64,000 bases of DNA, taken from positions 32,001 through 96,000 of the IMG/VR virus record IMGVR_UViG_3300028025_003409. One strand, given 5' to 3'. The translations under genes and the position numbers were made by a program. Positions within the stretch are counted from its first letter, which is position 1, and every line of letters starts with the position of its first letter. The notes under the pieces are model-generated. The model did no database searches. It was not told the origin of the DNA and was given only the letters and a program-made list of their open reading frames with translations. This document shows, piece by piece, positions 1 to 64,000 of the stretch. The DNA is from a virus.

Positions 1-2833
1 CTTGCGAAGAATATTCTAAAGTTTTTATTTTAACATCGTGTGTTAAAATTCCGTCAATCTCAAACTCTAGCCTTGTCACCATTGCAATCTTTGAAGTGTC
101 TTCCTGTGGTGGATAAATAACCATACTATCTACAACCTCATACTTTGTCCTTAGCCAATCTGATGCTGGAGATACAACCCCATCAGTTGATGCAGGAACA
201 AACTTTGTAAAATATAAATCTGAAGTATTTATACCAGAAGAAACATACTCAAAGTTAATGTAAGATTTTACGTATGAAGAAGATGTGTCAAACTTGTAAG
301 TCTTAGAGACCTTGTTTTTTAAATCTTCGTAATCGTTGTATCCAGTAAAAAGTTGGTTACCTAGTGCATCATAATTTCGCTGTATTGGATAAGAATACTC
401 TCCAGAAAGAGATGGAATAACTTCTTCATTGCTTTGTCCAGGATTGATTACAGTTGGCACACCATATTTCCAAGACACTGGAACTGCTGGAACTTCTAGA
501 TACCTAGATGGTGCTGGGTAATCAATATTAAACTGGATAAAGTCTAGGTCATAGTAATCTTCGTCGTTTGCATCTTTAACATATTCTGATAAATACGATA
601 GTGGCAAATAGTCTTTCCATGAGGACTTTACAGCAATATCAAAATAGTAATTATTGAAATATTCTTTAACAATAAGGGTATAACTTGCTATATGGTTTAC
701 CATTCTGTAAACTGGATATCCGTTTGGGGTCCCGCCATCTAAAAAGTATTGCCAGAAATTTTCATCATTTCCAGTATACTCTCCAGCGTCAATATCTATG
801 TTTGAATAATATAAATCAAAAACATCCTCGTATTCTAAGAAACATCCTTTAAAATTAAATAGTGTTTTTATTGACTCTAAATTGGTTGCATTGCAAAGAC
901 CAACTTTATAAATTTTTCCATGGAAACTTTTTGCAAAATCTTTTGTTCCACCTATATACAATTTTAAGGAAGACCTATTACCAAAAAATGATAGACTGTT
1001 TCTGCCAAAGAAGTCTGTAAATCTTTCTATGTCCATTCCTACAGGGAAAGATTCTCCAACCTGAATCCCTTGCATAGAATATATTGTTTCTAGTTCTCCA
1101 TTATAGAATAAATTATATTTTATATTTGATCCATTGAGAATAATTGAAAAATAGTTTGAAGTGTTCTCTTGCTCAATATAAAGGATTGTTTCATCTACAG
1201 AAGGAAGAACTGTTGGCTTTATAACAAGATAAAAAGCCTTTAAATCTTCTTGTAGCAGATTAAAACCGTCAAACTTTAAATATCCGTTATTAGACCAAGA
1301 ATTTGATGGCTTGAAAGTAAAGAAGTTATCTGCCTCTGTTTGAAATTCAGAAGAAAAAACAATGTCAGTTAAAGATTTTGCTGTTGAATTATTTATAACA
1401 AGTTCTGGAACCTTATAGTCAGGAACAGATAACTTATTGTTTTTAACTATTAAGTTGTTTAGAACTCCCTGATTCCATTTTCCAAGATCTGGGTATGTGT
1501 AATTATTTGTATAGTCTGCATAGTTGTAATCAATGAATACAGACGAACCACTATATGCTGTATTTATATTTTCTGGAAAGTCTACTCCCTGACCATAAAT
1601 AAATCTTCTTTTTGCTACTACTGATGGAACTTTATAAGAGTATATTGCGACTGCATCAATTTCTATTGGTGACACATCCTCATAAGAATAAAAACATAAA
1701 ATTTCATCGCTCCCAGATTGTGGGAAGTCTAGTTCATAGGCATCAAATGATATAGAGCAAACCTCTTCTCCGTTGATCAGAAGACTTGCACCTTTTGATC
1801 CATACACAATATCTATTAGCATGGGCTTGCCCCATTCTCCAACATAATGTGTAGCAATATTATTATTAATTTTTAAAATAAGTGATGTGCCATCAATCCA
1901 CAAACCATCATCAGAATTGGGCTTTCCTAAAATCTTTCTTGGGGAAACTGAGTCGCTATTTACCCTTAACCACATTTCAAAAGTATAATCTTTGTATTTT
2001 CCACTTTCATGTAGAAATCCTTTTGCTGGTATTACTAAACACGGTTCTCCATTGTTGTCAATTAGTTTAGTTATACCACTTGCACCGTATACTAACGGTA
2101 TTCCAGTATTCTTAGCCATAAGGGATCCATTATTTATAATGTAGTATCCATAGTCGCTTGTTAGTCCATAAGAGTCTGCTGCTACTCCATACTTGCCTGG
2201 CAAAATAGGTACTGGAACTTTTGAAACACCTAAAGATGTAGAATTGAATTCCTCTGACCACTGACCAACAGTTAAACCGTTAAGACTAAAGTTATACTCA
2301 TTTTCAAAGTCGTCAGTAAAGAAATAGTTTATCTTAATAACAATTCTCATTGTGGTATTTTGTTTTGGTATGTCAAATGTCTCTGATATAAAACTCCATT
2401 CTTTGCTTACTGGAGATAAGAAAGATTTTAGGTGCTGTATTGTTTTTCCAGAAGAAGTATCGTAATATTCATACCCAATCTTAATTCCAGAGATTGCTGC
2501 TGTGTTTGAATAAAAATATGACCCAATAGAAAATGTTTTTAGGTCTTGATTCATTTCAGAAAAGTTAATGATGTCGTCAGTCACACAAACAATTTCACTA
2601 AATGCTTCATTGCTAATTCTTGCATTAAGAATGTTTGTTACACTATTTGGAAATGGAGAGGTTTTTAAAAATATTTGTTCTGCCACAGCCCCAATTGGTG
2701 TTGGCCAATTTGCAGAAGATCTTTGGCTTTCTGTAATTAGAGAAAGGTAGTCTGCTTTATCATCCAGTGCCCAAAGAGCAATGGGGTGTTCTGAAAACAC
2801 TTTTTCTGCATACAGATTTGATGAAGTAGACAT
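1..2833 (-). CDS. Large virion/tail protein with LamG/concanavalin-A-like segments (3' end runs off the window; absent from the ORF track)
   Basis: ATG at 2833 reads MSTSSNLYAEKVFSEHPIALWALDD; later YTFEMWLRVNS...LLINGEEV, typical of LamG-like folds; frame appears open to the window edge. Confidence 0.65.
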   Translation of the reverse strand, partial: MSTSSNLYAEKVFSEHPIALWALDDKADYLSLITESQRSSANWPTPIGAVAEQIFLKTSPFPNSVTNILNARISNEAFSEIVCVTDDIINFSEMNQDLKTFSIGSYFYSNTAAISGIKIGYEYYDTSSGKTIQHLKSFLSPVSKEWSFISETFDIPKQNTTMRIVIKINYFFTDDFENEYNFSLNGLTVGQWSEEFNSTSLGVSKVPVPILPGKYGVAADSYGLTSDYGYYIINNGSLMAKNTGIPLVYGASGITKLIDNNGEPCLVIPAKGFLHESGKYKDYTFEMWLRVNSDSVSPRKILGKPNSDDGLWIDGTSLILKINNNIATHYVGEWGKPMLIDIVYGSKGASLLINGEEVCSISFDAYELDFPQSGSDEILCFYSYEDVSPIEIDAVAIYSYKVPSVVAKRRFIYGQGVDFPENINTAYSGSSVFIDYNYADYTNNYTYPDLGKWNQGVLNNLIVKNNKLSVPDYKVPELVINNSTAKSLTDIVFSSEFQTEADNFFTFKPSNSWSNNGYLKFDGFNLLQEDLKAFYLVIKPTVLPSVDETILYIEQENTSNYFSIILNGSNIKYNLFYNGELETIYSMQGIQVGESFPVGMDIERFTDFFGRNSLSFFGNRSSLKLYIGGTKDFAKSFHGKIYKVGLCNATNLESIKTLFNFKGCFLEYEDVFDLYYSNIDIDAGEYTGNDENFWQYFLDGGTPNGYPVYRMVNHIASYTLIVKEYFNNYYFDIAVKSSWKDYLPLSYLSEYVKDANDEDYYDLDFIQFNIDYPAPSRYLEVPAVPVSWKYGVPTVINPGQSNEEVIPSLSGEYSYPIQRNYDALGNQLFTGYNDYEDLKNKVSKTYKFDTSSSYVKSYINFEYVSSGINTSDLYFTKFVPASTDGVVSPASDWLRTKYEVVDSMVIYPPQEDTSKIAMVTRLEFEIDGILTHDVKIKTLEYSSQ

Positions 2834-2858
2834 TATAAGTCTATTTTACCACAGAAGA

Positions 2859-4892
2859 CTACTTGTTTATTTTTATTTCACAGTAGTCTGTTGTGCAGTA
2901 TGCTTCGCCCTGAGCCTCAAGATTATCTACACCGTCGTAAATGGCAGCAAAATCAATGTGCTTTAACTTACCAATATATGACTCATATTGCTCTTCAGTG
3001 ATCTGAGTATATGGCTGTTGTGGATATGTGTGATTTCCCATTGGTAGGAATGAGACTGCCTTTAGTTGCCCCTCGTACATGTGAAGTGCAGGAACAACAT
3101 GCTTTGACTCTGTTTCCTTGTCAAATGAAAGTGTTACAGAAACACCATTATCAGACCAGTACTTCTGAGCAGTTGCAGCAAGTGCAATCTTTTCAAACAA
3201 TGTAACATCCTTTTCAGATCTTGGATGGCCTGACTTGATTGGGAAATATACAACTGATGTGTTTGCTGATACCACATCGTCTTCAATTGTGTACCCTGCT
3301 GCTTTGAACAAATGCATCATTGGATCTGTATTTCCAAATCGAACTGCACGAAGGAAGAAGTTTCCTCCAGGTCCCCAGTGAACTCCAGGAGTTGCACCAG
3401 ACAAGATTGAAACTGATCCTGATGGCTTAACTGTTGTTACACGAATTGATTCACGAACACATAGCCACTCAGAGTACTGGTGGTCATAGTGACGAATCTT
3501 GTTATACCCTTCATCCATCCACTCACGAACTACTGGCAAACCCTTTTGATCTGCAAAAGATGCAATACCAGTAAGTGATGTACCAATACGACGGTTGCGT
3601 TGCATGATACCGTTTGTTTGTGGCCAGTGTGTTGGAACAAGTGTTACAGTCTTTCCATAAAGGTATGCAAACTTAAGGGTACGCAGGAAGTCCTCCTTAG
3701 ATTCATGACGATTCAAGTGCACTTCTACAAGTGTGCATAATTCGTATGATTCCAATGGCTGCTCCGCACATGGGTTGAATCCCATCACACGATAATCCTT
3801 ACCGTCTGGCGCATCCTTTAGTCGTCCATAATTACGAGCAACATCAAGCCAGATAAAACCTGGTTCTCCGTTTTCTGTAATTAAATCTACATAGTCTTCG
3901 TACCTTGTTCCTACTTCTGCTGAAATAGAATTATTAGACATCCAAGCCCAACCTGGATTCTCTGGATCAAATGAGTTACGCTCTGGGAACATCTCTGAGT
4001 TCTTTAGATTCATAAATGTTTCATCCCCTGCATTACCCAAAGCAAGAGTCGCTGATCGTCTTACGTTGCCTGATACTACGCAGGTACCAATAAGGTTTAC
4101 AAGGTCTACGATAGCACGAGAATCTAGTGTTTCTCCGCCTCTGGAGCCGATTACACGGTCTATCTGGTCGTGTAACTTAATAAGAGGTGCAGGTCCTGAA
4201 GCAACGCCTCCAAAGCCCTTGATAGGGGCTCCAAGAGGTCTAATTAAATCGTAGTTAAACTTCTGAATACTCTGGTTTGCTCTCAAGTAAGAATTAATTA
4301 AAAGTCGTACTGACTCTACCCAGCCTTCACGAGTGTCTGGAATTTCGAACACCTGTTCTGGTTCTGTAGGGGTATAGATTGAGAAATTCTTATCCTGTCC
4401 CACTGTATCAAACCCTACACCAATGCCAAGCATTAATGCATCCATCACCCAAGCAAAAAGGGCTCCTGGATCATTTTTGTCAAGGTCCTTTGTTGAAACC
4501 ATTGCACAGTTTTGTAGTGCTGCTGAGTTCTTCTTCTCCATGGTCATAGGGGTTCCAAATGCCCACATGCCTCGACCTGGTGGTGTCCACTTCAATTCAA
4601 ACATTCTTTGGAATGCTTCTTGTGCTGACTTCTGAGCCTTGTAGTCATTCCATGGCAAACGGTTTTCTTTAGCATGATTCTTTTGAACTGAATACATACC
4701 CTCGATTACACGACGACAAACTTCGTGCCACCTTTCCTTAGTTCCATCTTCCTTCATACGGGAATATGTTCGAATAAAAGTAATTTCTCCAAGTGAGTTT
4801 TCTGCTGCATCCTTAAACCCAAATGGGCTTTCTTGGCTCTTGTACTTTTCTACGAAGTCCTCTGGAAGTTTAAAACTAAAGAAATCTGACAT
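2859..4892 (-). CDS. nrdJ: Class II (adenosylcobalamin-dependent) ribonucleoside-triphosphate reductase, monomeric type
   Basis: PPGRG, LQNCA, GNVRRSA, catalytic NPCAEQPLE, ELCTLVE, VKPSGSVS and C-terminal CTTDYC. Confidence 0.93.
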   Translation of the reverse strand: MSDFFSFKLPEDFVEKYKSQESPFGFKDAAENSLGEITFIRTYSRMKEDGTKERWHEVCRRVIEGMYSVQKNHAKENRLPWNDYKAQKSAQEAFQRMFELKWTPPGRGMWAFGTPMTMEKKNSAALQNCAMVSTKDLDKNDPGALFAWVMDALMLGIGVGFDTVGQDKNFSIYTPTEPEQVFEIPDTREGWVESVRLLINSYLRANQSIQKFNYDLIRPLGAPIKGFGGVASGPAPLIKLHDQIDRVIGSRGGETLDSRAIVDLVNLIGTCVVSGNVRRSATLALGNAGDETFMNLKNSEMFPERNSFDPENPGWAWMSNNSISAEVGTRYEDYVDLITENGEPGFIWLDVARNYGRLKDAPDGKDYRVMGFNPCAEQPLESYELCTLVEVHLNRHESKEDFLRTLKFAYLYGKTVTLVPTHWPQTNGIMQRNRRIGTSLTGIASFADQKGLPVVREWMDEGYNKIRHYDHQYSEWLCVRESIRVTTVKPSGSVSILSGATPGVHWGPGGNFFLRAVRFGNTDPMMHLFKAAGYTIEDDVVSANTSVVYFPIKSGHPRSEKDVTLFEKIALAATAQKYWSDNGVSVTLSFDKETESKHVVPALHMYEGQLKAVSFLPMGNHTYPQQPYTQITEEQYESYIGKLKHIDFAAIYDGVDNLEAQGEAYCTTDYCEIKINK

Positions 4893-5005
4893 AATATGTA
4901 TCGTCCTTTCAAAAACGGATTAAGCGTTAAGTATAGCAGAGTTTTATAAAAAGTAAAACTCTACCTAAAGTATTAGTTGATAGTTGTTGTTTTTTATAAA
5001 TAGTA

Positions 5006-5740
5006 TTACTTAAAAACTTTTTTTTGCCAGAATTTTAGTCTATATCCATTCTGAAACATTGACCTAACAACTCTTCTTTGTAGATTGGTTTTTTCTGGAT
5101 CAAACTCTTTGTCAATTTCCATTTCCCACTCATCACGCCTAAAAGGAAATACTTGTGCTAATGGAGTTCCTTGTTTAATTATGCCTTTAAAGTTTTTCTG
5201 TATAAAAAATGATAGATGACCATCGGACCAAAACTTATCAGTATCAATAATTGCTTCAACTGCTCTGAGTGGCGAAGGTGGTTGATGAATTGGTTGCATA
5301 AATAAAGTACTAAAGCCTTCTGGAGTGCTGACCATCCATGTTGGATGAATTCTTAATATCTGATTACAGTAAAGATTTTGATCTAATGGCAAATGAGAAA
5401 CTTGTTCTGTTGAGTGATGAGCAATTAATTCTGCTTTAAATCTTTGCATTTCTGCTGGAAGTTGAACATCAAATCTTCCTTCTGTGGTATCAATATATAT
5501 ATCTACAGGAACCTTTAGCATATATCCCATAGACATGGAGTCAAAGAAAGCCTGACACTTTTTTACTGTAAGTCTAAAACTACCATTTTCTGGAATTTCT
5601 GGATTTGGGCCAGTAATACTTGGTTGATGTCTATACCAGTCTGGAACATTTTTAGTTCCTGGTTCTGGCAAAGGAAACACATCTACTAGATGAGGGTATG
5701 CCTGAAGAAACTTAATTTTATTAAATGGTATTTTTTTCAT
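5006..5740 (-). CDS. Conserved phage protein, paralog of 54647-55387
   Basis: Shared motifs PxWYR, KxCxxFxDxMSxGY, IxDxDxxW, FxGxIxxGTPxAQxxPxxRDxW, YRxxxWxKK. Confidence 0.7.
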   Translation of the reverse strand: MKKIPFNKIKFLQAYPHLVDVFPLPEPGTKNVPDWYRHQPSITGPNPEIPENGSFRLTVKKCQAFFDSMSMGYMLKVPVDIYIDTTEGRFDVQLPAEMQRFKAELIAHHSTEQVSHLPLDQNLYCNQILRIHPTWMVSTPEGFSTLFMQPIHQPPSPLRAVEAIIDTDKFWSDGHLSFFIQKNFKGIIKQGTPLAQVFPFRRDEWEMEIDKEFDPEKTNLQRRVVRSMFQNGYRLKFWQKKVFK

Positions 5741-5779
5741 AATACAAGTATATCACTAATGGATAGTTCTTGCAAAATA

Positions 5780-7147
5780 TTATACCTTGGAGTTGTGGAC
5801 TACCATGTTACCAGCGATAATAGTATCGACAGGGAATGCATTAAACTTGAATACATTTCTTGTTTCTTCGATATATTCTACGCTTGTTACAGGTGTTGCT
5901 GTCATGCCAAATTCTTCTGCTTCAAAGATAAAGTCACTTGTCAATACCTTTTCTGCCTCAAGGAACATATGAGTATTGTCTCTCTTAATAAGAACCTTTT
6001 CTCCTTCAGTAAATCTCTTGCCCTTGTCACCGTTAAAGAATAGTGTTTTTTCTTTAACAGATGGCTCGATAGCGATAATTTCTGAGTTAACTCTTGAGAC
6101 TTGTTCAAGAACTGCTGGGTAAATTGTTGATGCTGATGGATCAACTGATTCATCTAGCAATCCATCCCAACTGATAGACCAGATTTTTTCTCCAACAACA
6201 ATGTCTTTTGCTGCCTTAAACTCTATTGAATTATCTTCACCAATAACTTGAATCAGTGTGTCTTCATCAATACAATATCTCAGTGGTACGAATGAGTAAG
6301 GTCCTGGTGTAAATGAAAATGTTGGTGTGAATGAATATGTTGGTGTAAAAGAATATGGTGTAAAAGAATAAGGTGTAAATGAATATGTTGGTGTAAATGA
6401 ATACGGTACAAATGAATATGGCACGAATGAGTAAGGTACGAATGAATATACTGGTGTAAATGAATAGGGTACGAATGAATAAGGTGTAAATGAGAATGGT
6501 ACAAATGAAAACGGTGTAAATGAGAATGTTGTTACTGATGCAGATGGAGAAGAAACTGCAGAGTTACCATTAGCATTTGTTGCATAAACTGTATATGTTT
6601 GTGCTGTTCCGCCTTCTTGTGATACTGAAACAGATGTTCCTGCTTGTGTTGCACCCTTTCCATCTGAAGATGCCCAAGTATAAGAAGTAATTGCAGATCC
6701 ACCATTTGCTGGTGCAGTCCAAGATACAGAGTCTGTTGTTGATCCCGCTACGTTAGCACCAGCAGAAGGTGTTGGGGATGATACTGACGGAGCAGCAGGC
6801 GCTGCAGGAACTGTTGTTACAGTCACAGAAGCAGAGGCAGTAGATACAGGAGATATGCCTGCAGCATTTGTTGCCCGAACTGTAAATGTTGGTGTTGCTT
6901 CTGATGCAATGCCAGTCACAATAATTGGAGAGGATGCTCCAGTTGCTGTCTGTCCTGTGCTTGCTGTTACTGTATAAGATGTGGCAGCAGGCGATAGTGC
7001 TGGTAAGGCAAATGCTACAGAAACTGCACCATTATTAAAAGCCCGTCCTGTTCCTACGTTTGTTCCAGTAACACCTGTTGGTGCTAATGGCTCCAAAAAG
7101 TCATTTGACGCTTGAGACTTCTTACCTATCTTCTTACCTGCTGCCAT
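5780..7147 (-). CDS. Virion surface protein: two fibronectin-III-like domains, YSFTP repeats and a C-terminal Hint domain
   Basis: FN3 signatures (FTVRATNAAG, VSWTAPANGGSAITSY, YTVYATNANG); 15 pentapeptide repeats; CIDEDTLI...VVHN-SKV. Confidence 0.85.
   Translation of the reverse strand: MAAGKKIGKKSQASNDFLEPLAPTGVTGTNVGTGRAFNNGAVSVAFALPALSPAATSYTVTASTGQTATGASSPIIVTGIASEATPTFTVRATNAAGISPVSTASASVTVTTVPAAPAAPSVSSPTPSAGANVAGSTTDSVSWTAPANGGSAITSYTWASSDGKGATQAGTSVSVSQEGGTAQTYTVYATNANGNSAVSSPSASVTTFSFTPFSFVPFSFTPYSFVPYSFTPVYSFVPYSFVPYSFVPYSFTPTYSFTPYSFTPYSFTPTYSFTPTFSFTPGPYSFVPLRYCIDEDTLIQVIGEDNSIEFKAAKDIVVGEKIWSISWDGLLDESVDPSASTIYPAVLEQVSRVNSEIIAIEPSVKEKTLFFNGDKGKRFTEGEKVLIKRDNTHMFLEAEKVLTSDFIFEAEEFGMTATPVTSVEYIEETRNVFKFNAFPVDTIIAGNMVVHNSKV
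5792..6274 (-). other. Hint/intein-like domain (161 aa, Cys1 to His-Asn, followed by SKV-stop)
   Basis: Block A CIDEDTLI; KDIVVGEKI; block B FTEGE; block G VVHN/S; no endonuclease. Confidence 0.8.
6284..6526 (-). repeat. 15 coding repeats of (Y/F)SF(T/V)P
   Basis: Translation FSFTP FSFVP FSFTP YSFVP YSFTP...; synonymous codon variation between units. Confidence 0.95.
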
Positions 7148-7179
7148 GTCTATCTCCTAATTTCTTATTGAATTTTGTA

Positions 7180-8691
7180 TTACGCTGTCAAGTCGCCGTA
7201 GACAACCCATGTATTTGCTGCTCTCTTAAAGAGAGTACAAGATGACCAGGTTGTACGAAGTTTCAAGCCAGGTGTTGCATTTACTGTGACTGTTCCTGAT
7301 ACTGGGGCGATTGTTACTTGTCCCGCTCCTGTTTGAAGAATGTCAATAGATGTTCCGATTGGGAAATCCAGTGTTGCATCTGTTGGGATTGTTAGTGTCA
7401 TTGCTGATGCTGAACCCATCTCAATTAAATCATCTCTTTCGGTTAGTGATGAAAGTGTGTATGATGCTGTCTTTTGTGAAATTGGTGTTAAAGAATCTAC
7501 CTTTAGTCCAAGGTTTGTTGTTACTGATGCTGCAAAGTTTGCGTCATCACCAAGTGCTGCAGCAAGTTCATCAAGGGTATTAAGTGCTGCTGGAGCACCA
7601 GTTAGAAGTGCGTTTACCTGTGATGTTGCATCTGCAATTGCTTCTGCCTTTGCTGTTGCGATTGCTGTAGACTGTGCTGTTGATACTGGCTTTGATGCAT
7701 CTGCTGTGTTATCAACATTTCCAAGACCAAGTGAAGTCTTTGTAACTGCTGCTACATCTGCTGTAGTTGCAAGTAGAGAAGTATCTGCAATTCCGTGAAC
7801 ATTTGTTGTTATTGCATTCTGTGTAGATATCTTTGTATCTGCTGCTAGTCCTGCTGCAGTGATTGCTGCTGTTTCTGCTGCATCTGCTGCATCATCTGCA
7901 TACGCTTTTGTTGCTAGAAGTGCTGTGTCAACAATTCCGTGAACATTTGTTGTATCATCATTATGTGTTGATACTAAACCACTTGCATATGACTGTGTTG
8001 CTAGAAGTGCTGTGTCTGCAATCCCATGTACATTTGTTGTGTCTGTGTTATGAGTATCTAGCATTGTTGTGGTAACTAGAAGACTTGTATCTTGAATTCC
8101 GTGAACACTTGTCGTGTCTGCACTATGTGTGTCTACTGCGTTATCAGAATATTGCTTAGTAGCAAGAAGTGATGTATCTGCAATGCCGTGAACGCCAGTA
8201 GTGTCACCTGTGTGACCATCTAAAACTGTCTGTGTTACCAAAAGGCTTGTATCTGCAATACCATGCACATCTGTTGTGTCTGAATTATGTGTTGAAATGT
8301 TTGCTGTGGTTGCAAGTAGTGAAGTATCTACAATCCCATGAACATTTGTTGTGTCTAGATTGTGTGTGTTAATTGCTGTTGTTGTAAAAGTGTTTGATTC
8401 GTCAACTGATGTATTAATTGACATTTCTATGGCTGTTCCAAAATTGGCGTCGTCGCCAATTGCTGCTGCCAATTCGTTTAAAGTATTAAGTAGTTCTGGA
8501 GCACCGTCTACAAGGGCAGCAATCTCAGATGCAGAAGCATAATATGTCAGAGAAGACCATGTGTTTACTCCGTCACCAATCTTAAACTTGTTTGTTCCGC
8601 TTTCAAAGCCAATTTCTCCTGCTGCTAGAATTGGGTTTGCAGTAGTCCACTGCTGTGCAGTTCCTCTGCGCTGTTGCATTCTTGTTGCCAT
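7180..8691 (-). CDS. Tail fibre with Mtd/hyaluronidase-type N-terminus and 7 His-containing repeats
   Basis: RMQQRRGTAQQWTTANPILAAGEIGFE N-terminus; GAPxxLNTLxELAAA twice; HxxDTTxVHGIxDTxLLxT repeats; C-terminal domain shared with 15505-16137. Confidence 0.8.
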   Translation of the reverse strand: MATRMQQRRGTAQQWTTANPILAAGEIGFESGTNKFKIGDGVNTWSSLTYYASASEIAALVDGAPELLNTLNELAAAIGDDANFGTAIEMSINTSVDESNTFTTTAINTHNLDTTNVHGIVDTSLLATTANISTHNSDTTDVHGIADTSLLVTQTVLDGHTGDTTGVHGIADTSLLATKQYSDNAVDTHSADTTSVHGIQDTSLLVTTTMLDTHNTDTTNVHGIADTALLATQSYASGLVSTHNDDTTNVHGIVDTALLATKAYADDAADAAETAAITAAGLAADTKISTQNAITTNVHGIADTSLLATTADVAAVTKTSLGLGNVDNTADASKPVSTAQSTAIATAKAEAIADATSQVNALLTGAPAALNTLDELAAALGDDANFAASVTTNLGLKVDSLTPISQKTASYTLSSLTERDDLIEMGSASAMTLTIPTDATLDFPIGTSIDILQTGAGQVTIAPVSGTVTVNATPGLKLRTTWSSCTLFKRAANTWVVYGDLTA

Positions 8692-8745
8692 ATTTTATTT
8701 CTCCTTATGGGTGCTGCCCATTTATCTTATTATAACATCAATTTT

Positions 8746-9195
8746 TTAATTGAAATTATCTACTACACTACCGCCATCAAATACAACTGTCCAAACTGAT
8801 GTGTCTGGGCCACCTGCATCTAAACCTACACCCAATGGGCTGTTGAATGATCCACCTTCATAGAACTGAGATACAATGAAACCAGTTCCATCAATTGCGG
8901 TATCGTGAATGTGCTGTGGTAAATTATTTGTATCATCAATAGTTGCTTGGGTATACCAAGATCCATTGTAATAGAAATTAACTCTATTTGTTACGGTGTC
9001 TAACCACTGTGTTCCGTTTGTTGGTGAAGAGGGAGCAATTGAGTCAACAGTCATTGATCTTGAATCAACATACTCCTTAGTTGCTGCATGTGAGTTTGTT
9101 GTAGGTGTTCCTACTGTCACTGCATCTCCGAATGTACCGCCGTTAGTTACGACTAAGCCATTCTTGACCTTGAAGTCTTTATTCTCTGTTGTCAT
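8746..9195 (-). CDS. Small tail fibre-associated protein
   Basis: NKDFKVKNGLVV N-terminus shared with 9226-11589; AATKEYVD and APSSPTNGTQWLD fibre motifs. Confidence 0.7.
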   Translation of the reverse strand: MTTENKDFKVKNGLVVTNGGTFGDAVTVGTPTTNSHAATKEYVDSRSMTVDSIAPSSPTNGTQWLDTVTNRVNFYYNGSWYTQATIDDTNNLPQHIHDTAIDGTGFIVSQFYEGGSFNSPLGVGLDAGGPDTSVWTVVFDGGSVVDNFN

Positions 9196-9225
9196 TTATT
9201 GCTCCCTTTTCCACACAAATTTTTA

Positions 9226-11589
9226 TTACTTAAGAAGTGTTCCAGTTACCTTGATTGTTGAATCATTTACTGGATCTACTCTTACTTCTACATTTGCACC
9301 AGATACTCGTGCTGTAATGCTTCCTCTTGTACCATTTGTTCCAACGATTGCATATTCTGTGATTGCAATGTTGTCTGATGAGTCTAGAGTAAGAAGTATT
9401 TCAGAAACTTCATTATCTGTTGCGTTGTCAATCTTAACCATTAGTTTTGCTGAACGATAGTCAGCCTTTGGCCATGAATATGCAGTTACTACAACTGATC
9501 CAAGTGATGAAGAAGTTGCTGCAATCTGCTTAGCCTCAGAGTTTACATTTATTTCTGTAAATGCTGTTGTTCCAGCAAGAACATCATCAAGTGCTTCTTG
9601 GGCTGTGGCCTCTGCTGCTGACTGGGCAGTTGATGCTGAACCTGCTGCATCGTATGATGCTGCGGTTGCTGATACTGCTGCTGCATTAAAGTCTGAGATA
9701 TCTGCTGCATCAAGACCAGTTACAGAGATTGTTGCCCCTGTAATGTCAATGTTTGATCCTGCAGTTAGTGCATCTTGCTTTCCTGCTGCAATACCCTGAA
9801 GTGAGTTAAGTGCATCTGGGTCATTGTCAAGTGCTGCTGCCAACTCCTGAAGTGTATTCAAAAGTTCTGGTGCTGAACCAACAAGGTTTCCAACTGCAGT
9901 ATCTGTGTAATCCTCTGCTGCTGAAATTGCCTCTGACTTTGCGGTTGCAATAGCAGAGTTACGATCTGTAACCTCTGTTGAGATTGCAGTTGAAAGTGCT
10001 CCTGCTGCAGTTGCTTCTGCTGCTGCTTGTGCAGCATTTGCCTTTGAAGTAGCATCTGCTGAGGCAGTTGCTTCTGCACCTGACTTAGCGTTATTAGCCT
10101 TAGTTGTGGCATCTGACGCTGCTGCTGCGACTGCATCTGAGTATGCTGTGTTTGCTGAACCTGCTGCATCGTAGTTGATTGCAAGGCCGTCTGCGTAGTC
10201 TTCTGCTGCTTCTTGTGCTGCTGCTGCTGCACCATACATATCGTATGCTGCTGATGTTGCATCAAGTGCTCTTTGGTTTGTGAAGTAAAGGTTTGAACCT
10301 TCTTCAATATCATCTGTATCAAGAAGGTTTATCTGATCCCCAATTGTTCCACCCACAGCATCAATTGCTCGCTGGTTAGTGAAGTATAGGTTTGTTCCTT
10401 CTTCAATGTCTGTTGTGCTTATGTCATTTACCGCAGATGTAATTGCAGAGTTTCTATCTGCTACTTCTTGAGTAATTGCTGCTCCGATTGCAGTGTTACG
10501 GTTTGTAACTTCTGTATCGATAGCAGTTGAAATTGCAGAGTTTCTATCTGCTACTTCTTGTGTAATCTTTCCATCTGTAGCAAGGTTTGATGCTGCTTCT
10601 GCTGCATTCGCCTTAGATGTCGCATCAAGGGCTGCGGTTGCTTCTGCTGCTGCTCGTGCAGCATTTGCCTTTGAAGTTGCATCTGCTGAGGCTGTTGCTT
10701 CGGCTGCAGTCTGTGCTGCTGAAGCGTATCCCTGTGCTGCTGTGTCAAGATCAGAAATTTCTGAGTCAACATATGATGTAGCAGCCTTTGTTCCAACAAG
10801 AGTTGTAAGGTTTGTAATTGTATCTGGTGCATCACCAAGTGCTTGTGCCAACTCATCAAGAGTATTTAGAAGTTCTGGTGCTCCATTAACAAGTGCTGAC
10901 ACTGCAGAGTCTGTATATCCTTCTGCTGCAGAGATTGCTTCTGCCTTTGCTGTAGAGATATCTCCAGTTACTGTTGTATAAAGTGTTGAGTTTGCATTTG
11001 ATGCAGTCAACTCTGCTGCTGCTTGGGCTGCATTTGCCTTTGAAGTAGCATCTGCTGAAGCGGTTGCTTCTGCTGCAGATTGTGCAGCATTTGCCTTTGA
11101 AGTAGCGTCTGCTGCTGCTGTAGTTATAGCATCTGCTTCTGCTTGATCAGCATAAGCCTTAAGTGAAAGATCGAGTAATGATACTTCATCGTCTGTGTAT
11201 GAGTTTGCTGAAGCCTCTGCTGCATCTGCTTTAGATGTTGCATCTGTTGCTGCTGCAGAAATTGCCTGAGACTTTGCTGTTGCAATGTCTGATGTTACTG
11301 TGGTGTACAAAGATGTATCTGCTGCTGTAGCAAAATCTTGTGCTGCAGTCTGTGCTGCTGCTGCTGCGCCTGATTCATCAAATACGCCTGACTTAATATT
11401 TAGTTCGCCAGCAATAACTTCCATCTGTGTTGCTTCAACAGATGTTACAAGTGTTTCTCCACCAATCAAATTAATAATATATTGATCTGATGTATCCTCT
11501 GTAAGTATTTGCTTTCCTGCTACTGTAGCGATTGATCCTTCAACTACCAGGCCATTTTTGACCTTAAAGTTTTTATTTACTGTTGCCAT
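9226..11589 (-). CDS. Long Ala-rich coiled-coil tail fibre
   Basis: Many ADATSKANAA repeats; TxDIEEGxNLYFTNQRA twice; APELLNTL twice. Confidence 0.8.
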   Translation of the reverse strand: MATVNKNFKVKNGLVVEGSIATVAGKQILTEDTSDQYIINLIGGETLVTSVEATQMEVIAGELNIKSGVFDESGAAAAAQTAAQDFATAADTSLYTTVTSDIATAKSQAISAAATDATSKADAAEASANSYTDDEVSLLDLSLKAYADQAEADAITTAAADATSKANAAQSAAEATASADATSKANAAQAAAELTASNANSTLYTTVTGDISTAKAEAISAAEGYTDSAVSALVNGAPELLNTLDELAQALGDAPDTITNLTTLVGTKAATSYVDSEISDLDTAAQGYASAAQTAAEATASADATSKANAARAAAEATAALDATSKANAAEAASNLATDGKITQEVADRNSAISTAIDTEVTNRNTAIGAAITQEVADRNSAITSAVNDISTTDIEEGTNLYFTNQRAIDAVGGTIGDQINLLDTDDIEEGSNLYFTNQRALDATSAAYDMYGAAAAAQEAAEDYADGLAINYDAAGSANTAYSDAVAAAASDATTKANNAKSGAEATASADATSKANAAQAAAEATAAGALSTAISTEVTDRNSAIATAKSEAISAAEDYTDTAVGNLVGSAPELLNTLQELAAALDNDPDALNSLQGIAAGKQDALTAGSNIDITGATISVTGLDAADISDFNAAAVSATAASYDAAGSASTAQSAAEATAQEALDDVLAGTTAFTEINVNSEAKQIAATSSSLGSVVVTAYSWPKADYRSAKLMVKIDNATDNEVSEILLTLDSSDNIAITEYAIVGTNGTRGSITARVSGANVEVRVDPVNDSTIKVTGTLLK

Positions 11590-11602
11590 TTTTTATATCT
11601 CC

Positions 11603-12049
11603 TTAAGCCTTTAGTCCAATTCGTGCAAAACGAACTGTTATAGGTGTTAAACCGCCTACTGGAGTGACTGATAAAGCCACGGTATTTCCAGAGCGGGAGA
11701 CATTAATGGTGCCAATATTCCCATCAGTGTCGACTGTTCCGTATTCGGTTACATTTATGTTTGTACCGTCAACAAGAACAGTTAATTCTGTTGCATAAAA
11801 TTTATTATCGCCTTGCGATGTCTTTGATATTGAAACAATATACTTGACCATACGAAAAACCGTTGCATCGAAGTTGTCAACGACTGTAGTCATCTCAATT
11901 CCGTTTACTGTTGTTTCGTTATTACCTGCTGTACCCAAATCTGTTGCTTGGGATGACAGAGTGTCGATGAGATCTACGTAATCTTCTTGGGTAGGACGAT
12001 CACCAGTTTGAAACTTTAACTTAACATTCGGAATTGTGAGTTTGGCCAT
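11603..12049 (-). CDS. Structural protein sharing its C-terminal beta domain with 9226-11589
   Basis: FQTGDRPTQEDY N-terminus; RxxKxxV...E...TEY.xVxT pattern in both proteins. Confidence 0.6.
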   Translation of the reverse strand: MAKLTIPNVKLKFQTGDRPTQEDYVDLIDTLSSQATDLGTAGNNETTVNGIEMTTVVDNFDATVFRMVKYIVSISKTSQGDNKFYATELTVLVDGTNINVTEYGTVDTDGNIGTINVSRSGNTVALSVTPVGGLTPITVRFARIGLKA

Positions 12050-12082
12050 GCTGTAATTATAACATGCTTTTTAATAGGATAA

Positions 12083-12307
12083 TTAGAGAATATAGTTGCT
12101 GTAGCCAATAACCTGAAGTGGAATTGCGGGGGTATTTCCTAAACCAATAGCCTGAATCTGAATGGCTGTAAACTTAACCCTAAAAGGAAGTATTTCAGTT
12201 ATTAAAGTATTTATTGCTATATCTTCTATCTTAACCAATGAGTATTCTATTGGAAAGATTCGCTCTGTTTTATTGTTTAGTTCATCAAGAATTAATGCTG
12301 TGGCCAT
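12083..12307 (-). CDS. Hypothetical protein (structural module)
   Basis: 74 aa ORF translationally coupled to the upstream gene. Confidence 0.55.
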   Translation of the reverse strand: MATALILDELNNKTERIFPIEYSLVKIEDIAINTLITEILPFRVKFTAIQIQAIGLGNTPAIPLQVIGYSNYIL

Positions 12308-12717
12308 TAATCTGTTACATCTTCAAGAATCTTCATGCTACCCTGGCAAACTGTCCATACTCTTGTTGGATCACTAACCTGGATATCAAAGATGTCTCCT
12401 GTCTGTAAAACATTAGATTCTTCTGCTGTAAGCCAAACCGTAAACTCTCCGACTAGGTCATCTTCATCTGCAACTGGATGCAGAGCCATAATTGTTGTAG
12501 CGTCATCTGTAATAACTCCAGGCTTTGATGTGGGTCTTTTAATTTTCATAGCAATGTCCCACTCAGATCCTTCGCCTTTTAGAACTAAAGGCTGCTTTGC
12601 ATCATCTGTTACATAAACTTTAAATCCAGACGTGTCTCCACGAACAACAGTCCAAATAACTGTAGGAGGTTTATTTCCTATGTCGTATGATGTTTGAGAT
12701 CCTCTTAAAGTTGCCAT
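12307..12717 (-). CDS. Baseplate/adaptor-like protein (GDT family, related to 17262-17621 and 18436-18816)
   Basis: W.VVRGDT N-terminus and FDIQV...WT..G...DVT C-terminus. Confidence 0.55.
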   Translation of the reverse strand: MATLRGSQTSYDIGNKPPTVIWTVVRGDTSGFKVYVTDDAKQPLVLKGEGSEWDIAMKIKRPTSKPGVITDDATTIMALHPVADEDDLVGEFTVWLTAEESNVLQTGDIFDIQVSDPTRVWTVCQGSMKILEDVTD

Positions 12718-12735
12718 TGTTTTATTATATCACTA

Positions 12736-13257
12736 TTAAGACAAACCGTCTTTAAGTGCTCCCCATGTTCCGTTTCCTTTTGCCTCTACAATAATTACTC
12801 CTGTGTTTGATGCATGTGCAACAACTCCAACTGCCCCTGAGCCACCTGTAGGTCTAACATTTGTTAACCCACCAGATGTTCCAACATACAGCACATCACC
12901 ATTTTCAAATCCAGATGTATTTATATTTTCCATAACCCCTGCAACTACTGCAATCCCATCAGATCCGTTTGCTACTGGAGTTTTTAATAATCCCAATATT
13001 GGAGATTCGGTCAAAGGCAGTGCCTTTGCAATTGTAGTTTTTGTTGTATGACCAGTCGCATATACTGGTGTTCCTGCAGGTAAATTTTCTCCGCTATTAT
13101 TTAAAATTCCAAGTTGAAATTGAGATAATCCAAGTGGTGGCAAGATAACCATTAATCTATCTACAAGTGATTCAATATCCTCGTGTACATTTACTGGGTC
13201 ATTTGCAAGCGGGTATGGTAATTTAAATAACGCATCATTAGTATTTCCAGTAGCCAT
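12736..13257 (-). CDS. Structural protein (capsid-cement-like beta fold)
   Basis: NNSGENLPAGTPVY...GDVLYVGTSGGLT pattern. Confidence 0.5.
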   Translation of the reverse strand: MATGNTNDALFKLPYPLANDPVNVHEDIESLVDRLMVILPPLGLSQFQLGILNNSGENLPAGTPVYATGHTTKTTIAKALPLTESPILGLLKTPVANGSDGIAVVAGVMENINTSGFENGDVLYVGTSGGLTNVRPTGGSGAVGVVAHASNTGVIIVEAKGNGTWGALKDGLS

Positions 13258-13362
13258 AGTATATTTATTATACCACCTTCTAAAGTTGACTTTTGGTAAA
13301 ATTTTGTGTTATACTAGGTGTAGACACCTACCAGGGTGTTATTGTTTTCTAAGGAGGAAACT

Positions 13363-13926
13363 ATGATTAAATTTATCGAAAGAAACAAAGAGATCATTAG
13401 CACACTCAGTATTGTATTGTTAGTAGCGATATCTTCTAATGCTGCTAATGCTGCTCCAGAACTAAATACGAAAAATAATCTTAGCCTTGAACAGGCTCAG
13501 ACATCGGAAACCGCCTCGAAAGAGGTTTTTTTGGTTTCTAAGACAAAAAAACTAGAGAGTTTTGAGAATAAGGTTTCTCTAACTGATTTAGAACTAAAAG
13601 AACTACTTTCGCTAGTAGGCTTCAAGGGCAAAGACCTTGTTGTTGCTTGGGCAGTGGCTAAGAAAGAGTCCAATGGGCGACCATTGGCTTTTAATGGCAA
13701 TCACAAGACTGGTGACTCATCTTATGGTATGTTCCAAATCAATATGATTGATACCCTTGGTCCTGATCGTAGAACCAAGTTTGATCTTGACTCTAACGCT
13801 GAACTATTCAATCCCGTCAAAAACGCAGAGATTGCATACTACATGACTAACGGTGGAGAAGATTGGTCCTCATGGAAAGGCATTACTCCAAGAACCAAAT
13901 CCTGGATGGCTAAATTTCCTAAGTAG
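13363..13926 (+). CDS. Secreted lysozyme-like/lytic transglycosylase
   Basis: AAGGAGG RBS before ATG 13363; signal-peptide-like N-terminus; AVAKKESNG (catalytic Glu), SYGMFQIN, FNPVKNA, WSSW. Confidence 0.8.
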   Translation: MIKFIERNKEIISTLSIVLLVAISSNAANAAPELNTKNNLSLEQAQTSETASKEVFLVSKTKKLESFENKVSLTDLELKELLSLVGFKGKDLVVAWAVAKKESNGRPLAFNGNHKTGDSSYGMFQINMIDTLGPDRRTKFDLDSNAELFNPVKNAEIAYYMTNGGEDWSSWKGITPRTKSWMAKFPK

Positions 13927-13937
13927 TTTATTAAAAG

Positions 13938-13968
13938 ATAGGGGGCCTTTATTGGCCCCTTATTTTTT
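13938..13968. terminator. Bidirectional intrinsic terminator
   Basis: GGGGCC-TTTATT-GGCCCC hairpin flanked by A and T tracts between convergent genes. Confidence 0.7.
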
Positions 13969-14210
13969 TACCATTTTTTAATTGGACATTCTGCATACTT
14001 TAAGTGTGTCTTTAGTTTCATGAAGCAGCCACACTGTTTACATGTTGCTGTTAATTTTATTAATTCTGGACAAGATTTGCAAATATCTAGTCTTTCAAAA
14101 GCAATGTCTTCAGATACTCTGTTTCCAGGCTTTATGATGTCCCAAGGCTTAACTTCTCCCATATTTTTTCTAAATCTGTCCCATATTTTTTCATCTGAGT
14201 TTTCTTCCAT
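13968..14210 (-). CDS. Small Cys-rich protein (DUF6171-like)
   Basis: RLDICKSCP...TCKQCGCFM..KT.L...CPIKKW. Confidence 0.7.
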   Translation of the reverse strand: MEENSDEKIWDRFRKNMGEVKPWDIIKPGNRVSEDIAFERLDICKSCPELIKLTATCKQCGCFMKLKTHLKYAECPIKKW

Positions 14211-14228
14211 ACTACAATTTTATCACAA

Positions 14229-15497
14229 CTAGACCTTAGAGTTGTGTACTACCATATTTCCAGCAATAATAGTGTCTACTGGGAAAGCGTTAAACTTAAA
14301 GACATTTCTTATTTCTTCAATATAGTCAAGTGAAGATACTGGAGTTGCTACCATTCCAGAATCTGTTGGCTCAAAAATAAAGTCATTTTCTGTCACTGTT
14401 TTTGCCTCAACAAATATATGTGAATCTAGGCGTTTAATAAGAACTTTTTCTTCTGGGGTAAATCTCTTTGTTTTATCACCATTAAAGTATAAGGTTGTAT
14501 CTTTTGTTGATGGGCTAATCTGTACAATTTCAGATTGAACCCTTTTAACATTTTTAAGATTTTCTGGGTAAATTGTTGATGCTCCAGGGTCTTGCAGATC
14601 ATCAAGTAGTCCATCCCAAGTGATAGACCAAATTTTATCTCCAAGGACAATATCTTTTGCTGCCTTAAACTCAACAGAGTTTTCATATCCAACAATCTGA
14701 ATAAGTGTATCTTCATCAATACATACTGTGAGTGGTACGAAGGAGTATGTTGGTGTAAAGGAGTAAGGAGTAAAAGTATAAGGAGTAAATGTATACGCAG
14801 GTGTTGGTGTGAATGTGTAAGTAGGTGCTGTTGGTGTAAAGGTATAGGCAGTTGGAGTAAATGTGTAAGCAGGTGTTGGAGTAAATGAATACGGAGTAAA
14901 TGAATAAACTGGACTACAAGTTGCTGCAGCAATTGGGGATGGGCCTTCTTCTGGACCTGGTGCACAATTAAAGTTGTTTCCAGGACCAAGTTCTCCCATT
15001 TGTGTAAGCAATTGCTGAACTTGTGAACAAGTCTTATTTGGCCAGAAGTAAGGACCAACCACTGATCCATCTGCACCAGATGCTGGGTTGGAACAGTGTG
15101 TGTACCATACACCAGTTGCGGCAACTGGAGTAAATGAGTATGGAGTAAATGAGTATGGAGTAAATGTATATGCGGTTGGAGTAAATGTATATGCGGTTGG
15201 AGTAAATGTGTATGCAGTTGGAGTAAAAGAATAAGGAGTAAAAGAATAAGGAGTAAAAGAAAAATTATAGTATGTATAAGAAACATTTGTTTCGTAGTCT
15301 ACAAGAGAATCAAATGATGGATTTTGAGATGCAATTTTTTGATTTAAAGAATCATCTGCCGTATCTGTTGAACCAGTCTCCAGTGGAACAAGTCCATTAC
15401 TAACAATTGATGATGAGGCAGTTGTTCTAGTCAAACCAGAAAGATTAGGTACTTTTACCATACCCTTTAAAGATGACCAAAAACCAAAATTTAGCAT
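14229..15497 (-). CDS. PASTA-like domain, YSFTP/YTFTP repeats, 4-Cys insert and C-terminal Hint domain
   Basis: VKVPNLSGLT...IASQNP (PASTA-like); 17 pentapeptides; CIDEDTLI...VVHN-SKV closely similar to 5792-6274. Confidence 0.85.
   Translation of the reverse strand: MLNFGFWSSLKGMVKVPNLSGLTRTTASSSIVSNGLVPLETGSTDTADDSLNQKIASQNPSFDSLVDYETNVSYTYYNFSFTPYSFTPYSFTPTAYTFTPTAYTFTPTAYTFTPYSFTPYSFTPVAATGVWYTHCSNPASGADGSVVGPYFWPNKTCSQVQQLLTQMGELGPGNNFNCAPGPEEGPSPIAAATCSPVYSFTPYSFTPTPAYTFTPTAYTFTPTAPTYTFTPTPAYTFTPYTFTPYSFTPTYSFVPLTVCIDEDTLIQIVGYENSVEFKAAKDIVLGDKIWSITWDGLLDDLQDPGASTIYPENLKNVKRVQSEIVQISPSTKDTTLYFNGDKTKRFTPEEKVLIKRLDSHIFVEAKTVTENDFIFEPTDSGMVATPVSSLDYIEEIRNVFKFNAFPVDTIIAGNMVVHNSKV
14241..14723 (-). 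other. Second Hint/intein-like domain (161 aa)
   Basis: Cys1; FTPEE in block B; identical C-terminus RNVFKFNAFPVDTIIAGNMVVHNSKV. Confidence 0.8.
14733..15263 (-). repeat. Two blocks (8 + 9) of (Y/F)(S/T)F(T/V)P repeats flanking a Cys-rich domain
   Basis: Direct translation. Confidence 0.95.
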
Positions 15498-15504
15498 CTT
15501 TAAC

Positions 15505-16137
15505 CTAAGCCGTCAGGTCACCAAGAAGTAGCCAGGTGTTAGTGTCAACTTTTGTAAGAACTGCACCAGAGTACCTAGAGGATATCTTTTTGTTTGAGTT
15601 TTTGCTGTTAATAATTACACCTGGTGTTGCACCTGCAAAAGAAACTGCCCCAGTTCCATACCGAATAAACTCAATTTTTTGCCCTATAGAAAAGGCTGCA
15701 ACACTGTTTAATGGAATGGTTATAACAATATCTGAAGAAGACTCTACAGAAATAGTTTTTCCTGAATCAGATTTTGCAACGGTATAGTCAGAAGTCTTTG
15801 TAACAAATGTTGCAGAATCGTTTACATATCTCCAAGCAGATCCAGAATAATACTGGACTTGGTCTATTGGTGTTCCATCATCTTCTTGTCTAACAAAACA
15901 AACTAAGCCTGCTGTTGGAGATGTTAAAACAGCGTCTCTTGCTGTTGGGTTTTGAAAATTATTAATTCCGCCCTTGGCTTTAATAACATTATTAAATGTA
16001 GTTGCTGCGGAGAATGTTTGCTCGGCTGACCAAGTATATTCTTGATTTGTATTTACTGATCCACCAATAGCGTACCAAGTATCGTCAGATTCGTTGTATA
16101 TATAAGCATTCTTTCCATCAGTATTAATTGTTGCCAT
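15505..16137 (-). CDS. Tail fibre-associated protein
   Basis: C-terminus (KTSDYT...F.IG..I...G.G.V...W...GDLTA) homologous to the C-terminus of 7180-8691. Confidence 0.7.
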   Translation of the reverse strand: MATINTDGKNAYIYNESDDTWYAIGGSVNTNQEYTWSAEQTFSAATTFNNVIKAKGGINNFQNPTARDAVLTSPTAGLVCFVRQEDDGTPIDQVQYYSGSAWRYVNDSATFVTKTSDYTVAKSDSGKTISVESSSDIVITIPLNSVAAFSIGQKIEFIRYGTGAVSFAGATPGVIINSKNSNKKISSRYSGAVLTKVDTNTWLLLGDLTA

Positions 16138-16248
16138 CTGAAGTTATCCCCAATGCTCTTAGTTCTGCTTCTGTAAAACCTAGTGCAACAAATTTTGCAA
16201 TAGCATTTTCCTTAAATTCTTGATCTATTGTCTTTTCTTTTTTAGCCA

Positions 16249-16677
16249 TTATGCACCAATCTCTTTCCACTCGGTTCCACTGTAAACATATATTTTAAGT
16301 GGAGAAGAATCTGAGTCAACCCATAATGTACCAGTTGATGGAGATGCAGGAGATGTTGTAGAATATTGTGCTTGAGCATATTGAACTGATGCAGAGATGC
16401 CAGAATCTGAGTCTAGCCAAACATACCCATTTCCAATACCAGTTGGCTGGGTTGTTGAAACGGTGGATCCAAGTCCACGATTGTTAATAACAGTAATATC
16501 TGCTTCAATTCTTTTTAAGTTACCAGCCAAAGAAGTTGATAATATCTCTGACTGATTAGAAGGTGGTGTTGTGGTTCCATATAAAAATAATTTTAAAGCC
16601 TCTTGAATATCTGCAGACTCATTGTAGGATGGCACTTTAGTGTCATAAGGTCCGTTAAGATTGATATTATCTGCCAT
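16249..16677 (-). CDS. Structural/fibre protein
   Basis: Two P..G.xWxDSD repeats typical of phage fibres. Confidence 0.6.
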   Translation of the reverse strand: MADNINLNGPYDTKVPSYNESADIQEALKLFLYGTTTPPSNQSEILSTSLAGNLKRIEADITVINNRGLGSTVSTTQPTGIGNGYVWLDSDSGISASVQYAQAQYSTTSPASPSTGTLWVDSDSSPLKIYVYSGTEWKEIGA

Positions 16678-16695
16678 TATTCATCTCCCCCAAAA

Positions 16696-17259
16696 TTATA
16701 CCACAGAAATAAGTAGTTCTACTACTTTCTGTCCGACCACTTCTACCCAGTTGGAGTTGTTTAGTTCGATTGCATTGACAATAATCTTAAGCGCTCTGAC
16801 CTGATTGTCTGTAATGATCTCTAAAGATTTCACGGTAGTTATGATTGGCAAATCATTGACAATAGACTTTTGAACATTGATCTTATCAATAGTGACGGTT
16901 GCAACAAGGTCTTCTGGGACAATGCTAATAAGTGGAATAATAATCTGAGCATTACCGCCTATAAAGTCAGAAACAACGCTCTTACTAGTAAAGTTTGGGA
17001 TAATCTTTAAGATCTGTCTCCAACTGTTTACTCCATCAGCATTCTGATACTGGTACAAAAACAGGTAAGACTCATCTTGTGGATCTACATTTATATACAT
17101 GTCTAAAAGGTTTGGACTTAGTTCTGCTGTATTTGGAAAACCATTTCCAACAAACCAATAACTTCCTCTTTTCCCTGTTGGACCAATATCAAGATCTACT
17201 GAAATTTTAGAAGGACCACCTAAAACAGTTATATCGTCTGTAGAATAAATCTCAGGCAT
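16696..17259 (-). CDS. Structural protein
   Basis: GPTGKRGSYWFVGNG motif; lies within the tail operon. Confidence 0.55.
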   Translation of the reverse strand: MPEIYSTDDITVLGGPSKISVDLDIGPTGKRGSYWFVGNGFPNTAELSPNLLDMYINVDPQDESYLFLYQYQNADGVNSWRQILKIIPNFTSKSVVSDFIGGNAQIIIPLISIVPEDLVATVTIDKINVQKSIVNDLPIITTVKSLEIITDNQVRALKIIVNAIELNNSNWVEVVGQKVVELLISVV

Positions 17260-17261
17260 AT

Positions 17262-17621
17262 TTAGACTCCTTGAGTTACGTCTGCTGTAACAGTAACTGT
17301 TCCAGTTAGGATTGTATATACAAGTGGGTATGGCGTTGCGCTTTTGCTAATCTGAATATCATAAACATACTGTGTACCAGCAGTTAATTGTGCTCCATCT
17401 GCTGGTCTAATCGCACAGATTGCTTTTGTAGGGTCATCTGCACTGACTACAGCGTAGCACTCTACTGGAGTTGTTCCAGATCCTCTTTGTGTAGATATCG
17501 AAAACTTGATTGTGTAGCCAGACATGATAAAAGCGGATCCATCGCTTTGTTTTGGGTAGATAGAAAAATCTTGAGTATCACCCTTGTAGTATGTTAAGTT
17601 TAGTTCTCCTGGAAATGCCAT
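17262..17621 (-). CDS. Baseplate/adaptor-like protein (GDT family)
   Basis: YYKGDT...YVYDIQI...ILTGTVTVTADVT. Confidence 0.6.
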   Translation of the reverse strand: MAFPGELNLTYYKGDTQDFSIYPKQSDGSAFIMSGYTIKFSISTQRGSGTTPVECYAVVSADDPTKAICAIRPADGAQLTAGTQYVYDIQISKSATPYPLVYTILTGTVTVTADVTQGV

Positions 17622-17627
17622 ACTTTA

Positions 17628-18329
17628 TTATACCACGCCGACATAAATAGAATTGAGGATAATTGATGATTCGTGATCAGTTCTAAACTGAGGAATAGCC
17701 CCTTCGCTCCAAGACCACTTATCTTCTATAAATATTTGCTGGGTTACTGACATTGGGTAGGTAGTTTGATATTTAAAGGATCCCAAAAATTGACAAATAT
17801 TCTGTTTTGATTTTGAAGAATATGTCCTTGCCCACAATTCTGTTCCTGTTTGAAAGGTAGTTACCTCAAAATTATATGTAACAAAAACTTGTGCTCCTAC
17901 GTTAAGCCCAAGAAAATTAATTCTTCTTGAATCTTGATTCCAAAGACTAGTGCATCCTTTTGGCAAAAATTTTTCATCTGCTTCCTTTTGATTTGACAAA
18001 AATACATCTACCCAACCGTCTACACCTTTGTCTGCCCCCAAGCGTATTTCTTTTCCTTGTCCTGAGTAGTAACTTGCCCAACCAGACTGCTGTCCAGAAG
18101 AAGACACTGATGATGCTCCGTCTTTTCCTTTGGGCCCTTGTTCTCCCCTAGGTCCTTGAGGTCCTTCTGGCCCCTGCTTTCCTGGCTCACCCCTTGGACC
18201 TTCTGGTCCTGGAAGTGGAAGAAATACTTGATTGCTTTCTGAATTTTCAGTTGCCTGCATCTGTTGAACTTGTGCAGCATATGAGGATTTTCTTGCGTTT
18301 GGAAAGTCCATAGATTTAGAAGAGGCCAT
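17628..18329 (-). CDS. Collagen-repeat protein
   Basis: About 11 G-X-Y triplets: GPEGPRGEPGKQGPEGPQGPRGEQGPKGKDGAS. Confidence 0.85.
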   Translation of the reverse strand: MASSKSMDFPNARKSSYAAQVQQMQATENSESNQVFLPLPGPEGPRGEPGKQGPEGPQGPRGEQGPKGKDGASSVSSSGQQSGWASYYSGQGKEIRLGADKGVDGWVDVFLSNQKEADEKFLPKGCTSLWNQDSRRINFLGLNVGAQVFVTYNFEVTTFQTGTELWARTYSSKSKQNICQFLGSFKYQTTYPMSVTQQIFIEDKWSWSEGAIPQFRTDHESSIILNSIYVGVV

Positions 18330-18435
18330 AACAGCATTATCTCACTATTTTATTTATTTACTTTAAAAACTTTATCTTTGATTTTAATTACTGGTGGCAA
18401 CTCAGGTCTAGGAGTTGTAACTTTTACTACAGCCA

Positions 18436-18816
18436 TTATAGACTTCCTGTAATATCACCAATGACCGAAATAGTTCCAATCAAAGGTGTCCAGATTGTTT
18501 CTCCATCAATGGTTACTTGAAGATCAAAAGTTAATTCTGTTACAACTGATTTAAATCCAATACCCCAAAACTGAGTAATTGATGCTGGGGCCATAATGTC
18601 GACATATCCAACTCCTGGTGTAATTTCCAGGGAATCAAGAAAATCAGACTGAGGATCATAAGAGGTAGCCTCATAGGTCCAATCGGAGGTATCAAAATAT
18701 GTTGCTTCGTCATCCTGCAAGAATTCAACACGAAGCGGAGAGGTATCTCCTCTAACGATATTCCATTTGATACGAGCAGGGTCTGCTCCAAAAATCTCAG
18801 GTGCACAAAGAGTCAT
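18436..18816 (-). CDS. Baseplate/adaptor-like protein (GDT family)
   Basis: WNIVRGDT...FDLQV...WT..GTISVIGDIT. Confidence 0.55.
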   Translation of the reverse strand: MTLCAPEIFGADPARIKWNIVRGDTSPLRVEFLQDDEATYFDTSDWTYEATSYDPQSDFLDSLEITPGVGYVDIMAPASITQFWGIGFKSVVTELTFDLQVTIDGETIWTPLIGTISVIGDITGSL

Positions 18817-19044
18817 AGTAATAAGATTATACCATAAAAAAACAAATATTTAGAGTCAGCGTAAAAGTCATAGAATTAAGAGATTATATTTAAAGTTATC
18901 AAATCGTTATAATAGACAATGTCCGTTTTGTCATAAAAAGTCTTAAAGGTCAGGATCTTCGTAGTGTATACTAAATATATATAAGAAAAAAGAACTATCT
19001 TGAAGGTTTGTATATAGAAGATATCTTATATATAGTATATAGAG

Positions 19045-19317
19045 TTACTTTGGTTTGGCAATATACTCAATCAGAATATCATACATATGGTCAAGTTTAT
19101 TCTTCATAACCTTATGATCTTCTTTCATCTGAGTTCTAGTAGCATCGGCTTCGTTAATTCTCATTTCTAGTCTCGAAATTTGATCCTTCATCGATGATCC
19201 AGAATTGGGTTTAAGTTCTGCCAAATAATGTTTGACTAGCCACTTGATTGCAAAAGCAATAGATGATACAATTGTAAGTATGGCTACAATTAGGGAAGCC
19301 CAGTCTTGGATTGTCAT
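19045..19317 (-). CDS. Small membrane protein, holin-like
   Basis: One TM helix then KHYLAELKPNSGSSMKDQISRLE; ATG at 19317 follows a TATAAT. Confidence 0.6.
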   Translation of the reverse strand: MTIQDWASLIVAILTIVSSIAFAIKWLVKHYLAELKPNSGSSMKDQISRLEMRINEADATRTQMKEDHKVMKNKLDHMYDILIEYIAKPK

Positions 19318-19343
19318 AACTAGATTATTATAAGGGGTGTTTT

Positions 19344-20177
19344 GTGAAAAATAGAACTGAGTTCTCTTCAGCAGCATTTCTTTTTAGAGAAAAACCATTT
19401 ATCAATAGCATATCAAGTAGCAATTTAGAATATATTAAAGGCGAGTCTTATTCTTACTATATTAATGACCAGCCAAGTAAAAAAACAAAAGACGATATTG
19501 AGTATAAACTAAATAATTATCTTTTTAGATCTGATGATTTTTGCAAAGAAGATTCTGGAGATAACTTTTTATTTGCTGGATGCTCACAAACTGTCACATT
19601 AGGGCTACCACTAGAGTTAAGTTGGGCTAACAAAGTTAATTCTAATTTTGATAAAAATAAGTATATTAACATATCTGGAGTTGGTCTTGCCATTGATGCA
19701 ATAGTTAGCAATATAGTTCACTACATTGACTTGTTTGGAAAACCTAAGGCAATTATTGCTTTATTCCCAGATCACTACAGGGTTACAGAAATAAAGCATG
19801 ACACAATAACAACAGACTGGCTAGATCCAAGAGAATATGATAAAAATGTTGATAGAATAGAAGATGCAATATTTAAAGACTATCTTTCTTTTAAAAATTT
19901 AGAAATGATATGCAAAGCAAATGGGATACCCTTGGTCTATTCTAGTTGGCAGCCACATACTGCTAAGGTAATAAAGAAGTTAACAGAAAAGTCTTTCTTG
20001 GAAAATGGATTTGATATATATGAAAACATTGATATAGATCTAAAACTTTTTTCAAAGAAAAATAGCAAGTATCCTCATTACTGGGAATATGCAAGAGATG
20101 GTGTCCATTACGGAGAAAGAGACAATCTTATGTTTGCTCAATCATTTACCAATAAACTAAAAGAGTTAGGTTTCTAA
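19344..20177 (+). CDS. SGNH/GDSL-like protein (GCS variant), paralog 1
   Basis: FRSDDF, LFAGCS, W, NISGVG, RDGVHYG. Confidence 0.65.
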   Translation: MKNRTEFSSAAFLFREKPFINSISSSNLEYIKGESYSYYINDQPSKKTKDDIEYKLNNYLFRSDDFCKEDSGDNFLFAGCSQTVTLGLPLELSWANKVNSNFDKNKYINISGVGLAIDAIVSNIVHYIDLFGKPKAIIALFPDHYRVTEIKHDTITTDWLDPREYDKNVDRIEDAIFKDYLSFKNLEMICKANGIPLVYSSWQPHTAKVIKKLTEKSFLENGFDIYENIDIDLKLFSKKNSKYPHYWEYARDGVHYGERDNLMFAQSFTNKLKELGF

Positions 20178-20947
20178 TGATTCAAGATATATTAGACACT
20201 ATCGAGTATTCAAAACAACTTATCATATCCCCCGATATGGATGGGTTTATGACGGCAAAATTATTAGAGCGTTTTAACGGTTCGAAAATAGTAGGTTCTT
20301 ATGATAAGAATCTTTTATGTCTCGCCGACGGGATCAACCCAGAGGAATGCTTGTTCGTCGATTGCGATATGAATAGGCAAGAGTATGTTTCTCTCGGAAA
20401 TCATATGCGCTTGCTTGAGGACAATATGTCGGTTGAATCATTTAATCCAAATGTGCACTTCGGCGTTTCGATATATAGCGACAAGTTTCCCTTCGCCACT
20501 GCGTTTTTAATTTCGTTCGCAACAGAGGCCCAAACCTCCGAAGAAGACCTTATCCGCATGGCTTTCGCTGATTCTACATTACGCAATATGGAAAAATATA
20601 GCGACAACATGCGAAATTGGTCTACACGGATGGATCATCCTGCAGTTAAGTACATAGTGGACAATTCGGACATTGCAAAAAGAAATGATGCACAAGCAAG
20701 GTTTGATTATGTAGACCAATCATTTACATCTAAAAGATACGGCAAGGCAAGATATCTGGATACCCTTAATAAGGCCCTAGAAGGCCAGGGGATGAAGTTT
20801 GAACCACTTACCAGGGGTAGCAAGTACATCTGCGACAAAGTTGGCAAAGAAACCGTTATGCGGTATAATAGAGATATCATATCTTACGCAGAGATCTTTA
20901 CAGGAGAATACTCTGTTACCTATGACCAAGAGACGGAATGGAAGTAA
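20177..20947 (+). CDS. DHH-like phosphoesterase-related protein
   Basis: SPDMDG, FVDCD and GNH acidic/His motifs. Confidence 0.45.
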   Translation: MIQDILDTIEYSKQLIISPDMDGFMTAKLLERFNGSKIVGSYDKNLLCLADGINPEECLFVDCDMNRQEYVSLGNHMRLLEDNMSVESFNPNVHFGVSIYSDKFPFATAFLISFATEAQTSEEDLIRMAFADSTLRNMEKYSDNMRNWSTRMDHPAVKYIVDNSDIAKRNDAQARFDYVDQSFTSKRYGKARYLDTLNKALEGQGMKFEPLTRGSKYICDKVGKETVMRYNRDIISYAEIFTGEYSVTYDQETEWK

Positions 20948-20948
20948 T

Positions 20949-21554
20949 ATGTTTACATGGGGAAAACACCTTATCAGAGTTGTTCATAATTTTGCTACGC
21001 CAGATGAGTTGTCTATCCTAGATGACTACTTAAAGTCACTTCCAGATTTTCATACAAAATCAGTCTCATGGCTAGATTTTATTGAAGCCGAGCATTTGCC
21101 AGAGTATAAAATTGATGATCCAAACGTAGAAAAGGTTATGCGTGAATTAAATACACGAACTAACAAATACATAACAGAAGTCTATTTCCCCGAATCAGAG
21201 TTAAGTGTCATCAGAGATAATGGAAATAGAGAGTTGGAACTTGTTAGATGGAGTGCTATGTCACACCTTGCTCCTCATTCAGACTGGAGACTTGCAGATG
21301 GATCTCCTTATCCATTAACACTGCCACAATTTACAATTGGATCTCTTATATATATCAATAAAGACTATGCAGGCGGAGAGATTAACTTTCCAGATTATGA
21401 TTTTAAGTTAGATCCCCAACCTGGAGATTTAATTTTGTTTCCCTGCCAATATATGCATGAAGTTCTACAAGTACTTCCACTTAAAGGAAAAGAAAAAGCA
21501 AACAGATATACCATGCCAGTATTTTACTGGTTTGACTTAGAGGAAAAGGAATAA
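20949..21554 (+). CDS. 2OG-Fe(II) oxygenase, prolyl 4-hydroxylase-like
   Basis: HSD...YINKDYAGGEINFP...FP..MHEV...R; true start ATG 20949. Confidence 0.85.
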   Translation: MFTWGKHLIRVVHNFATPDELSILDDYLKSLPDFHTKSVSWLDFIEAEHLPEYKIDDPNVEKVMRELNTRTNKYITEVYFPESELSVIRDNGNRELELVRWSAMSHLAPHSDWRLADGSPYPLTLPQFTIGSLIYINKDYAGGEINFPDYDFKLDPQPGDLILFPCQYMHEVLQVLPLKGKEKANRYTMPVFYWFDLEEKE

Positions 21555-21558
21555 TACA

Positions 21559-21753
21559 ATGCCACAAAAACAAGATGTAGTTAACTTAATGACAAATGTC
21601 ATCAATGATCTAAATTTTCAGAAAGCCATGCAAGATGGTGTTGACGAAATGCAGATTCGTAATTCGATTGCCCAGCATCAGGATGAACTTAATTTCATCA
21701 ATGGTATTTTAGTTGATGCGCTAAAGGCAAACAACCTTATTAATGTAGACTAA
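21559..21753 (+). CDS. Hypothetical protein
   Basis: AAGGA RBS; 64 aa ORF. Confidence 0.6.
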   Translation: MPQKQDVVNLMTNVINDLNFQKAMQDGVDEMQIRNSIAQHQDELNFINGILVDALKANNLINVD

Positions 21754-21756
21754 AAC

Positions 21757-22521
21757 TTAGTCGACAATAGTTTCTCTAGAACCAGGTTTATTGGCTTCAA
21801 AACCAAATATAAGGTTTGCTCTAGGCCCTATAGCAGACACTTCATGCCATAGTTCTTTAGGTATAAAGATTACATCTCCTGGCTCTAGGATAAACTCTGT
21901 AGGTTCTGAATCATACGCTTCTGATGTACGCCATCTTGTTTTGCCCAAACACTGAAGGTTAAGCACATCAGCGTTATCTCTATGCCTTGTTGAAGACTTG
22001 TCCCAATCGGTTACAGAAAATACAGAATTAATGTCTGTTAGTTCGCCATCATAGATTTCTGTCAATTCTCTAATATAGAAGTCTTTGTTTCTATAGTGAT
22101 CGGATGTCTTAGGCGATACTAAATTGAATTCCCCCCAAAATTGTAAAATACCTATAACCTTCTTGCCAGCCTTCTCAAATGCTTCATTTCTAAACATTGG
22201 ATCATCATCATGTGCACAGGAGTTTACGTTATTTAAGAATTCTTCCCAATATGGAAGCATGTCTTTTGGGATAGCCCCTCTTAGAACTGTTCCAGTGTTT
22301 GTTAGTACTGCGTTTAGGATCTGATTATGATATAAGTCTTTTTTGTTGCAATCCTTACATACCGTTTCTGAAAAAATTTTTACAGACAGGTTTTCTGGAT
22401 CAGGCCTACCTAGGTCTTCCCAAAATTGTTCTCTACCCATGGAGTCAGTGTTAGGCATTGCTTTTGATTCGAACTGGAATTCACTGTCCCAGGCATTTTC
22501 TAGATTGTCCAAAATTCCCAT
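21757..22521 (-). CDS. JmjC/cupin-4-like hydroxylase
   Basis: RHRD..VL.LQCLGKTRW; LEPGDVIFIP..LWHEV; R. Confidence 0.8.
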   Translation of the reverse strand: MGILDNLENAWDSEFQFESKAMPNTDSMGREQFWEDLGRPDPENLSVKIFSETVCKDCNKKDLYHNQILNAVLTNTGTVLRGAIPKDMLPYWEEFLNNVNSCAHDDDPMFRNEAFEKAGKKVIGILQFWGEFNLVSPKTSDHYRNKDFYIRELTEIYDGELTDINSVFSVTDWDKSSTRHRDNADVLNLQCLGKTRWRTSEAYDSEPTEFILEPGDVIFIPKELWHEVSAIGPRANLIFGFEANKPGSRETIVD

Positions 22522-22668
22522 ATCTCATTCTACCATAAATCTGAATATTTTTACTAGATGTATGATACAAGAAATAAAAAAATAAAACATAAAAATATAG
22601 TGAGCACTTTTACAGGTGATGATGTGTATTTATTTAATCACACCACCACCCGCAAAGTGATCTGGGTA

Positions 22669-22959
22669 CTACCCCGACTTACTTAGTATGGGTACCACCT
22701 TGCGATCCAAAAAGTTTTTCATCTTTTCGGTATCTTTCTTTTGCTTGATGTCTATGTTAGTAATACCTAAATCTCTAACTACCTTGCTAGTTTCTACTAC
22801 AATAGTTTTAGCGAATGCAACACCTAAAAGTTTTAGACCTAAAGGAATTGCAACCACCGCACCGATTGTTAGCACTAGCATCATGATAGCCATAAAAATA
22901 AGTGAGTACTGTACTACATTAGCAAACCACTCGAATGGTGCAGAAATAAAATCAAACAT
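22669..22959 (-). CDS. Membrane protein
   Basis: AGGAG RBS; hydrophobic segment. Confidence 0.6.
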   Translation of the reverse strand: MFDFISAPFEWFANVVQYSLIFMAIMMLVLTIGAVVAIPLGLKLLGVAFAKTIVVETSKVVRDLGITNIDIKQKKDTEKMKNFLDRKVVPILSKSG

Positions 22960-22968
22960 TTATTCTCC

Positions 22969-23178
22969 TTAGTCTGATGTAGTGAGTGTTGATGTGGGGG
23001 TGAGTGAGTCTAGGTAATCTTGGCGTACCTTAGACATAACTCTATCTATCTGTGCATAAGCATTAGCACACTTATAGCAATAGGTTTCTGTGTTGATGCC
23101 TAGCATAAAGGCATCTGTTCCACTATAGACTAACTCTGTTGAGTCGCAGTTAATTACCTTGCATGTATTTGTGTTCAT
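22969..23178 (-). CDS. Small Cys-containing protein
   Basis: CxxxxC and CxxC motifs. Confidence 0.55.
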   Translation of the reverse strand: MNTNTCKVINCDSTELVYSGTDAFMLGINTETYCYKCANAYAQIDRVMSKVRQDYLDSLTPTSTLTTSD

Positions 23179-24473
23179 TTATTTATCTCTTTTCTGTAGT
23201 GCATGAGCAGGGGTTGATTGTTATTTGTTTTCCTTTTTGTGTAACTACCGCTAGGGTGTTACATGATGAGCATAGGTATAGGTGCATTAGAATTCACTTT
23301 CCTTATCTAGCATGGTGGGGACTAGTACAATTATAGTGCATAGCACTGACAAAACTAGGATGATAATAGGTAGGCTCATTAGATACACTCCTCACATGGG
23401 CATTGTGGGAATTCTGCATCTTGCTTAATGCGATTAGCAAGGGCAATAACCTTTTTATAGGTATCGGCAGACGCACCCCTAAAGGATACTACCTTACCCT
23501 CGGCTACTAATTGAGCAGCCTTATTTATTTTTTGTTCTAGTGTTAATGTAGTCATTTGATGACCACCTTTCTTTTTAATGCGATATCTATTTGATACCTT
23601 TTTCCTTGACCTAGGTTATTTGCTCTTATTTGCTACGCTCACCCGATAATCGGTTTATTTGGTAGGCTCAGAGGCTCACTAGGATTTTTCTTTATTTAAT
23701 TTTTCTTACTATGTAAGTCTAGCAAAAAATCTAATAAATATCAACTTACTAGCCAGTATTCTCATATAATGAGACGCTTGGGCTATGTGATTTAGGTCAC
23801 TTATTTGCTAGGCTCATATAACTTTTTGTTATCTTATTTGCTAGGCTCATAACCTTTTATCTCTATTTAATTTTTCTTATACTAGTATAATAACACATCT
23901 ACCCCTAAAAGTCAAGTCCTAGCACGGCGTGTCGTGTGTGATATGCGTCACATGGGGACGTGCATGATCTACCCCCTATACAGGTACCCCCTATCTAGGA
24001 CGTGCCCTGTGGATAACCTGTGTATAACTATAGTGGTATACATCACATGTGTGCTACATCACAATGTCCAATTTATACCTTTTATACCCTCGTAAATGTC
24101 AGACCCCCCTGTTATACTTACTAGTATAAAGAAAGTCAGAAAAGGTTTCTGAACTAGAAAGGACAATAAAATGTCAAACAGTATTTTCGGTCAAGGTTTC
24201 GCTAAGGTTAGCGATTACCCTAAAGGTCTAATGAACCTCTGCCCTTGTGGGCAGGTAGTCTTAGCACCTGCTAAGTATCACGCAGGTCAGCCTTGGTGGG
24301 ATAACCCCAACAAGTGTAAAGAATTATTCGAAGGAGTAAAATAAATGAACTTAGATGAATACAAGCAAATGATAGAGGCTCAACGCCTCACCTCTTTAGC
24401 AATAGCGTTAGACGCTCTACGCAAATCCAATGCCATAATGGAAAACACTTTCAATTTAGAGGAGAATGAATAA

Positions 24474-24740
24474 ATGAAAACACTTCAAGAAAAATTAGAC
24501 CTTGCTGCAAAAGCAGTTGAGCCAGTTTTAGCAGAATTGCTAAATGAGGTTGATGAAAAAACCGACTATGAATTAGAACAAGAATTGCAAGAGCAATTTG
24601 ATGAATACATAAATGATTCGCATGACCCAGTAATGATTGCAGGAATTTTATTTTATCCTGCTGACATTCTAAAAGAATGCGACCCAATCGCTTATCGTGT
24701 TTTTCTAAATGATTTTGAATCGTATTTAGAAAACGAATAA
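24474..24740 (+). CDS. Small acidic early protein
   Basis: FDEYIND...ILKECDPIAYR; very acidic; AGGAG RBS. Confidence 0.7.
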   Translation: MKTLQEKLDLAAKAVEPVLAELLNEVDEKTDYELEQELQEQFDEYINDSHDPVMIAGILFYPADILKECDPIAYRVFLNDFESYLENE

Positions 24741-25230
24741 ATAAAAACCAAGATCGCAGAAATAAAACTCTGCGATTTTTTGGGACGTCCCGTGTGATGC
24801 GAATCACATTCAAAATACGGCGTGTCGTCTTGACTTTTTGAGATTTCTCTGCTATACTTCTAGTATAAAGAAAATTGAGAAAGGTTCTCAAATTGAAAGG
24901 AGTCCAAATGGACTATAACGAATACTATGATGAAATTTATCTAGAAATCTATGAGGAGTTTGGCGCTGAAAGCGTATCAGACCCAGCCTACGCTGAATCT
25001 CTAAAAAAGTGATGTAAATCACACAACGCCTACGGCGTGTCGCCTTGACTTTTCAGGGTATGTGTGATAGTCTTACTACATAAGAAAAACTAAATAAAGG
25101 ACAAATTGGCTAATGAGCCTAAGCAAATAAATGTGATACAAATCACAGTGAGCCTTAGCGAATAAGTAGCCGAAATGTCAGCCCCCAATGGTAAGATAGT
25201 CTTATCAAACAAACGAAAGGAAGTCTAAAA

Positions 25231-25428
25231 ATGACTTACACTATAACACTAGAAACCTTTTCAGGTTCTACAAAAAAAATCAACCTTGCCTCTAAGGGTG
25301 CGGTTGCTCAATTCATCTCAACTTATCCAACTCAACTACCTGTTGGCGTTGCTGTAAAAATCGCTTGCGATACCCTCGGAATTAGTGGCACACTTCGTGG
25401 CACTTCTACACTTACAAAATCAAACTAA
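25231..25428 (+). CDS. Early hypothetical protein
   Basis: GAAAGGA RBS downstream of the 25176 promoter. Confidence 0.65.
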   Translation: MTYTITLETFSGSTKKINLASKGAVAQFISTYPTQLPVGVAVKIACDTLGISGTLRGTSTLTKSN

Positions 25429-25447
25429 AGAATAGGAAATAAAATAA

Positions 25448-25654
25448 ATGACTAAAGTAGAACACTCTCTAAAGTTCGTAACCGAGTTCGATGAAACTCA
25501 CCCAGTAGCACTACAAGCACTATCTATCCCTCACTCAGATTTGGTTGCTATGCTTGAAGGAATGCTAAAAGATTTGCTAGTGCCTGCCCTCGGTCCTGTA
25601 CTTGATGAAATAAATGCTCGTGGCACTTATGCAATTCTAAAGGTGGCCGAGTAA
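25448..25654 (+). CDS. Early hypothetical protein
   Basis: 68 aa ORF coupled to the next ORF (MMTRKDY... 25654-25833). Confidence 0.65.
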   Translation: MTKVEHSLKFVTEFDETHPVALQALSIPHSDLVAMLEGMLKDLLVPALGPVLDEINARGTYAILKVAE

Positions 25655-25839
25655 TGATGACACGCAAGGACTATGTTGCAACTGCTGAAATTCTTTCATC
25701 ATTCAAAGATTTGATAGGTGATGAATTTACTTTTCACGACTTAGTTGATGAATTTGGTTCAATGTTTGAAGCAGATAATCCAAGATTTGATTCAACTAAA
25801 TTTTTTGAAGCGTGTAACAAAGACACTTACTAAATAAAA

Positions 25840-25867
25840 AAATCCTGAGCAAGATTTAAAACTGCTC
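25840..25867 (+). ncRNA. H-type pseudoknot element, copy 1 of 6
   Basis: AAATC-CT-GAGCA-A-GATTT-AAAAC-TGCTC; other copies at 30648, 31286, 31825, 33073 (+) and 43631-43606 (-), with covarying stem 1. Confidence 0.7.
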
Positions 25868-26359
25868 CACACTCAAAATTTTGGGACGTCGCGTTCGGGC
25901 GTGTCGTCCACATGACGCAGATCACATTCAGAATTGAGCGTGAGTTATCCACATGACCTACATCACATTTCAAAATGTCCGATTTGTGGCATTACTGGTC
26001 AGTAGATGTCAGACCCCCCTGCTATACTTACTAGTATAAAGAAAGTCAATCAAGGTGATTGAACTAGAAAGGAATTCAAATGAATTCAACAATTATCAAG
26101 TGTGTAGAACACACACCCTTCAAGTCTGCTATCTCAGAGGTTGCAGATACACAATTTACTTTTTGTGAAATTTGTGAAAATAACATTGAGCGTTGGTATA
26201 ACGATACCGACCCTGAGCGTCTACCAATGTGGACAGATTGGAAGGTATCTAAATGATAGACTTCGTAAAACAATTAGAATTAGAAAACTATCTTGCAGAC
26301 GAGCAAGTAGACCCACTAGCAAAAATGCTAGATGAACTAATAAAGAAAGGAGAATACAA

Positions 26360-26596
26360 ATGAGTCTATCCCTTGCTAATAAAATCGCAAAAGATAAATT
26401 CTTTCTGCCCCCTTCAAAATACATAAACCACAAAGTCGTGGAGATTGTATCTTTAAATGAGGATAGCGGTATCGCTACTGTAATCCTAGAAAAATACACA
26501 ATAGGCAGAAATGCTAATGTGTATAAAAATAATAATGTGTTCACAATTGAATTGCCTTATTCCGAATTTCAAAATCTAAATGGTTGGAGTGAATAA
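26360..26596 (+). CDS. Early hypothetical protein
   Basis: AAGGAG RBS. Confidence 0.6.
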   Translation: MSLSLANKIAKDKFFLPPSKYINHKVVEIVSLNEDSGIATVILEKYTIGRNANVYKNNNVFTIELPYSEFQNLNGWSE

Positions 26597-27239
26597 ATGA
26601 GTACCTATGTACCAATTAAATCTGTATGTGGTGCAGTAACTACCACAATTGACATCTATGACATTGAGTTAAATCCTCACGGAGTAATCTGTTGCGATAA
26701 CTGCAAGTCAATCATTCTATGCCGTAAGGCTTGGGATTTTCTATACAAGGAGAATAAGTAATGCCACTATTTGAATTTACAACATTTATAAATGTTGAAG
26801 CAGAAGACTATGACTCTGCTATTGCTATGTTTGACTCTAATTTAGAGTATGGTGGAATTCGCAGAAGCGATGTTTATGTCGCAGAAATTGAGGAAAAGTA
26901 AAATGAGTTTTTATCAAACCTTTTTTGAAAGTGGCAACGCATTGTTTTGGTTTTCAATGATCTGCTTAGCAAGTGGATTTTATTTATTTGTAAAAGAGTA
27001 GAAAAACGGGACGTCGCGTTCGGGCGTGTCGCCACGCTGTGAGATTTATCACATGGCTTGAGCGTCTCAGTATTTGGACTTACTGGCTAGTAACTTGATA
27101 ATTTGTGAGTAATAGGCTAGACTTACATAGTAAGTAAAAATAAATAAAAGAAAGTCTATCCCACTACGGCGTGTCTAACCGAAAATGTCAGACCCCTATG
27201 GTAGGATAGAATTATCAACAAAAAGAAAGAGGTTGGCAA

Positions 27240-27446
27240 ATGTCAGCAAATGTCTATACAATAGAACACCTACTTGTAGGAACACAATACCGCTCACGAA
27301 CACTATCGGGAGAAATTATCTCAGCAGAGAAACACCCTAACGCAGTTTGGTATCAGGGTTGCGAAAGTTATCTAGTGGAAGTGCGCCCTAGTAATTTTGG
27401 AAAAGTCGTATGTCGCACAGTAGCAGTAAAGGTAGAAAATAACTAA
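27240..27446 (+). CDS. Early hypothetical protein
   Basis: GAGG RBS after the 27186 promoter. Confidence 0.65.
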   Translation: MSANVYTIEHLLVGTQYRSRTLSGEIISAEKHPNAVWYQGCESYLVEVRPSNFGKVVCRTVAVKVENN

Positions 27447-27719
27447 TGGGATACATAGAGATTTTTAGAATTGACAATGAGGGTGCAGGTTGGATAGACT
27501 TGGACAATGCAACACCTAGCGAATTGCTAGACCTAGAAATTGGCTTATTTCAGGAAGGGGCTATCTAATGGGAGTAATGAAAGAATTGCACTTAGAGATA
27601 ACTACTTGCGACCTATGCTATGGCACAGGTTGGCTATACTTTGGCAATAGCGAGGACTTTGATACAGAGTCTTGCGATTGTAACCCACACCAACTATTTA
27701 TAACTAAGGAGAATAACTA

Positions 27720-27938
27720 ATGAACGAATACCTATACTCAGTAACAACAACTAATGACGGAGAGGCTAAGCCGAATTGGATTGGTCGCTACTCAGACGCA
27801 CTAAGTGCCGTTGAAGTTTATCAGAGATTTATTGACCACGGATTTGCTAACGAATTCCGTACAGTAAATTTATCAGAGCCTAGTGGCAAAATGCATACAA
27901 AAATTTTGTATCGCAGTGGAATTGTGGGAGGTAAGTAA
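27720..27938 (+). CDS. Early hypothetical protein
   Basis: AAGGAG RBS. Confidence 0.65.
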   Translation: MNEYLYSVTTTNDGEAKPNWIGRYSDALSAVEVYQRFIDHGFANEFRTVNLSEPSGKMHTKILYRSGIVGGK

Positions 27939-28099
27939 ATGGACATAACTACTTTTGCAAAAGGAATGAGCAAGATTGCTCCGAATTATGGCATAGGGTA
28001 TGATAACTATGGTCAGGTTATTATTTATACTAACCTAAAAGAAACTGAAAATAATCAGTATGCAGAAATGTCAGATAACGATTTTGAGGAGAATAAATA

Positions 28100-28387
28100 A
28101 TGGGATCAGTTACAGCAATTGGATTAGCGGATAGCGTATTGGATTTAGAAACTCAATTGGCGTATCACTTACAGGGTAATCACTATCCACCCGTACCACT
28201 TTCTATGGTTCAGCCTTGCATAGAAGCAATTGACGCATACTATGATGAGGACTATGACCGATTTATTGCTATGCCTGAAGGCGTATTCTATAAGGGAATG
28301 AGCCACGCACCTGCCCACGCAATTGTAGACCAACACCACTTGTCTTGGTTTATTGACCCAGTAGACGAATTTGAAGATGAGGAATAA
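28100..28387 (+). CDS. Early acidic hypothetical protein
   Basis: GAGGAG RBS; HLQGNHYPPVP motif. Confidence 0.7.
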   Translation: MGSVTAIGLADSVLDLETQLAYHLQGNHYPPVPLSMVQPCIEAIDAYYDEDYDRFIAMPEGVFYKGMSHAPAHAIVDQHHLSWFIDPVDEFEDEE

Positions 28388-28388
28388 A

Positions 28389-28631
28389 ATGAATGCTACA
28401 ATGAGCGACATGGAACTAATCGAGGCAGATACACTTGCACCAGACCAACTAATGATTGGTGATTTAATAAAAGTAAACAATGACATTCTTGAAGTTATTT
28501 TTATTGAAAGTGATTCTACTGGAGATAACTACGATGTACAAGTAAAAAATGAATTTGATGAATTAGAAATAATTCAATTTGCTTATACTGATTCTATTCC
28601 ATTGTATGTTTTTATTGACTACGATGAATAA
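28389..28631 (+). CDS. Early acidic hypothetical protein
   Basis: GAGGA RBS before ATG 28389; LxxGDxI motif. Confidence 0.6.
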   Translation: MNATMSDMELIEADTLAPDQLMIGDLIKVNNDILEVIFIESDSTGDNYDVQVKNEFDELEIIQFAYTDSIPLYVFIDYDE

Positions 28632-29166
28632 GTAAAACTATTTTTATGCACTTCCCCGCATAAAAATGGGACGTCCCGCAGTCGGGCGTGTCTGTGTATA
28701 TCCTGTGGATAACTATGTGCTACTCATGAGTAACCCTTTAAATATTTCTTTAAGATAGTTTATTTTATTTTCCCCGATTCTGGGCAAAATTTTTTGTGAT
28801 TTTTATCACACGATCAGGATTTGACATTTTTATGATATGTGTGTTAGTATTGTTATATGAAAAAAACAAATGAGGAACTCCGCAGGCTTATGGAACTACG
28901 CCGTAGCAACGCTGCCTCTGCCGTGCCTTCTAAAAGGGCTTACAATCGAAAGAAATGTCAGTCCGAACTGTTACAATATAAATATCAACAAAAAGGAGAA
29001 TAGCCCATGACCTACGAAAACGATGAAATGCTAGATGAATACTATGCAACTGTATGCCCCTCATGCAAAGAAAATGCGGTAGACGCATATGAAGATAAAT
29101 GCACTCATTGCTTACTAGAAGAAATGTCTGTCCACTATAACGAAGACATTGCTCTAGAAATGAGTC

Positions 29167-29907
29167 TTGGCCTTGACTACTGATACACTTAAACTTAAAC
29201 GCTCTAATGATAGAAAGGTGGCTAATCTTGTCACAAAAAATGGAAAGCAAGCCGCAATCGCAAATACCTTTGGACTACCTGCTGGAAAGGCTTTCTCGTG
29301 CCCTGGTGCCACTAGCGTATGTGAAAGCGTGTGCTATGCAGGAAAACTCGAAAAACTCTTCAAAGGCGTAAAGGCTAACCTCTTACACAATTGGACCTTA
29401 CTTAAGGACGCCGATCAATTAACTATGGAGACACTGTTAACTGAAATGATTAACGATTTCCGTGCAGACTGTGTAAAGAAAGACGCCCCTATGCTATTCC
29501 GTATCCATTGGGACGGAGATTTCTTTAATGATATATACACTCATGCATGGAAGAATGTAATCAATAACAATCCTGATATTCAATTCTGGGTATATACCCG
29601 TGTTAAGTCTGCTGCACTTATACTTAAGGATGTATCTAATCTATCATTGTACTTCTCTGCAGATAGTGAGAATGTAAAAACCGCCGTTGACTTAAAAATT
29701 AATAGTGGCGTACGTATGGCATACCTTGCTAAGAACTTTGCTATTGGTCAAGCCGATGTAAAAGAAATGATAGGCAGACCTGCTGCTAAGTGTCCTGAGA
29801 ATAATAAACAAATTCCACTTATCTCAACTAACGGTAGCGCTTGCGTTTCATGCTCACTTTGTGTATACTCTAAGAGTGATATCATATTCTCTGCGAGTAA
29901 AAAATAA
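29167..29907 (+). CDS. Mycobacteriophage Gp88-like (radical-SAM-related) protein
   Basis: FGLPAG..SCPGAT..C...CYA; FRIHWDGDFF; FWVYTR; C-terminal CxxCxxC. Confidence 0.75.
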   Translation: MALTTDTLKLKRSNDRKVANLVTKNGKQAAIANTFGLPAGKAFSCPGATSVCESVCYAGKLEKLFKGVKANLLHNWTLLKDADQLTMETLLTEMINDFRADCVKKDAPMLFRIHWDGDFFNDIYTHAWKNVINNNPDIQFWVYTRVKSAALILKDVSNLSLYFSADSENVKTAVDLKINSGVRMAYLAKNFAIGQADVKEMIGRPAAKCPENNKQIPLISTNGSACVSCSLCVYSKSDIIFSASKK

Positions 29908-30709
29908 ATGAGCACTGCATTCTATTTTTGGATAATGCTAATACTACTAATAAGTTTATTAGGTGGTGGTGGTTGGTGATGATCCCCTGAAAAATGGGGA
30001 CGTCGCAAAATCTTTGATTTGTCAAATTACGACACGCATAAAAAATGTGGGGTTTATCACACTAGAAAATGTCATTTGGATTAGGATTTATGACATTTTT
30101 ATGCTAAAATTATACTATAAGCAAAACCCCCACAACAGAAAGGCAAGACCCAAATGACACTAGGCGGATACACTTACCAAATTGGTGATTTATTCACAAC
30201 CAGCAAAACAGGCATTACGGGACGCATTAGCGATTTCACCCCTGTCAATGCTAAACTAACTAGAGTTTCATTACGCTTGGCAAACGGCGCACACCGATTT
30301 GCTATGGTAAAGACCTCTAAGTAATCTCAAAATGTGAGAAAATGTCGAAATGGATTTGACATTTCTACAAGCAAAATGTTATACTTAGGTATAACCAAAT
30401 AACAACCCCTAACAGAAAAGAGAAAAAACAAATGGCAGTAAATACAGCAACATACAAGGTCGGCGATACTTTCACGACACAGAAGTCAAAGGTTAGCGGA
30501 GTAATCACAGAGATTACACCACAGGCTAACGGAAATGTCCGAGTAAAGTTAGATGTAGATGGCAAGCCACGCTACACAACTTGGACGGCTAAGTAATCTA
30601 ATTACTAAGTGTCGGGCGTACAGGCACTATAAATAAGGGGCGAGAACGAACCTGAGCAAGTTCCAAAAAGGCTCAACACCCCCACTAACAGAAAAGGAAA
30701 CAAAAACAA

Positions 30710-31132
30710 ATGGCAAGAGGCAAAGCAATCTCAGTAAAAATCCCTACTCAACGAGTAATCACCGCACTAGAGTCTGCACTAGCAAAACTAGAGTCAGACT
30801 ACGCATCACAAGAACAAAAGGAAGCACAGTACCAACTTCTATACAAGGCTTGGCAGAAAGAGTTAGCAGATTTCGCTATTGCTAATTTCTCAAAGGCTGA
30901 GAACATTAGAACAAACTTCCGTTCTTGGAACAAGACCCTCAACATTGACTTCGACATTATTGGTAGCGAAAGCAATTTCCCTGCTGAACCTGAGAAGCAA
31001 CACGAAACTATCCATCAGCACACTTATCGTGAGCAAAAAGAGGAAATGCAAAATGCAATTCGTATCCTCAAAATGACAGATGAGGAAGTTGTAAATACTT
31101 CCACATACAATGCGGTTGCTCGCTATCTCTAA
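30710..31132 (+). CDS. Early hypothetical protein
   Basis: AAAGGA RBS; helical 140 aa ORF. Confidence 0.7.
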   Translation: MARGKAISVKIPTQRVITALESALAKLESDYASQEQKEAQYQLLYKAWQKELADFAIANFSKAENIRTNFRSWNKTLNIDFDIIGSESNFPAEPEKQHETIHQHTYREQKEEMQNAIRILKMTDEEVVNTSTYNAVARYL

Positions 31133-31386
31133 GTGAGATTGGGTGGGGTGTAAAAGCCCCACTCATTATCCCCTGAGTTCCACGCTATTTATAGCAAGTG
31201 TCCCCTGGGGATCCTTCGCCAGGCTGATTAGGGCGATAACAGAAATACTATAGAGCCAGTTCACACCAACTGCAAGAAGTGTAACTACCTGAGTAAGTAT
31301 CAAAACTGCTCCCCGCAAGGGTCCTTGACAAATGTCAGTGGTCTCGTGTACAATTAAATTAAACAAACTAACAGAAAGAGGCCCCC

Positions 31387-31806
31387 ATGGACCAAACAAC
31401 AAACACAGTAGTGAATGCCACAGAAGACTTTCTTCGTGACTCACTAGCCAAAGCAACATTGCGTGTTACAGAATTAGAGGAGCACATCTCTAAGGTTACG
31501 CAGCGCTCATATGCAGAGTCTGCAGATAAGAATCGTATCGTTGAAGCAATGCAAGAGTGGACCCTTGGGGCCCTTGAGCACGGCACCATTGATGAATCAG
31601 ATGCAGAAGAAATTGCAGACATCTGTGGATTTGAACTAACGAAAGAATTCGAAGTTGAAGTCACAGTCATGTATTCGGTTACCGTAAATGCTCGCACTGA
31701 AGAGGATGCACAGAATGCAATTCATGATATTGATTTTGATACTGTAGACTACAATTCAGATTCAATTTCATATCTATCATCCTCAATTGATAGAGTTGAC
31801 ATTTAG
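31387..31806 (+). CDS. Early acidic hypothetical protein
   Basis: GAGG RBS after the 31333 promoter. Confidence 0.7.
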   Translation: MDQTTNTVVNATEDFLRDSLAKATLRVTELEEHISKVTQRSYAESADKNRIVEAMQEWTLGALEHGTIDESDAEEIADICGFELTKEFEVEVTVMYSVTVNARTEEDAQNAIHDIDFDTVDYNSDSISYLSSSIDRVDI

Positions 31807-32042
31807 TAGGGGGCTACTAACAAAAGACCTGAGCATGTCTGTACGTAAACTGCTCATTTTTAAAATCCCTCAAAATTTGGGACGTCCCGCCGACCAGTCA
31901 TTGTCAAATCGACACGCCGTTTACGAAGGGTGATCTTTGCCACAATGTTCGATTTATCCACATCTAACTATCCCGATTTGCATATGTCAGTCAGTCCTGC
32001 TATACTTAGAATTCAACAACAAAAAGAAAGAAGGAAAAACCT

Positions 32043-33065
32043 ATGGCACATGACCTAGAAACTCAAAACGGAAAAACATCTTTTGCGTCTTTCCGTGAAC
32101 CTGCTTGGCATGGATTGGGTACCGTATTCACAGAAGAGAAAACAACCGCAGAAATGCTAGAGGCTGCAAACCTCAATGGTTGGAATGTTCGTCTTGAGGA
32201 TTTGGAAACCCCTACACATCTAACAAGCGACAAGGCGTACCAATATGTCTTGCGTACAAATCCTACCGACAACACACAAACCGATATTCTTGGTGTAGTT
32301 GGTGAGCGATACCATGTTTTGCAGAATGAAGATTTATTCTCATTCGGTGATAACATTCTTGACGGCGGAGGTCGTTGGGAGACTGCTGGCTCAATCAAGG
32401 GTGGTCGTGTCGTGTTCGGTGCATTAGCACTAGAGCGTGAAACAATTCTTGACCCTAATGGTGTTGCAGACAAGGTAAAAACTTATTTGCTCATCAACAC
32501 ATCACATGATGGCTCAATCGCTATTCAAGCAAGCATTACACCCGTTCGTGTCGTGTGCGCTAACACTCTCAATCTTGCGCTTGGTGGCGTAGGTCGTAAG
32601 AAGAATAAGGGTATCAAGCAATCTTTCAAGATTCGCCATACACAAACTGCAAATGGTAAAGTGCAAGTTGCTCGTGAGACTCTTGGTCTTGCTAATGCAT
32701 ACATGAACGAATTCGATATCATGGCTAAGGCAATGATTGAGAAAGAAGTTTCTGCTAAGCAATTCAACGACATCATTCTTGCTGCTTACGCTAAGCCTGA
32801 AAAGGATTCTAAGGGTTCACTAAAGAAGTGGGAAAATAAAGTTGATGTTATCAACGATATTTACACTGGTGAATTCAATGGAATGATTGCGGGTAATGCG
32901 TGGGGTGCTTTCAATGCACTAACCGAACGCCTTGACTGGTATCGTTCTGCTCGTGGTGGTTCTAACGAATCTATCCTTGCAAGCGCAAGCGGATTTGACC
33001 CTGCTATCAACGCAGAAAAAAATCGCTTACTAAAAGTTGTGCAGAATGTAATGTCTCTCGCATAA
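32043..33065 (+). CDS. DUF932/DUF945 (TIGR03299-like) protein
   Basis: PAWHGLG; LGVVGERY..LQNE; ETAGSIKGG; NTSHDGS; PVRVVCANTL. Confidence 0.85.
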   Translation: MAHDLETQNGKTSFASFREPAWHGLGTVFTEEKTTAEMLEAANLNGWNVRLEDLETPTHLTSDKAYQYVLRTNPTDNTQTDILGVVGERYHVLQNEDLFSFGDNILDGGGRWETAGSIKGGRVVFGALALERETILDPNGVADKVKTYLLINTSHDGSIAIQASITPVRVVCANTLNLALGGVGRKKNKGIKQSFKIRHTQTANGKVQVARETLGLANAYMNEFDIMAKAMIEKEVSAKQFNDIILAAYAKPEKDSKGSLKKWENKVDVINDIYTGEFNGMIAGNAWGAFNALTERLDWYRSARGGSNESILASASGFDPAINAEKNRLLKVVQNVMSLA

Positions 33066-33106
33066 TAAAAAAATTCCTGAGCAAGAATAAAAACTGCTCA
33101 CCATTT

Positions 33107-33180
33107 GGTCCGTTAGAATAGTTGGTTAGTTCGCCACCCTGTCACGGTGGAGGTCATGGGTTCAAGTCCCATACGGATCG
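33107..33180 (+). tRNA. tRNA-Asp(GTC)
   Basis: Acceptor GGTCCGT/ACGGATC; anticodon arm CCACC-CTGTCAC-GGTGG; GGTTCAAGTC T-loop. Confidence 0.92.
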
Positions 33181-33371
33181 CAAGTAAATAAATATGCAAC
33201 GCAATGTATAAAAATTTGGGACGTCCCCTGTGACTTACATCACATGAGATTTTTAACTAAATAACTTTACGATAGGGTGATATTTTCCCCAAAAATTCTT
33301 TACGATAGATTTGACTTTTTCCCCAAACCATGCGATAATTAATATATAACCCACTAAAAAAGGAAAACCCC

Positions 33372-33797
33372 ATGAGAGACAGATCAAAAGGATATATCGG
33401 TCAAATCGTTGACGGTAAAAAGTTAGCCACAATTGCAAATAATATCTATCGCCTACAGTATAGTAATGACTTTAGTGAGTGTACTGTAGATAATCTACTG
33501 TTCATTACCCTCGAAGAAACCAATGTCTTTGGAGACAACAAGTACGCCTTGGTTTGTTCAGAAGGAGTGGGCTGGGAGCAAGATACTTATGGATGTCTAG
33601 AAGTACCAACTAACATTGGCCAAATGGGTCTATGGAATGGAAGAGTATTTATATCAGTAGATACCGTTAAGGAATGTCTAACAGATCAAACAGAAGACAT
33701 TGCAGACTATGTCCGTGTCTTTGGAGACAGACTAGATAGGAACTGTTCCCTGTGGCAGTCCAAGATGTCAGTGCCTAGTGCTATGATAAATGCATGA
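33372..33797 (+). CDS. Hypothetical protein
   Basis: TTGACT promoter and AAGGA RBS upstream. Confidence 0.65.
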   Translation: MRDRSKGYIGQIVDGKKLATIANNIYRLQYSNDFSECTVDNLLFITLEETNVFGDNKYALVCSEGVGWEQDTYGCLEVPTNIGQMGLWNGRVFISVDTVKECLTDQTEDIADYVRVFGDRLDRNCSLWQSKMSVPSAMINA

Positions 33798-34097
33798 ACA
33801 CAATAAATGACCTTATAAACGAAATCTATGACGACAACTTCTCTCACCTTGAGTTTGAGGAGAATATGGGCGGTATCGATTGTGACTGCCATATCCACAC
33901 TACACTAAACACTATTGCTAAGTATGCAGGGATTGAGGTAGGATAATGTTAGGCTATACTGAAACTGATATTGCAGTAATGACAGATGCTATGGAAGACG
34001 CTATCAAATCAGGTAGGCTCTCTGATGAGATAACAGATGGTTTGGAGAAGGCTATGTCTTTCTTTGATGGCCTATGGGCAGAAGGGTATTTTGACTA

Positions 34098-36676
34098 ATG
34101 AAAGTTAGAATCAGTCTTGAACAAACCATTGATATAGATGATGCTATGTCTAATGATATAGGGTTTGAACTCTATGGTCCCCCTGACATGAGCACTGAAG
34201 ATAAAGTAGATTATCTAATGGCTCGCTTTGCTGAGGACATAGACACTATGGTAAAGTATGATGAAGTATTGGGTAACATCTCAGTAGAATACATAGAGGA
34301 CTAATATGTGGAGTAGGTATACCTTTGTTTGTGATCCTGATGAGTGTGATGCCCTGGTTGAGTTTACTGCTAGGGATGACTTTGGATTTCCCCTGGGAGT
34401 TGTCGAAATGAGATGCCCTTGTGGTAGGATGTTAAACTATATTAGTTATGAAGAAGCCTATCAACCGATCATTACAGATGTGAGCAAGGTCACACCCCGT
34501 ACAGTTGTCAAAATCGACTCGAACCCGTATAATTAATATATGAATACAATTATAGAATATATGAAGTTACACCTGCTCAGTCTTGAACAAGACTCTGCTC
34601 ACCTTGAAAAGCAAATGGATGCTTATTCTAACTATGAGGATGATGACTACCGTATGCTAGAGATTGAAGATATCTCTACTAATGGTCAGATTATCGCTAC
34701 CGCCCACCTTTTGTCAGTGGCTCAGGGTATGATAGAGTAATGGAAACAACACAACTAGAGCCAAGACTGCAAAGACTCATTGACCTAGGAGAGTCAGGCA
34801 CTGACATACTCCATGGTGAACTCAAGAACTTAATGCTTGAGGCCGAAAAGGAATTCCTTGAGGCACAACAGATTGAAGAAGACAACGACTACTCAGACGC
34901 TATGGAGTCTATGGAGCGTAAGTACTGGGAAGGCCAGTGCGACGCATTAGCCCATGTCTATGCATTAACTTATCAACTAGCATTTGCTCTCAGTGACAGG
35001 ATAAAGAACAATGGATAAGTTTATCGAAATGGACTTTGACGAGTGGTGTGAGACCTACAAGCCAATCGTTAATCATATAGATACAAATGCCTCATTTGAC
35101 AATGGCGAGGGTGGCATTATGTTTGAGACCTACGGCGACGAGGTTGAGTTTGTAAAGCAGCAAGACGCTAATAAGATATGGATGTATGGGGACGGAGACG
35201 ACGGTGGAAGTTATATCTGGTCTGGTTGGGGCTTTGTTAATAGGCTTGGTTATTTTATCACTGATAAACCTTGCCCAGATAATGTGACCATTCAGGTACG
35301 AGTTAGTTACAATTGGTTCTACTGTGAAAACTGTGGGGCTGAGTTTGAAGACCCTGATAATACTATCAGAGATAAGTTTGATGAGGCCGATTTGGAAAAA
35401 TGCCCAAATTGTGCTACACTTGAAGAAATGACCCAAATAGAAAAAGGAGACCCAATGAAAGAAAATGAGCAAGTAGACGAAGTACTAGTAGACCCTGAAC
35501 TGCTAAAAGATGTTTGGTTTGATTTAGGCAAGGACGGTAAGTAATGTCAACATACAAAGTAGAAGTAATCTTTGAGCCAACAGGCGACTACATGAATTTT
35601 AGATACGAGGCGGAATCAGACAATGAAGAGGACCTCTGCAGAGAAGTATTAAACCAACTATCAATTGTATCTTGGAAGGATGAAGAGTAATGGGAGCACG
35701 GATTAACTACGTATTCAAAGACAGTGAGCAGGGCCCTATGGTTGCTCTATACAGCCATTGGGGTGAGACTGAGTGGCAGCGGGACCTAGCAATGGCGCTG
35801 CAGCATGCAAAACCCCGCTGGCAAGATTCTGCATATGGTACACGGATGATCATTAGTTATCTTATGCAAGACAGCATTCTAGAGGAGACAGGCTTTGGTA
35901 TTTACGCTATTAGCAATGACGGGTCCCTTGACCTAGGTGACCTTACAGTACTAGTCGACTTCACTACCAATACTGTTACTGATAGAGTTTCGGTACCGTT
36001 TGATAAATTCATGGATGCATATCTACCAGTTTTAGTTGAGCAGGCATAGATCTAGGGTCAGACTGTGCCTAAGGGTGGGGGTAAGCGTGGGGCTTGCCTC
36101 CCCCTAACTTTTGCGGTATAATGGAAGAGAGGAGGGACTATGGCGTATTCAGTAAGACGGAAAGCAGAGCATAACAAAGAGTCAAGAAAAGCAGAGCAGT
36201 TGGCAAAACTTCTTACAGAAGATTTCTCCATAGACCTAGAACGGGTTGGATACTATCTAGTAAGAAACATGCCCACAATCGTGTTTCATAGATTTGATGT
36301 TTTAGCCTTGACAGCACAAGAAGAGTATGATAAACTAATGGCAGAGATGAAGGGTAGACTATAAATGGATTTTGCAGATAAGGCTGGAGCGATTGGTCAG
36401 TTATGGATTGAGTTCCGTAATGATGAAGATTTCTCGGCATTCATGGATTACAACGACCTAGGTTGTCCAATGGCATACATGGTGGCAGAAGGTTTGATTA
36501 AAGAACTTACACCTATTGGTGAAGAGATGATTACTGAAACATTTAAGATGTTTCTAGAGTTAGTTAATGTTACAGAGGAAGAGATTGACTCTGTACTTCC
36601 AGATAAGAACCTTGGTTCTATCTTGGTCTTTGCTCACAATAAGAAGAAAAACTCAACACCAGACGAAGAAGAGTAA
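34098..36676 (+). CDS. Run of small, mostly acidic hypothetical ORFs (34098, 34306, 34540, 34740, 35011, 35690, 36140, 36365)
   Basis: Tightly packed or overlapping ORFs; 35011 carries a CxxC..CxxC zinc ribbon; 35690 has a YSHWG motif. Confidence 0.6.
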
Positions 36677-36739
36677 CAAGATTATCCTTGATCCCTGGGC
36701 TTGACAAAAGCCTGGGGTTATGGGACGTCTCAGGACGTC

Positions 36740-37700
36740 AAATCGGACATATCGGACAAACCTCTCAAACCTTATATTTCTAAAAATAAGATTACGAAGG
36801 GGTTTTTTCTTTTCCCCAATCATGGACAAACCATCTTTCTCAAAAAAAGATTACGTAGCACAAAAACCTTTCCCCATTCATGGCTTATACCATATCAAAC
36901 CTTGTTTGTCAAACCTTTATATTTGGTGTTATAATAAAGATATGAGTCCAAGACACTTTGCAAACTATGCAAAACAATATCCTAAACAATATCAGGCATT
37001 CTCCGATAACATGTGGAATAGTTTTGTAGGTATTACTCATACTATAGGTTTGGGTAGATTCTTTTCATTCACCCCCGAATTTTTAGCGCCCCCGCTCACC
37101 AAGGCATCTGGCGTTTTTGCTGAAGCAGATCTTGAAGCATTAGATCCCACCAAAATCGGGCGGGAATTAGGCAAGGTATACAATCAAACACTACCTGATA
37201 ACAAACCTCTATAGTATAAAACCCTCTATAGAATAGATTACGAACCCTTGATTATTTTTCCCAGAGTTTTAGAATATTATCCAAACCTTTATATAATTTT
37301 ATAAAGGTTTTCTTTATTTTCTGAGCAAATTCGAACAAATTTCATATGAATTTTATGGGCATATTCATGCATAGAAGGACTTGACAAACCATGGTTTTGC
37401 ATGTATAATGCCCAAACCTTACTATGGGAAAGAAGGTTTGACAATATCGGGAATATGTGGTAAGAAGGTTTGAAGGTTTGGGATATGGAGGTTTGGCCGT
37501 AAGAAGATTACGACGCCTTCTATAAAAGCGCTCTATCCTCCACTACTCTCCACTTTACTCCACTTCTAGACTATCTAATTAAATAATCAGTAACATTTAT
37601 CTGTGGATAAACCTGTGGATAACTATGATCAAAACCTTACAAACCAGACATTACGAACCTAACAATATATCTCCCAAACCTCACAACCTGTGGATAACTG
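36740..37700. repeat. Iteron-like CAAACC(T) and GATTACG repeats with DnaA boxes (origin candidate)
   Basis: About 11 CAAACC copies on +, 4 inverted copies at 37435-37495; GATTACG at 36790, 36849, 37236 and 37506; DnaA boxes at 37602, 37614 and 37689. Confidence 0.55.
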
Positions 37701-37807
37701 CTATACTATAACTATGCTAAATGTCCTATGCTTTGACTGTGGTGGTATGTTCCAGGTATCATATGAAACTCCAAACCCTACTAAACAATGTCCAAAATGC
37801 CAGGGGA

Positions 37808-38119
37808 TCAAGTCTCCTTTATAGCCTTGTTGACCATACGGATCAAACCTCGTCTAGTGATCTTACTAGCATCAAATGTCTCCGTATAGCCCCCTTGTGG
37901 CATATCCGCCTTATCTAGAAAATAACCATGCTTTGCCCTTAGTGTTCTTAGTACTAGGGTTTCTACTGTTCTCGCTTTATCCCGTTCGAAAAAATACCAA
38001 TACTTGACGAGTATCCATCCTTTGGTCCTATGGCTTGCAAACCTCTTGCCTGAGACATCAGATATCCCTATCTTGACAGCCTTGTATACTGGGCTGTATA
38101 GGATGTATAGTAGGGTCAT
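37808..38119 (-). CDS. GIY-YIG/T5orf172-like nuclease-domain protein
   Basis: LYILY...VKIGIS...R...E...GYTETF. Confidence 0.6.
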   Translation of the reverse strand: MTLLYILYSPVYKAVKIGISDVSGKRFASHRTKGWILVKYWYFFERDKARTVETLVLRTLRAKHGYFLDKADMPQGGYTETFDASKITRRGLIRMVNKAIKET

Positions 38120-38341
38120 TACTCTATTATACTTGACATACCGTGCAAAATTGGATATACTTGAAGTATGACTAATCAAGAGATATCTGACCTATTAAAT
38201 AAAGAATCTTACAAGGTTTGGGACACTGCTAAAGTAATTAAGAACCAAGACTACCATGATGGACTGGTTAAGGGTTTGAAGATGGCTGCTCAGTTTGTTT
38301 CTAAACTTGACTAAACCCTCAACTTAAGGTATACTGGATAT

Positions 38342-38572
38342 ATGCAACTATTTATGAGCGAGTATGCCTCGTGGGTGCTCGCTGTCATTGGAGTCACAGG
38401 CATCTTCTTTGTTGGTCGTAAGACCATTTGGGGATGGTTCGTACTCCTATTCAACGAAGTTCTTTGGATAGCCTATGCCCTATATACAAACCAGTATGGC
38501 TTTATATTTAGCGCACTTGCCTATGCAGCAGTTTATCTTAAGTCATACCTACACTGGAGGCGTGAAGAGTGA
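38342..38572 (+). CDS. PnuC-like small membrane protein
   Basis: Three TM segments; K.IWGW...N..LW. Confidence 0.5.
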   Translation: MQLFMSEYASWVLAVIGVTGIFFVGRKTIWGWFVLLFNEVLWIAYALYTNQYGFIFSALAYAAVYLKSYLHWRREE

Positions 38573-38980
38573 AGCCTAAAGAGTGTGTAAAGTGTAAGAT
38601 GGAAGTCAAAGATCCTTTATTCTGGGATACACATCAGACTATGACAGATGACTGGATTTGGTGTGCTAAGAAATCTTGAGATACCTGATCCATTCCAAAC
38701 CTTTGTAGCCAAAAAATATGCTAACGCTAAGGGTGCTGTCTATGACTTCTTTAGCGGTGAATGGTCTTATACCTGTGGTGCTTGCAAAGAGCCTTTATCT
38801 GGTCCGTCCCGCAAAATATTGACAAAGATTCGCCTATACCACAGTAGAAATGAGTGCTTAAATGGATACTGAACAAACCTTCGATCAAGAGTTTAGTGTT
38901 GAAGAGATTACGAAAGCCATTGTAGATCAGGCTAAGGCTGATGTTAAGTCTCGCTATGGAAATAAGAAAAGACATAGACA

Positions 38981-39241
38981 ATGAGATCTTGTAGTGCCAT
39001 TACGAAAAAGAAAAAGCCATGCCCAATTTATGTTGATGACTGGCGTACCGTTGATCTTTGCCATGTACATGATCCAAATGGAAAGTTTAGAACACAGGTA
39101 AGAAATGGCACTACCAGAAGGCTAAGGAAAGAGAACTCTCCTAAGGCTAAGAAAGAGTGTCAGCATACTTGGTATATGCGTGAGGATGGTATACAATGTA
39201 CTAAGTGTCTAGTTATATGGGAGAGCGATGAAAGAGCCTAA
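38981..39241 (+). CDS. Cys/His-rich zinc-binding protein
   Basis: CSAITKKKKPC...CHVH; CQH...CTKC. Confidence 0.55.
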   Translation: MRSCSAITKKKKPCPIYVDDWRTVDLCHVHDPNGKFRTQVRNGTTRRLRKENSPKAKKECQHTWYMREDGIQCTKCLVIWESDERA

Positions 39242-39884
39242 GATTGCACAGATGGATTGGCGTAGCCTAGGTTACTGGCCTATCTGGAAAGATGGAAAGA
39301 AAGTGTGGGTGCCTAAGGATGATAAATCATTCGACAAAGACACAAAGAACTAAGATATGGCCTTTACGATGGATAGGAAATTTTCTTGGTGGCTATGCTG
39401 GTAATCATTTAGTTAAGTGTGTTAATATGGATGAGGATGAAGAGCATGGCCTTGCCTATAAGTACCACGCAAAAATGTGGAAGTATCTTAATAAGCCCTA
39501 TGAGTGGTGGGGAACATACTACACCATAGATATGGATGCTTGGAGAGAAGAGTTAGATCAGATGAAGTTAGACATGTCTGGCTCTGGTTGGGATGATTAT
39601 GATGAGTTTGGTAAGGCATATTGGGATAAAGAAACAGATAGCGAGTCGCAAGACTCGTAGGGTTGTTTAAGTATCTCTATTTTGCGCCGAACTTTAAAAA
39701 CTTGACATCCATCCGCCGAACCTGTATAATTGGTATATGAGTATAGACGAAATGATTTTGCGAGAAGAAATTGCAAGGGCTATTGAGGCTTTGCCCATTG
39801 AACCATCAAAAACAAATGCTTTGGGCATGCGTATTGCTGCTGCTCAAATAGCAAGGGGAGACGATAACTATATGACTAAAATGT

Positions 39885-40694
39885 TTGAATCTCAGGTCGA
39901 CTTTGAATAAAGATCTAAACCTAACTAAAGAAGAGTGGCTTGGCTTTGCGGTAAACAAAAGTATCCTAAAACCATCTAACTCAAATGAATGTGTTATTGG
40001 TGGATACATTGAAGACTTTTCTTATGATGATGTAGACATATACGACACCAAGTTCTCAAGCGTAGATGATGTAGACTATTGGTTTACTATTGGTACGATG
40101 CATGGTTGGCTTGGTAAGACTGGTTGTGTTAAACATGAGTTAGATAAGTTTAACTTTGTTTTTACCCTGCAAGATATAAAGATCCTCTACCCAGATAAAC
40201 TACCAGAGATTAGAAAAAGAACTCATATACCAGAGAACAAAGACTGGTTTGCATATCAAGCAAGTGAGCCAGAGATGACAAAAGAACTTCTTGGCAAAGC
40301 CTTAGAGTTTTCTTACTGTAACACACTAATAGACATTGGCTGTGGCCTTGGAGAAGTACTAAAGATTGGCATAGATGCTGGGTACAAGAATGTAATGGGC
40401 CTTGAGATACAAAAAGAATTGGTTGACCTAGCAAGAAATGATGAAAGATTAGAAATAATTCATGGATCTGGATCAGATTACATCTTGCCAGACAAACAAC
40501 TTCATGTGTTTATGTTTAATCCATTTAGTAACAATGTCATGATAGACTTTTTAGATAACAATATAGAAAACATTAAGAAAAATAAGTCTTTAGTTATATA
40601 CAATTATGCATTTTCTGGACACCATTTGATGGTCATGTATGGTCTAAAGATGATATATACCAATAACTTTGCAATTATTTATGCTGCAGATTAG
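39885..40694 (+). CDS. Protein with a C-terminal class I SAM-dependent methyltransferase domain
   Basis: LIDIGCGLG, GLEI and FMFNPF motifs. Confidence 0.75.
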   Translation: MNLRSTLNKDLNLTKEEWLGFAVNKSILKPSNSNECVIGGYIEDFSYDDVDIYDTKFSSVDDVDYWFTIGTMHGWLGKTGCVKHELDKFNFVFTLQDIKILYPDKLPEIRKRTHIPENKDWFAYQASEPEMTKELLGKALEFSYCNTLIDIGCGLGEVLKIGIDAGYKNVMGLEIQKELVDLARNDERLEIIHGSGSDYILPDKQLHVFMFNPFSNNVMIDFLDNNIENIKKNKSLVIYNYAFSGHHLMVMYGLKMIYTNNFAIIYAAD

Positions 40695-41459
40695 ATATGA
40701 TATAATAAAGTATGGCACAAAAATGTTTCTATTGCGAAAAGACTGCTGAGTATAATGACTTGGTTAAAGAAGGTGACAACTATGTCGTTACTGGTGTATG
40801 CAAAAAACATTGTAACAATTACCATGAGGCATCTTGAGTCAAAAAAGACATAAAAAGAATCTTAAGAGAAAATCAAAAAAGCCAAATACATCTAAGTTTG
40901 AAAGAAAGATTAAAAGAATCAGGGATAAGATTATTAATGATGCTCTTGTAACTATTCGAACAAATCTTCCAAGCAATCTGGACAAAAAAATGTTGGAAGA
41001 CCGTCAGAGTGACGCATTCCTCCGTAATAAGAGTGCCCATCCCAACTCTCTTTTATAAAATCACTAGTCATATATCCATAAACATATGGCTTTTTGTTAT
41101 CATGATCACAGTATTCCATTTTTCTCCTAAAATATCTTAGTATACAGTTATATTGTATCATATAATGGACTTTACAAAGACTGGGCCTTAGTGTATACTT
41201 ATAATATGACAAACTTACTACTACTTATACCTGCTTTTATTGCTGGATACCTTGTATGCTATTTTATAATGACGCAAGGTGTTGATCAAGAGGATACCAA
41301 TACATGAGTTTAATGACACAAGAAATAGTTGATAACTTGCCTAGAGAAGTAAAAAAAGCAGTTATAAAAGAATATCTTCAGACAACATATTATTGGTCTG
41401 TTGGTCTTTTTTCTTTTCTTATTGGAGTATTTTCAACATTACTAATTAAATAAATTTAA

Positions 41460-41533
41460 GCACCAGTAGCCAAGTTGGTTAAGGCCCCGAACTCATAATT
41501 CGGTTATCATAGGTTCAAGTCCTATCTGGTGTA
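41460..41533 (+). tRNA. tRNA with CAT anticodon (elongator Met or Ile2)
   Basis: GCACCAG/CTGGTGT; CCGAA-CTCATAA-TTCGG. Confidence 0.9.
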
Positions 41534-41537
41534 CTAA

Positions 41538-41610
41538 TGGGGATTAACTCAGTTGGTAGAGTGGCGAACTGTTAATTCGCAAGTCGCAGGATCGAGGCCT
41601 GCATCCCCAG
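41538..41610 (+). tRNA. tRNA-Asn(GTT)
   Basis: TGGGGAT/ATCCCCA; GCGAA-CTGTTAA-TTCGC; atypical T-loop GATCGAG. Confidence 0.85.
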
Positions 41611-41614
41611 CAAT

Positions 41615-41687
41615 GTCTCCATGGTCTAGTGGCCTAGGACTCCACCCTTTCACGGTGGCAACACGGGTTCGAATCCCGTTGGAGATA
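41615..41687 (+). tRNA. tRNA-Glu(TTC)
   Basis: GTCTCCA/TGGAGAT; CCACC-CTTTCAC-GGTGG; GGTTCGAATC. Confidence 0.92.
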
Positions 41688-41691
41688 CTAA

Positions 41692-41764
41692 ACCTCTGTA
41701 GTTCAGTGGACAGAACGATGGACTTCTAAGCCATGCGTCGCAAGTTCGATTCTTGCCAGGGGTA
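41692..41764 (+). tRNA. tRNA-Arg(TCT)
   Basis: ACCTCTG/CAGGGGT; anticodon loop CTTCTAA; GTTCGATT. Confidence 0.88.
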
Positions 41765-41894
41765 CTTTACTTTTTAGGATGTTTTGGTTCGTATGGTTCA
41801 ATCTTAGATTTAATACGACCATCTTTATATAGTCTTACAATCCAACCATCTTTAATTTGCATTGGATTAAATGCATGTGCTTTTTTCTTTGGCA

Positions 41895-42581
41895 TTATAA
41901 TGTGTGTCTTTCTGTTTGATTTCTTGTATAATCTTTTCCAAAGTCAGCAAACAAGGCTTTATCTTTTTCACGATTAACAATCCCTCTTGACCAAGAAAAC
42001 CCTGCATCTCCACCCCACGCTAACCACATAATGTAGCCATTAGATGGGTTTGCTGAGTTGCCCCAGTCCTTACCCTTCTTATCTACTTCATGGCGTGAGA
42101 AATATGAGTACATTCTCTTGACAGTACTAAGAGAGATTGTTTCTCCTCTTGCTAACTGCCCTGCACGAGTCCAACCTACAGATGTTCCAGCACCATTAGC
42201 CTTACCATCTTCCTTAAACTTAATTGCTCTGCGAGCAGCAGATCGTGCTCCAGCAGGTGGTGAGTATCCATCAGCCTTTGAAACCGTGTCTGTATCATAC
42301 TCAACAGTATCATCATCTTCAAATAGATCATCTGCTTTTGCAGCAGGAACACAATTAGGAACTGGTTTTCCATTATCTCCTGGCTTCATGCCACGCTGTA
42401 CATAACCTTCCCAGCATGGATCAGCCTTTCCAATTGATGAGTCATACATGGCCATAGAAACCTCTGAATCGGTGTTTGGAGAGCATACAGGACAGTCTGG
42501 GCAGTCTACATTAAGTTCTTTGCAAGTCTCACATTCGCAACCCTGATATGTGCTTGTAGGCATCATTGAATCATCTATCAT
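41895..42581 (-). CDS. Conserved phage protein (CWxGY module and PPxGARxAARR domain)
   Basis: PCWEGYVQRGMK...VPNCVP; GTSVGWTRAGQLA..E.ISLSTVKRMYSYFSRH; WGGDAG. Confidence 0.65.
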   Translation of the reverse strand: MIDDSMMPTSTYQGCECETCKELNVDCPDCPVCSPNTDSEVSMAMYDSSIGKADPCWEGYVQRGMKPGDNGKPVPNCVPAAKADDLFEDDDTVEYDTDTVSKADGYSPPAGARSAARRAIKFKEDGKANGAGTSVGWTRAGQLARGETISLSTVKRMYSYFSRHEVDKKGKDWGNSANPSNGYIMWLAWGGDAGFSWSRGIVNREKDKALFADFGKDYTRNQTERHTL

Positions 42582-42601
42582 TAGATTAGTATACCATATA
42601 C

Positions 42602-43186
42602 TTAAAAATCAACTGGCTCCAGCATAGACTCATCAACATCACAGACTAAATTAATAACAATAGAAAACCTAAAATCTGCTTCATTTGGAAACTCCCAGTT
42701 ATGGAAAATATCACCATCAAAAAATAAGGCATACCCAGCCTTTGGGGTAAATGACTTATATAATTCTAGGCTATCCCCATCTACATGTTCTCCAGTATAC
42801 TTCTTGCTATAAAAATTTGTGCTTCCATCGGCATCGTTAGCATAATAAACAAGGTTATAGTTTTTAACAACTCTTCTTAGATCTACATGGGGTTCCATTG
42901 GCCTTGGATCATTTGTCTTGCAGGTTAAGTTTGCCCTGCCTCTCAAAATCTTGTGAACAGTCACATTGTTTTTAGCAGCAAACCTTTCTATAATATAGTC
43001 CACAATATCTTTATCCAAAGGCTCATTAACTAAGATTCCCTTGTCAGAATACTTACTTCCAGTCAAGCCAACAATTCCATCTTTTGCAGCGTTAGGACGC
43101 ACAAAAAGATATGGTAAACCCTGTATCTTATTTTTTAAGTAAACAACTTCTTCTGGTGTTAAAAAATTATTGGTATATTTATACAT
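42602..43186 (-). CDS. 2OG-Fe(II) oxygenase
   Basis: PHVD; YYANDADG.T; FDGDIFH; RFSIVIN. Confidence 0.8.
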   Translation of the reverse strand: MYKYTNNFLTPEEVVYLKNKIQGLPYLFVRPNAAKDGIVGLTGSKYSDKGILVNEPLDKDIVDYIIERFAAKNNVTVHKILRGRANLTCKTNDPRPMEPHVDLRRVVKNYNLVYYANDADGSTNFYSKKYTGEHVDGDSLELYKSFTPKAGYALFFDGDIFHNWEFPNEADFRFSIVINLVCDVDESMLEPVDF

Positions 43187-43197
43187 ACTTTATTATA

Positions 43198-43470
43198 TCA
43201 TGACTGACCATTAAGCCTATTGTGAGTTCTAATCCTATGACAGTTAGCACACACTACTTCACATTTTTCGATCTCTTTCTTTATAGACTTCCAAGAAAAA
43301 CCATCATGAATCATTCTTGACACATTATATTTCTTATCTCTTATATGGTCAAAATCTAAGATAATATGATTATTGATTCCACAATCTACACAGCCAGAAT
43401 CTTCTTTTATCTTAGCAAGTTTTCTTTTATACTCTTGCTTATTATAGATATCTAACTCTTTGTCAGTCAT
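43198..43470 (-). CDS. HNH-like endonuclease
   Basis: CVDCG...DFDH...CEVVCANCHRIRTH; ATG 43470 after TATAAT. Confidence 0.75.
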   Translation of the reverse strand: MTDKELDIYNKQEYKRKLAKIKEDSGCVDCGINNHIILDFDHIRDKKYNVSRMIHDGFSWKSIKKEIEKCEVVCANCHRIRTHNRLNGQS

Positions 43471-43497
43471 TGCTTCTATTATACCCTGCAATATTAG

Positions 43498-43582
43498 GGC
43501 CCCACACAGGCAATTCACCTGACTTGCGCCACGGTCTCTATCCAATGGGTAACTAATCCATCACTAAGGTCCTGTGTGGGAC
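43498..43582 (-). ncRNA. Candidate structured sRNA A (about 85 nt)
   Basis: TGCTACAAT extended -10 six nt upstream; 12-bp terminal stem GTCCCACACAGG/CCTGTGTGGGGC; internal hairpins including a GCAA tetraloop. Confidence 0.6.
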
Positions 43583-43603
43583 AATTATATTGTAGCATAG
43601 GAA

Positions 43604-43709
43604 ATGAGCAGTTTATAGACTTGCTCAGGTCCCCCAAGTTGCGATCTTGGGCTTATCCGTACTCAGCAATAGGGTTGCTAAAAGCAACTGCATGTATCAT
43701 GACGGAATA
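43604..43709 (-). ncRNA. Candidate structured sRNA B ending in the pseudoknot element
   Basis: TATAAT at 43721-43716; stems TCCGT/ACGGA, GTTGCT/AGCAAC, CCCAAG/CTTGGG; then GAC-CT-GAGCA-A-GTC...TGCTC. Confidence 0.55.
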
Positions 43710-43721
43710 GTATCTATTATA

Positions 43722-44138
43722 CTACTTAATTTTAATAGATTTAGGCTTCTTTTCTTCAGGAACAATACGAACTACATGAACATGTAACATGCCGTCCTTC
43801 AGTTCTGCAGATGTTACTTCCATATATTCTCCAAGGGCAAAAGATCTTACGAACTTTCTTCCTGCAATACCCTTGTGGACTACCTCTGCATCTGTTACTT
43901 CTACAATTTCACCCTTGATAATAAGCGTTCCATTGTCTACTGATACATCAATGTCTTCCTTAGAAAATCCAGCAATAGCCAGAGAAATCTGATATGTATC
44001 TTCATCTAGTTTAAGAAGATCGTACGGAGGATATGACTGTGAGTTTGTTTTATATGCTGTGTTTAATCGGCCTAACTCTCTGTTAAAGCCAATAAAAAAG
44101 GGATCATTGAATAGATCCATAGTTAGTTTGTTTACCAT
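43722..44138 (-). CDS. hsp20: Small heat-shock protein (Hsp20/IbpA-like)
   Basis: YPPYDL; LAIAGFSKEDI; HKGIAGRKFVRSF; AELKDGML; PEEKKPKSI. Confidence 0.92.
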   Translation of the reverse strand: MVNKLTMDLFNDPFFIGFNRELGRLNTAYKTNSQSYPPYDLLKLDEDTYQISLAIAGFSKEDIDVSVDNGTLIIKGEIVEVTDAEVVHKGIAGRKFVRSFALGEYMEVTSAELKDGMLHVHVVRIVPEEKKPKSIKIK

Positions 44139-44227
44139 TTTATTCCCCTTTCAAGCGAATAAGTTAATTTACCCCCCATTTGGGCAGGTATATATATTAT
44201 ATCATAGGTTGTGATACAATGTAAAGT

Positions 44228-44911
44228 ATGCACTCAAAAGACATACTATTAAATGGAATGTTTAGATCTGCCAATACATATCTGGCGTTTGCCTTTCTTG
44301 AAGCAGTCGAAAATAACATTTCTGATGAATTTGACTTTAATACAAAATGGAATCTTCAGAACCACACTCATAGTTCTGCACTACTTAAACTAAAAGATCC
44401 AGACAATGAAACAGTACATTTTGTAATATTTAGGAACCCAGAACAACTTATTCCTAGTTTTTTTATGTTTCACTATTCTAGTGAAGAAATTAAAAATCTT
44501 AGTGACCACGAGTTAGAATCAAAAATAAGAAATGCGTGTGCCGAATATCACAAGTATTTAAAAAATCAAATAAAGTATGGCTATGCAGAGGTTATTTTAT
44601 TTGATGATATCATTAATAATATAGACAGTGTGCTTGAAAGAATACTAAAGGCTATAGACTTAGAGTATGTAAATAAAATAGACACAAAAAAAGTAAAAGC
44701 AAATCTTTTAAAAATAGATGAACAAAGATATAGAGATCCAGAAAATTTTTATAGAAACTATCATTTACCAAGAGAAGAAAAGTATCCAGAATTAAAAAAT
44801 AGAGTACTAACGAAATTTAAAAAAATGCCAGAGTTTTACCTTCTTATGAATGAATATAAAGAAATAGAAAAGGGAGCCAAAAAATTGACCCCCTTAACTA
44901 TATCTAACTGA
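44228..44911 (+). CDS. Sulfotransferase-like P-loop protein
   Basis: N-terminal GMFRSANTYL (PSB-loop-like); H; IFRNP...S. Confidence 0.55.
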   Translation: MHSKDILLNGMFRSANTYLAFAFLEAVENNISDEFDFNTKWNLQNHTHSSALLKLKDPDNETVHFVIFRNPEQLIPSFFMFHYSSEEIKNLSDHELESKIRNACAEYHKYLKNQIKYGYAEVILFDDIINNIDSVLERILKAIDLEYVNKIDTKKVKANLLKIDEQRYRDPENFYRNYHLPREEKYPELKNRVLTKFKKMPEFYLLMNEYKEIEKGAKKLTPLTISN

Positions 44912-45217
44912 TTACTCTGGTCTTGCTGCGCCTCTTGGGACTTTTCTTGCTGCTGCTTTCTTAGCAGGAGCCTTCTTTGCAGCCTTGTTAACCACCTTAG
45001 CGGTCTTAAGTGCTACATCAACCTCATCTACTGAAGGCATCTTTCCAAACGCCTTGTCATTAGGGTTGGCTGCTCTCAATGCTACGGGGATTAATGCTCC
45101 AAGTAGTGAGTACGCTAGTGTCTTTGGATCAGTTACACCAGATGCATACATTGCTGTTGCTGCTCCAAGTACTGATCGTCCATATGACGCTAGTGCTGCT
45201 TTAATTTGTTCATTCAT
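44912..45217 (-). CDS. Holin-like membrane protein with a Lys/Ala tail
   Basis: AGGAGG RBS before ATG 45217; SYGRS...LRAANPND.AFG. Confidence 0.6.
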   Translation of the reverse strand: MNEQIKAALASYGRSVLGAATAMYASGVTDPKTLAYSLLGALIPVALRAANPNDKAFGKMPSVDEVDVALKTAKVVNKAAKKAPAKKAAARKVPRGAARPE

Positions 45218-45228
45218 TTTTATTCCTC

Positions 45229-45387
45229 CTAGGATATAAATCGTGTTAGTATTGTGAAACCAATCCATAGACCAATAATTCCTGCGACTCCCGCAAAAAC
45301 TGGTGGTGCTGGTACTGGTAATTTGAATGCAGCAAACACGATGCCACACCCAAAACCTGTTAGTGTTGATAAAAGAACATCTTTCAT
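45229..45387 (-). CDS. XapX/DUF1427-like small membrane protein (not in ORF track)
   Basis: MKDVLLSTLTGFGCGIVFAAFKLPVPAPPVFAGVAGIIGLWIG... Confidence 0.7.
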   Translation of the reverse strand: MKDVLLSTLTGFGCGIVFAAFKLPVPAPPVFAGVAGIIGLWIGFTILTRFIS

Positions 45388-46021
45388 TTTTCTTCCTCTG
45401 GTAACATTAGTATAAGTTTATCATATGCATTAGTTATTCTTTGAATTAGTCCATCTGTTGGTAGATCCATTACGCTGCCAAACTCCCTGAAGTACTCTAT
45501 TTCAGGCCCTGCAGCCTCTTTAAACTCCTGAATAGCCACTTGAACATCATCTATATAGTCAAATGCCCATTCTCTAGACTCAGAAATAAATTTCATAAAT
45601 CCTTCTGTATTCTCTATTGGCTTTATCTCATTGCTTAAAGCCTTTTTGACACCCTGCTCTAGTAGGGCAGCCCTAAGAGAAAACTCTGCAAGATCATTCC
45701 TCAATGTTATTAGTCTTGCTCCTAGAACGGCAGATAGCAAAACAAAAAAAATAATAATTGATATTAATATTAAATTTAATATCATTCCTTACCACCTTCC
45801 CTAACTAATAAAACAATTGCCCCAGTATCTTCTAAGGCTTTCTTGGCTCTGACCATATACTCAACTGCACGAACCTTGTCTTCTCCAGTAAGCAACATAA
45901 AATCTTTTTCACTCGCTCTTAATGTTAAAAAGTGATCGTTGTCAATGACATCTAGTTTAAAGTTAGCAGGAGAAAAATGAGATACGGACTTAAAGGCTCT
46001 TCTATTTTGATCTGTATACAT
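45384..46021 (-). CDS. Two hypothetical proteins (45384-45785 membrane-anchored; 45782-46021)
   Basis: Coupled ORFs in the operon. Confidence 0.6.
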
Positions 46022-46303
46022 CTAGTTCTCCATAGTCAAATACTTCCATGTATTTGCCCAATCATTTCTATTCTTATGCTTACTGAATTCTTTGGAGAGT
46101 TCTCCATTTTCTAAATAGATTCCTCCCCAAATTCCCCACTCTTTTTGAGATACCCCAACTGCAAAACAAGTTTTGGAGACTGGACATTGAGAACAGAGTT
46201 TGTCAATCGCTGGCCTTAGTAACTCATCTTCCTCATACTTGTCAAAGAATAGGTTAGTATCATATTCTAAGCAAGCAGCATCATCTTTCCAGTCATTCTT
46301 CAT
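46022..46303 (-). CDS. whiB: WhiB-family Fe-S transcription factor
   Basis: W...AAC...LFF...C..CPV...C...WGIWGG. Confidence 0.9.
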   Translation of the reverse strand: MKNDWKDDAACLEYDTNLFFDKYEEDELLRPAIDKLCSQCPVSKTCFAVGVSQKEWGIWGGIYLENGELSKEFSKHKNRNDWANTWKYLTMEN

Positions 46304-46525
46304 GTTTTATTTTGTAAACCTATCTGGTATATTCCAACCATCTCTTGTTGGAGCAAACTGCTTTTGCAAATACCACTTGCCATTTACATATACTCCATGC
46401 TTTGATGTTTGTGCTAAGTCAGATCTAGTCAAATGTGTAACTGTCCAACCAGACCAAACCAAATCTTTGTTTGATGATACAATCTTTTCCATTTTTTCTA
46501 ATGTTTTTACAATCATTTTATCTCC

Positions 46526-46876
46526 TTAGTATTTAAAAATTCCGACTTCGATGTTATTTGTTTTTGCAATTTCAACCAGTTTTGATGGTTGCTCACTTGC
46601 AGATGTAAAGTATGCAATGTAATTAAAATCATTGATATTATCGCTAATCCATGATGGTGCTACCTTGTAAACTTTTATTTTTTTACCACGAGATTTTAGT
46701 CCACGCTCTGACAGGTTTACAAATTCAGAAACCATATCATTTACATTTCCTGGTCCTGCAGAGTAAATATCAAAGTTTAAGTCTGCTGGATTAATCATAG
46801 ACATTGCTACAGCCATGCCACGCAACAGAACATTGTAGTCTTTAAAACTATTAGTCCCCTGAATCCCCACTATCAT
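46526..46876 (-). CDS. SLOG/DUF2493-like protein
   Basis: IVGIQGTNSFKDY N-terminal pattern. Confidence 0.4.
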   Translation of the reverse strand: MIVGIQGTNSFKDYNVLLRGMAVAMSMINPADLNFDIYSAGPGNVNDMVSEFVNLSERGLKSRGKKIKVYKVAPSWISDNINDFNYIAYFTSASEQPSKLVEIAKTNNIEVGIFKY

Positions 46877-47870
46877 TTGATAGCCCCTCTCTTAGTTTGT
46901 CCATTATAAACAGCATCTTATCTAATTGTACCTTATCCATGCCTATTGTGTCAACTACTCTTGATCCTTCTTTGTTAATCCCCTGATCATTTATTTCTGC
47001 CTCATAGAATTTGTTATCTTTGATCCAGTATGCCATTCCGTCTAGAACAATAACACGAACATTTGTCTTTTTTTCATACTCATAGGACTGTGTTTTTTTA
47101 TTCTCTACCCTGAATATTTCTTCTGGAAGCAAAGGCTTTATCATTTCGTGTAGTGCGCTTTGTGTAAAGTTATATCTTTTTGGTTCTTCTGAAATATTAA
47201 AAAGTCTTTCAAAATATTTCATGGCAAAATAAAGTATTACTGTGGCTGTGACAGCACCAATAAGAAAATCCATATCTATCTCCTATGGTTTAGCATAACT
47301 CTAATTATTTCTTTTAGAGTATACTGTTTTTGTTTATCTAGTTTCATTACTTCTTTTTCATCTAATGCCTTCTTTGTTAAAGAAACCATAGGATTTTTTT
47401 CTGTAACATCCATTTCAATAAAACCATTTTCCCAAAGACCAGATATTTCTGTTGAGAAATATGTAGAAAATTCATTGTGAAGTTTAGGATTAATATCTTT
47501 TAGTTTGTCTGTAAAGTTATACAGCATTTCTCCAGTGTCAATGTCTACACCAGCAACTTCTAGTGCACCACTTAAAATTAAATCCTCAAAGATTCTATCT
47601 TCATCCATTTAGTTTCCAAACCATAGTCATTGGACCTTTATCTATTAGCCTAAACATGTGATCATTGTATTGATTGACTAACTTTTTATATATATCTGGA
47701 TTAACTTCTCTGAGTTTATCAGTTATCTTATAAAGCATTTGCCCATCCTCATCAATACTATGAATCTTAATTGCGCCTTGGTCTACTAAGTGATCAACCA
47801 TTGCACTTGTTCTTGGATTCATTTTACTCTCCCAAAAATTCCAAGAACTGATCTCTTGTTTTTGTTCCAT
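46851..47870 (-). CDS. Three hypothetical proteins; 47276-47608 and 47601-47870 are paralogous
   Basis: Shared L...GA......D..G.MLY..TDKL...NP motif. Confidence 0.6.
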
Positions 47871-48075
47871 TCATACGGGATACTTCTCTTCCATCTTCAA
47901 TAAGTATATATGTTGGAACTGATTTAATTCCAAACTTTTCTAAAAGATCTAACTCTGTATCTGCATCAATAAATAAAAAATCTATTAATCCTTCTCGCTT
48001 TAGTTCTTCAGCAACAGGCCTAGTTCTCTGACATGGGTTGCACCAATCAGCAGTAAAGTAAAGGACATGTCTCAT
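47824..48075 (-). CDS. Thioredoxin
   Basis: FTADWCNPC; IKSVPT. Confidence 0.88.
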   Translation of the reverse strand: MRHVLYFTADWCNPCQRTRPVAEELKREGLIDFLFIDADTELDLLEKFGIKSVPTYILIEDGREVSRMNGTKTRDQFLEFLGE

Positions 48076-48479
48076 TTTCCAGACTTCTTTCTAGCCTTTG
48101 CAAGCGCTCCAAAATCCTTAACCTTAGTATCTCCAAGATATCCCCATGCATAACCATCATTAATCATCATATCGTTAAGAGATATGGTGTTACCATCTAC
48201 ATATACCCAGCCTAAAATGCGACCATACTTTTCAGATGAATCCATTTTCTCAGTCTTGATCACAACAGACTTAGCATCCTTAAGAGACTTCTTTAAATAC
48301 TCCTTAGCCTCTAGACCTAGAGCCTTCTCAGCAAGGTCCTTTGTGCGTGACTCAGGAGTGTCAATACCAGCCAGTCTAACACGGGATGCAAACAGGATAT
48401 CAAACCCTAAATCAATAAGAACATCGATGGTATCTCCATCTACAACATTCTCTACTTTTCTTACATAGTATTCATACAT
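48072..48479 (-). CDS. Thermonuclease (SNase-like)
   Basis: VDGDT; RLAGIDTPE; KYGRILG. Confidence 0.88.
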   Translation of the reverse strand: MYEYYVRKVENVVDGDTIDVLIDLGFDILFASRVRLAGIDTPESRTKDLAEKALGLEAKEYLKKSLKDAKSVVIKTEKMDSSEKYGRILGWVYVDGNTISLNDMMINDGYAWGYLGDTKVKDFGALAKARKKSGK

Positions 48480-48691
48480 TACTTTCTCCCCCATTTTATT
48501 TTATTCCAACCACGCTCATGGAAGTAATAAAGAATTGTTTTTGTAAATACCTCAAAACTTGCAATAGCACCTGCTGTTACTGGCTCTTTGGTTATGGCCC
48601 AAGATATAACAAAGGTATCTGCTGTTCCAATGACACGCCATGTAATTGCTTTTAGTGCTGATCTTTGTTTGGTTACATTCATGACGGCCAC
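48479..48691 (-). CDS. DUF2061 membrane protein
   Basis: RSALKAITWRVIGT...LYYFHERGW. Confidence 0.85.
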   Translation of the reverse strand: MAVMNVTKQRSALKAITWRVIGTADTFVISWAITKEPVTAGAIASFEVFTKTILYYFHERGWNKIKWGRK

Positions 48692-48727
48692 TCAATATTG
48701 TTTGGCTTAGTTATAAAGTTCCACACC

Positions 48728-49489
48728 TTAGATACCCATCTCTTTACGTTTTTGCGTAGCCGAAATAGCATGAATGTCTGCCCCCAAATCCACTTGTTCA
48801 ATCTTATATCCTACATCACGACCATATACAATGTTGGTAATGTTAGGAAGTCTTAGTACTAATGCGCCATCCATAAATTCATCCTTAGCAATATACTCTT
48901 TTACCTGATCAAACTTAAGTGGATCCTTTTCGCTTGTATTATATGTATTACGGACTCCAAGTAGTACTTGGTCTGTTCTCTTCCCCGCTTCTTTGTAAAG
49001 AGCGTGGTGGCCTTCGTGCCATGGCTGATACCTACCCAGCATAAGAGTTGTAGGTGCAGACCAATCGTGTAGCCCAAACTTATCAATGATATGGGATGCC
49101 TTTGCTTCTGCATCTAGATTGTGACCAACAAATGATACATCAAACTCTGTTGGTCTTTCAAACATCTTGTTTGTGTCCTCAAAGCGACCCTCCGCAATTG
49201 TGTCCATAAAGACCAGAATATCTGGCTTTCCAAATGCTGCACGAGTTAGGTCTGTTGGACAAACAAAATCCACAATTACTGGCGCTACACCCTGCTTAGA
49301 GATAAGTCTTGCCATCTCACCCATACGACGAGCCTGCTCAAGTCTATCTTCTGGGGCAAACCCTAAGTCTGAATTGACTGTTGCACGGACTTCATCTGCA
49401 TTAAGATGAATGGCATTAATACGCTCTTTTAGGGCCTTTGCTAGTTCTGTTTTACCAGAACCAGGTAGGCCAATAATCTGAATAATCAT
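48728..49489 (-). CDS. cysC: Adenylyl-sulfate kinase fused to a HIGH-motif nucleotidyltransferase-like domain
   Basis: GLPGSGKT; NADEVR; DLGF..EDR; then GRYQPWHEGH and ISAT. Confidence 0.75.
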   Translation of the reverse strand: MIIQIIGLPGSGKTELAKALKERINAIHLNADEVRATVNSDLGFAPEDRLEQARRMGEMARLISKQGVAPVIVDFVCPTDLTRAAFGKPDILVFMDTIAEGRFEDTNKMFERPTEFDVSFVGHNLDAEAKASHIIDKFGLHDWSAPTTLMLGRYQPWHEGHHALYKEAGKRTDQVLLGVRNTYNTSEKDPLKFDQVKEYIAKDEFMDGALVLRLPNITNIVYGRDVGYKIEQVDLGADIHAISATQKRKEMGI

Positions 49490-49740
49490 TAGTAGTCTTT
49501 ACCCTTTGCCTTGTTTTCAACAAGTTTTTCTCGCTCATCAATGATACTGATCATAAAAGACATCATGCTATTGTAGCCATCTGGGATTGCCATAATCTTG
49601 TTATAGTGATGTCCACAGAACAAGAGATCCCCACTGATACCCGTTACTTTAACTAAGGCTTCAGCGCTGCATCTATCACAACGGTCATGTGGAGATAGTT
49701 GCCAATCTTGCTTAACCTCATCTTTAATCATTGTAAACAT
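49489..49740 (-). CDS. Small actinobacterial-type zinc-binding protein
   Basis: DRCDRCSA.A...LLFCGHH. Confidence 0.65.
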   Translation of the reverse strand: MFTMIKDEVKQDWQLSPHDRCDRCSAEALVKVTGISGDLLFCGHHYNKIMAIPDGYNSMMSFMISIIDEREKLVENKAKGKDY

Positions 49741-49744
49741 TATA

Positions 49745-49930
49745 CTACTTCTTTCTGTTGTCGGTGGAATAAAATCCAGAACCATTAAAAACGGCTCCTA
49801 CATTAGAGTATACACGAACTAAAGGCTTATTGCAAGTCTCACACTCATACCCTGGATCTTCTTCAGAAATACCACGAGTTTTTAAATATCTCGTAGCACA
49901 AACCATACAATCATATTCATATGCTGGCAT
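49745..49930 (-). CDS. FmdB-family zinc ribbon protein
   Basis: MPAYEYDC..C...C..C...F.GSGFYSTD. Confidence 0.85.
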   Translation of the reverse strand: MPAYEYDCMVCATRYLKTRGISEEDPGYECETCNKPLVRVYSNVGAVFNGSGFYSTDNRKK

Positions 49931-50035
49931 AATGTTACTTTTTCTTTTTAAGTTGCCAAATTGGAAGGTTAATCTTAGTATCTTCTAGTTTGTAGCCAAG
50001 AATAGAAACAAATAGTCTAATAATTTTAATTCTCA

Positions 50036-50236
50036 TTACTTTACCTTATTTCCAAACTTTGCCCACACTCTTTCGTGAAGAAAATATCCAAGTGCTTCCC
50101 AACCGATATAAATAAGAGCACCAAGACTAGCATACTCCCACTCACCAGTAAATAAATAAATCACACCAGCAACTCCAACAAGGTGAAATGTTTCCCAACT
50201 TGCTGTCTTTAGTAAAGTTCTTCTAGTTGATTCCAT
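50036..50236 (-). CDS. Second DUF2061-like protein
   Basis: RTLLKTASW...YFLHERVW; start MESTRR. Confidence 0.7.
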   Translation of the reverse strand: MESTRRTLLKTASWETFHLVGVAGVIYLFTGEWEYASLGALIYIGWEALGYFLHERVWAKFGNKVK

Positions 50237-50874
50237 TATAGAGCCACAGAACCCTTTCCTCCGCCACCTGATGACTTCTTTACAGCAGGCTTTGCAGGTG
50301 TTGATGCTACCTTGTTTAGCAACGGAGCATTTTCTTCTCCAGTATAAACTGGACGACCCCAACCAACTACAGCATTAACCAACTTCTTCTTATTGTTCTT
50401 TACATAGCCACGAGTCTTCTCAACGCACATTCCTCCGTTGCGCTGATCTCCCTTTGCAGTTCCTGATGTATTTCCTTCAACAACTTGGATAGTTCCATCG
50501 CCATTGTTCTTAATGCAAAGACCAACATGTGAAATACGATTTACACCGTCTTCTGGGAAATCAAAATAGATCCAGTCTCCTGGCATTGGATCATCGTTAC
50601 GAGCATCTGACCAACGGCCTTCCTTCTTGAACTGATCTGACGCTGCTACTGTTGATGCAGACTTTGGAAACTTTGAAACTCCCGCAGTAAATGCACACCA
50701 AGAAACGAATGATTGGCACCATGGTTGGAAGTTAACCTTCATCCATGCACCATACTTTGTTTCGTTATCCTTAGGACCCTCAATGGTTCCTAGTTCTTTC
50801 TTTGCAACCGCAATGATTGCTTCTACAGATCCCTTTGCTGGCTTACTAGATCCTCCTGATATTGCTTCTTTCAT
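50236..50874 (-). CDS. CHAP-domain endolysin/amidase
   Basis: PWCQSFVSW; PGDWIYF; HVG; VEGNT. Confidence 0.85.
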   Translation of the reverse strand: MKEAISGGSSKPAKGSVEAIIAVAKKELGTIEGPKDNETKYGAWMKVNFQPWCQSFVSWCAFTAGVSKFPKSASTVAASDQFKKEGRWSDARNDDPMPGDWIYFDFPEDGVNRISHVGLCIKNNGDGTIQVVEGNTSGTAKGDQRNGGMCVEKTRGYVKNNKKKLVNAVVGWGRPVYTGEENAPLLNKVASTPAKPAVKKSSGGGGKGSVAL

Positions 50875-51043
50875 TACATTATCTCCTTTTCATTTTTAAA
50901 TGTCATATGACTCATATCATGAACTTCTTCAAAACTTACTTTTAATGCTTGCTTAGCAAGTTTTTTATAAGCAATACAAAGTTCTTCATATTTCTTATAC
51001 ATAAAGTTAAGTTCTGATAAAAGTTCTTCTTCTCTATTTCTCA

Positions 51044-51721
51044 TTACTCTGTCCCATCTGTATATATCTTGTTACTCATATTATGATACCAGTTAGGAAG
51101 GGCATATCTTGTTCCCTTTGTCACTGCAGCAACTTCATGAACATATACAAACATTGATGGGAAAAAGATGGCACTGCCAGCACCTGGCTTGACTGTAACC
51201 CCATTCCCTACGTATGGAAATGTTATCTCTCCTCCATCAAAATCATCATTTAGATATAGGACAACTGATAGCGTTCTACTGCTACTGCCATGGTCAGTAT
51301 GCGCTGGCAAATACCCTGCTGTCTCATACTTTAATATACTCATGTTATCCTCTTTGCCCTTTAAGTTTCTAGATGCATATGGGTAAATTTCTGTTGAATA
51401 GTGCTTAAAACTAGAATCAAGTGCGCTGAATAGTCTATCGGATATTGATGAGTATTCTGCATAGTACATATCTTTTTCATTCATATCTTCTGTTCTTGGA
51501 AGCCAACGCTGTTTGCAAAAATGAAGAGTCATTGTTCCATTGTCATGATCCCAGTTGTGCCAAGGCTTTACAAAACTTTCTGCAGCGCCTGGTACTCCAT
51601 TTTTAATATCGTTTTCTATCCTATTATTTAGTTCTTCTATATCTGAAATAATTTGATATGGATCTTCAATAAGATTTTTATAAAAAACTAAACCATCTCC
51701 TAATTTTTCATATGTAAACAT
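51044..51721 (-). CDS. Prolyl 4-hydroxylase-like 2OG-Fe(II) oxygenase
   Basis: HTD; YLNDDFDGGEITFP; HEV..VTKGTRY. Confidence 0.9.
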   Translation of the reverse strand: MFTYEKLGDGLVFYKNLIEDPYQIISDIEELNNRIENDIKNGVPGAAESFVKPWHNWDHDNGTMTLHFCKQRWLPRTEDMNEKDMYYAEYSSISDRLFSALDSSFKHYSTEIYPYASRNLKGKEDNMSILKYETAGYLPAHTDHGSSSRTLSVVLYLNDDFDGGEITFPYVGNGVTVKPGAGSAIFFPSMFVYVHEVAAVTKGTRYALPNWYHNMSNKIYTDGTE

Positions 51722-52542
51722 TATTTTCCAACTTTCTTCTCTACATTGAACATTCTCTTGTCGTCTTCAGTTAATTGTGAGTCATCTCCAAAAACTGGCT
51801 CTGGCAATCCATCAACACTCTTTACATGATCTACATATAGTTCTTGCCAAATGTGAAGTCTTTGCTTTTGAAAATCAAGGAAGTCTTTATCTTGTATGTA
51901 CTCGTTGCCATAAAGATTTTTCCAATGATCCTTTCTAATTAAATGAAAGAATAAAACCTTATAGTTCTCTTCTGGATTATCCGAATTCCATGCTGGCCTG
52001 TAATGAAAGTCTAGTTCTGGTTGAACAATAATTGCATCATTTGGCTTTGTTATAAATTCTTTATCGTGTGCAATAAAACCCCAGTCACGATTTCCACCAA
52101 TATGAAGATCAACCATATAGCATCCTGGAGACCAGTCTAGGTGAACTTGCAAAAATGGCTTACGGCCTTCTGCTGTTATTTGGTGATGTGCGTATAGATA
52201 ATAGCCTAACTCCACATCTTTTGTTCCTAGCAAGTCTTGTGTTCTTTTGATAGCCTTATCAAAGAAATGTTGCGGAATAGTGATTGCATCTTCCCATTTA
52301 TTCATTTGCTTTGTATATGCAATATCCTTGACATCTTTAGACTCTAGTATACCCTTTAATTCTTCAAAATCATTTTTATCAAAGAAGTTTTCTACTAGAA
52401 ATGGATCAAAGAATAAAACATTCTTTCTAAACATTTCTTCAAATTTGAGGTAATGATCTCTACTACAAAATTTCCAGTCGATCATGCTCTCATCTGGATG
52501 ATTTTCCAGCATTGCAAATGTTGTATCTCTAAAATTTACCAT
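51721..52542 (-). CDS. 2OG-Fe(II) oxygenase-like protein
   Basis: L.VHLD...HYR...LFFH. Confidence 0.6.
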   Translation of the reverse strand: MVNFRDTTFAMLENHPDESMIDWKFCSRDHYLKFEEMFRKNVLFFDPFLVENFFDKNDFEELKGILESKDVKDIAYTKQMNKWEDAITIPQHFFDKAIKRTQDLLGTKDVELGYYLYAHHQITAEGRKPFLQVHLDWSPGCYMVDLHIGGNRDWGFIAHDKEFITKPNDAIIVQPELDFHYRPAWNSDNPEENYKVLFFHLIRKDHWKNLYGNEYIQDKDFLDFQKQRLHIWQELYVDHVKSVDGLPEPVFGDDSQLTEDDKRMFNVEKKVGK

Positions 52543-52544
52543 AA

Positions 52545-53090
52545 TTAGTCCAAGTCTGGATCTACATGTTCGAGTTGAGTTGTGTGCATATAAAGCAGAG
52601 TAGATCGTTCTCCACTTTCAACTGGTGTAATTCCGTGCTTCCAATCGCTGCCATCGCTAATAAAGAATACTCCAGAATATTTTTTTGGAACATACTCAAA
52701 GTTTTTTGCAGGGAAAAATATTGTTCCACCCTCAAAATTATCATTCAAATATATAACTGTGCTGTACTCAATAAATGGTTCTGGGTCTTGGTCATCAACA
52801 TGAACCAAGCCATATCCCCCTGGGCTCCATGTAGATCCAAAACACTTGAATGTTTTTATTTCATTTGGCTCTTCTGGATTTAGTTTTTGCAATAACTCAT
52901 TTGACTTTAGAGCATATTTTTTTTGTATTGCTAAAACCCGACTGTTGTATGGATATCCCGTTCCACCAAACCTAGTTTTATAATATTCTGGATAAGGATT
53001 TACCTCAGATGGTGTAGACATTTCTTCTAATAGTATCGCTGCATCTTCTGCAGATATAAAATCTTCAACAACTACTGGAACTGTAAGCAT
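52545..53090 (-). CDS. Prolyl 4-hydroxylase-like 2OG-Fe(II) oxygenase
   Basis: HVD; YLNDNFEGG; HGITPVESGER. Confidence 0.88.
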   Translation of the reverse strand: MLTVPVVVEDFISAEDAAILLEEMSTPSEVNPYPEYYKTRFGGTGYPYNSRVLAIQKKYALKSNELLQKLNPEEPNEIKTFKCFGSTWSPGGYGLVHVDDQDPEPFIEYSTVIYLNDNFEGGTIFFPAKNFEYVPKKYSGVFFISDGSDWKHGITPVESGERSTLLYMHTTQLEHVDPDLD

Positions 53091-53116
53091 TTTTTTCCTC
53101 CTAACATATTATACCA

Positions 53117-53959
53117 CTACTCTATACTTCGTACATTGCTGATAAATCTTGTTTCATTCATCTCGTCGAGATCCATAGCGGTGTTATACGATGTGTCATC
53201 ATGAGAAAATGGAAGCCATGACAGTTTGCTAAAATCAAAGCCTGTCAAACTATATAGTTTATCTACACATGAAAGACCATCAAAAAAGGCATTGGACTCT
53301 TTAACAAATAGACTTGTCACTAGGTCATAGTTATGCTTTAAAGAAAAAGGAACATAGTCTACTCCACTAATGCCACTATCAAGTCTACGGCACCATGCGC
53401 TGGCAATTGCAAAAATAGGAACATCTTTACTGCAAGCATACATTGAATAAACTTCTTCTAATCCATAATGCTTTAGTCTAGACAAGTTTGGAAAATCTTT
53501 AAACATTTCAGTTGTCATAAAAATAAAATCTTGAGATATCCAATTAGTCATGGTTGTTGTGTTAAGTGCTGCTTTAAAATAGTTAGGATAAAACTTATAT
53601 TGTGGAACAAAATTTATTAAAGCATTTCCACTAAGTACGCAAGGTCTTCCTCCATGCCCCATAACCAATTCTAAATCCCAATTTTTTTCAAACATGATTG
53701 CACCATCAATATACATAAAATAGTCTTTGTCACATTCTAATAAAGAATTGTTTAGATATGTAAAGGGAGACTCTAGAGAGTCCCAGTAAACATGGCTATA
53801 TGATACATCTGGAAACTTTTCTTCTCTATCTATGTTAACCTGGTCATACACTGAAACTACTATATTGTGATGACCACTCTGATTATTAATTAATGAAGAT
53901 ACTGCTTCTGGAAGTTCTTTACTTTTGTATCCATACACATGTACAAATATGCTCTTCAT
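53117..53959 (-). CDS. GT60 (Skp1 hydroxyproline GlcNAc-transferase)-like glycosyltransferase, divergent
   Basis: SIFVHVYGYK..EL; VYDQ; DYFMYIDGAIMFEKNWD; FIF; YGLEE resemble the family motifs IFVxIASYRD / YxLQIDSHxRFxxxWD / FxGEE. Confidence 0.55.
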   Translation of the reverse strand: MKSIFVHVYGYKSKELPEAVSSLINNQSGHHNIVVSVYDQVNIDREEKFPDVSYSHVYWDSLESPFTYLNNSLLECDKDYFMYIDGAIMFEKNWDLELVMGHGGRPCVLSGNALINFVPQYKFYPNYFKAALNTTTMTNWISQDFIFMTTEMFKDFPNLSRLKHYGLEEVYSMYACSKDVPIFAIASAWCRRLDSGISGVDYVPFSLKHNYDLVTSLFVKESNAFFDGLSCVDKLYSLTGFDFSKLSWLPFSHDDTSYNTAMDLDEMNETRFISNVRSIE

Positions 53960-53960
53960 T

Positions 53961-54617
53961 TTATAGTAACGGAATCCAGTGTTGCTCAATAGTACCTGGA
54001 TTATCAATCAAAGACTGAAGAGGCTCAATGTCGTATGCAAGTGTGATTCTTGCTCCATTCCAGTTCCAGTCTCCCATGGCATGAGGATGACCCATTTCAG
54101 AAATAACTAGCCTATTATTTTTATTAACATTATCTACAACCCTACTAGTTCCATCATTAATTTGGTAATGAGTTATAGATGGCTCTGCTGCGATGCAATA
54201 GTATCCATGAAAATGTGGAGCAAATGGTCCGCCATGATCATGCCAGTTTAACTTACCAACCTCTGAGTGATTTATGTTAAACCATCCCTGGACCATATAC
54301 TTTTGTTCTTCAAAATTAATTCCATAATATTCACAGGCTTCACGAGTTGCTTCTGAAATTCCTTTAAAAACATTATAGATTTCATTATTTGAAAACTGAA
54401 AAACATTGTACTCTCTCCACTTAACAGTAGAAAGACTTCCAGATTCTACCCACGCTTCTTCCTGTCCTAATTCATCTACACCACGCAGTTTTGCTGATTG
54501 GATTAATTCATATTTTTCTGTTAAGAATTTTGAAAGTTTATCCAGGTCATTGTCTAGGTAGCGCTCAAAAAATTTATGAGGCTTAGTTGAAACCTGAACT
54601 GTCTTGCTTGCTATCAT
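53961..54617 (-). CDS. 2OG-Fe(II) oxygenase-like protein (TIGR02466-type)
   Basis: WFNIN; WHDH; GYY; HPH; RITLAYD. Confidence 0.65.
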   Translation of the reverse strand: MIASKTVQVSTKPHKFFERYLDNDLDKLSKFLTEKYELIQSAKLRGVDELGQEEAWVESGSLSTVKWREYNVFQFSNNEIYNVFKGISEATREACEYYGINFEEQKYMVQGWFNINHSEVGKLNWHDHGGPFAPHFHGYYCIAAEPSITHYQINDGTSRVVDNVNKNNRLVISEMGHPHAMGDWNWNGARITLAYDIEPLQSLIDNPGTIEQHWIPLL

Positions 54618-54646
54618 TTTTTCCCCTTTGTTATATAACTATTATA

Positions 54647-55387
54647 CTACAGATCTCTTTTGGTGTATTGCTTTTTGCGCCAGGCAAATTTTCTATAATG
54701 TGCAGTAATGTGAGACCTTCTGTTTTCAGATAGTAGTTCATGCTTGTCTAACATTTCCTGTGATTGATCAATGACCAGGTTCCAATTATCTCTCTTGATT
54801 GGAATCATCTGAGCAATTGGAGTTCCCTTTGGTATTACCCCTTCAAAATTTCTTTTAATAAACAGCGGAAGGAAAGCAGGCAACCCCCATATATCAGAGT
54901 CAACAATACCAGATGGAGTCCAGAAAGGCAGGTCTGGTCTGTTTAGTGGCATTGTCATTAGTAAAGAGTAGTCTGGTGGAGTTTCATAAAACCAATTCAT
55001 TTTAACACCAAAATGTATTGGATGAACATCATCGGGTATAGCCATATCTACATATGGCCTTTTGTCAATAAGCATTAGGTCAGAGTCCCAAGATAGTCTT
55101 GGCTTACCACTCTTAGAAAGTTCTACTGTAAGATTTCCCTCTAGACAATACATGTACCCAAGAGACATTGCGTCCTGAAATGGCAGACACAGTTTTGTAG
55201 AAACATTAGATCCGTCTCCACCCCTATCATTAATTGGATCGAGATTTTCTAAATCATTTGAAACATAGTGCTTTGCAAGATCACGATACCATTGAGGTAT
55301 TTTTTTATATGCAGGCTCTGGTGGTAAATAGTCTGGGTGATTTCCAGCAACAAAAATAATATCAATTTCTTTATCTGTATTGCTCAT
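54647..55387 (-). CDS. Conserved phage protein, paralog of 5006-5740
   Basis: PQWYR; KLCLPFQDAMSLGY; GTPIAQMIPIKRDNW. Confidence 0.7.
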   Translation of the reverse strand: MSNTDKEIDIIFVAGNHPDYLPPEPAYKKIPQWYRDLAKHYVSNDLENLDPINDRGGDGSNVSTKLCLPFQDAMSLGYMYCLEGNLTVELSKSGKPRLSWDSDLMLIDKRPYVDMAIPDDVHPIHFGVKMNWFYETPPDYSLLMTMPLNRPDLPFWTPSGIVDSDIWGLPAFLPLFIKRNFEGVIPKGTPIAQMIPIKRDNWNLVIDQSQEMLDKHELLSENRRSHITAHYRKFAWRKKQYTKRDL

Positions 55388-56012
55388 TTATTTTTTCCAA
55401 GTCTTTGTCGTTTAGATTTAGCGTTATGTCATACATTGGTGTTCCTATTTCAATTATACCATAATTAGAATTTTTCATATGAGCACCGAACCTTTTTATC
55501 TTAAAGTCAATAAAAGGCACATCTATAAAATCTAAAATAATATCATTTTCTTTTGTATTAATTATTGATTTCTCAGAATAAAAGCAGTCTCCTGCTGGAC
55601 TAATCTCTATCATAGAATTCAGATCTATTATCCATGGCATATAAAATTTATATGTTGGCTCGAAAGAATCTGGGTCGTCAATTTTATTTTCAGATGGATA
55701 GAACTGTCTTTGGTGACACTTATCTAAGGCATAAAGATCGTCACTTTTTATATCTACCCAAATTTCAGCATGGGTTTTTTGTCTAAGTTTTACAGTATTA
55801 TTGTTTATTGACAATATTTCTGGTCTTGGGTATAGATTTGACACATATCTATTGACTGGTTTTACTATACTATTTCTATATTTTTCTTCAATTAGAGAGT
55901 ATTTTGACCATTTTGCTGGGACCCTTGATCCCGTAAGTATTTGACTAAAAGAAAGTTCAGAACTATTTAGCCAAAATTCACTTCCACGCATTCCATTTTT
56001 AACCTCAATCAT
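55371..56012 (-). CDS. Hypothetical protein, possibly a distant relative of 54647-55387
   Basis: YKFYMPW and GIIEIGTPM motifs. Confidence 0.55.
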   Translation of the reverse strand: MIEVKNGMRGSEFWLNSSELSFSQILTGSRVPAKWSKYSLIEEKYRNSIVKPVNRYVSNLYPRPEILSINNNTVKLRQKTHAEIWVDIKSDDLYALDKCHQRQFYPSENKIDDPDSFEPTYKFYMPWIIDLNSMIEISPAGDCFYSEKSIINTKENDIILDFIDVPFIDFKIKRFGAHMKNSNYGIIEIGTPMYDITLNLNDKDLEKINEQYR

Positions 56013-56683
56013 TATTTACGCATAACGATCTCATTAAAACTATCTTCTTGGTACTCATATCCACCATGGTTTGGTTCTTCTAAAAATTCCGCACCGTATT
56101 CTCTTACATCAAATCCGTGGAAGAATGGCAGTGTGTATCTTCCGACACTACCCTCATTAGGGAAAATGCTAGTGACTTGGTGCATATAAAATGATGGGAA
56201 CATGCAGAGACTTCCTGCAGAAGGTTTAAACCCATAGTCAAAGTCTTCAAAATATAGTTCTCCTCCATCAAAATCATCAGTTAGATAAACCAAAGAACTA
56301 ATTGGTAGCCCTAGCCTTAACTTGTCATCTTCTGTTGGCATGCCTTCGTGACCATCTCTATGTCCTTGTAGGCCACCGCTAGTCCATCTAACTATTTCAA
56401 TATCTCTTTTCCAGTTTAGCCTGGTCACCCTTAGTTCATGGGATGCAGCGTATTCTCCAATAATAAAGGTATATGCTTTTTTTTCTAACTCTATCATTAA
56501 GTCTTTAACTTCTTTATCTTTTATGCCAACAAAGGGAAACACTATTCTTCCATACTGATCTATCACATCTGAATACTTATCTTTGGATGCTATCTTTTCT
56601 GCATAAGATATAATTAAATCTGCTTCATCTTTAGTTACAAAATTTTTCTTTTCATGAATTTTACTTACATCCCAATTAAACAT
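56012..56683 (-). CDS. Prolyl 4-hydroxylase-like 2OG-Fe(II) oxygenase
   Basis: HRD; YLTDDFDGGELYF; MHQV; RYT; similar to 20949-21554. Confidence 0.88.
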   Translation of the reverse strand: MFNWDVSKIHEKKNFVTKDEADLIISYAEKIASKDKYSDVIDQYGRIVFPFVGIKDKEVKDLMIELEKKAYTFIIGEYAASHELRVTRLNWKRDIEIVRWTSGGLQGHRDGHEGMPTEDDKLRLGLPISSLVYLTDDFDGGELYFEDFDYGFKPSAGSLCMFPSFYMHQVTSIFPNEGSVGRYTLPFFHGFDVREYGAEFLEEPNHGGYEYQEDSFNEIVMRK

Positions 56684-57596
56684 TTTTCACATCCTTTTCT
56701 TTATATATTGAGGAAAACGCATCAAAAAATCTATCAGCAATTAGTTTATGATATCCAATTCCTGGATGATTTCTATCTCTTGCCATATACCAATATGGGT
56801 CATTTTCTGTATTTTCTTCAATAGTGTATGATTCACGACTTGGTACATCTATATAATTATTAAAGCCAAGTTCTTCTGACATCTTTTTATAATCTTCAGA
56901 CCATGTGGACCAAATAAGGTCTATACCTAAGGCCCTACAAACAAATTCTAAATTATGAATGTAGTCTGTTGCAAATAAAATACTTTCTTCAATCACATAA
57001 CTTTCCATAAAATGTTTTACTCCATTATTTTTTTTGTAATTTTCATGGTGTGGTTGAGTTATGGTTACCTTAATAAAACTTCTGCTATTATTTTGATCTT
57101 GATACTTTATTGTTCTTTCAAACCCTGGGAATAATACAAAAAGATAATCTGGCTTTCCATATTTTTCTATATAGATTCTTAGGTTTTTGCAAATTTGAAA
57201 AACATTACTACCACCAAGGGCTATGTTTCTATGCTCTACATTTTTATTTGAAACTTTTGATATCATCTTTATAACTTTTGCTGGCCATGCATAGTCCGAT
57301 GGTAGGCCTGCACCATGAGTAAATGAACAACCAGAAAATAAAATATTTAAATTTTCGCCACTAAGTTTTTCAAAATGCTTCGTCCTAAATCCATCGAGAT
57401 TAATCTTATAATCAAAGTATGGTCCGTCAGAAATAACTTCATGGTCGTAGAGTCTAAACTTTACCATATAGTCATCTTCATCAATTTTTATGGATTGCTC
57501 TAGATCAGAATTTACTTTACTGAAATTTTCTCCAGTTTGGTATTCAATCTCTCTCCTATCCAAAGCACTATCAAGTAGGGAAAAATTATCAGACAA
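56676..57596 (-). CDS. SGNH-like protein (GCS), paralog 2
   Basis: NLDGFR; LFSGCSFTHG; NIALGG; RDRNHPG. Confidence 0.7.
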   Translation of the reverse strand: MSDNFSLLDSALDRREIEYQTGENFSKVNSDLEQSIKIDEDDYMVKFRLYDHEVISDGPYFDYKINLDGFRTKHFEKLSGENLNILFSGCSFTHGAGLPSDYAWPAKVIKMISKVSNKNVEHRNIALGGSNVFQICKNLRIYIEKYGKPDYLFVLFPGFERTIKYQDQNNSRSFIKVTITQPHHENYKKNNGVKHFMESYVIEESILFATDYIHNLEFVCRALGIDLIWSTWSEDYKKMSEELGFNNYIDVPSRESYTIEENTENDPYWYMARDRNHPGIGYHKLIADRFFDAFSSIYKEKDVKNV

Positions 57597-57724
57597 AAGT
57601 TCATCCTTGATAAATCTAAAAGATGAATAATCGTAGAGTGAGTTTGGGTTAATAGATGAAATCTTCTTTTCCTGCTTTCTTGTATATTTTCCTGTAGCGC
57701 ACTCTAAAGTACACCATCCTAAGC

Positions 57725-58573
57725 CTATTTATTATTTTTTGCATAATCTATTATAGCATTAATTAGATTAGTTGACCATACCTTATGAGCGTTTAGCCCT
57801 TGGTGACCATCTCTTTTAATGACCTCGTTTTGCTTATATTCAAAAAATTCAGGGTGATAATTAAATTCAATAAAGTTTTTAGAAAAGTTTAATTCTGACA
57901 ATACAGAGTTTTCTAATCTACTCCATGTGCTCCAAAATAATTTTATTTGATTTATTCTACAATATTCTTCAAACATATTTATATATAAAATAAAATCTAT
58001 CATTGAGTCCATATATAGTTTTCTGTTTTCTTTTATTTCTAAATGATTAAGATCTTTCCATTCAATTGTATAAGAGTTTTCGCTATCCAACCACTTAAAA
58101 ACTCTTGCAACATCTGGGAAAAGTACTACGAAGGCATCTGGCTTTCCAAATTCTTTAACATAAAGCAAACAGTTCATTATTATTTTTTGAAATCCAAAGT
58201 TGTCAATAGATAGATTATAGAATCCGTCCAGACTTAGTTCATCCTTAATAGCATTATACGTCATTCCAGTCCAACTATCTTCTATGTTGCCACCAATTCC
58301 CTCACCTTCAGAGCACCCAGCAAAAACAAACCTATTTTTTTTACTATCTGTTTTTTTTACAAAATCGTCTGACCTAAAACCCAGACTGTTGTAATGATAG
58401 GAAACAGAGCCATCATCTTCTGGAACTGGGATGTTGTTCATTTTAAACATAGGAAATTCTTTTGGATGAATTGCAAATGTAGCGTTATGGTGCTCTGAAC
58501 CTTCAAGGTCAGAGAAAAAGAGAGAGTTACTATTTGTATTGAGTATTGCTTTTACTATAGAGTCTTTATCCAT
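57725..58573 (-). CDS. SGNH-like protein (GCS), paralog 3
   Basis: NSLGFRSDDF; FAGCS; RDGHQG. Confidence 0.7.
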   Translation of the reverse strand: MDKDSIVKAILNTNSNSLFFSDLEGSEHHNATFAIHPKEFPMFKMNNIPVPEDDGSVSYHYNSLGFRSDDFVKKTDSKKNRFVFAGCSEGEGIGGNIEDSWTGMTYNAIKDELSLDGFYNLSIDNFGFQKIIMNCLLYVKEFGKPDAFVVLFPDVARVFKWLDSENSYTIEWKDLNHLEIKENRKLYMDSMIDFILYINMFEEYCRINQIKLFWSTWSRLENSVLSELNFSKNFIEFNYHPEFFEYKQNEVIKRDGHQGLNAHKVWSTNLINAIIDYAKNNK

Positions 58574-60002
58574 TTTCTGATCCTATAATCTTTGTTCCAT
58601 ATGTTTTTTCCCATAGTTCAATATCTTTTTTATCATTCAGCAACGGCTGCCCTTTAATATTTAAACTTGTGTTTAGTAGTATAGGTACACCTGTTTGTAG
58701 GTAAAACTTATTAATTGCCCGATATAGACCTGGGTGCTGTTCTCTTGTTACAGTTTGTACTCTTGAAGTTCCATCTTGATGAACCACAGAAGGTATTTTT
58801 TCTGGCTTTAAACATTTAACTGTGTACTGCATATAAGGGCTTTCAAAGTCCATATCAAACCACTTGTGTGCATGGTCAGCCAATACAACTGGTGCAAAAG
58901 GTCTAAACAGTTCTCTTTGCTTAATTCTATTAACCTTATCCTTGATATTAGGATCTCTTGGATCAGCGAGGATTGACCTATTCCCTAATGCTCTTGGACC
59001 ATACTCTGCTCTTCCTGATGCTACTGCTACGATTCCGTCTTTTAGTATACCGTCCACAATTTGCTGAACAGGATACTCTCCTCCAAGATCATAACCAAGA
59101 TATGGGGTCTTCCACCCAAGGTGTTTTCCATACAGTGCTGCTGCTGCACCCAAAGAACTGCCAGCATCTCCTGGATTAGGCATAATCCAAATCATGTCAA
59201 AGATATTCCAAAGTAGCGTATTTGCTGATGAGTTAAGTGCACAACCACCCATAAATACCAAATTCTTTTTACCAGTAATGGAATAGGCCATATGCATAAA
59301 ATCATTTAGCCTTTGTTGATAGACAACCTGAACTGCTGCAGCAATATCAAATCTGTCTTGCTCTGTAATCTCCATTCCCCAGTCATTGATTCCTTTATGA
59401 AAGTTGTACTTTTGGTTTGAATATGACGGGAAGTATTCATCGACCTCTTTATAATATCTTTTCCAGTCCCCGTAAGCAGCCATTCCCATCATAATATACT
59501 CTTCTTGGTTGGGCATTAAGCCTATTAACTGTGTAAAGGCAGAATAGAATAGACCGAAACTTACTGGATAGTTTTGCTTATACTTTAATTTTATTTTATC
59601 TCCCTCTCCAACCCAAATGGTTGAAGTGTTATATTCTCCTATTGCATCTAGTACAACAATAACGGCATTGTCGAAGGCGCTTGTATAGTATCCTGCTGCT
59701 GCATGAGAATAGTGATGACTAAAAGATTTTCTTGGTATTCCATCTATATTAAACCTTGGCTTCCATTCCCCAGATCCACCCCTTAAAGCCAGTCTGGAGG
59801 CCTTTAGGAGAGGCTTTTCATAATAGGCTATGTGATCTGGTCTACCATACTGTAAAGCATCTTTTATTAAACTATCATTCACATACCAATCATTTTTTTT
59901 CTTGCTGTATCTTTCTGCATGTCCAGCAAAAAGTATTTCTCCATCTTTGATTAAAGATACGGACGCATCGTGAGAGGTTTCGTTTATTCCAAGAATAATC
60001 AT
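58566..60002 (-). CDS. Carbamoyltransferase (NodU/CmcH/TobZ family)
   Basis: HDAS; ERYS..K; HHYSHAA; DAIGE; MGMAAYG; GGCALN; EYGPRALGNRSIL; RPFAP; LNTSLN. Confidence 0.93.
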   Translation of the reverse strand: MIILGINETSHDASVSLIKDGEILFAGHAERYSKKKNDWYVNDSLIKDALQYGRPDHIAYYEKPLLKASRLALRGGSGEWKPRFNIDGIPRKSFSHHYSHAAAGYYTSAFDNAVIVVLDAIGEYNTSTIWVGEGDKIKLKYKQNYPVSFGLFYSAFTQLIGLMPNQEEYIMMGMAAYGDWKRYYKEVDEYFPSYSNQKYNFHKGINDWGMEITEQDRFDIAAAVQVVYQQRLNDFMHMAYSITGKKNLVFMGGCALNSSANTLLWNIFDMIWIMPNPGDAGSSLGAAAALYGKHLGWKTPYLGYDLGGEYPVQQIVDGILKDGIVAVASGRAEYGPRALGNRSILADPRDPNIKDKVNRIKQRELFRPFAPVVLADHAHKWFDMDFESPYMQYTVKCLKPEKIPSVVHQDGTSRVQTVTREQHPGLYRAINKFYLQTGVPILLNTSLNIKGQPLLNDKKDIELWEKTYGTKIIGSENG

Positions 60003-60075
60003 CAGTATATATACCTCTTTGGTTTTTTATTAAATCTTCTTAATCTATACTTTAAGATTATTTTTTTTATTATGC

Positions 60076-60858
60076 TCATTGTTCTACCCTATCTAAAAAA
60101 TGTTTTGCAAAATACATACTGGTGATAACTCCTGGATGCACAGAGTCTGCAGCGCTAACTAAAAAGTCTTTATCGTATCCGTCTAAATCATCTTTATTAA
60201 GGCTCATTAGAAAATCCTCTTCTCTTTCAAGGTCCATATTACCATAGTTTGAAAACCCTAAAGTAGAAAATATGTGACTTGTTTCATCATCCCAAGAGGA
60301 TGTATATAGTTTTATTCCTAATTGACTGCAGAATATCTCAAAAGATCTATAGTACGCTTGGCAAGAATATATCATGGAGTGCTCAGACATAGTGCTAGAA
60401 CTATCTAAATCATTTTGGTGGCGCATTTTAATAACAAACAAATCTCCATCTGTAGTTGGCCAATTTGTTCTAAATAAGTCTGGAAGCAATAAGAATATGT
60501 AATCTGGTTTTCCAAATAAATTAATGTATTTATAAATATTATCGATTATTTTTTGCACACTTCCTCCTGGATAGGAAAGCGTGAATGGTTTAGATGTGTC
60601 AAACTTTTTTGACATGCCTTTGTGTACGTGGTACTGCCATGAATAACCTTCTGGTAGATACTCACCAAATGCCATTGAGCAACCAGCGTACAAAATATTT
60701 GTTTTGCTTTTGTCTAATACATCAAAGTCTTCAGATCTATGGCCAAAATTATTCATCCTATATTTTATTTTTGGTATAGTTTTTTTGTTAATCTTATTAA
60801 TTCTTTCTTTAAAAACATCAGTCACGCTGTACTCTTTATTAAAAGATATGTTTTGCAA
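60076..60858 (-). CDS. SGNH-like protein (GCS), paralog 4
   Basis: NNFGHRSEDF; YAGCS; DSVHPG. Confidence 0.7.
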   Translation of the reverse strand: MQNISFNKEYSVTDVFKERINKINKKTIPKIKYRMNNFGHRSEDFDVLDKSKTNILYAGCSMAFGEYLPEGYSWQYHVHKGMSKKFDTSKPFTLSYPGGSVQKIIDNIYKYINLFGKPDYIFLLLPDLFRTNWPTTDGDLFVIKMRHQNDLDSSSTMSEHSMIYSCQAYYRSFEIFCSQLGIKLYTSSWDDETSHIFSTLGFSNYGNMDLEREEDFLMSLNKDDLDGYDKDFLVSAADSVHPGVITSMYFAKHFLDRVEQ

Positions 60859-60941
60859 AGAAGGCTCTATAGTGTTTGAAAACTCAACCTTTGTGAAAAG
60901 TTCTTTATTATTGTAGAAATATTCTGGATTTCTTATTAGGT

Positions 60942-61829
60942 TTATTTTTTTACTCCTAACTTTTTAACTATTTTTTTATTTTTGGCTGCTATTTTTTTGA
61001 CAATAACTTTGGGCTTAGTAGAAACTGAATTTGCTGCAACAACAGCAGTAGTTGTTTCTTCTATTTTTGTAGACTTTATAGGTTCTAAAATTAAAGGATT
61101 TGCCAATAAAAATTCTTTTGCTTGATCTATCAGATATAAATGATGATGGATTAGAGCATTTCTTGCTAAAGAAATTGGTTGACTATCTGATGAACAGAAT
61201 GGCTTATTTGATGAAACTGTTGCTCCTAAATAGTATACATAATCATTATCAAAAACATAGGAAGGTCCTCCAGAGTCTCCACTACATACTTCAGATAAAT
61301 TATTTATTGAATAAAACTCAGTATATCCATCATGCCCGTTCATATACGCAGGAGGATTTTTAACAAACCTAAATGCTGCACGAGATGGAGTAGAGCCATA
61401 AGAATATCTATCTATTAATCCATGCCCATAAAAATAAACAATGCTTTCTGACTCTGTAAACCTTTTGATATCCTCATAAGATGCTATCTTGATATTATTT
61501 TTTATTGGCATATCTTTATCAACAACAATTGCCATAATGTCATTTTCTCTGTTATTAACATAGTCTTTGATTGGAACAAAACTTGATATTACCCTATACA
61601 TAACTTTATTATTTTTGCCTTCTTCATAAAAACTAATCAAAGTTGAACCAGTTTTGACTGAGCAATGTTGTGCTAAGATCAAGATTCTTGTAGAGATTGG
61701 TGCTGCAGAGCAGCCAGAGTCTGTTTTTGCAACAAGAGTGTTATCTGATACATCCTCTCCTTTATATATTGCATTTGCAGAAGGTGTAATAAAAGTAAAG
61801 AATAGCAATATCGATATAAATTTTTTCAT
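60942..61829 (-). CDS. Secreted trypsin-like serine protease
   Basis: Signal peptide MKKFISILL...ANA; AQHC; NDI; CSGDSGGP; Lys-rich tail. Confidence 0.85.
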   Translation of the reverse strand: MKKFISILLFFTFITPSANAIYKGEDVSDNTLVAKTDSGCSAAPISTRILILAQHCSVKTGSTLISFYEEGKNNKVMYRVISSFVPIKDYVNNRENDIMAIVVDKDMPIKNNIKIASYEDIKRFTESESIVYFYGHGLIDRYSYGSTPSRAAFRFVKNPPAYMNGHDGYTEFYSINNLSEVCSGDSGGPSYVFDNDYVYYLGATVSSNKPFCSSDSQPISLARNALIHHHLYLIDQAKEFLLANPLILEPIKSTKIEETTTAVVAANSVSTKPKVIVKKIAAKNKKIVKKLGVKK

Positions 61830-61830
61830 A

Positions 61831-62376
61831 TTACTCCTGTGATAACGATCCAAAGCCCATAGATACGGCGCATCTAGGTGAGTTTGCAGACACTTCGTGC
61901 CAACGACTTGGTGGACAATAAATTATATCTCCTTGGTTAAGTGTCTCTACAATGTCTATATCTGTTTCATTTTTGTAAATTGTCCATGTACTGCTACCTT
62001 GTAGTTGCCAAAAAATAACATGCTCAGGTTCATGGTGCTTTCCACCATAAGATCCTTCTTGTGTTGTAAGACTTATGTATATCTGATGAGCATAATCTTC
62101 TTCATCTAAATCTTCAAAGTGAGGAGATTTGGCAAAAACAGAATATAGTTTATCTACAAGTAGTCTAACTTCTGGAATTCTGGTTGCTTCAATAAGTCTA
62201 AATCCATAGTCTTTATAAATTTTACTTCCAATTTGACCACCATTTAATACATCATAATTTAATAATTCAAGAACTGTTTGCCAAGAAACATCTGGAAAAT
62301 TAGAGCCACGAATAACAAAAGGGGTATTGTTTTTAAACTTACTTATGTTTTGATCATTAATTAAAGTACTAAACAC
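61831..62376 (-). CDS. JmjC/cupin-4-like hydroxylase
   Basis: KHHE..VIFWQLQGSSTW; GDIIYCP..WHEV; R; paralog of 21757-22521. Confidence 0.75.
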   Translation of the reverse strand: MFSTLINDQNISKFKNNTPFVIRGSNFPDVSWQTVLELLNYDVLNGGQIGSKIYKDYGFRLIEATRIPEVRLLVDKLYSVFAKSPHFEDLDEEDYAHQIYISLTTQEGSYGGKHHEPEHVIFWQLQGSSTWTIYKNETDIDIVETLNQGDIIYCPPSRWHEVSANSPRCAVSMGFGSLSQE

Positions 62377-62386
62377 CTTGTCTCCT

Positions 62387-62578
62387 TTAAATCATTAGTC
62401 TGACTACATGGCAACACGGATCTCCACCGTCTTCCCACTCTTGTACTTCGTCTTCACCCATGAATTCATATCCACCATCATGTGTATTGCAGTATGGATC
62501 TGATATCCATCCTCTTTCAATACCGTTTCTTAGCCAGATACCAAATTCTGCGTCTTCTGTCTCGTCTTCTGTATGCAT
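62387..62578 (-). CDS. Small conserved acidic protein
   Basis: GIERGWISDPYCNTHDG...GDPCCHVVRL. Confidence 0.65.
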   Translation of the reverse strand: MHTEDETEDAEFGIWLRNGIERGWISDPYCNTHDGGYEFMGEDEVQEWEDGGDPCCHVVRLMI

Positions 62579-62593
62579 ATTTAAAGTATACTC

Positions 62594-63118
62594 CTAAAGA
62601 CTGACAATGTCAACTGGGCCCATACAGGATGGGTTAAATTTAATTGCAGCGTTTACTGCTTGTGCTACTCTGTTCCTTGCATTTTTTTGTTTGTCTGTTG
62701 CGTACAGAACTCCATAAGCGTACTCTGCTCCTGAGCCCATTGCAAGATATGGAAGTGTGTACTTAGATAAAGACATGTCAGCAGAACTATGCTCATAGAT
62801 TTCTCCACGAACCGCAATGATCAAACCAAGATCTCCATCTTTAGATGTGTCAACCCAGAACTCATTATAAAATTCTTTAAGTTCTTTAATAAACTTAGTT
62901 TGCATAAACTTGTCTGTGTCTTTAATATTAGGTGCTGTTGGCTTAAAGTTATAACGGATTCTTTCTCCGTCCATTGCCCCCGCATACCCAATAAGATATG
63001 GACCTATCTTCCAAACCTTTGGTGCATCAAGTGCTAAAATAGTTCCATCATCTGAAGCCCCACGGTCTCCAGCCATGTAGATCTTATCTTCATGTTTTAC
63101 TACGGCAATACAAGTCAT
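62594..63118 (-). CDS. Ntn-hydrolase, HslV/proteasome-beta-like peptidase
   Basis: M-T-C N-terminus after an AGAGGG RBS; AGDR; K; GYAG; AMGSG. Confidence 0.75.
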   Translation of the reverse strand: MTCIAVVKHEDKIYMAGDRGASDDGTILALDAPKVWKIGPYLIGYAGAMDGERIRYNFKPTAPNIKDTDKFMQTKFIKELKEFYNEFWVDTSKDGDLGLIIAVRGEIYEHSSADMSLSKYTLPYLAMGSGAEYAYGVLYATDKQKNARNRVAQAVNAAIKFNPSCMGPVDIVSL

Positions 63119-63196
63119 GGCAAAAGCCCTCTCCAGATAGGTGATACTTAAGTATACCATTGCCTAGAGAGGGCTGTCAAGCAAGGTCAATAATGA

Positions 63197-63690
63197 CTAA
63201 TTAGCCTTTTTGTCTACCGTTTTAAACGCATCATTGATCTCTGCCAATGTGAGTTTTCCATCGTCCAAAAAAGCCCTTGCCAGTCTTTCAATGACTGTTG
63301 CTACTCCTAATAGTCCTGCTAAGAATACTGCCTGAACTGTGTCAATTCCAACTACTGCTCCAGCACCAAGTACTGATAGACCAGATGCTGCAAAGACTGC
63401 GACAATACGCATAAGGATATTAGTGATTGCCTTTTGTGGGTGCTCCTTCTTAGGAGGCTCTACTACCTTTTTAGTTGCCATATTTAGTCCTCCTTTCTTA
63501 GCGGGATTGTGATAAGCCAGATTACTGTTGTTATTAGTACTGCAATACCAACAATGTCTCTTGCTGATCCCGTCAAAGTTAGCCATGCGATGAAGAAGCC
63601 AAGGAGAGTAAAGGCTTGTGCAATCACTTCCACCCCTGCATCTTTAAGCCATGTGAAGAATCCCTTCACAACCTTTTTGATTATTTTCAT
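63197..63690 (-). CDS. Two small membrane proteins (63197-63481 and 63484-63690)
   Basis: GGAGG RBSs; hydrophobic helices. Confidence 0.65.
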
Positions 63691-63691
63691 A

Positions 63692-64000
63692 TTACCTCCT
63701 CATCCCAATCATTACATTTGCAATCTGTGAAACAATGATTACTGGGATAATGACTTCCTGGGCTTTTTCTCTCTGATCGTCTGTCATGTCCATACCCAAC
63801 TCAGAGAAATTGGATAGGAGTTCTGTAACATCCACTGCAAATACTGCTCCAAGTGGGTCTGCTAAGAATGCTTCTGTTTGTACTTCTGTTACTGCATCTG
63901 CTAATGTAAATGGCATTGGTGTCTCCCCTGCAGTTTCTGCTCTGTCTGTGAACTCAACGAATGCTTCTGCAAGTGCTGGGTTAGACTTCATCTGCTCAGC
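63692..64000 (-). CDS. C-terminal part of a larger protein (start outside the window)
   Basis: Open frame to the window edge. Confidence 0.6.
   Translation of the reverse strand, partial: AEQMKSNPALAEAFVEFTDRAETAGETPMPFTLADAVTEVQTEAFLADPLGAVFAVDVTELLSNFSELGMDMTDDQREKAQEVIIPVIIVSQIANVMIGMRR

Follow-up and report, generated by a model that had tools for sequence, protein, structure and literature searches.

Known phage inteins reside in enzymes of replication and packaging; BIL (bacterial-intein-like) domains have been found in bacterial surface proteins. Another self-processing module, Peptidase_S74, is a self-cleaving C-terminal intramolecular chaperone of phage tailspikes and fibres and acts as a Ser-Lys dyad protease. 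Our literature search for Hint-capped phage fibres or appendages returned classical inteins in genes such as those for terminase and RNR, and nothing else. Type-A BIL domains have been described [Amitai 2003; Dassa 2004, as summarised in PMC7765530], and the precedent for BIL self-cleavage and splicing has been reviewed [PMC7765530]. In the case of the Tetrahymena BUBL BIL2, splicing links the C-terminus of the N-extein to the epsilon-amine of a lysine [PMC8616854].

Here we discuss two adhesin genes of an uncultured 109-kb phage, both located in the window, i.e., the 64,000-nucleotide stretch of DNA that was analysed. Each encodes a protein that ends in a Hint domain which, as judged from its sequence, is most likely self-processing. 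We found no earlier description of protein-splicing chemistry on phage appendages.

Two adhesin genes with a repeat tract and a terminal Hint domain

The two genes, their domains, and the neighbouring fibre genes are listed in Table 1; both adhesin reading frames were verified at these coordinates. Adhesin 1 starts with a basic N-terminal peptide carrying an SNDFLEP motif, which is followed by two FN3-like domains, an aromatic/Pro repeat tract, the Hint domain, and the tail Ser-Lys-Val (SKV). In adhesin 2, a PASTA-like N-terminus precedes two repeat blocks with a Cys-containing spacer between them, and then the Hint domain and SKV. The distinction between FN3 and PASTA-like N-termini, already drawn in the initial annotation, is upheld. 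FN3 is recognized through 23 relatives and a profile that strongly matches titin/fibronectin FN3, without a Pfam call in the window copy. Adhesin 2 itself gives a weak PASTA match (E 0.0016), and PASTA is on record in close relatives.

Table 1. Coordinates of the two adhesin genes, their domains, and the upstream fibre genes in the window.
Feature	Coordinates	Strand	Description
Adhesin gene 1	5780..7147	(-)	455 aa
Gene 1 C-terminal tail Ser-Lys-Val ("C-extein")	5783..5791	(-)	Stop codon 5780-5782
Gene 1 Hint domain	5792..6274	(-)	Cys292 to Asn452; AlphaFold, Foldseek, and intein profile matches
Gene 1 aromatic/Pro repeat tract	6275..6532	(-)	Residues 206-291; 15 [YF][ST]F[TV]P units (regex count)
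Tail-fibre gene directly upstream of adhesin 1	7180..8691	(-)	503 aa; Mtd_N-type N-terminus
C-terminal domain of the 503-aa fibre	7183-7527	(-)	About 100 aa; gp10/XD-like, putative docking; ends ...VVYGDLTA
Adhesin gene 2	14229..15497	(-)	422 aa
Gene 2 tail Ser-Lys-Val	14232..14240	(-)	Stop codon 14229-14231
Gene 2 Hint domain	14241..14723	(-)	Cys259 to Asn419; 71% identity with copy 1
Gene 2 repeat block 2	14724..14906	(-)	Residues 198-258; 9 units
Gene 2 spacer between repeat blocks	14907..15125	(-)	73 aa; four Cys
Gene 2 repeat block 1	15126..15263	(-)	Residues 79-124; 8 units
Short fibre gene directly upstream of adhesin 2	15505..16137	(-)	210 aa
C-terminal domain of the 210-aa fibre	15508-15852	(-)	Homologous to that of the 503-aa fibre; ends ...LLLGDLTA

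The 15 and 17 repeat units counted earlier agree with our regex count, which gives 17 [YF][ST]F[TV]P units in adhesin 2, split 8 + 9. Moreover, Tandem Repeats Finder detects 15-nt periodic arrays in both genes (6305-6524, 14764-14906, and 15126-15261), so the repeats are real at the DNA level. In Hint-less PASTA-type relatives, Pro-rich repeats are likewise split by Cys modules similar to the gene 2 spacer.

From Cys292 and Cys259, respectively, to the stop codon both proteins have 164 residues, i.e., 161 from Cys through the terminal His-Asn plus SKV, just as the initial annotation described. It had also pointed out that the last 26 residues are identical in the two copies, and so they are; 13 of the 78 underlying nucleotides differ and every change is synonymous. 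Recent gene conversion as the origin of the identical ends is ruled out by these 13 differences, and the identity is therefore attributed to selection. For the two Hint copies, dN/dS is 0.19 at a dS of about 1.1. The Hint domain is complete and selectively maintained, with the repeat tract on one side and a three-residue tail containing the Lys on the other. The junction of tract and Hint reads ...FVPLRY-CIDEDT.

Fold and relatives of the Hint domain

That the terminal domain would belong to the Hint families was a proposal to be checked by profile searches and structure prediction, and both confirm it. The AlphaFold model has a pLDDT of 96.9 and a pTM of 0.91, and in the PDB Foldseek finds 49 matches at E <= 0.001, every one an intein, a Hedgehog Hint, or a BIL domain, nearly all with a TM of 0.6-0.7. 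Among inteins, the matches of the family profile range from 2e-8 to 1e-4 (Pho RadA, 2e-8; KlbA, 1e-7); the Clostridium thermocellum BIL is matched at 2e-6, and Pfam Intein_splicing (PF14890) is matched by 44 of 82 relatives. As a single-sequence query the window Hint gives no Pfam or PDB match, and the homology is visible only via family profiles and fold. The 161-aa domain is thus a genuine Hint fold of the bacterial-intein-like/mini-intein kind.

The best profile and fold matches are class-1 mini-inteins (Pho RadA, Mja KlbA, and Npu/Ssp DnaB), with which the window copies share Cys1, the block-B Thr, His-Asn, and Ser+1; as for these inteins, Hint-less host homologues exist. However, class-1 inteins sit at a conserved enzyme site, while the phage Hint is hosted by a hypervariable adhesin and has a C-extein of only 1-5 residues in most members. 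In addition, the block-B His and the block-F Asp/His are replaced in the window, and Ser+1 is not conserved.

Type-A BIL domains have in common with the phage family the Hint fold, an N-terminal Cys, a C-terminal His-Asn, the lack of a homing endonuclease, a location in variable regions of non-conserved surface proteins, and a +1 nucleophile that is usually absent family-wide. The C. thermocellum BIL structure (PDB 2LWY), matched in Foldseek at 4e-5, scores below the archaeal mini-inteins with the family profile, which is no closer to BIL-A than to those inteins. Type-A BIL domains reside in bacterial secreted proteins, in contrast to the virion appendage proteins that host the phage family. 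Unlike them, the phage Hint always lies 0-30 residues from the C-terminus and always after an aromatic/Pro repeat, with a conserved Lys at +1/+2, a block-B His that is often Gln or Glu, and Asp in place of the block-F His.

Tetrahymena BIL2 (PDB 6Y75/6TMM) is matched at a Foldseek E of 3e-5, and the phage family resembles it in having a Lys right behind His-Asn. The BIL2 lysine, however, is part of a folded, ubiquitin-like C-extein and the reaction is zinc-regulated, whereas the phage Lys, a candidate acceptor, lies in a tail of 1-5 residues. Hedgehog/Hog proteins are alike in that a C-terminal Hint releases the N-terminal functional part via a Cys thioester, which is predicted for the phage proteins, and in fold (1AT0 and 6TYY, TM 0.69-0.77). 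They lack His-Asn, whereas the phage family has it but no sterol-recognition region and no sign of a lipid or small-molecule adduct. Peptidase_S74 is likewise a C-terminal appendage module expected to remove itself after folding/assembly, but its fold and chemistry are unrelated to a Hint thioester with Asn cyclisation; identity with an S74-type chaperone was rejected, as there is no S74 match in Pfam.

Catalytic positions

Blocks were assigned by aligning the family profile to two solved inteins, KlbA (THDHP) and Pho RadA (TPSHP). In domain numbering, the relevant residues of the gene 1 Hint are C1, T89, E92, D114, K143, D150, H160, and N161. T89-x-x-E92 aligns with the block-B T-x-x-H of both inteins; the block-F Asp aligns with K143, a variable column, and the block-F His with D150, which is Asp in 69/82 relatives. 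Hence, the change from TxxH to TxxE and the loss of the block-F Asp/His, both suggested in the initial annotation, are borne out by the alignment. Glu at the block-B His together with Lys and Asp at the block-F positions suggests that the rate and order of the steps may differ from that in studied inteins, or that activity is low.

Across the family, the catalytic positions are the best-conserved columns, while the loops are variable. The first residue is Cys in 61 of 63 complete sequences and Ser in the other two. Block B has Ser or Thr in all 82 relatives, with only Q, H, or E at the His position (31, 29, and 22, respectively), which means that the T-x-x-H motif is kept in part, and the terminal His160 and Asn161 are found in 75/82 and 78/82. 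The domain has 161 aa with no insert and no homing endonuclease, and most members have no more than the 1-5 residues mentioned above after it, with nothing there that resembles a sterol-recognition or substrate-recruiting region. A Lys occupies +1 or +2 in 72 of the 82. Both window copies have HN and then Ser+1; family-wide, S is present at +1 in only 8/82, the residues in use being S, G, A, K, L, Y, R, and F. Even inside the YSFTP clade the tails vary (KKI, GKV, AKGF). This variability indicates that canonical class-1 splicing is not the family-wide mechanism.

A portable cassette and its Hint-less relatives

A search for repeat + Hint architectures, which the initial annotation had called for, yielded 74 viral loci and, at 50% identity, 101 clusters, with genomic contexts taken from IMG/VR. 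In all of them the domain lies at the C-terminal end and follows an aromatic/Pro tract: over the 60 residues that precede Cys1, aromatic residues average 31% and Pro 26% (41 relatives), compared with 11% and 8% upstream. When two members of the family were compared by tblastn with 50,697 deposited phage genomes, no match was obtained; all known members come from uncultured viral contigs. The N-terminal domains of the hosts vary (FN3, PASTA, Ig, and others), and one clade of the Hint tree with 99% support contains 27 PASTA-type and 18 FN3-type hosts mixed. With this mixing of FN3, PASTA, and other hosts across the tree, repeat + Hint behaves as a portable cassette moving among unrelated adhesin genes, in keeping with what had been proposed from the two window copies.

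Many close adhesin homologues have the same N-terminal domains and no Hint. For example, the N-terminal 205 residues of Hint-bearing P0001 are 78-81% identical to those of Hint-less P0145-P0148 (P0145, up to 81%). Hint-less proteins end at the repeat (..FNFSPR), in short basic/aromatic tails (GGKGFF or NKKFF), or in Cys-rich knots. The C-exteins of Hint proteins (YKGFF, AKGF, GKTFF, K; xKxFF form) look like these native tails; the homology between extein and tail is clear solely in the FFPP-repeat class, and K or R occurs within the last six residues in just 29 of 50 plain Hint-less tails. That so many homologues are encoded Hint-less points to the Hint-free adhesin as the functional end state.

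The upstream tail fibre

The genes around the adhesins match PHROG tail-fibre families and a fibre gene lies directly upstream of each, which substantiates the earlier assignment to a tail module. The gene neighbourhood also includes 2OG-Fe(II) oxygenases, which may act on the repeat prolines as hydroxylases. In nearly all Hint loci the upstream fibre has a gp10/XD-like C-terminal domain ending in GDL(T/S)A, and 28 of 38 Hint-less adhesin genes also follow a GDLxA fibre. A fold search suggests that this domain resembles the Pa223 capsid spike, the N-terminal region of CBA120 TSP4, and T4 gp9; a PDB sequence search with the domain found nothing, and the likeness comes from the fold search only. 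Synteny and the monomer fold match together suggest that the adhesin docks on the upstream fibre. Two lysines of the domain, K89 and K101, are invariant whether or not the adhesin has a Hint. They were considered as evidence for ligation in trans and rejected as non-specific, since Hint-less adhesins pair with the same domain.

Models for the putative processing reaction

The model that we favour as probable is that the Hint is a mobile BIL/mini-intein-like cap, which would remove itself by cleavage or splicing, so that in the mature protein the repeat tract would form the distal end. Both genes would encode distal adhesins of the tail-fibre apparatus. The conserved N-terminal peptide may dock on the gp10/XD-like domain of the fibre encoded just upstream, with the FN3 or PASTA domains and the aromatic/proline tract pointing outward. 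An N-S acyl shift at Cys1 would convert the peptide bond at the end of the repeat tract into a thioester, to be resolved by water or by the tail, where Ser+1, present in this phage, and the Lys that the family keeps at +1/+2 are the candidate nucleophiles. Attack by the tail Lys or Ser might proceed as in BIL splicing without a +1 nucleophile or as in isopeptide formation by Tetrahymena BIL2. Cyclisation of Asn161, aided by His160, would then release the Hint. What remains would be an adhesin that terminates with the repeat tract, either bare or followed by SKV; many Hint-less relatives encode this same form directly. Ligation of the repeat tract to the SKV tail is a live option, because Ser+1 is present in the window, the Lys is conserved family-wide, and xKxFF tails resemble native tails of Hint-less relatives. 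The cap could keep a sticky repeat soluble until assembly, or it could be a tolerated intein-like passenger.

A stricter form of the passenger idea, which we consider unlikely, is a purely selfish mini-intein that spreads by recombination through repeat tracts without benefit to the phage and stays active only because a dead copy would spoil the adhesin. It would account for the presence and absence of the Hint among relatives as close as P0001 and P0145-P0148, for the incongruence between the Hint tree and the host domains, and for C-exteins that look like native tails. Yet the homing endonuclease is absent, and a useless Hint located 1-5 residues from the C-terminus could be deleted by one stop codon, while more than 100 clusters retain it. 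Moreover, two paralogues as diverged as those in the window are kept in one genome lineage, and the flank is always of one kind, the aromatic/Pro repeat. A retained Hint that serves, without processing, as a structural or receptor-binding end of the mature adhesin, interchangeable with the Cys-rich knots, appears very unlikely. The high variability of the C-terminal end (Hint, several Cys-rich knots, or plain tails) is typical of receptor-binding tips, and the non-canonical block-B His and block-F positions in the window would fit a domain of this kind. Conservation, however, peaks exactly at the catalytic columns (Cys1, block-B Ser/Thr, and His-Asn) and not in the loops, the block-B position is confined to H, Q, or E, all hydrogen-bonding, and a binding domain needs neither an invariant Cys as its first residue nor a terminal His-Asn.

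The thioester might also be used for lysine-directed covalent ligation at the appendage tip, either to the Lys of its own tail as an isopeptide in the manner of BIL2, or to an outside amine on the fibre docking domain or, via PASTA, on host peptidoglycan; we regard this as a doubtful prospect. If true, welding to a peptidoglycan amine bound by PASTA would make adsorption chemically irreversible. A device working strictly in trans, Hedgehog- or BIL2-like, in which an outside nucleophile attacks the thioester and the adhesin C-terminus becomes covalently attached, seems quite improbable, and this holds also for the possible nucleophiles: a lysine of the fibre docking domain, a cell-wall amine of the host (PASTA suggests contact with peptidoglycan), or a small molecule. 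Points in its favour are that the thioester-forming residues are conserved, that in Tetrahymena BIL2 the N-extein becomes joined to lysines in other proteins [PMC8616854], that the fibre gene with its invariant K89 and K101 consistently precedes the adhesin gene, and that the PASTA and FN3 domains are compatible with cell-surface contact. Nevertheless, the same lysine-bearing domain partners Hint-less adhesins, so that its lysines cannot be tied specifically to Hint chemistry. The Hint is not followed by a region for recruiting a substrate, the conserved His-Asn and tail imply chemistry at the C-terminal junction that simple trans-ligation would not need, and on free virions a latent thioester would readily hydrolyse. 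Given the lack of a sterol-recognition-like region, the fibre and lysines that are the same without a Hint, and the many Hint-less homologues, a Hedgehog-like ligation with another virion protein or a small molecule as the partner, as envisaged in the initial annotation, gains no support and appears less probable than the self-removing cap.

Implications

The family provides a name for well over a hundred clusters that are now annotated "hypothetical protein". A compact 161-aa C-terminal Hint with a 1-3-residue lysine tail and unusual blocks B and F may serve in the preparation of C-terminal thioesters or as a self-removing tag. The two-gene module, a GDLTA-docking fibre and an adhesin with swappable end caps, offers a system to ask how host-recognition tips are built and diversified in uncultured lake phages. 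Hint-capped adhesins would add protein-splicing chemistry to the maturation of phage receptor-binding organelles.

The adhesins and their fibre module

The source record is the complete, 109,057-bp genome of an IMG/VR virus with direct terminal repeats; the window covers its bases 32001-96000. GC content in the window is ~37%, and the encoded class II-like ribonucleotide reductase has its nearest deposited relatives in actinobacterial phages (~61% identity). The tail-fibre module occupies the minus strand from ~5 to 19 kb and contains PHROG tail-fibre and minor-tail matches, a collagen-like fibre, Mtd_N-type N-termini and an SLT lysozyme, together with three small phrog_1084 paralogues that may be fibre chaperones or connectors.

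Genes of the fibre module and related features (window positions unless a related IMG/VR viral locus is named)
Feature	Position	Strand	Remark
Adhesin 1, FN3-type	5780-7147	-	455 aa; 15 [YF][ST]F[TV]P units
Fibre gene upstream of adhesin 1	7180-8691	-	adhesin 1 starts 33 nt past its stop
Adhesin 2, PASTA-type	14229-15497	-	422 aa; 17 [YF][ST]F[TV]P units in two blocks
Spacer between repeat blocks of adhesin 2	14907-15125	-	73 aa, four Cys
Fibre gene upstream of adhesin 2	15505-16137	-	adhesin 2 starts 8 nt past its stop
phrog_1084 paralogues	12307-12717, 17262-17621, 18436-18816	-	between fibre genes
SLT-type lysozyme	13336-13926	+	inside module, opposite strand
DUF6171 gene	13968-14210	-	80 aa; directly downstream of adhesin 2
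Weak DUF6065 match	5006-5740	-	directly downstream of adhesin 1
2OG-FeII_Oxy_3 gene	20799-21554	+
JmjC/cupin gene	21757-22521	-
tRNA genes (Asp, Met, Asn, Glu, Arg)	33107-33181 and 41460-41765	+	four tightly clustered
Genes after the Hint gene of locus L018	L018 8503-13245		sulfotransferase, Asp/Asn beta-hydroxylase, three 2OG-FeII_Oxy_3, DUF6065
Broken PASTA-type adhesin of locus L011	L011 7300-8495		frameshift within repeat array; Hint in separate ORF

The adhesin repeats are true 15-nt arrays in the DNA. In both proteins the last unit is followed by three residues (LRY or LTV) and then by Cys1 of a 161-aa domain, which closes in His-Asn ahead of Ser-Lys-Val and the stop; the two ORFs, their repeat counts, this domain and the tail are as the initial annotation described them. 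The two domains, the only copies in the genome, share 71% identity. Their final 26 residues are identical, yet 13 of the 78 DNA positions differ, all synonymously, and the identity is therefore attributable to purifying selection; recent gene conversion is ruled out by the same differences. Between the two copies, dN/dS for the whole domain is 0.19.

The two upstream fibre proteins share homologous C-terminal segments of ~100 residues (33% identity, E 8e-12), and both end in GDLTA. In essentially all viral loci with a visible upstream gene, including those whose Hint identity is as low as 33%, the ORF before the adhesin closes in W-x-x-x-GDL-[TSK]-A. The confident model of this fibre domain (pLDDT 91) best matches the Pa223 capsid spike, the N-terminal region of CBA120 TSP4 and T4 gp9, which are domains where other fibre proteins dock. 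FN3-type adhesins have in common a SNDFLxP motif in a basic N-terminal peptide. We infer that the adhesin N-terminus docks on the end domain of the upstream fibre, which would place the repeat and the Hint domain at the distal end.

A Hint domain with conserved catalytic positions

The 161-aa domain is a Hint domain. As a single query, the window sequence matches no Pfam or PDB entry. Exhaustive searching with HMMER recovered the domain from 101 representative clusters, where its end almost always lies a few residues, and at most about 30, from the C-terminus. The AlphaFold model, built from an 82-sequence alignment, has a pLDDT of 96.9, and the 49 Foldseek matches at E <= 0.001 comprise only inteins, Hedgehog autoprocessing domains and bacterial intein-like (BIL) domains. 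The family profile matches the Pho RadA intein (2e-8), Mja KlbA (1e-7) and a C. thermocellum BIL domain (2e-6). Taken one by one, 44 of the 82 relatives hit Pfam Intein_splicing.

Profile alignment to KlbA and RadA sets T89-x-x-E92 of the window copies against the block-B T-x-x-H, K143 against the block-F Asp and D150 against the block-F His. Cys1 is present in 61 of 63 complete sequences. Across the 82 relatives, position 89 is always Ser or Thr, and position 92 is Gln (31), His (29) or Glu (22) and no other residue; His160 (75/82), Asn161 (78/82) and a Lys at +1 or +2 (72/82) are also well kept, and the +1 residue itself is variable. The best-conserved columns are thus the catalytic ones, which speaks for preserved chemistry and against a decayed Hint serving as scaffold.

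In one subfamily (loci L096-L098, L106, L131, L135 and L146; proteins P0083 and P0086) the Hint domain ends in His-Asp instead of His-Asn, which may indicate a different C-terminal chemistry. A further C-terminal extension follows, which at several loci, L146 among them, reaches ~35-45 aa and ends ...YQQWK...; for P0083 and P0086 no more than its first few residues are visible. Another small group carries Tyr-Asn, with A-Y-P or G-C-P after it.

A mobile repeat and Hint unit

Every complete relative has an aromatic/Pro low-complexity tract before the Hint domain, of the YSFTP, FGFSP, FFAPP or FFPP type or, more rarely, a Pro-rich PIIAT or APVAAPT type. Over the 60 residues ahead of Cys1, aromatic residues make up 31% and Pro 26% on average, compared with 11% and 8% farther upstream. 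The N-terminal parts include FN3 (23/82), PASTA (13/82), Ig and others. In a tree of 137 Hint domains, the YSFTP-associated clade (99% support) has 27 PASTA-type and 18 FN3-type hosts, and the adhesin 1 copy is nested among PASTA-type copies. It follows that the repeat and Hint unit has been transferred among unrelated adhesin genes, which bears out the portable cassette that had been proposed. The frameshift in L011 may stem from slippage within the repeat or from an error in assembly.

Genes for protein-modifying oxygenases lie on the flanks of the fibre module, and the Pro-rich repeats are an obvious candidate substrate.

Homologues without the Hint domain

The FN3 part of adhesin 1 has >1000 relatives. 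The Hint domain is missing from 60 of 152 proteins examined, mostly from the FN3-part search, and from 38 of 64 complete, non-redundant genes of viral contigs. Hint-less genes retain the N-terminal domains and repeat tract (identity up to 81%); a GDLxA fibre gene precedes 28 of the 38, and the closely similar GDT(A/S)A precedes several others. Their ends are of three kinds: some stop straight after the repeat (..FNFSPR, ..FNFTPRVRAV), some carry a short tail (for example GGKGFF, NKKFF or SKFF), and some close in a Cys-rich knot of 20-30 residues. Hint-less PASTA-type relatives end in Cys-rich modules.

The knots are of several distinct kinds, e.g. ..GGCRGFKPYPYCFCQGTIWAC and ..GGCPSCYIESNCPSLWCFCTGPCDYNCVC, and take the same position as the Hint domain (proteins P0144-P0148, P0205, P0212 and P0244; loci L094, L110, L119 and L138); chain stapling and metal binding are possibilities. 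In the Hint-less PASTA-type proteins P0260-P0262, Pro-rich repeats alternate with Cys-containing modules like the adhesin 2 spacer, ahead of a terminal knot.

In genes with the Hint domain, the C-exteins (K, YK, SKV, AKGF, YKGFF, GKTFF) look like native tails of Hint-less homologues, a likeness that is clear for the FFPP class only; homologues with such tails share 42-57% identity across the whole N-extein. Lys or Arg occurs near the end of only 29 of 50 plain Hint-less tails.

Predicted processing

The Hint domain sits, under strong constraint, exactly between the repeat tract and the short tail, and carries the residues that Asn cyclisation and an N-S acyl shift require. Read most simply, it would be a BIL/mini-intein-like element that removes itself, either by splicing the tail back on or by cleavage. 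In the window copies the +1 Ser would permit canonical splicing. The family-wide Lys suggests BIL-type aminolysis (reviewed in PMC7765530), a reaction like that of BIL2, with the lysine side chain as the attacking group (PMC8616854), or simply a tail residue that the adhesin needs. Trans-ligation of the adhesin to the fibre, the host cell wall or a small molecule seems improbable and gains nothing from the data: adhesins pair with the same fibre whether or not they carry the Hint domain, and an adduct-recruiting region is absent. A tip domain that does not process itself is likewise unlikely, given which columns are conserved.

A literature search found no account of phage fibres or adhesins that carry Hint or BIL domains, and deposited phage genomes hold no detectable relative. 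A Hint/BIL domain, known in kind, occurs here in a new and well-defined structural and genomic setting, with processing chemistry that is predicted. The end state accepted by selection is an adhesin closing in the repeat tract and a short tail, and the Hint cap may be either of benefit to the phage or a tolerated passenger.

Follow-up and report, generated by a model that had tools for sequence, protein, structure and literature searches.

Sequence comparison indicates that the TGTCAG-N10-TAnnnT sites of an uncultured lake phage are probably genuine promoters of the PafBC class (the '−26 element', RecA-NDp or sigma-adaptation class). The PafBC of the host appears to be their most likely reader, a view that we hold with moderate confidence because no reader was recognised in the phage itself and host-type genomes have both PafBC and the same motif.

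The phage genome is 109,057 bp long with 37% GC, and the window analysed here is a stretch of 64,000 nt of it. The phage carries a WhiB-family gene (46022..46303, minus strand), a marker of an actinobacterial host, so the host is taken to be an actinobacterium. M. smegmatis, which the first-pass annotation named for reporter fusions, is not the host; the GC content of a phage is no guide to its host, since Rhodococcus phage Grayson is 41% GC. No integrase gene was found in the genome and the phage is apparently virulent, with a probably lytic lifestyle; a sigma factor (sigma70_r2) and an RNA polymerase were also searched for in the genome and not found. The nearest cultured kin are the Stanwilliamsviridae Streptomyces phages Paradiddles and Coruscant (DUF932 50–52%, WhiB about 40%). 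The family is very abundant in lakes, with 430 related contigs in IMG/VR.

Promoter sites in the window

Promoters of the form TGTCAG-N10-TAnnnT are referred to as class A, and canonical −35/−10 promoters as class B. The ten class A sites listed by the first-pass annotation were all present at their coordinates, and four matches that it had missed were added, at 62585(−), 27241(+), 24645(−) and 43461(+). The scan against shuffled sequence proposed together with that list bore the motif out: 14 exact matches were found in the window versus 0.92 expected, and the highest count in 100 shuffles of the window was 4. All matches of the genome fall within the window, the remaining 45 kb holding none, and the earlier impression that the structural region is free of the motif was confirmed by the genome scan. 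Over the genome the reversed pattern gave 0 matches, and each other spacing from N6 to N19 gave 0–4 against 14 for N10. The 18 single-mismatch variants of the box, pooled, gave 20 matches, mostly on the wrong strand inside genes. The class A sites and matches are as follows.

24097..24118 (+), class A promoter TGTCAG-N10-TATACT with TGn extended −10; cassette from 24171; boxes conserved in 13 distinct orthologues
25176..25197 (+), class A promoter; cassette from 25231; 30 orthologues; a CRP-like palindrome lies upstream at 25132-25147
26007..26028 (+), class A promoter; cassette from 26080; paralogous to the 24097 site through a 72-nt repeat
27186..27207 (+), class A promoter; seven-gene cassette 27240-28631
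28956..28977 (+), class A promoter, predicted to drive 29007-29183 and the GP88-family gene 29173-29907; 30 orthologues
31325..31354 (+), hybrid promoter TTGACA-aa-TGTCAG-N10-TACAAT combining the −26 box with a consensus −35 at an 18-nt spacer, predicted to drive 31387-31806
31985..32006 (+), class A promoter, predicted to drive the DUF932 gene 32043-33065; in 53 orthologues TGTC and the final G are conserved, position 5 is variable and the spacer is free
33766..33787 (+), class A promoter within the 3' end of the ORF before it; leaderless ATG 33794
34712..34733 (+), class A promoter in the 3' end of ORF 34540-34740; leaderless ATG 34740
62585..62613 (−), probable hybrid promoter TTGACA-t-TGTCAG-N10-TATACT; leaderless ATG 62578, which heads the tailoring-enzyme block
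23330..23351 (−), class A match, doubtful since the three available orthologues do not keep the motif
24645 (−) and 43461 (+), further exact motif matches

The nine plus-strand sites from 24097 to 34712 are, as predicted promoters, solid. An ATG lies 7–53 nt downstream of each, each shows a phylogenetic footprint, and each sits in promoter register on the coding strand ahead of genes that either have an RBS or start leaderless at the ATG. The earlier claim that all ten sites lie upstream of ORF starts thus stands for these nine, but is doubtful for the minus-strand site at 23330. Downstream of each of the nine comes a cassette of small ORFan genes that is bounded by a terminator; an example of the elements closing such cassettes is the intrinsic terminator at 24753..24776 (+), whose 9-bp stem and T-run are immediately followed by GGGACGTCCC. 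Promoters of the class A type would start nine to eleven cassettes of such tiny genes. The additional site at 62585(−) is probably a real promoter because a perfect TTGACA precedes it by 1 nt and an ATG follows the −10 at 7 nt. The match at 27241..27262 (+) was rejected as a promoter and is considered a chance match, since it runs over the start codon of ORF 27240 and, in 28 orthologues, both its box and its −10 show the variation of codon positions.

At three sites (33766, 34712 and 62585(−)) the leaderless-type ATG lies 7 nt past the −10, and with this ATG taken as +1 the box falls at −28..−23. A recognisable −35 is missing at seven of the nine plus-strand sites, and at most class A sites no TTGACA-like hexamer is present 16–18 nt before the −10; perfect TTGACA occurs at 31333 and 62585(−), and TTTGCA at 31985.

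The first-pass annotation regarded the region as driven by the TGTCAG promoters. The nine solid cassette promoters agree with this, but a class of canonical −35/−10 promoters in the same block had been overlooked. Eighteen class B sites score at least 11/12 versus 5.3 expected, and their hexamers are conserved in relatives. Sites of this class include the following.

30356..30385 (+), TTGACA-18-TATACT, within the class A zone, predicted to drive 30432-30596
34505..34533 (+), TTGTCA-17-TATAAT; leaderless ATG 34540; hexamers conserved in 26 orthologues; a CRP-like palindrome lies just upstream at 34479-34494
36906..36935 (+), TTGTCA-18-TATAAT; leaderless ATG 36942
37381..37409 (+), perfect TTGACA-17-TATAAT
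38133..38161 (+), TTGACA-17-TATACT; leaderless ATG 38168
39702..39730 (+), perfect TTGACA-17-TATAAT; leaderless ATG 39737

Conservation of the box in related lake phages

Conservation of the motif was followed in 80 related lake phages. N10 gave 557 matches on the forward strand and 37 on the reverse, and control spacings gave 12.7. The orthologue footprints show conservation of 95% or more for TGTC-G and TA---T, and drift of the spacer and the inner −10. Among the 18 single-base variants of the box only TGTCGG is enriched in the relatives (47 vs 1.7), so that the box fits TGTCRG, the R being that of the published PafBC consensus. Positions G2, T3, C4 and G6 accept no change, and position 5 alone may switch between A and G, which indicates a sequence-specific reader. 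The family logo further shows a TGn extended −10 on most sites (T 61%, G 71%), a weak TTGAAA-like bias at −35 and an A-rich 5' flank on most sites. The first-pass description of the motif was right as to box, N10 and −10, but had passed over the extended −10.

With a TGn element and a −35-like bias, the sites may fire without any activator. It could accordingly be proposed that they are activator-independent extended −10 promoters in which TGTCAG is an inherited spacer element, tuning the binding of sigmaA-RNAP or the DNA shape or kept by repeated duplication, and in which the likeness to PafBC sites is convergent or incidental. The promoters are indeed paralogous repeats, and hybrid sites with a perfect TTGACA exist. 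The cultured kin are also of interest here. Paradiddles and Coruscant share with the lake phage a syntenic block of many small genes with a promoter each, and about one third of their promoters have TGTC in the same register, exactly 12 nt before the −10 (6/18 of the −10 sites in Paradiddles, 5/35 in Coruscant). However, these are canonical promoters (TTGCnn-17/18-TAGACT or TAAGCT) without TGTCRG-N10 sites, and their box reads TGTCC(C/T); the TGTC core may thus be inherited rather than evolved for PafBC. Against activator independence, the element decays freely in the Streptomyces phages (TGCCCT, AGCCCT), whereas the lake-phage box varies at a single position. Across diverged orthologues the box is also better conserved than any −35-like position and far better than the remaining spacer, so descent alone is no sufficient explanation. 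We therefore consider this proposal improbable.

Candidate readers of the box

PafBC promoters follow the consensus tGTCgg(N10)tA(N3)T; their −26 element lies at −28..−23, and they usually have no −35. GTC is read by R46 and R50 of PafB (PMC8635444). They comprise the RecA-NDp or recA P1-type promoters of Mycobacterium and other Actinobacteria, are read by sigma adaptation (PMC8635444; PMC11804915; PMC6789036), and their activation by PafBC needs ssDNA (PMC11804915). The assignment of the phage motif to this type by the first-pass annotation agrees with its geometry: the same 22 nt of TGTC(A/G)G-N10-TAnnnT, a strict GTC core and a housekeeping-sigma −10; judged from the leaderless ATGs the box would lie at −28..−23, and most of the plus-strand sites show no recognisable −35. 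The lake-phage sites differ in that they precede ORFan takeover-type genes of a virulent phage instead of repair genes, in that the box is almost always TGTCAG and not TGTCGG, in the extended −10 and A-rich flank of most sites, and in the two sites that retain a perfect −35.

A PafB-like ORF was found in 30 of the 31 Actinomycetota genomes sampled, including genomes of about 1 Mb. In one of these (G012; 1.22 Mb, about 43% GC) PafB and PafC lie side by side and match the chains of 7P5X, and the arginines of 'RMFERDK' are kept; the form 'R(M/A)FERDK' is kept in G012, G020, G022, G002 and G004, which are candidate genomes of the host type rather than the identified host of the phage. In small low-GC actinobacterial genomes the motif stands before recA at all 3 loci that could be assessed, before dnaB at 2 and before a DnaQ-like exonuclease at 2. 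Leaderless starts are frequent among these sites, most of which read TGTCAG, like the phage, and the sub-motifs TGTCRG-ACCC and TGTCRG-TGG are common to host-type and phage sites. In these small genomes the crude motif is not in genome-wide excess over the control, and it is the gene context alone that argues for a regulon. At roughly 15 host-type sites inspected by eye no TGn extended −10 was seen.

A WYL activator encoded by the phage outside the window had been offered as the alternative; the whole genome was searched and holds no WYL protein. A PafB- or PafC-like HTH was absent even with filters off, and no sigma factor or other DNA-binding domain that could serve as an activator of the box was recognised in the genome. 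Nevertheless, a non-WYL factor of the phage might read TGTCAG in the manner of T4 MotA/AsiA. The class B genes (34.5–39.7 kb) would then be the true immediate-early genes, one small product of which redirects RNAP-sigmaA to the −26 box, and the TGTCAG cassettes would be delayed-early or middle. Class B promoters could express such a reader first. Two conserved promoter classes do exist within one block, most class B products are very acidic mini-proteins, of a sort that binds host proteins such as sigma or RNAP, and the box is located like the T4 MotA box, replacing the −35 (comparison in PMC8635444). The motif is moreover confined to this phage family; the five cultured actinophages sampled lack it although all have PafBC-bearing hosts, which also tells against host PafBC as the reader. 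T4 middle promoters (MotA box at −30 with AsiA, sigma appropriation) resemble the lake-phage sites also in keeping a host sigma70-type −10 and in coexisting with ordinary early promoters. However, T4 encodes its own reader MotA and the sigma remodeller AsiA, and no candidate reader was found in the lake phage: no DNA-binding domain was detected among the class B genes, and the one basic Cys-rich ORF had no informative look-alike. In addition, the box of the lake phage equals the site of a host activator, and a phage factor would make a coincidence of the box, the A/G at position 5, N10 and the flanking sub-motifs, all of them shared with host PafBC promoters. A reader of the phage's own thus seems unlikely to us.

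A further possibility is that the sites act mainly as a sink, at least 10 high-affinity sites per genome copy titrating PafBC-RNAP off the damage and defence regulon of the host, or that TGTCAG is a repressor operator. The sites are numerous, strong and multiplied by replication, and a link between pafBC and resistance to mycobacteriophages has been reported (Rafique et al. 2025, as cited in PMC12848934). On the other hand, every solid site is in promoter register on the coding strand with an RBS or leaderless ATG downstream, and a non-palindromic box with rigid spacing to the −10 is the mark of an RNAP-coupled activator site, not of an operator. As the main function, a sink or operator is highly improbable, but titration is compatible with activation by PafBC and does not exclude it.

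Proposed mechanism and relation to known systems

If host PafBC is the reader, the following course may be envisaged. RNAP-sigmaA of the host would read the TAnnnT −10, strengthened at most phage sites by the TGn. The PafB/PafC heterodimer of the host, loaded with ssDNA, would insert between sigma region 4 and the DNA and contact the GTC core of TGTCAG at −28..−23, substituting for the missing −35 contact. The ssDNA would stem from the infection itself, namely from the entry of the DNA, from nucleases attacking host or phage DNA, or from intermediates of replication and recombination, so that the cassettes would fire, or be boosted, exactly upon the DNA alarm of the host. Neighbouring genes with canonical leaderless −35/−10 promoters would need no activator and could start first. 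Who reads the box, where the ssDNA comes from, when the cassettes fire and which actinobacterium is the host are all inferred. A need for ssDNA sits awkwardly with truly immediate-early genes.

More tentatively, and with rather low probability, the phage family may have converted −35/−10 early promoters with TGTCCy in the spacer, as in the Streptomyces-phage kin, to PafBC promoters. The ssDNA alarm would serve as both trigger and timer for takeover or counter-defence cassettes, and the at least 10 sites would at the same time starve the PafBC damage and defence regulon of the host.

Phage genes wired to the SOS response (LexA), and DriD or other WYL promoters, likewise tie a mobile element to DNA-damage sensing of the host. 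However, LexA-wired genes are switched on when a repressor is lost, mostly in temperate phages, whereas the lake phage has a putative activator site and no integrase, and DriD sites differ in being palindromic and in their place upstream of the −35. To our knowledge, the only known cases of PafBC sigma adaptation are DNA-damage genes on the chromosomes of a few cultured actinobacteria, and we found no published report of PafBC-type promoters in such phages. If the reading with host PafBC is true, a virus would here be using sigma adaptation for the first time on record, and the promoters would be an activator-based counterpart of SOS-wired phage genes as well as a natural tie between PafBC and phage infection of the sort hinted at by recent mycobacterial work. 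The comparison also shows that PafBC, with its motif on recA and dnaB, persists in streamlined freshwater actinobacteria of roughly 1 Mb. The phage sites themselves would be compact, strong, damage-type promoters suited to the published M. smegmatis in vitro system.

Clustered TGTCAG-N10-TAnnnT promoters

The TGTCAG-N10-TAnnnT pattern was matched 14 times, against 0.92 expected and a maximum of 4 in shuffled sequence, and a scan of the whole 109,057-bp IMG/VR record placed all 14 matches inside the window (bases 32001-96000). The reversed pattern had no match in the genome. When the spacer was varied from 6 to 19 nt, N10 gave 14 matches and every other length 0-4, and the 18 single-mismatch variants of the TGTCAG box, pooled, gave only 20 matches, mostly intragenic and on the wrong strand. 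The cluster noticed in the first-pass annotation is thus borne out by the shuffles and by the reversed-pattern, spacing and box-variant controls. Among the ten sites listed there, the nine on the plus strand stand, while the one at 23330 (minus strand) became doubtful.

TGTCAG-N10-TAnnnT matches (class A) in the window
Nine sites, plus strand: solid
62585, minus strand: probably real; absent from the first-pass list
23330, minus strand: doubtful
27241, plus strand: chance match
24645, minus strand, and 43461, plus strand: further motif matches among the 14

On the gene map, small genes form a plus-strand block (19.3-41.5 kb) flanked by minus-strand structural and replication modules. Each cassette is opened by a 200-600-nt gap that holds the site, with an RBS and ATG 30-53 nt downstream, and is closed by an intrinsic terminator; at 33766, 34712 and 62585 (minus strand) the ATG lies exactly 7 nt after the site. 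Reading the box as a reverse-strand −35 (CTGACA) or as a WhiA, LexA, σ54 or ECF site was ruled out by strand bias, register and spacing.

The box in relatives and in PafBC promoters

In 80 related loci, the forward strand has 557 matches to the N10 arrangement; control spacings give 12.7 and the reverse strand gives 37. Orthologue footprints show at least 95% conservation of TGTC-G and TA---T, with drift in the spacer and at the inner positions of the −10. Among the 18 single-base variants only TGTCGG was enriched in register in the relatives (47 vs 1.7), and box positions G2, T3, C4 and G6 were intolerant, so the box is TGTCRG.

The published PafBC motif, tGTCgg(N10)tA(N3)T, consists of a '−26 element' at −23 to −28 and a canonical −10, without a −35, and R46 and R50 of PafB read two guanines of the GTC in this element (PMC8635444). 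The phage sites have the identical 22-nt geometry, the box falls at −28 to −23 if the leaderless ATG is taken as +1, and a recognisable −35 is absent from most sites. Four independent properties (geometry, TGTCRG, the position so placed and the usual lack of a recognisable −35) fit the PafBC motif. In contrast to the host class, the phage sites add a TGn extended −10 (T 61%, G 71%) and an A-rich 5' flank, and two of them (31333 and 62585, minus strand) carry a perfect TTGACA. We consider it very probable that these are genuine promoters whose −26 box, of the PafBC type, is under selection. The literature search found no account of PafBC/RecA-NDp-type promoters in any phage; a 2025 study, as cited in PMC12848934, linked pafBC to mycobacteriophage resistance.

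Host and candidate readers of the box

The phage genome has a GC content of ~37%, and the 'direct terminal repeat' of the record is merely a 102-bp assembly overlap. Megablast against cultured phages gave no match, and an Rfam search returned tRNAs only. The giant ORFs encode the tape measure (3183 aa), a minor tail protein, DNA polymerase and terminase. Neither an integrase/resolvase nor a sigma factor nor an RNA polymerase was found in the genome. To judge from gene content, the lifestyle is probably virulent, and phage transcription must need host RNA polymerase.

The predicted host is actinobacterial, as marked by a WhiB-family gene (46022-46303, minus strand), actinophage-typical DUF932 and GP88 genes, many leaderless genes and the RNR. 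The closest cellular relatives of the RNR are actinobacterial (Georgenia and Ruaniaceae, 57%). Among cultured phages, those of Streptomyces and Rhodococcus with genomes of ~130 kb are closest to this phage (DUF932 50-52%, WhiB ~40%). Most RNR matches come from phage contigs wrongly binned with Lake Mendota MAGs, and IMG/VR holds 430 related contigs; therefore, the phage belongs to an abundant freshwater family and is not a mycobacteriophage. As guides to the host, RNR homology (most matches being phage contigs misplaced in MAGs from many phyla), WhiB identity (30-40% everywhere) and GC were each rejected. The large Rhodococcus phage Grayson (L153, MH153812.1 85-132 kb) has only 41% GC, although its Rhodococcus host is GC-rich (about 62%); in phages of this group, therefore, a low GC content is no evidence that the host has one too.

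The PafB/PafC pair of a Georgenia MAG, verified against 7P5X and 6SJ9, served as the probe. A PafB-like ORF was present in 30 of the 31 sampled Actinomycetota genomes, including all streamlined ones of 0.9-1.9 Mb. The sole WYL ORF of genome G001 was rejected as PafBC, the protein being Helicase_C_3+WYL; genome G028 is one row of the PafB, motif and WhiB tallies, and no claim is based on it. In the complete genome G012 (1.22 Mb, ~43% GC), PafB and PafC are adjacent and match the 7P5X chains, and the R46/R50 motif of PafB is intact.

Larger, high-GC genomes showed a 10-30-fold motif excess, mostly as TGTCGG. In five small genomes the crude motif had no genome-wide excess over the reversed control, and gene context alone is informative there; the matches fall where a damage regulon is expected. 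Many of these sites are leaderless, most have TGTCAG, and a host site such as ctaGTAAATGTCAGACC closely resembles phage site 24097. In mycobacteria, too, recA, dnaB and an Rv2191-like exonuclease are LexA-independent damage genes.

Genes with the motif upstream in small actinobacterial genomes
recA: G019 and G022; G012 with cGTCAG
dnaB: two genomes
DnaQ-like exonuclease, with or without GIY-YIG: two genomes
Small-ORF + NlpC/P60 operon: three genomes

Genomes G012, G019, G020, G022 and G007 (loci L108-L141; ~1.2-1.6 Mb, 40-53% GC) retain PafB/PafC together with a tiny TGTC(A/G)G-N10-TAnnnT regulon of recA, dnaB, the DnaQ-like exonuclease, a small ORF with an NlpC/P60 hydrolase and an indoleamine-2,3-dioxygenase-family gene.

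Plausible hosts thus carry PafBC and place this kind of site in front of genes of their own. Host PafBC, proposed in the first-pass annotation, is the most economical reading, and we lean slightly towards it. PafBC requires single-stranded DNA for activity and joins solely RNA polymerase already on a PafBC promoter (PMC11804915); therefore, PafBC-dependent cassettes would come after some DNA processing event.

A phage-encoded WYL activator had been the stated alternative. None was detected: Pfam WYL had no match in a six-frame search of the phage, tblastn with the verified PafB gave no homologue at E≤10, and profiles from 10 PafB/C sequences, both full-length and HTH, run with filters off, found no PafB/C-like HTH (best E 0.17). 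The canonical promoters of the small-gene block (class B, TTGACA-17/18-TATAAT; 18 sites at ≥11/12 vs 5.3 expected, two perfect) could give activator-independent first expression, including that of an unrecognised phage reader. They are conserved, lie mostly at 34.5-39.7 kb and are in several cases leaderless. The genes behind them code mostly for very acidic mini-proteins in which no DNA-binding domain was detected, and atlas look-alikes of a basic 86-aa ORF gave nothing informative. A phage-encoded factor as reader is, in our opinion, unlikely.

Cultured actinophages bear on a further reading. The TGTCRG-N10 motif was absent from all five searched, namely mycobacteriophage Adawi, Rhodococcus phage Grayson, Streptomyces phages Paradiddles and Coruscant, and MeganTheeKilla. 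Paradiddles (6 of 18 promoters) and Coruscant (5 of 35) have TGTCC(C/T) in exactly that register; there it sits within canonical −35/−10 promoters and decays freely. Thus the TGTC core may be ancestral to the module, and the freshwater lineage may have sharpened it into the strict TGTCRG box while the −35 was lost. An inherited spacer element that works without any activator would agree with this shared register; set beside the intolerance of the box in the relatives, we regard it as improbable, and host PafBC remains the preferred reader. The early promoters have the form TTGCnn-17/18-TAGACT in Paradiddles (L145, 13191-21113) and a TAAGCT −10 in Coruscant (L146, 13669-19877), and about a third carry TGTCC(C/T) exactly 10 nt before the −10, a conserved register that to our knowledge had not been described.

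Further elements of the small-gene block

Two families of palindromes were observed in the block.

Palindromes in the small-gene block
23937, 24793, 25132, 27038, 28795, 33229, 34479: perfect TGTGA-N6-TCACA, 16 nt each (CRP/GlxR-type consensus)
24782, 25883, 27008, 28668, 29997, 31879, 33218: GGGACGTC(C/G)

All copies of the first family are intergenic and upstream of promoters; at one mismatch there are 14 sites vs 3.4 expected. For two copies the centre lies at about −64.5 relative to the inferred start, and relatives retain the half-sites of the copy at 34479. The GGGACGTC(C/G) palindromes, with an AatII-type GACGTC core inside, lie directly 3' of the terminator T-run and so mark cassette boundaries.

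Where a leaderless promoter is canonical or hybrid (34540-36676, and 62387-62578 on the minus strand), the genes behind it code for extremely acidic mini-proteins; the product of 35011-35544, for instance, has 15 K/R vs 42 D/E. Such proteins could mimic DNA or bind host proteins. At 38342-38572, a 76-aa ORF weakly matches the N-terminal region of PnuC/NMN-transporter proteins, with an E of 3e-5 that falls short of the Pfam cut-off; the product may be a very small membrane protein or just a fragment.

Between divergent units, 23556-24096 comprises ~540 nt without an ORF or an Rfam match. TCTTATTTGCTAGGCTCA occurs four times in this stretch (23624, 23653, 23799 and 23832), which could be a small RNA source or a protein-binding array. 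A minus-strand σ70-like promoter was seen at 23915-23887.

Follow-up and report, generated by a model that had tools for sequence, protein, structure and literature searches.

Among the known systems closest to the element analysed here are coremin (xrRNA_C) and its Watson-Crick variant xrRNA_WCC, which come from beny-, cucumo- and other eukaryotic RNA viruses, and the roadblock function of coremin against Xrn1 and scanning ribosomes has been demonstrated in vitro (PMC6546385, PMC10520033, PMC10321173). The loop of coremin hairpin 1 follows the consensus YGAD or YGNNAD (PMC10520033), and resistance to Xrn1 needs a second hairpin directly downstream (PMC10321173). The present element, carried by a phage genome of 109,057 bp with terminal repeats, departs from coremin at both points: its loop is the octamer CUGAGCAN, whose second base, U, is invariant (150/150 aligned copies), and a second hairpin 0–4 nt downstream is not enriched, being found at 38/185 copies against 40 in the upstream control and 29 after shuffling.

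Six copies of the element had been reported by an earlier note in the window, that is, the whole stretch of DNA that was analysed (64,000 nt), and inspection of the sequence bears out all six, with every place and strand correct (Table 1). The exact pattern CTGAGCA-N4-16-AACTGCTC has 4 matches in the window, where 100 shuffles give an expectation of 0.00, and a relaxed pattern run over the whole 109,057-bp genome returns the six copies and no others. The note had proposed a covariance model as a check; one trained on 150 copies taken from other phages recovers precisely the same six (E = 8e-13 to 8.5e-6), the next-best match being partial (E = 0.03).

Table 1. Pseudoknot copies and the adjoining tRNA gene, in window coordinates, with covariance-model scores
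Feature	Position	Strand	Stems and remarks	Score (bits)	E value
Pseudoknot copy 1	25839..25872	+	S1 AATC/GATT, S2 GAGCA/UGCUC	46.7	3.9e-12
Pseudoknot copy 2	30646..30679	+	S1 GAAC/GTTC	38.3	1.4e-9
Pseudoknot copy 3	31283..31316	+	S1 UAC/GUA (3 bp only)	38.4	1.3e-9
Pseudoknot copy 4	31823..31860	+	S1 AGAC/GUCU	25.7	8.5e-6
Pseudoknot copy 5	33071..33104	+	S1 AUUC/GAAU	48.9	8.4e-13
tRNA-Asp gene	33107..33181	+	directly 3′ of copy 5		
Pseudoknot copy 6	43601..43634	-	S1 GGAC/GUCU, one G-U pair	39.3	6.8e-10

The sense orientation and the placement after an ORF, also claimed previously, hold for the copies. In copy 1, where a fifth A-U pair in S1 is possible, the TAA stop of ORF 25654-25833 precedes the closing C of S1 by 10 nt, and the same distance separates the closing C of copy 5 from the TAA stop of a 340-aa ORF (32043-33065); with only 7 nt between its paired core (S2) and the tRNA-Asp gene, copy 5 defines, together with that gene, an arrangement of message, pseudoknot and tRNA. 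Copy 2 is a variant in which the 3′ strand GGCUC places an A·G mismatch at the junction pair, a change that recurs in 11 further distinct examples. In copy 3, S2 reads GAGUA/UGCUC, the pairing being kept through a U-G wobble; downstream of this copy come a small hairpin (CCC-GCAA-GGG) and a promoter, TTGACA-18-TACAAT (31325-31354). Copy 4, downstream of ORF 31387-31806, has a loop 3 that exceeds the usual length by 4 nt and is succeeded by a U-run, the next promoter-like site lying at 31977-32006; copy 6 is found inside a minus-strand gene block, with an extended -10-like TGCTACAAT downstream.

As read from its sequences, the element folds as a compact RNA pseudoknot of the H type, ~30 nt long, with two interlocked stems that each show covariation. 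Stem 1 (S1) comprises 3–4 bp, with a C-G closing pair and A-U or U-A as the second pair; loop L1 is C, L2 is a single base and L3 is an A-rich NNAAAC; and stem 2 (S2) is better drawn as 5–6 bp, UGAGCA/UGCUCA, the base 3′ of GCUC being A in 69% of copies. The covariation of stem 1, proposed from the six copies, agrees with an unbiased test on 185 distinct copies picked by sequence pattern alone, in which S1 positions 2, 3 and 4 are paired in 185, 184 and 156 copies, respectively, as compared with only ~80–90 of 185 when the partners are shuffled. The near-invariance attributed to stem 2 is true inside the window and fails across phages, where S2 covaries (GGGYA/UGCCC, AAGCA/UGCUU, GAGUA/UACUC and AGGCA/UGCCU). 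In the alignment, 94.6% of the pairing cells are paired, against 78% after shuffling and 24–39% after sliding; two-sided changes affect 4/4 S1 pairs and 3/6 S2 pairs, and both stems show compensatory changes across >180 distinct copies. The G-U pairs are confined to the sense strand, and since they correspond to A·C mismatches on the opposite strand, the fold belongs to the transcript. The energy of the nested single stems is −4.7 to −6.7 kcal/mol and neither is stable alone, so any function would have to rest on the knotted fold. A scan with a generic pseudoknot descriptor gave only noise, with ~16,000 matches in the real and in the reversed sequence alike.

The element is an uncatalogued RNA family, absent from Rfam: no Rfam 15 family matches it, a search of the window at gathering thresholds returns tRNA only, and a search at the elements themselves with E up to 10 gives no match; nor was a paper describing it found in a literature search on the motif words and on phage exonuclease-resistant RNAs. 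Hundreds of unrelated phages carry the element; the >180 distinct copies were drawn from IMG/VR phages, from cultured phages that represent at least five bacterial phyla and from some bacterial contigs, the carriers including phages of Alphaproteobacteria, Actinobacteria, Firmicutes, Cyanobacteria and E. coli, crAss-like phages, and Saccharibacteria chromosomes, a diversity that argues for a universal or RNA-intrinsic mechanism. The bacterial contexts form small orthologous groups only, and genome-wide use in Saccharibacteria was ruled out, with one copy per genome. BLAST with the low-complexity AATC copy as query yielded few true matches.

The element keeps its position relative to the stop codon upstream and not to the next start. 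The distance from the end of a same-strand ORF to the element start is 0–10 nt in 82/176 copies and 20 nt or less in 113/176, and the opposite strand has no peak of ORF-end proximity. The closing C of S1 is at least 8 nt away from the stop codon and most commonly 8–9 nt, with 0 copies at 0–7 nt and 43 at 8–9 nt; in a ribosome with the stop codon in the A site, the first S1 pair would lie ~12 nt past the first base of the P-site codon, which is just past the ribosomal helicase site. Two thirds of the scorable copies (101/151) are between co-directional genes. On the other side, a same-strand tRNA begins 4–12 nt downstream of 32/185 copies, and none lies upstream; at the orthologous ORF/tRNA-Asp junction, the site of copy 5, the knot is kept in 78/80 related phages while its stems change.

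Among the functions that the earlier note had listed (a 3′ exonuclease block, a processing or termination signal, or a binding decoy), the context favours the 3′-end and processing options, as suggested by the tight post-stop placement, the tRNA directly after, the enrichment of U-tracts and the smaller number of ordinary terminators. We infer that these sites may be transcript 3′ ends. The preferred reading, to which we would give a probability of roughly 45%, is that of a roadblock made of RNA alone, which would set and shield the 3′ end of the message upstream; a subset of copies would also serve as a terminator structure. The element would sit in the 3′ untranslated end of the message of the upstream gene, where the RNA would fold unaided into a tight knot acting as a mechanical roadblock; a free RNA end would arise either by the end of transcription or by a downstream cut, for instance by RNase P at the frequent tRNA, and 3′-to-5′ exonucleases would trim back and halt at the knot, leaving an upstream message with a defined, stable 3′ end. 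The knot may be placed as near to the stop codon as is possible without being unwound by the terminating ribosome, and where a U-run follows directly, it probably also takes the ‘hairpin’ role in an intrinsic terminator. With carriers that have unrelated gene sets and include bacterial chromosomes, the element is unlikely to have a dedicated protein partner of phage origin, and the strong sequence conservation may instead derive from tertiary contacts of a tiny fold. Against the roadblock stand the location of most copies between co-directional genes, the read-through required at copy 2, the lack of a U-run after 79% of copies, a secondary-structure energy far below that of known exonuclease-blocking hairpins, the failure of similar-sized frameshift-type pseudoknots to stop Xrn1 in vitro (PMC10321173), and the 1–2 copies that most cultured phages carry, few for a general end-cap.

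The same 3′ context may instead reflect a pseudoknot-type pause or termination signal in the exit channel of RNA polymerase, ending or attenuating transcription at the boundaries of gene cassettes, with RNA stability secondary, which we consider unlikely. It would fit the conservation across phyla, RNA polymerase being universal, and observations that also count for the roadblock reading. A U-rich run lies directly 3′ of 39/185 copies (21%), compared with 4/185 control windows (2%; p = 5e-9). Ordinary terminators, a hairpin plus a U-run, follow the knot less often (9/183) than they follow other gapped gene ends (72/583; p = 0.0036), a figure that depends on crude ORF and terminator calls, and the plus-strand block of the window has two weak terminator-like sites only; promoter-like sites lie downstream of 4/6 copies in the window (3 and 4 by a scan, 1 and 6 by reading the sequence by eye). 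Nevertheless, where an intrinsic terminator has a GC-rich hairpin and an immediate U-tract, the element combines its low stem energies with a U-run that is absent after 79% of copies and otherwise starts at an offset from S2 that varies between +1 and +8 instead of abutting the stem, and the two bases 3′ of S2 are mostly C. The copies with a U-run differ little from the rest in their distance to the next ORF. Many copies, moreover, are 4–12 nt before a tRNA or 20–60 nt before a promoterless ORF, and with these so close behind and no promoter between, efficient termination would silence those genes. Copy 2 is one such case, ending 31 nt before the ORF that starts at 30710 with no sigma-70-like promoter in the gap, so read-through must occur at least there.

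The roadblock reading takes the post-stop spacing as avoidance of unwinding by the ribosome, and this explains it as well as does a translation insulator, in which a knot positioned where mRNA enters the terminating ribosome would keep post-termination ribosomes or scanning subunits from sliding into the next unit, or otherwise tune termination or recycling. The sharp optimum with its hard lower limit has the geometry of frameshift and read-through stimulators, and in vitro, knots of the coremin type halt scanning ribosomes and promote frameshifting (PMC10520033, PMC10321173). Such a role is nonetheless improbable: for about one third of the copies the nearest ORF of at least 50 aa is >20 nt away, the preference for a frame relative to the stop codon is weak (49, 47 and 26 copies in our own count of the three classes), and in copies 1 and 5, read by eye, the frame meets another stop within five codons, so that read-through products are excluded there by in-frame stops that precede the knot or fall within it. 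Recoding by read-through or frameshifting is likewise disfavoured by the in-frame stops and the weak frame preference.

A function as a ligand- or protein-binding aptamer, either resembling a riboswitch or recognised by a conserved RNA-binding protein of the host, with the conserved loops as the pocket, would account for loops and S2 that are almost invariant next to an S1 free to vary, and for an architecture resembling preQ1-I (short P1, A-rich tail, short P2). It is doubtful, as the riboswitch models of Rfam give no match even with E relaxed to 10, no common neighbouring gene family was found near the copies, the element is 3′ and not 5′ of genes, with several copies per genome at unrelated ones, and the carriers probably have no obvious phage protein in common. 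The weakest candidate, a DNA-level role as a recombination hot-spot or protein operator at the borders of exchangeable cassettes with the RNA fold incidental, after the model of the promoter/stem-loop cassettes of T4-type phages, draws on small promoter-ORF units flanked by copies, on a flanking protein 91–99% identical in relatives in which the element and upstream cassettes differ greatly, and on the inverted repeat TGAGCA/TGCTCA, but is very improbable in view of G-U pairs tolerated on the sense strand only, a spacing of the conserved blocks that varies by up to 6 nt, compensatory change in both stems and the lack of a DNA-level rationale for a ribosome-sized post-stop exclusion zone.

If the roadblock reading is true, a universal, portable RNA module of ~30 nt common to phages would set the end and lifetime of messages and add a layer, so far uncatalogued, to the control of phage genes. 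Synthetic biology would gain a compact RNA-stabilising part, structural study a new small fold with almost all bases conserved, and phage annotation a guide to true gene ends and to the borders of transcription units. The exclusion zone would provide a clean, testable link from translation termination to RNA structure.

Compared with known systems, the element resembles the preQ1-I aptamer (RF00522) in being an H-type knot of similar size (~34 nt in preQ1-I, with a P1 of 4–5 bp and a short P2) and in a 3′ tail rich in A that occupies the minor groove of P1; it differs in its loop sequences and in lying 3′ of unrelated ORFs in several copies per genome, not in a queuosine/preQ1 5′ leader, and RF00522 gives no match at E up to 10. 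The acceptor pseudoknot of TYMV-type tRNA-like structures was rejected as a model, ACCA following only 21/185 copies; many of these cases appear, by eye, to be homologous tRNA-Asp leaders of one phage group. With the −1 frameshifting pseudoknots of luteo- and enamoviruses (BWYV, ScYLV and PEMV-1), the element shares the size (~27–30 nt), an L1 of 1–2 nt with C in first position, a single base where the helices meet, an A-rich L3 alongside a short S1 and a distance of ~5–6 nt from the A-site codon. It differs from them in a longer S2 and a shorter, AU-rich S1, in the stop codon upstream and the weak frame preference, and, in codon-by-codon reading of copies 1 and 5, in having no slippery heptamer. 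The element follows stop codons; a −1 frameshift stimulator would call for a slippery heptamer 5–9 nt upstream and an overlapping −1 frame ORF. Intrinsic terminators and the stem-loops that stabilise 3′ ends (REP elements and the RNase III-processed hairpins of T7) resemble the element in their position just past stop codons; a U-run in a subset of copies and a tendency to replace ordinary terminators at gene ends also fit this class. Here, however, a pseudoknot of low secondary-structure energy takes the place of a long GC-rich hairpin, and its sequence is conserved across phyla, unlike those of terminators and REPs. To coremin it is alike in a hairpin of 3–4 bp with a loop that base-pairs to a stretch a few nucleotides further 3′, in an A-rich linker ending in ...UAAAC(U), in a sequence near-invariant across very different viruses and in a placement in 3′ UTRs and intergenic regions; it is unlike coremin in an S2 of 5–6 Watson-Crick pairs, against three or non-canonical ones, in its bacterial hosts and in the likely direction of protection, 3′-to-5′. 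To our knowledge, bacteria lack Xrn1. The element may, more tentatively than the roadblock reading itself, be the bacterial-world counterpart of the viral exonuclease-resistant RNAs, a protein-independent 30-nt knot that would stop RNA-degrading enzymes, and be spared by the ribosome through its exact spacing. With it, phages of most bacterial phyla would divide long transcripts into messages of independent stability and part messages from tRNAs.

The virus record, of which the window takes in bases 32,001-96,000, comprises 109,057 bp with direct terminal repeats, and the gene content of the window includes ribonucleotide reductase, tail-fibre-like genes and five tRNAs. All six pseudoknot sites proposed in the earlier note are present: the exact two-block pattern occurs four times against 0.00 expected, a relaxed pattern yields six copies and no more over the full 109,057-bp genome, and a covariance model, the check proposed for them, retrieved exactly these six when trained only on the copies of other phages (E = 8e-13 to 8.5e-6), the next hit being a partial match with E = 0.03. 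The five plus-strand copies are located within a block of small plus-strand ORFs, and the minus-strand copy within a minus-strand block. In the plus-strand block many strong sigma-70-like promoters are accompanied by just two terminator-like sites, both weak; near-consensus promoters form a dense series there, and hairpin-plus-U terminators are almost absent on the strand carrying them. The octamer TATAAATA, the consensus of T4-type late promoters, would, if used, place copy 2 at the very 5' end of a transcript. The cluster of four tRNA genes has no pseudoknot ahead, in contrast to the single tRNA-Asp.

Pseudoknot copies and accompanying features in the window, with loci from other genomes (L and G handles) in the last rows
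Feature	Position	Strand	Observation
Copy 1	25839-25872	+	extended -10-like sequence downstream (judged by eye)
CTCAAAATTTGGGACGTC, one extra T	25873-25912		after copy 1
Stable hairpin	~25882-25912		CTCAAAATTTGGGACGTC runs into it; within 123-nt fold, -35 kcal/mol, z = -1.9
TATAAATA	30629-30636		~10 nt upstream of copy 2
Copy 2	30646-30679	+	next ORF 31 nt downstream; no promoter of the scanned sigma-70-like type between
Copy 3	31283-31316	+	promoter-like site downstream, 31325-31354 (promoter scan)
Copy 4	31823-31860	+	promoter-like site downstream, 31977-32006 (promoter scan)
CTCAAAATTTGGGACGTC	31869-31890		after copy 4
340-aa ORF	32043-33065		upstream of copy 5; PHROG 1221, function unknown
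Copy 5	33071-33104	+	tRNA-Asp downstream, then promoter at 33311-33339
Dense promoter series	25000-44500	+	e.g. TTGACA-17-TATAAT at 37381 and 39702
Four-tRNA cluster	41460-41765		Met, Asn, Glu, Arg, 3-4 nt apart
Copy 6	43601-43634	-	extended -10-like sequence downstream (judged by eye)
Tandem pair, crAss-like phage cr7_1	L222:1158-1231		upstream of DNA primase gene
Lone chromosomal copies, Saccharibacteria contigs	L191:553-590; L152:5507-5545		between small ORFs without Pfam match
Five copies in 7 kb, Candidatus Tepidiaquacella proteinivora chromosome	G004:C1:1030749-1037951 (L203)		adjoin repeated 'CTCAATTCCACTATGG' strings

From 5' to 3', the element consists of an A-rich leader, the 5' strand of stem 1 (NN[A/U]C), loop 1 (C), the 5' strand of stem 2 (UGAGCA), loop 2 (one base, mostly A or U), the 3' strand of stem 1 (G[U/A]NN), loop 3 (NNAAAC, with up to 5-6 nt inserted in a minority of copies), the 3' strand of stem 2 (UGCUC, with A as the next base in 69% of copies) and a tail poor in G, first C-rich and then U-rich. 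In classical coaxial H-type knots, one base spans the deep groove of a 6-bp stem 2, and five or six A-rich bases run along the minor groove of a 4-bp stem 1; the loop lengths of the element fit these rules, and contacts of loop 3 with the stem 1 minor groove and of loop 1 with stem 2 are predicted. Nested folding recovers stem 2 alone, at a weak -4.7 to -6.7 kcal/mol, and any function must therefore depend on the knotted, tertiary-packed form.

Both stems are supported by comparison across phages. A 19-base version of the motif matches at least 119 IMG/VR contigs, and the matched loci together with the genome provided 185 distinct copies, selected by sequence pattern alone. The covariation claimed for stem 1 is borne out in this set, positions 2, 3 and 4 being paired in 185, 184 and 156 of the 185 copies, far above the ~80-90 obtained with shuffled partners; position 5 pairs at chance level, so that stem 1 comprises 3-4 bp. 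The stem is closed by C-G, with G-C or U-A as rare alternatives, and A-U or U-A makes up the second pair in 179/185 copies. Stem 2 had been described as near-invariant, a view that has to be relaxed since compensated variants occur across phages: a search allowing up to three mismatches, and not requiring stem 2 to pair, gave 260 matches, compared with 20 when the sequence was reversed. The 260 include GGGUA or GGGCA with UGCCC (12 copies), AAGCA/UGCUU (6) and GAGUA/UACUC (2), together with the wobble intermediates GAGUA/UGCUC (16) and GAGCA/UGCUU (5). When 150 copies are aligned without gaps, pairing is satisfied in 94.6% of cells, versus 78% after shuffling and 24-39% when the strands are slid, and both-sided changes are seen in seven of the ten pairs. 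G-U pairs are found exclusively on the sense strand, and the structure is therefore that of the transcript and not of the duplex or the antisense strand. A recurrent exception is the 'AAAAGGCUC' form, exemplified by copy 2, in which the junction A-U becomes A.G.

The junction between the 340-aa gene and tRNA-Asp allows orthologous copies to be compared. The protein has 430 close relatives in IMG/VR, and in the best 80 of these loci the element is kept in 78, with ten versions of stem 1 and six of stem 2, including AGGCA/UGCCU, an exchange of two adjacent stem 2 pairs. Identity of the protein in the same best 80 loci is 91-99%, and it shares ~52% identity with proteins located close to the left end in Streptomyces phages such as Navo and NootNoot.

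The position of the element is tied to the upstream stop codon. Among 176 copies, 82 start 0-10 nt past a same-strand ORF and 113 within 20 nt, with no such peak on the opposite strand, whereas the next start lies at widely varying distances. Between the stop codon and the closing C of stem 1 there are never fewer than 8 nt and most commonly 8-9 nt (43 copies); if distances were spread evenly over 0-40 nt, a 0-7 nt zone free of copies would have a probability of ~1e-12. When the stop codon occupies the A site, the first pair of stem 1 would lie ~12 nt downstream of the P-site codon, counted from its first base, and the helicase site of the ribosome lies just short of this point; the knot thus sits at the shortest distance at which the terminating ribosome would leave it folded.

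Genes around the element are co-directional for most copies. For 32 of the 185 copies, a tRNA gene on the same strand begins 4-12 nt downstream (tRNA-Asp, -Arg, -Ser, -Leu or -Met, with tRNA-Gly as a further case in Arthrobacter phage Amigo), and no tRNA was found within 60 nt upstream. We favor, with a probability of about 45% and from sequence comparison, a small knotted roadblock at the 3' end of the upstream message, which would survive translation because of its spacing from the stop codon and halt 3'-to-5' trimming once transcription has terminated or the RNA has been cut downstream, the clearest case being the cut by RNase P at a following tRNA. Where a U-run follows, the same knot would also act as a terminator structure; such runs, at a variable offset of +1 to +8, follow 39/185 copies versus 4/185 control windows (p = 5e-9), and ordinary hairpin-plus-U terminators within 150 nt downstream are rarer after the element (9/183) than after other gene ends followed by a gap (72/583; p = 0.0036). 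A purely transcriptional role is unlikely, as most copies lack the U-run and many lie directly ahead of a tRNA or ORF with no promoter between. Lower still is the probability that the element insulates translation or, equally, that it serves as an aptamer for a ligand or host protein. A cassette border at the DNA level is highly improbable: wobble pairs confined to the sense strand, a spacing between the two blocks that varies and a ribosome-sized exclusion zone after the stop codon all contradict it.

Other strings recur downstream of the element. CTCAAAATTTGGGACGTC follows two copies in the window, similar 'TTTTGGG(C/A)G ... GTGATC' strings follow pseudoknots at related loci (e.g. L087, L115, L085, L027), and a second non-coding element under conservation, or a small RNA, may be present here. 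In five Firmicutes/Clostridia contigs (L145, L160, L162, L170, L185), the pseudoknot is trailed by a conserved CCGCC-N4-6-CCGCATCA-N2-TGATC, which points to a larger composite element in this group.

The covariance model confirmed the element in several cultured phages: it lies downstream of ribonucleotide reductase in Roseobacter phage SIO1, between SSB and tRNA-Gly in Arthrobacter phage Amigo and ahead of primase in crAss-like phage cr7_1, takes the AAGCA/UGCUU form in Clostridium phage phiCT19406B, is degenerate and follows portal in Bacillus phage Page, has a weak stem 1 in E. coli phage phiEcoM-GJ1, and is also present in Synechococcus phage S-H35. The five of these carriers scanned whole hold 1-2 copies apiece. 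In cr7_1, a degenerate copy (CUUAGCA variant, E = 0.16) lies 15 nt before the canonical one. In one-genome-per-species bacterial assemblies the strict pattern matched 92 stretches, with stem 1 paired in 81/83 copies, and in some cases the surroundings are clearly those of a prophage (minor capsid/scaffold genes, antirepressor). Saccharibacteria carry lone copies, one in each of three genomes scanned, between small unknown ORFs and amid housekeeping genes (pyruvate kinase/PGK/Clp ATPase; trigger factor/HisRS), an arrangement conserved in several species. The five-copy region of the Tepidiaquacella chromosome probably belongs to a prophage or another mobile element. No neighboring gene family common to the copies was found, and the spread over phages and bacteria speaks for a universal machine, or for a mechanism intrinsic to the RNA, rather than for a phage protein dedicated to the element.

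Rfam 15, also proposed as a check, gave no match to the element, whether with gathering scores or with E values up to 10, and nothing relevant was found in the literature on the motif words or on phage exonuclease-resistant RNAs. A close known system is coremin, the xrRNA_C motif of plant and fungal RNA viruses, which likewise has a 3-4 bp hairpin whose loop pairs with a segment after a spacer ending ...UAAAC-U, a near-invariant sequence and a location in UTRs or between genes. However, the loop of the phage element fits neither YGAD nor YGNNAD, the consensus of the coremin hairpin-1 loop (PMC10520033), and the second hairpin, obligatory in coremin (PMC10321173), is not enriched after it, so that two defining features of coremin are lacking. 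Luteoviral frameshift knots and the preQ1-I aptamer differ from the element in context and sequence, although they share its architecture.
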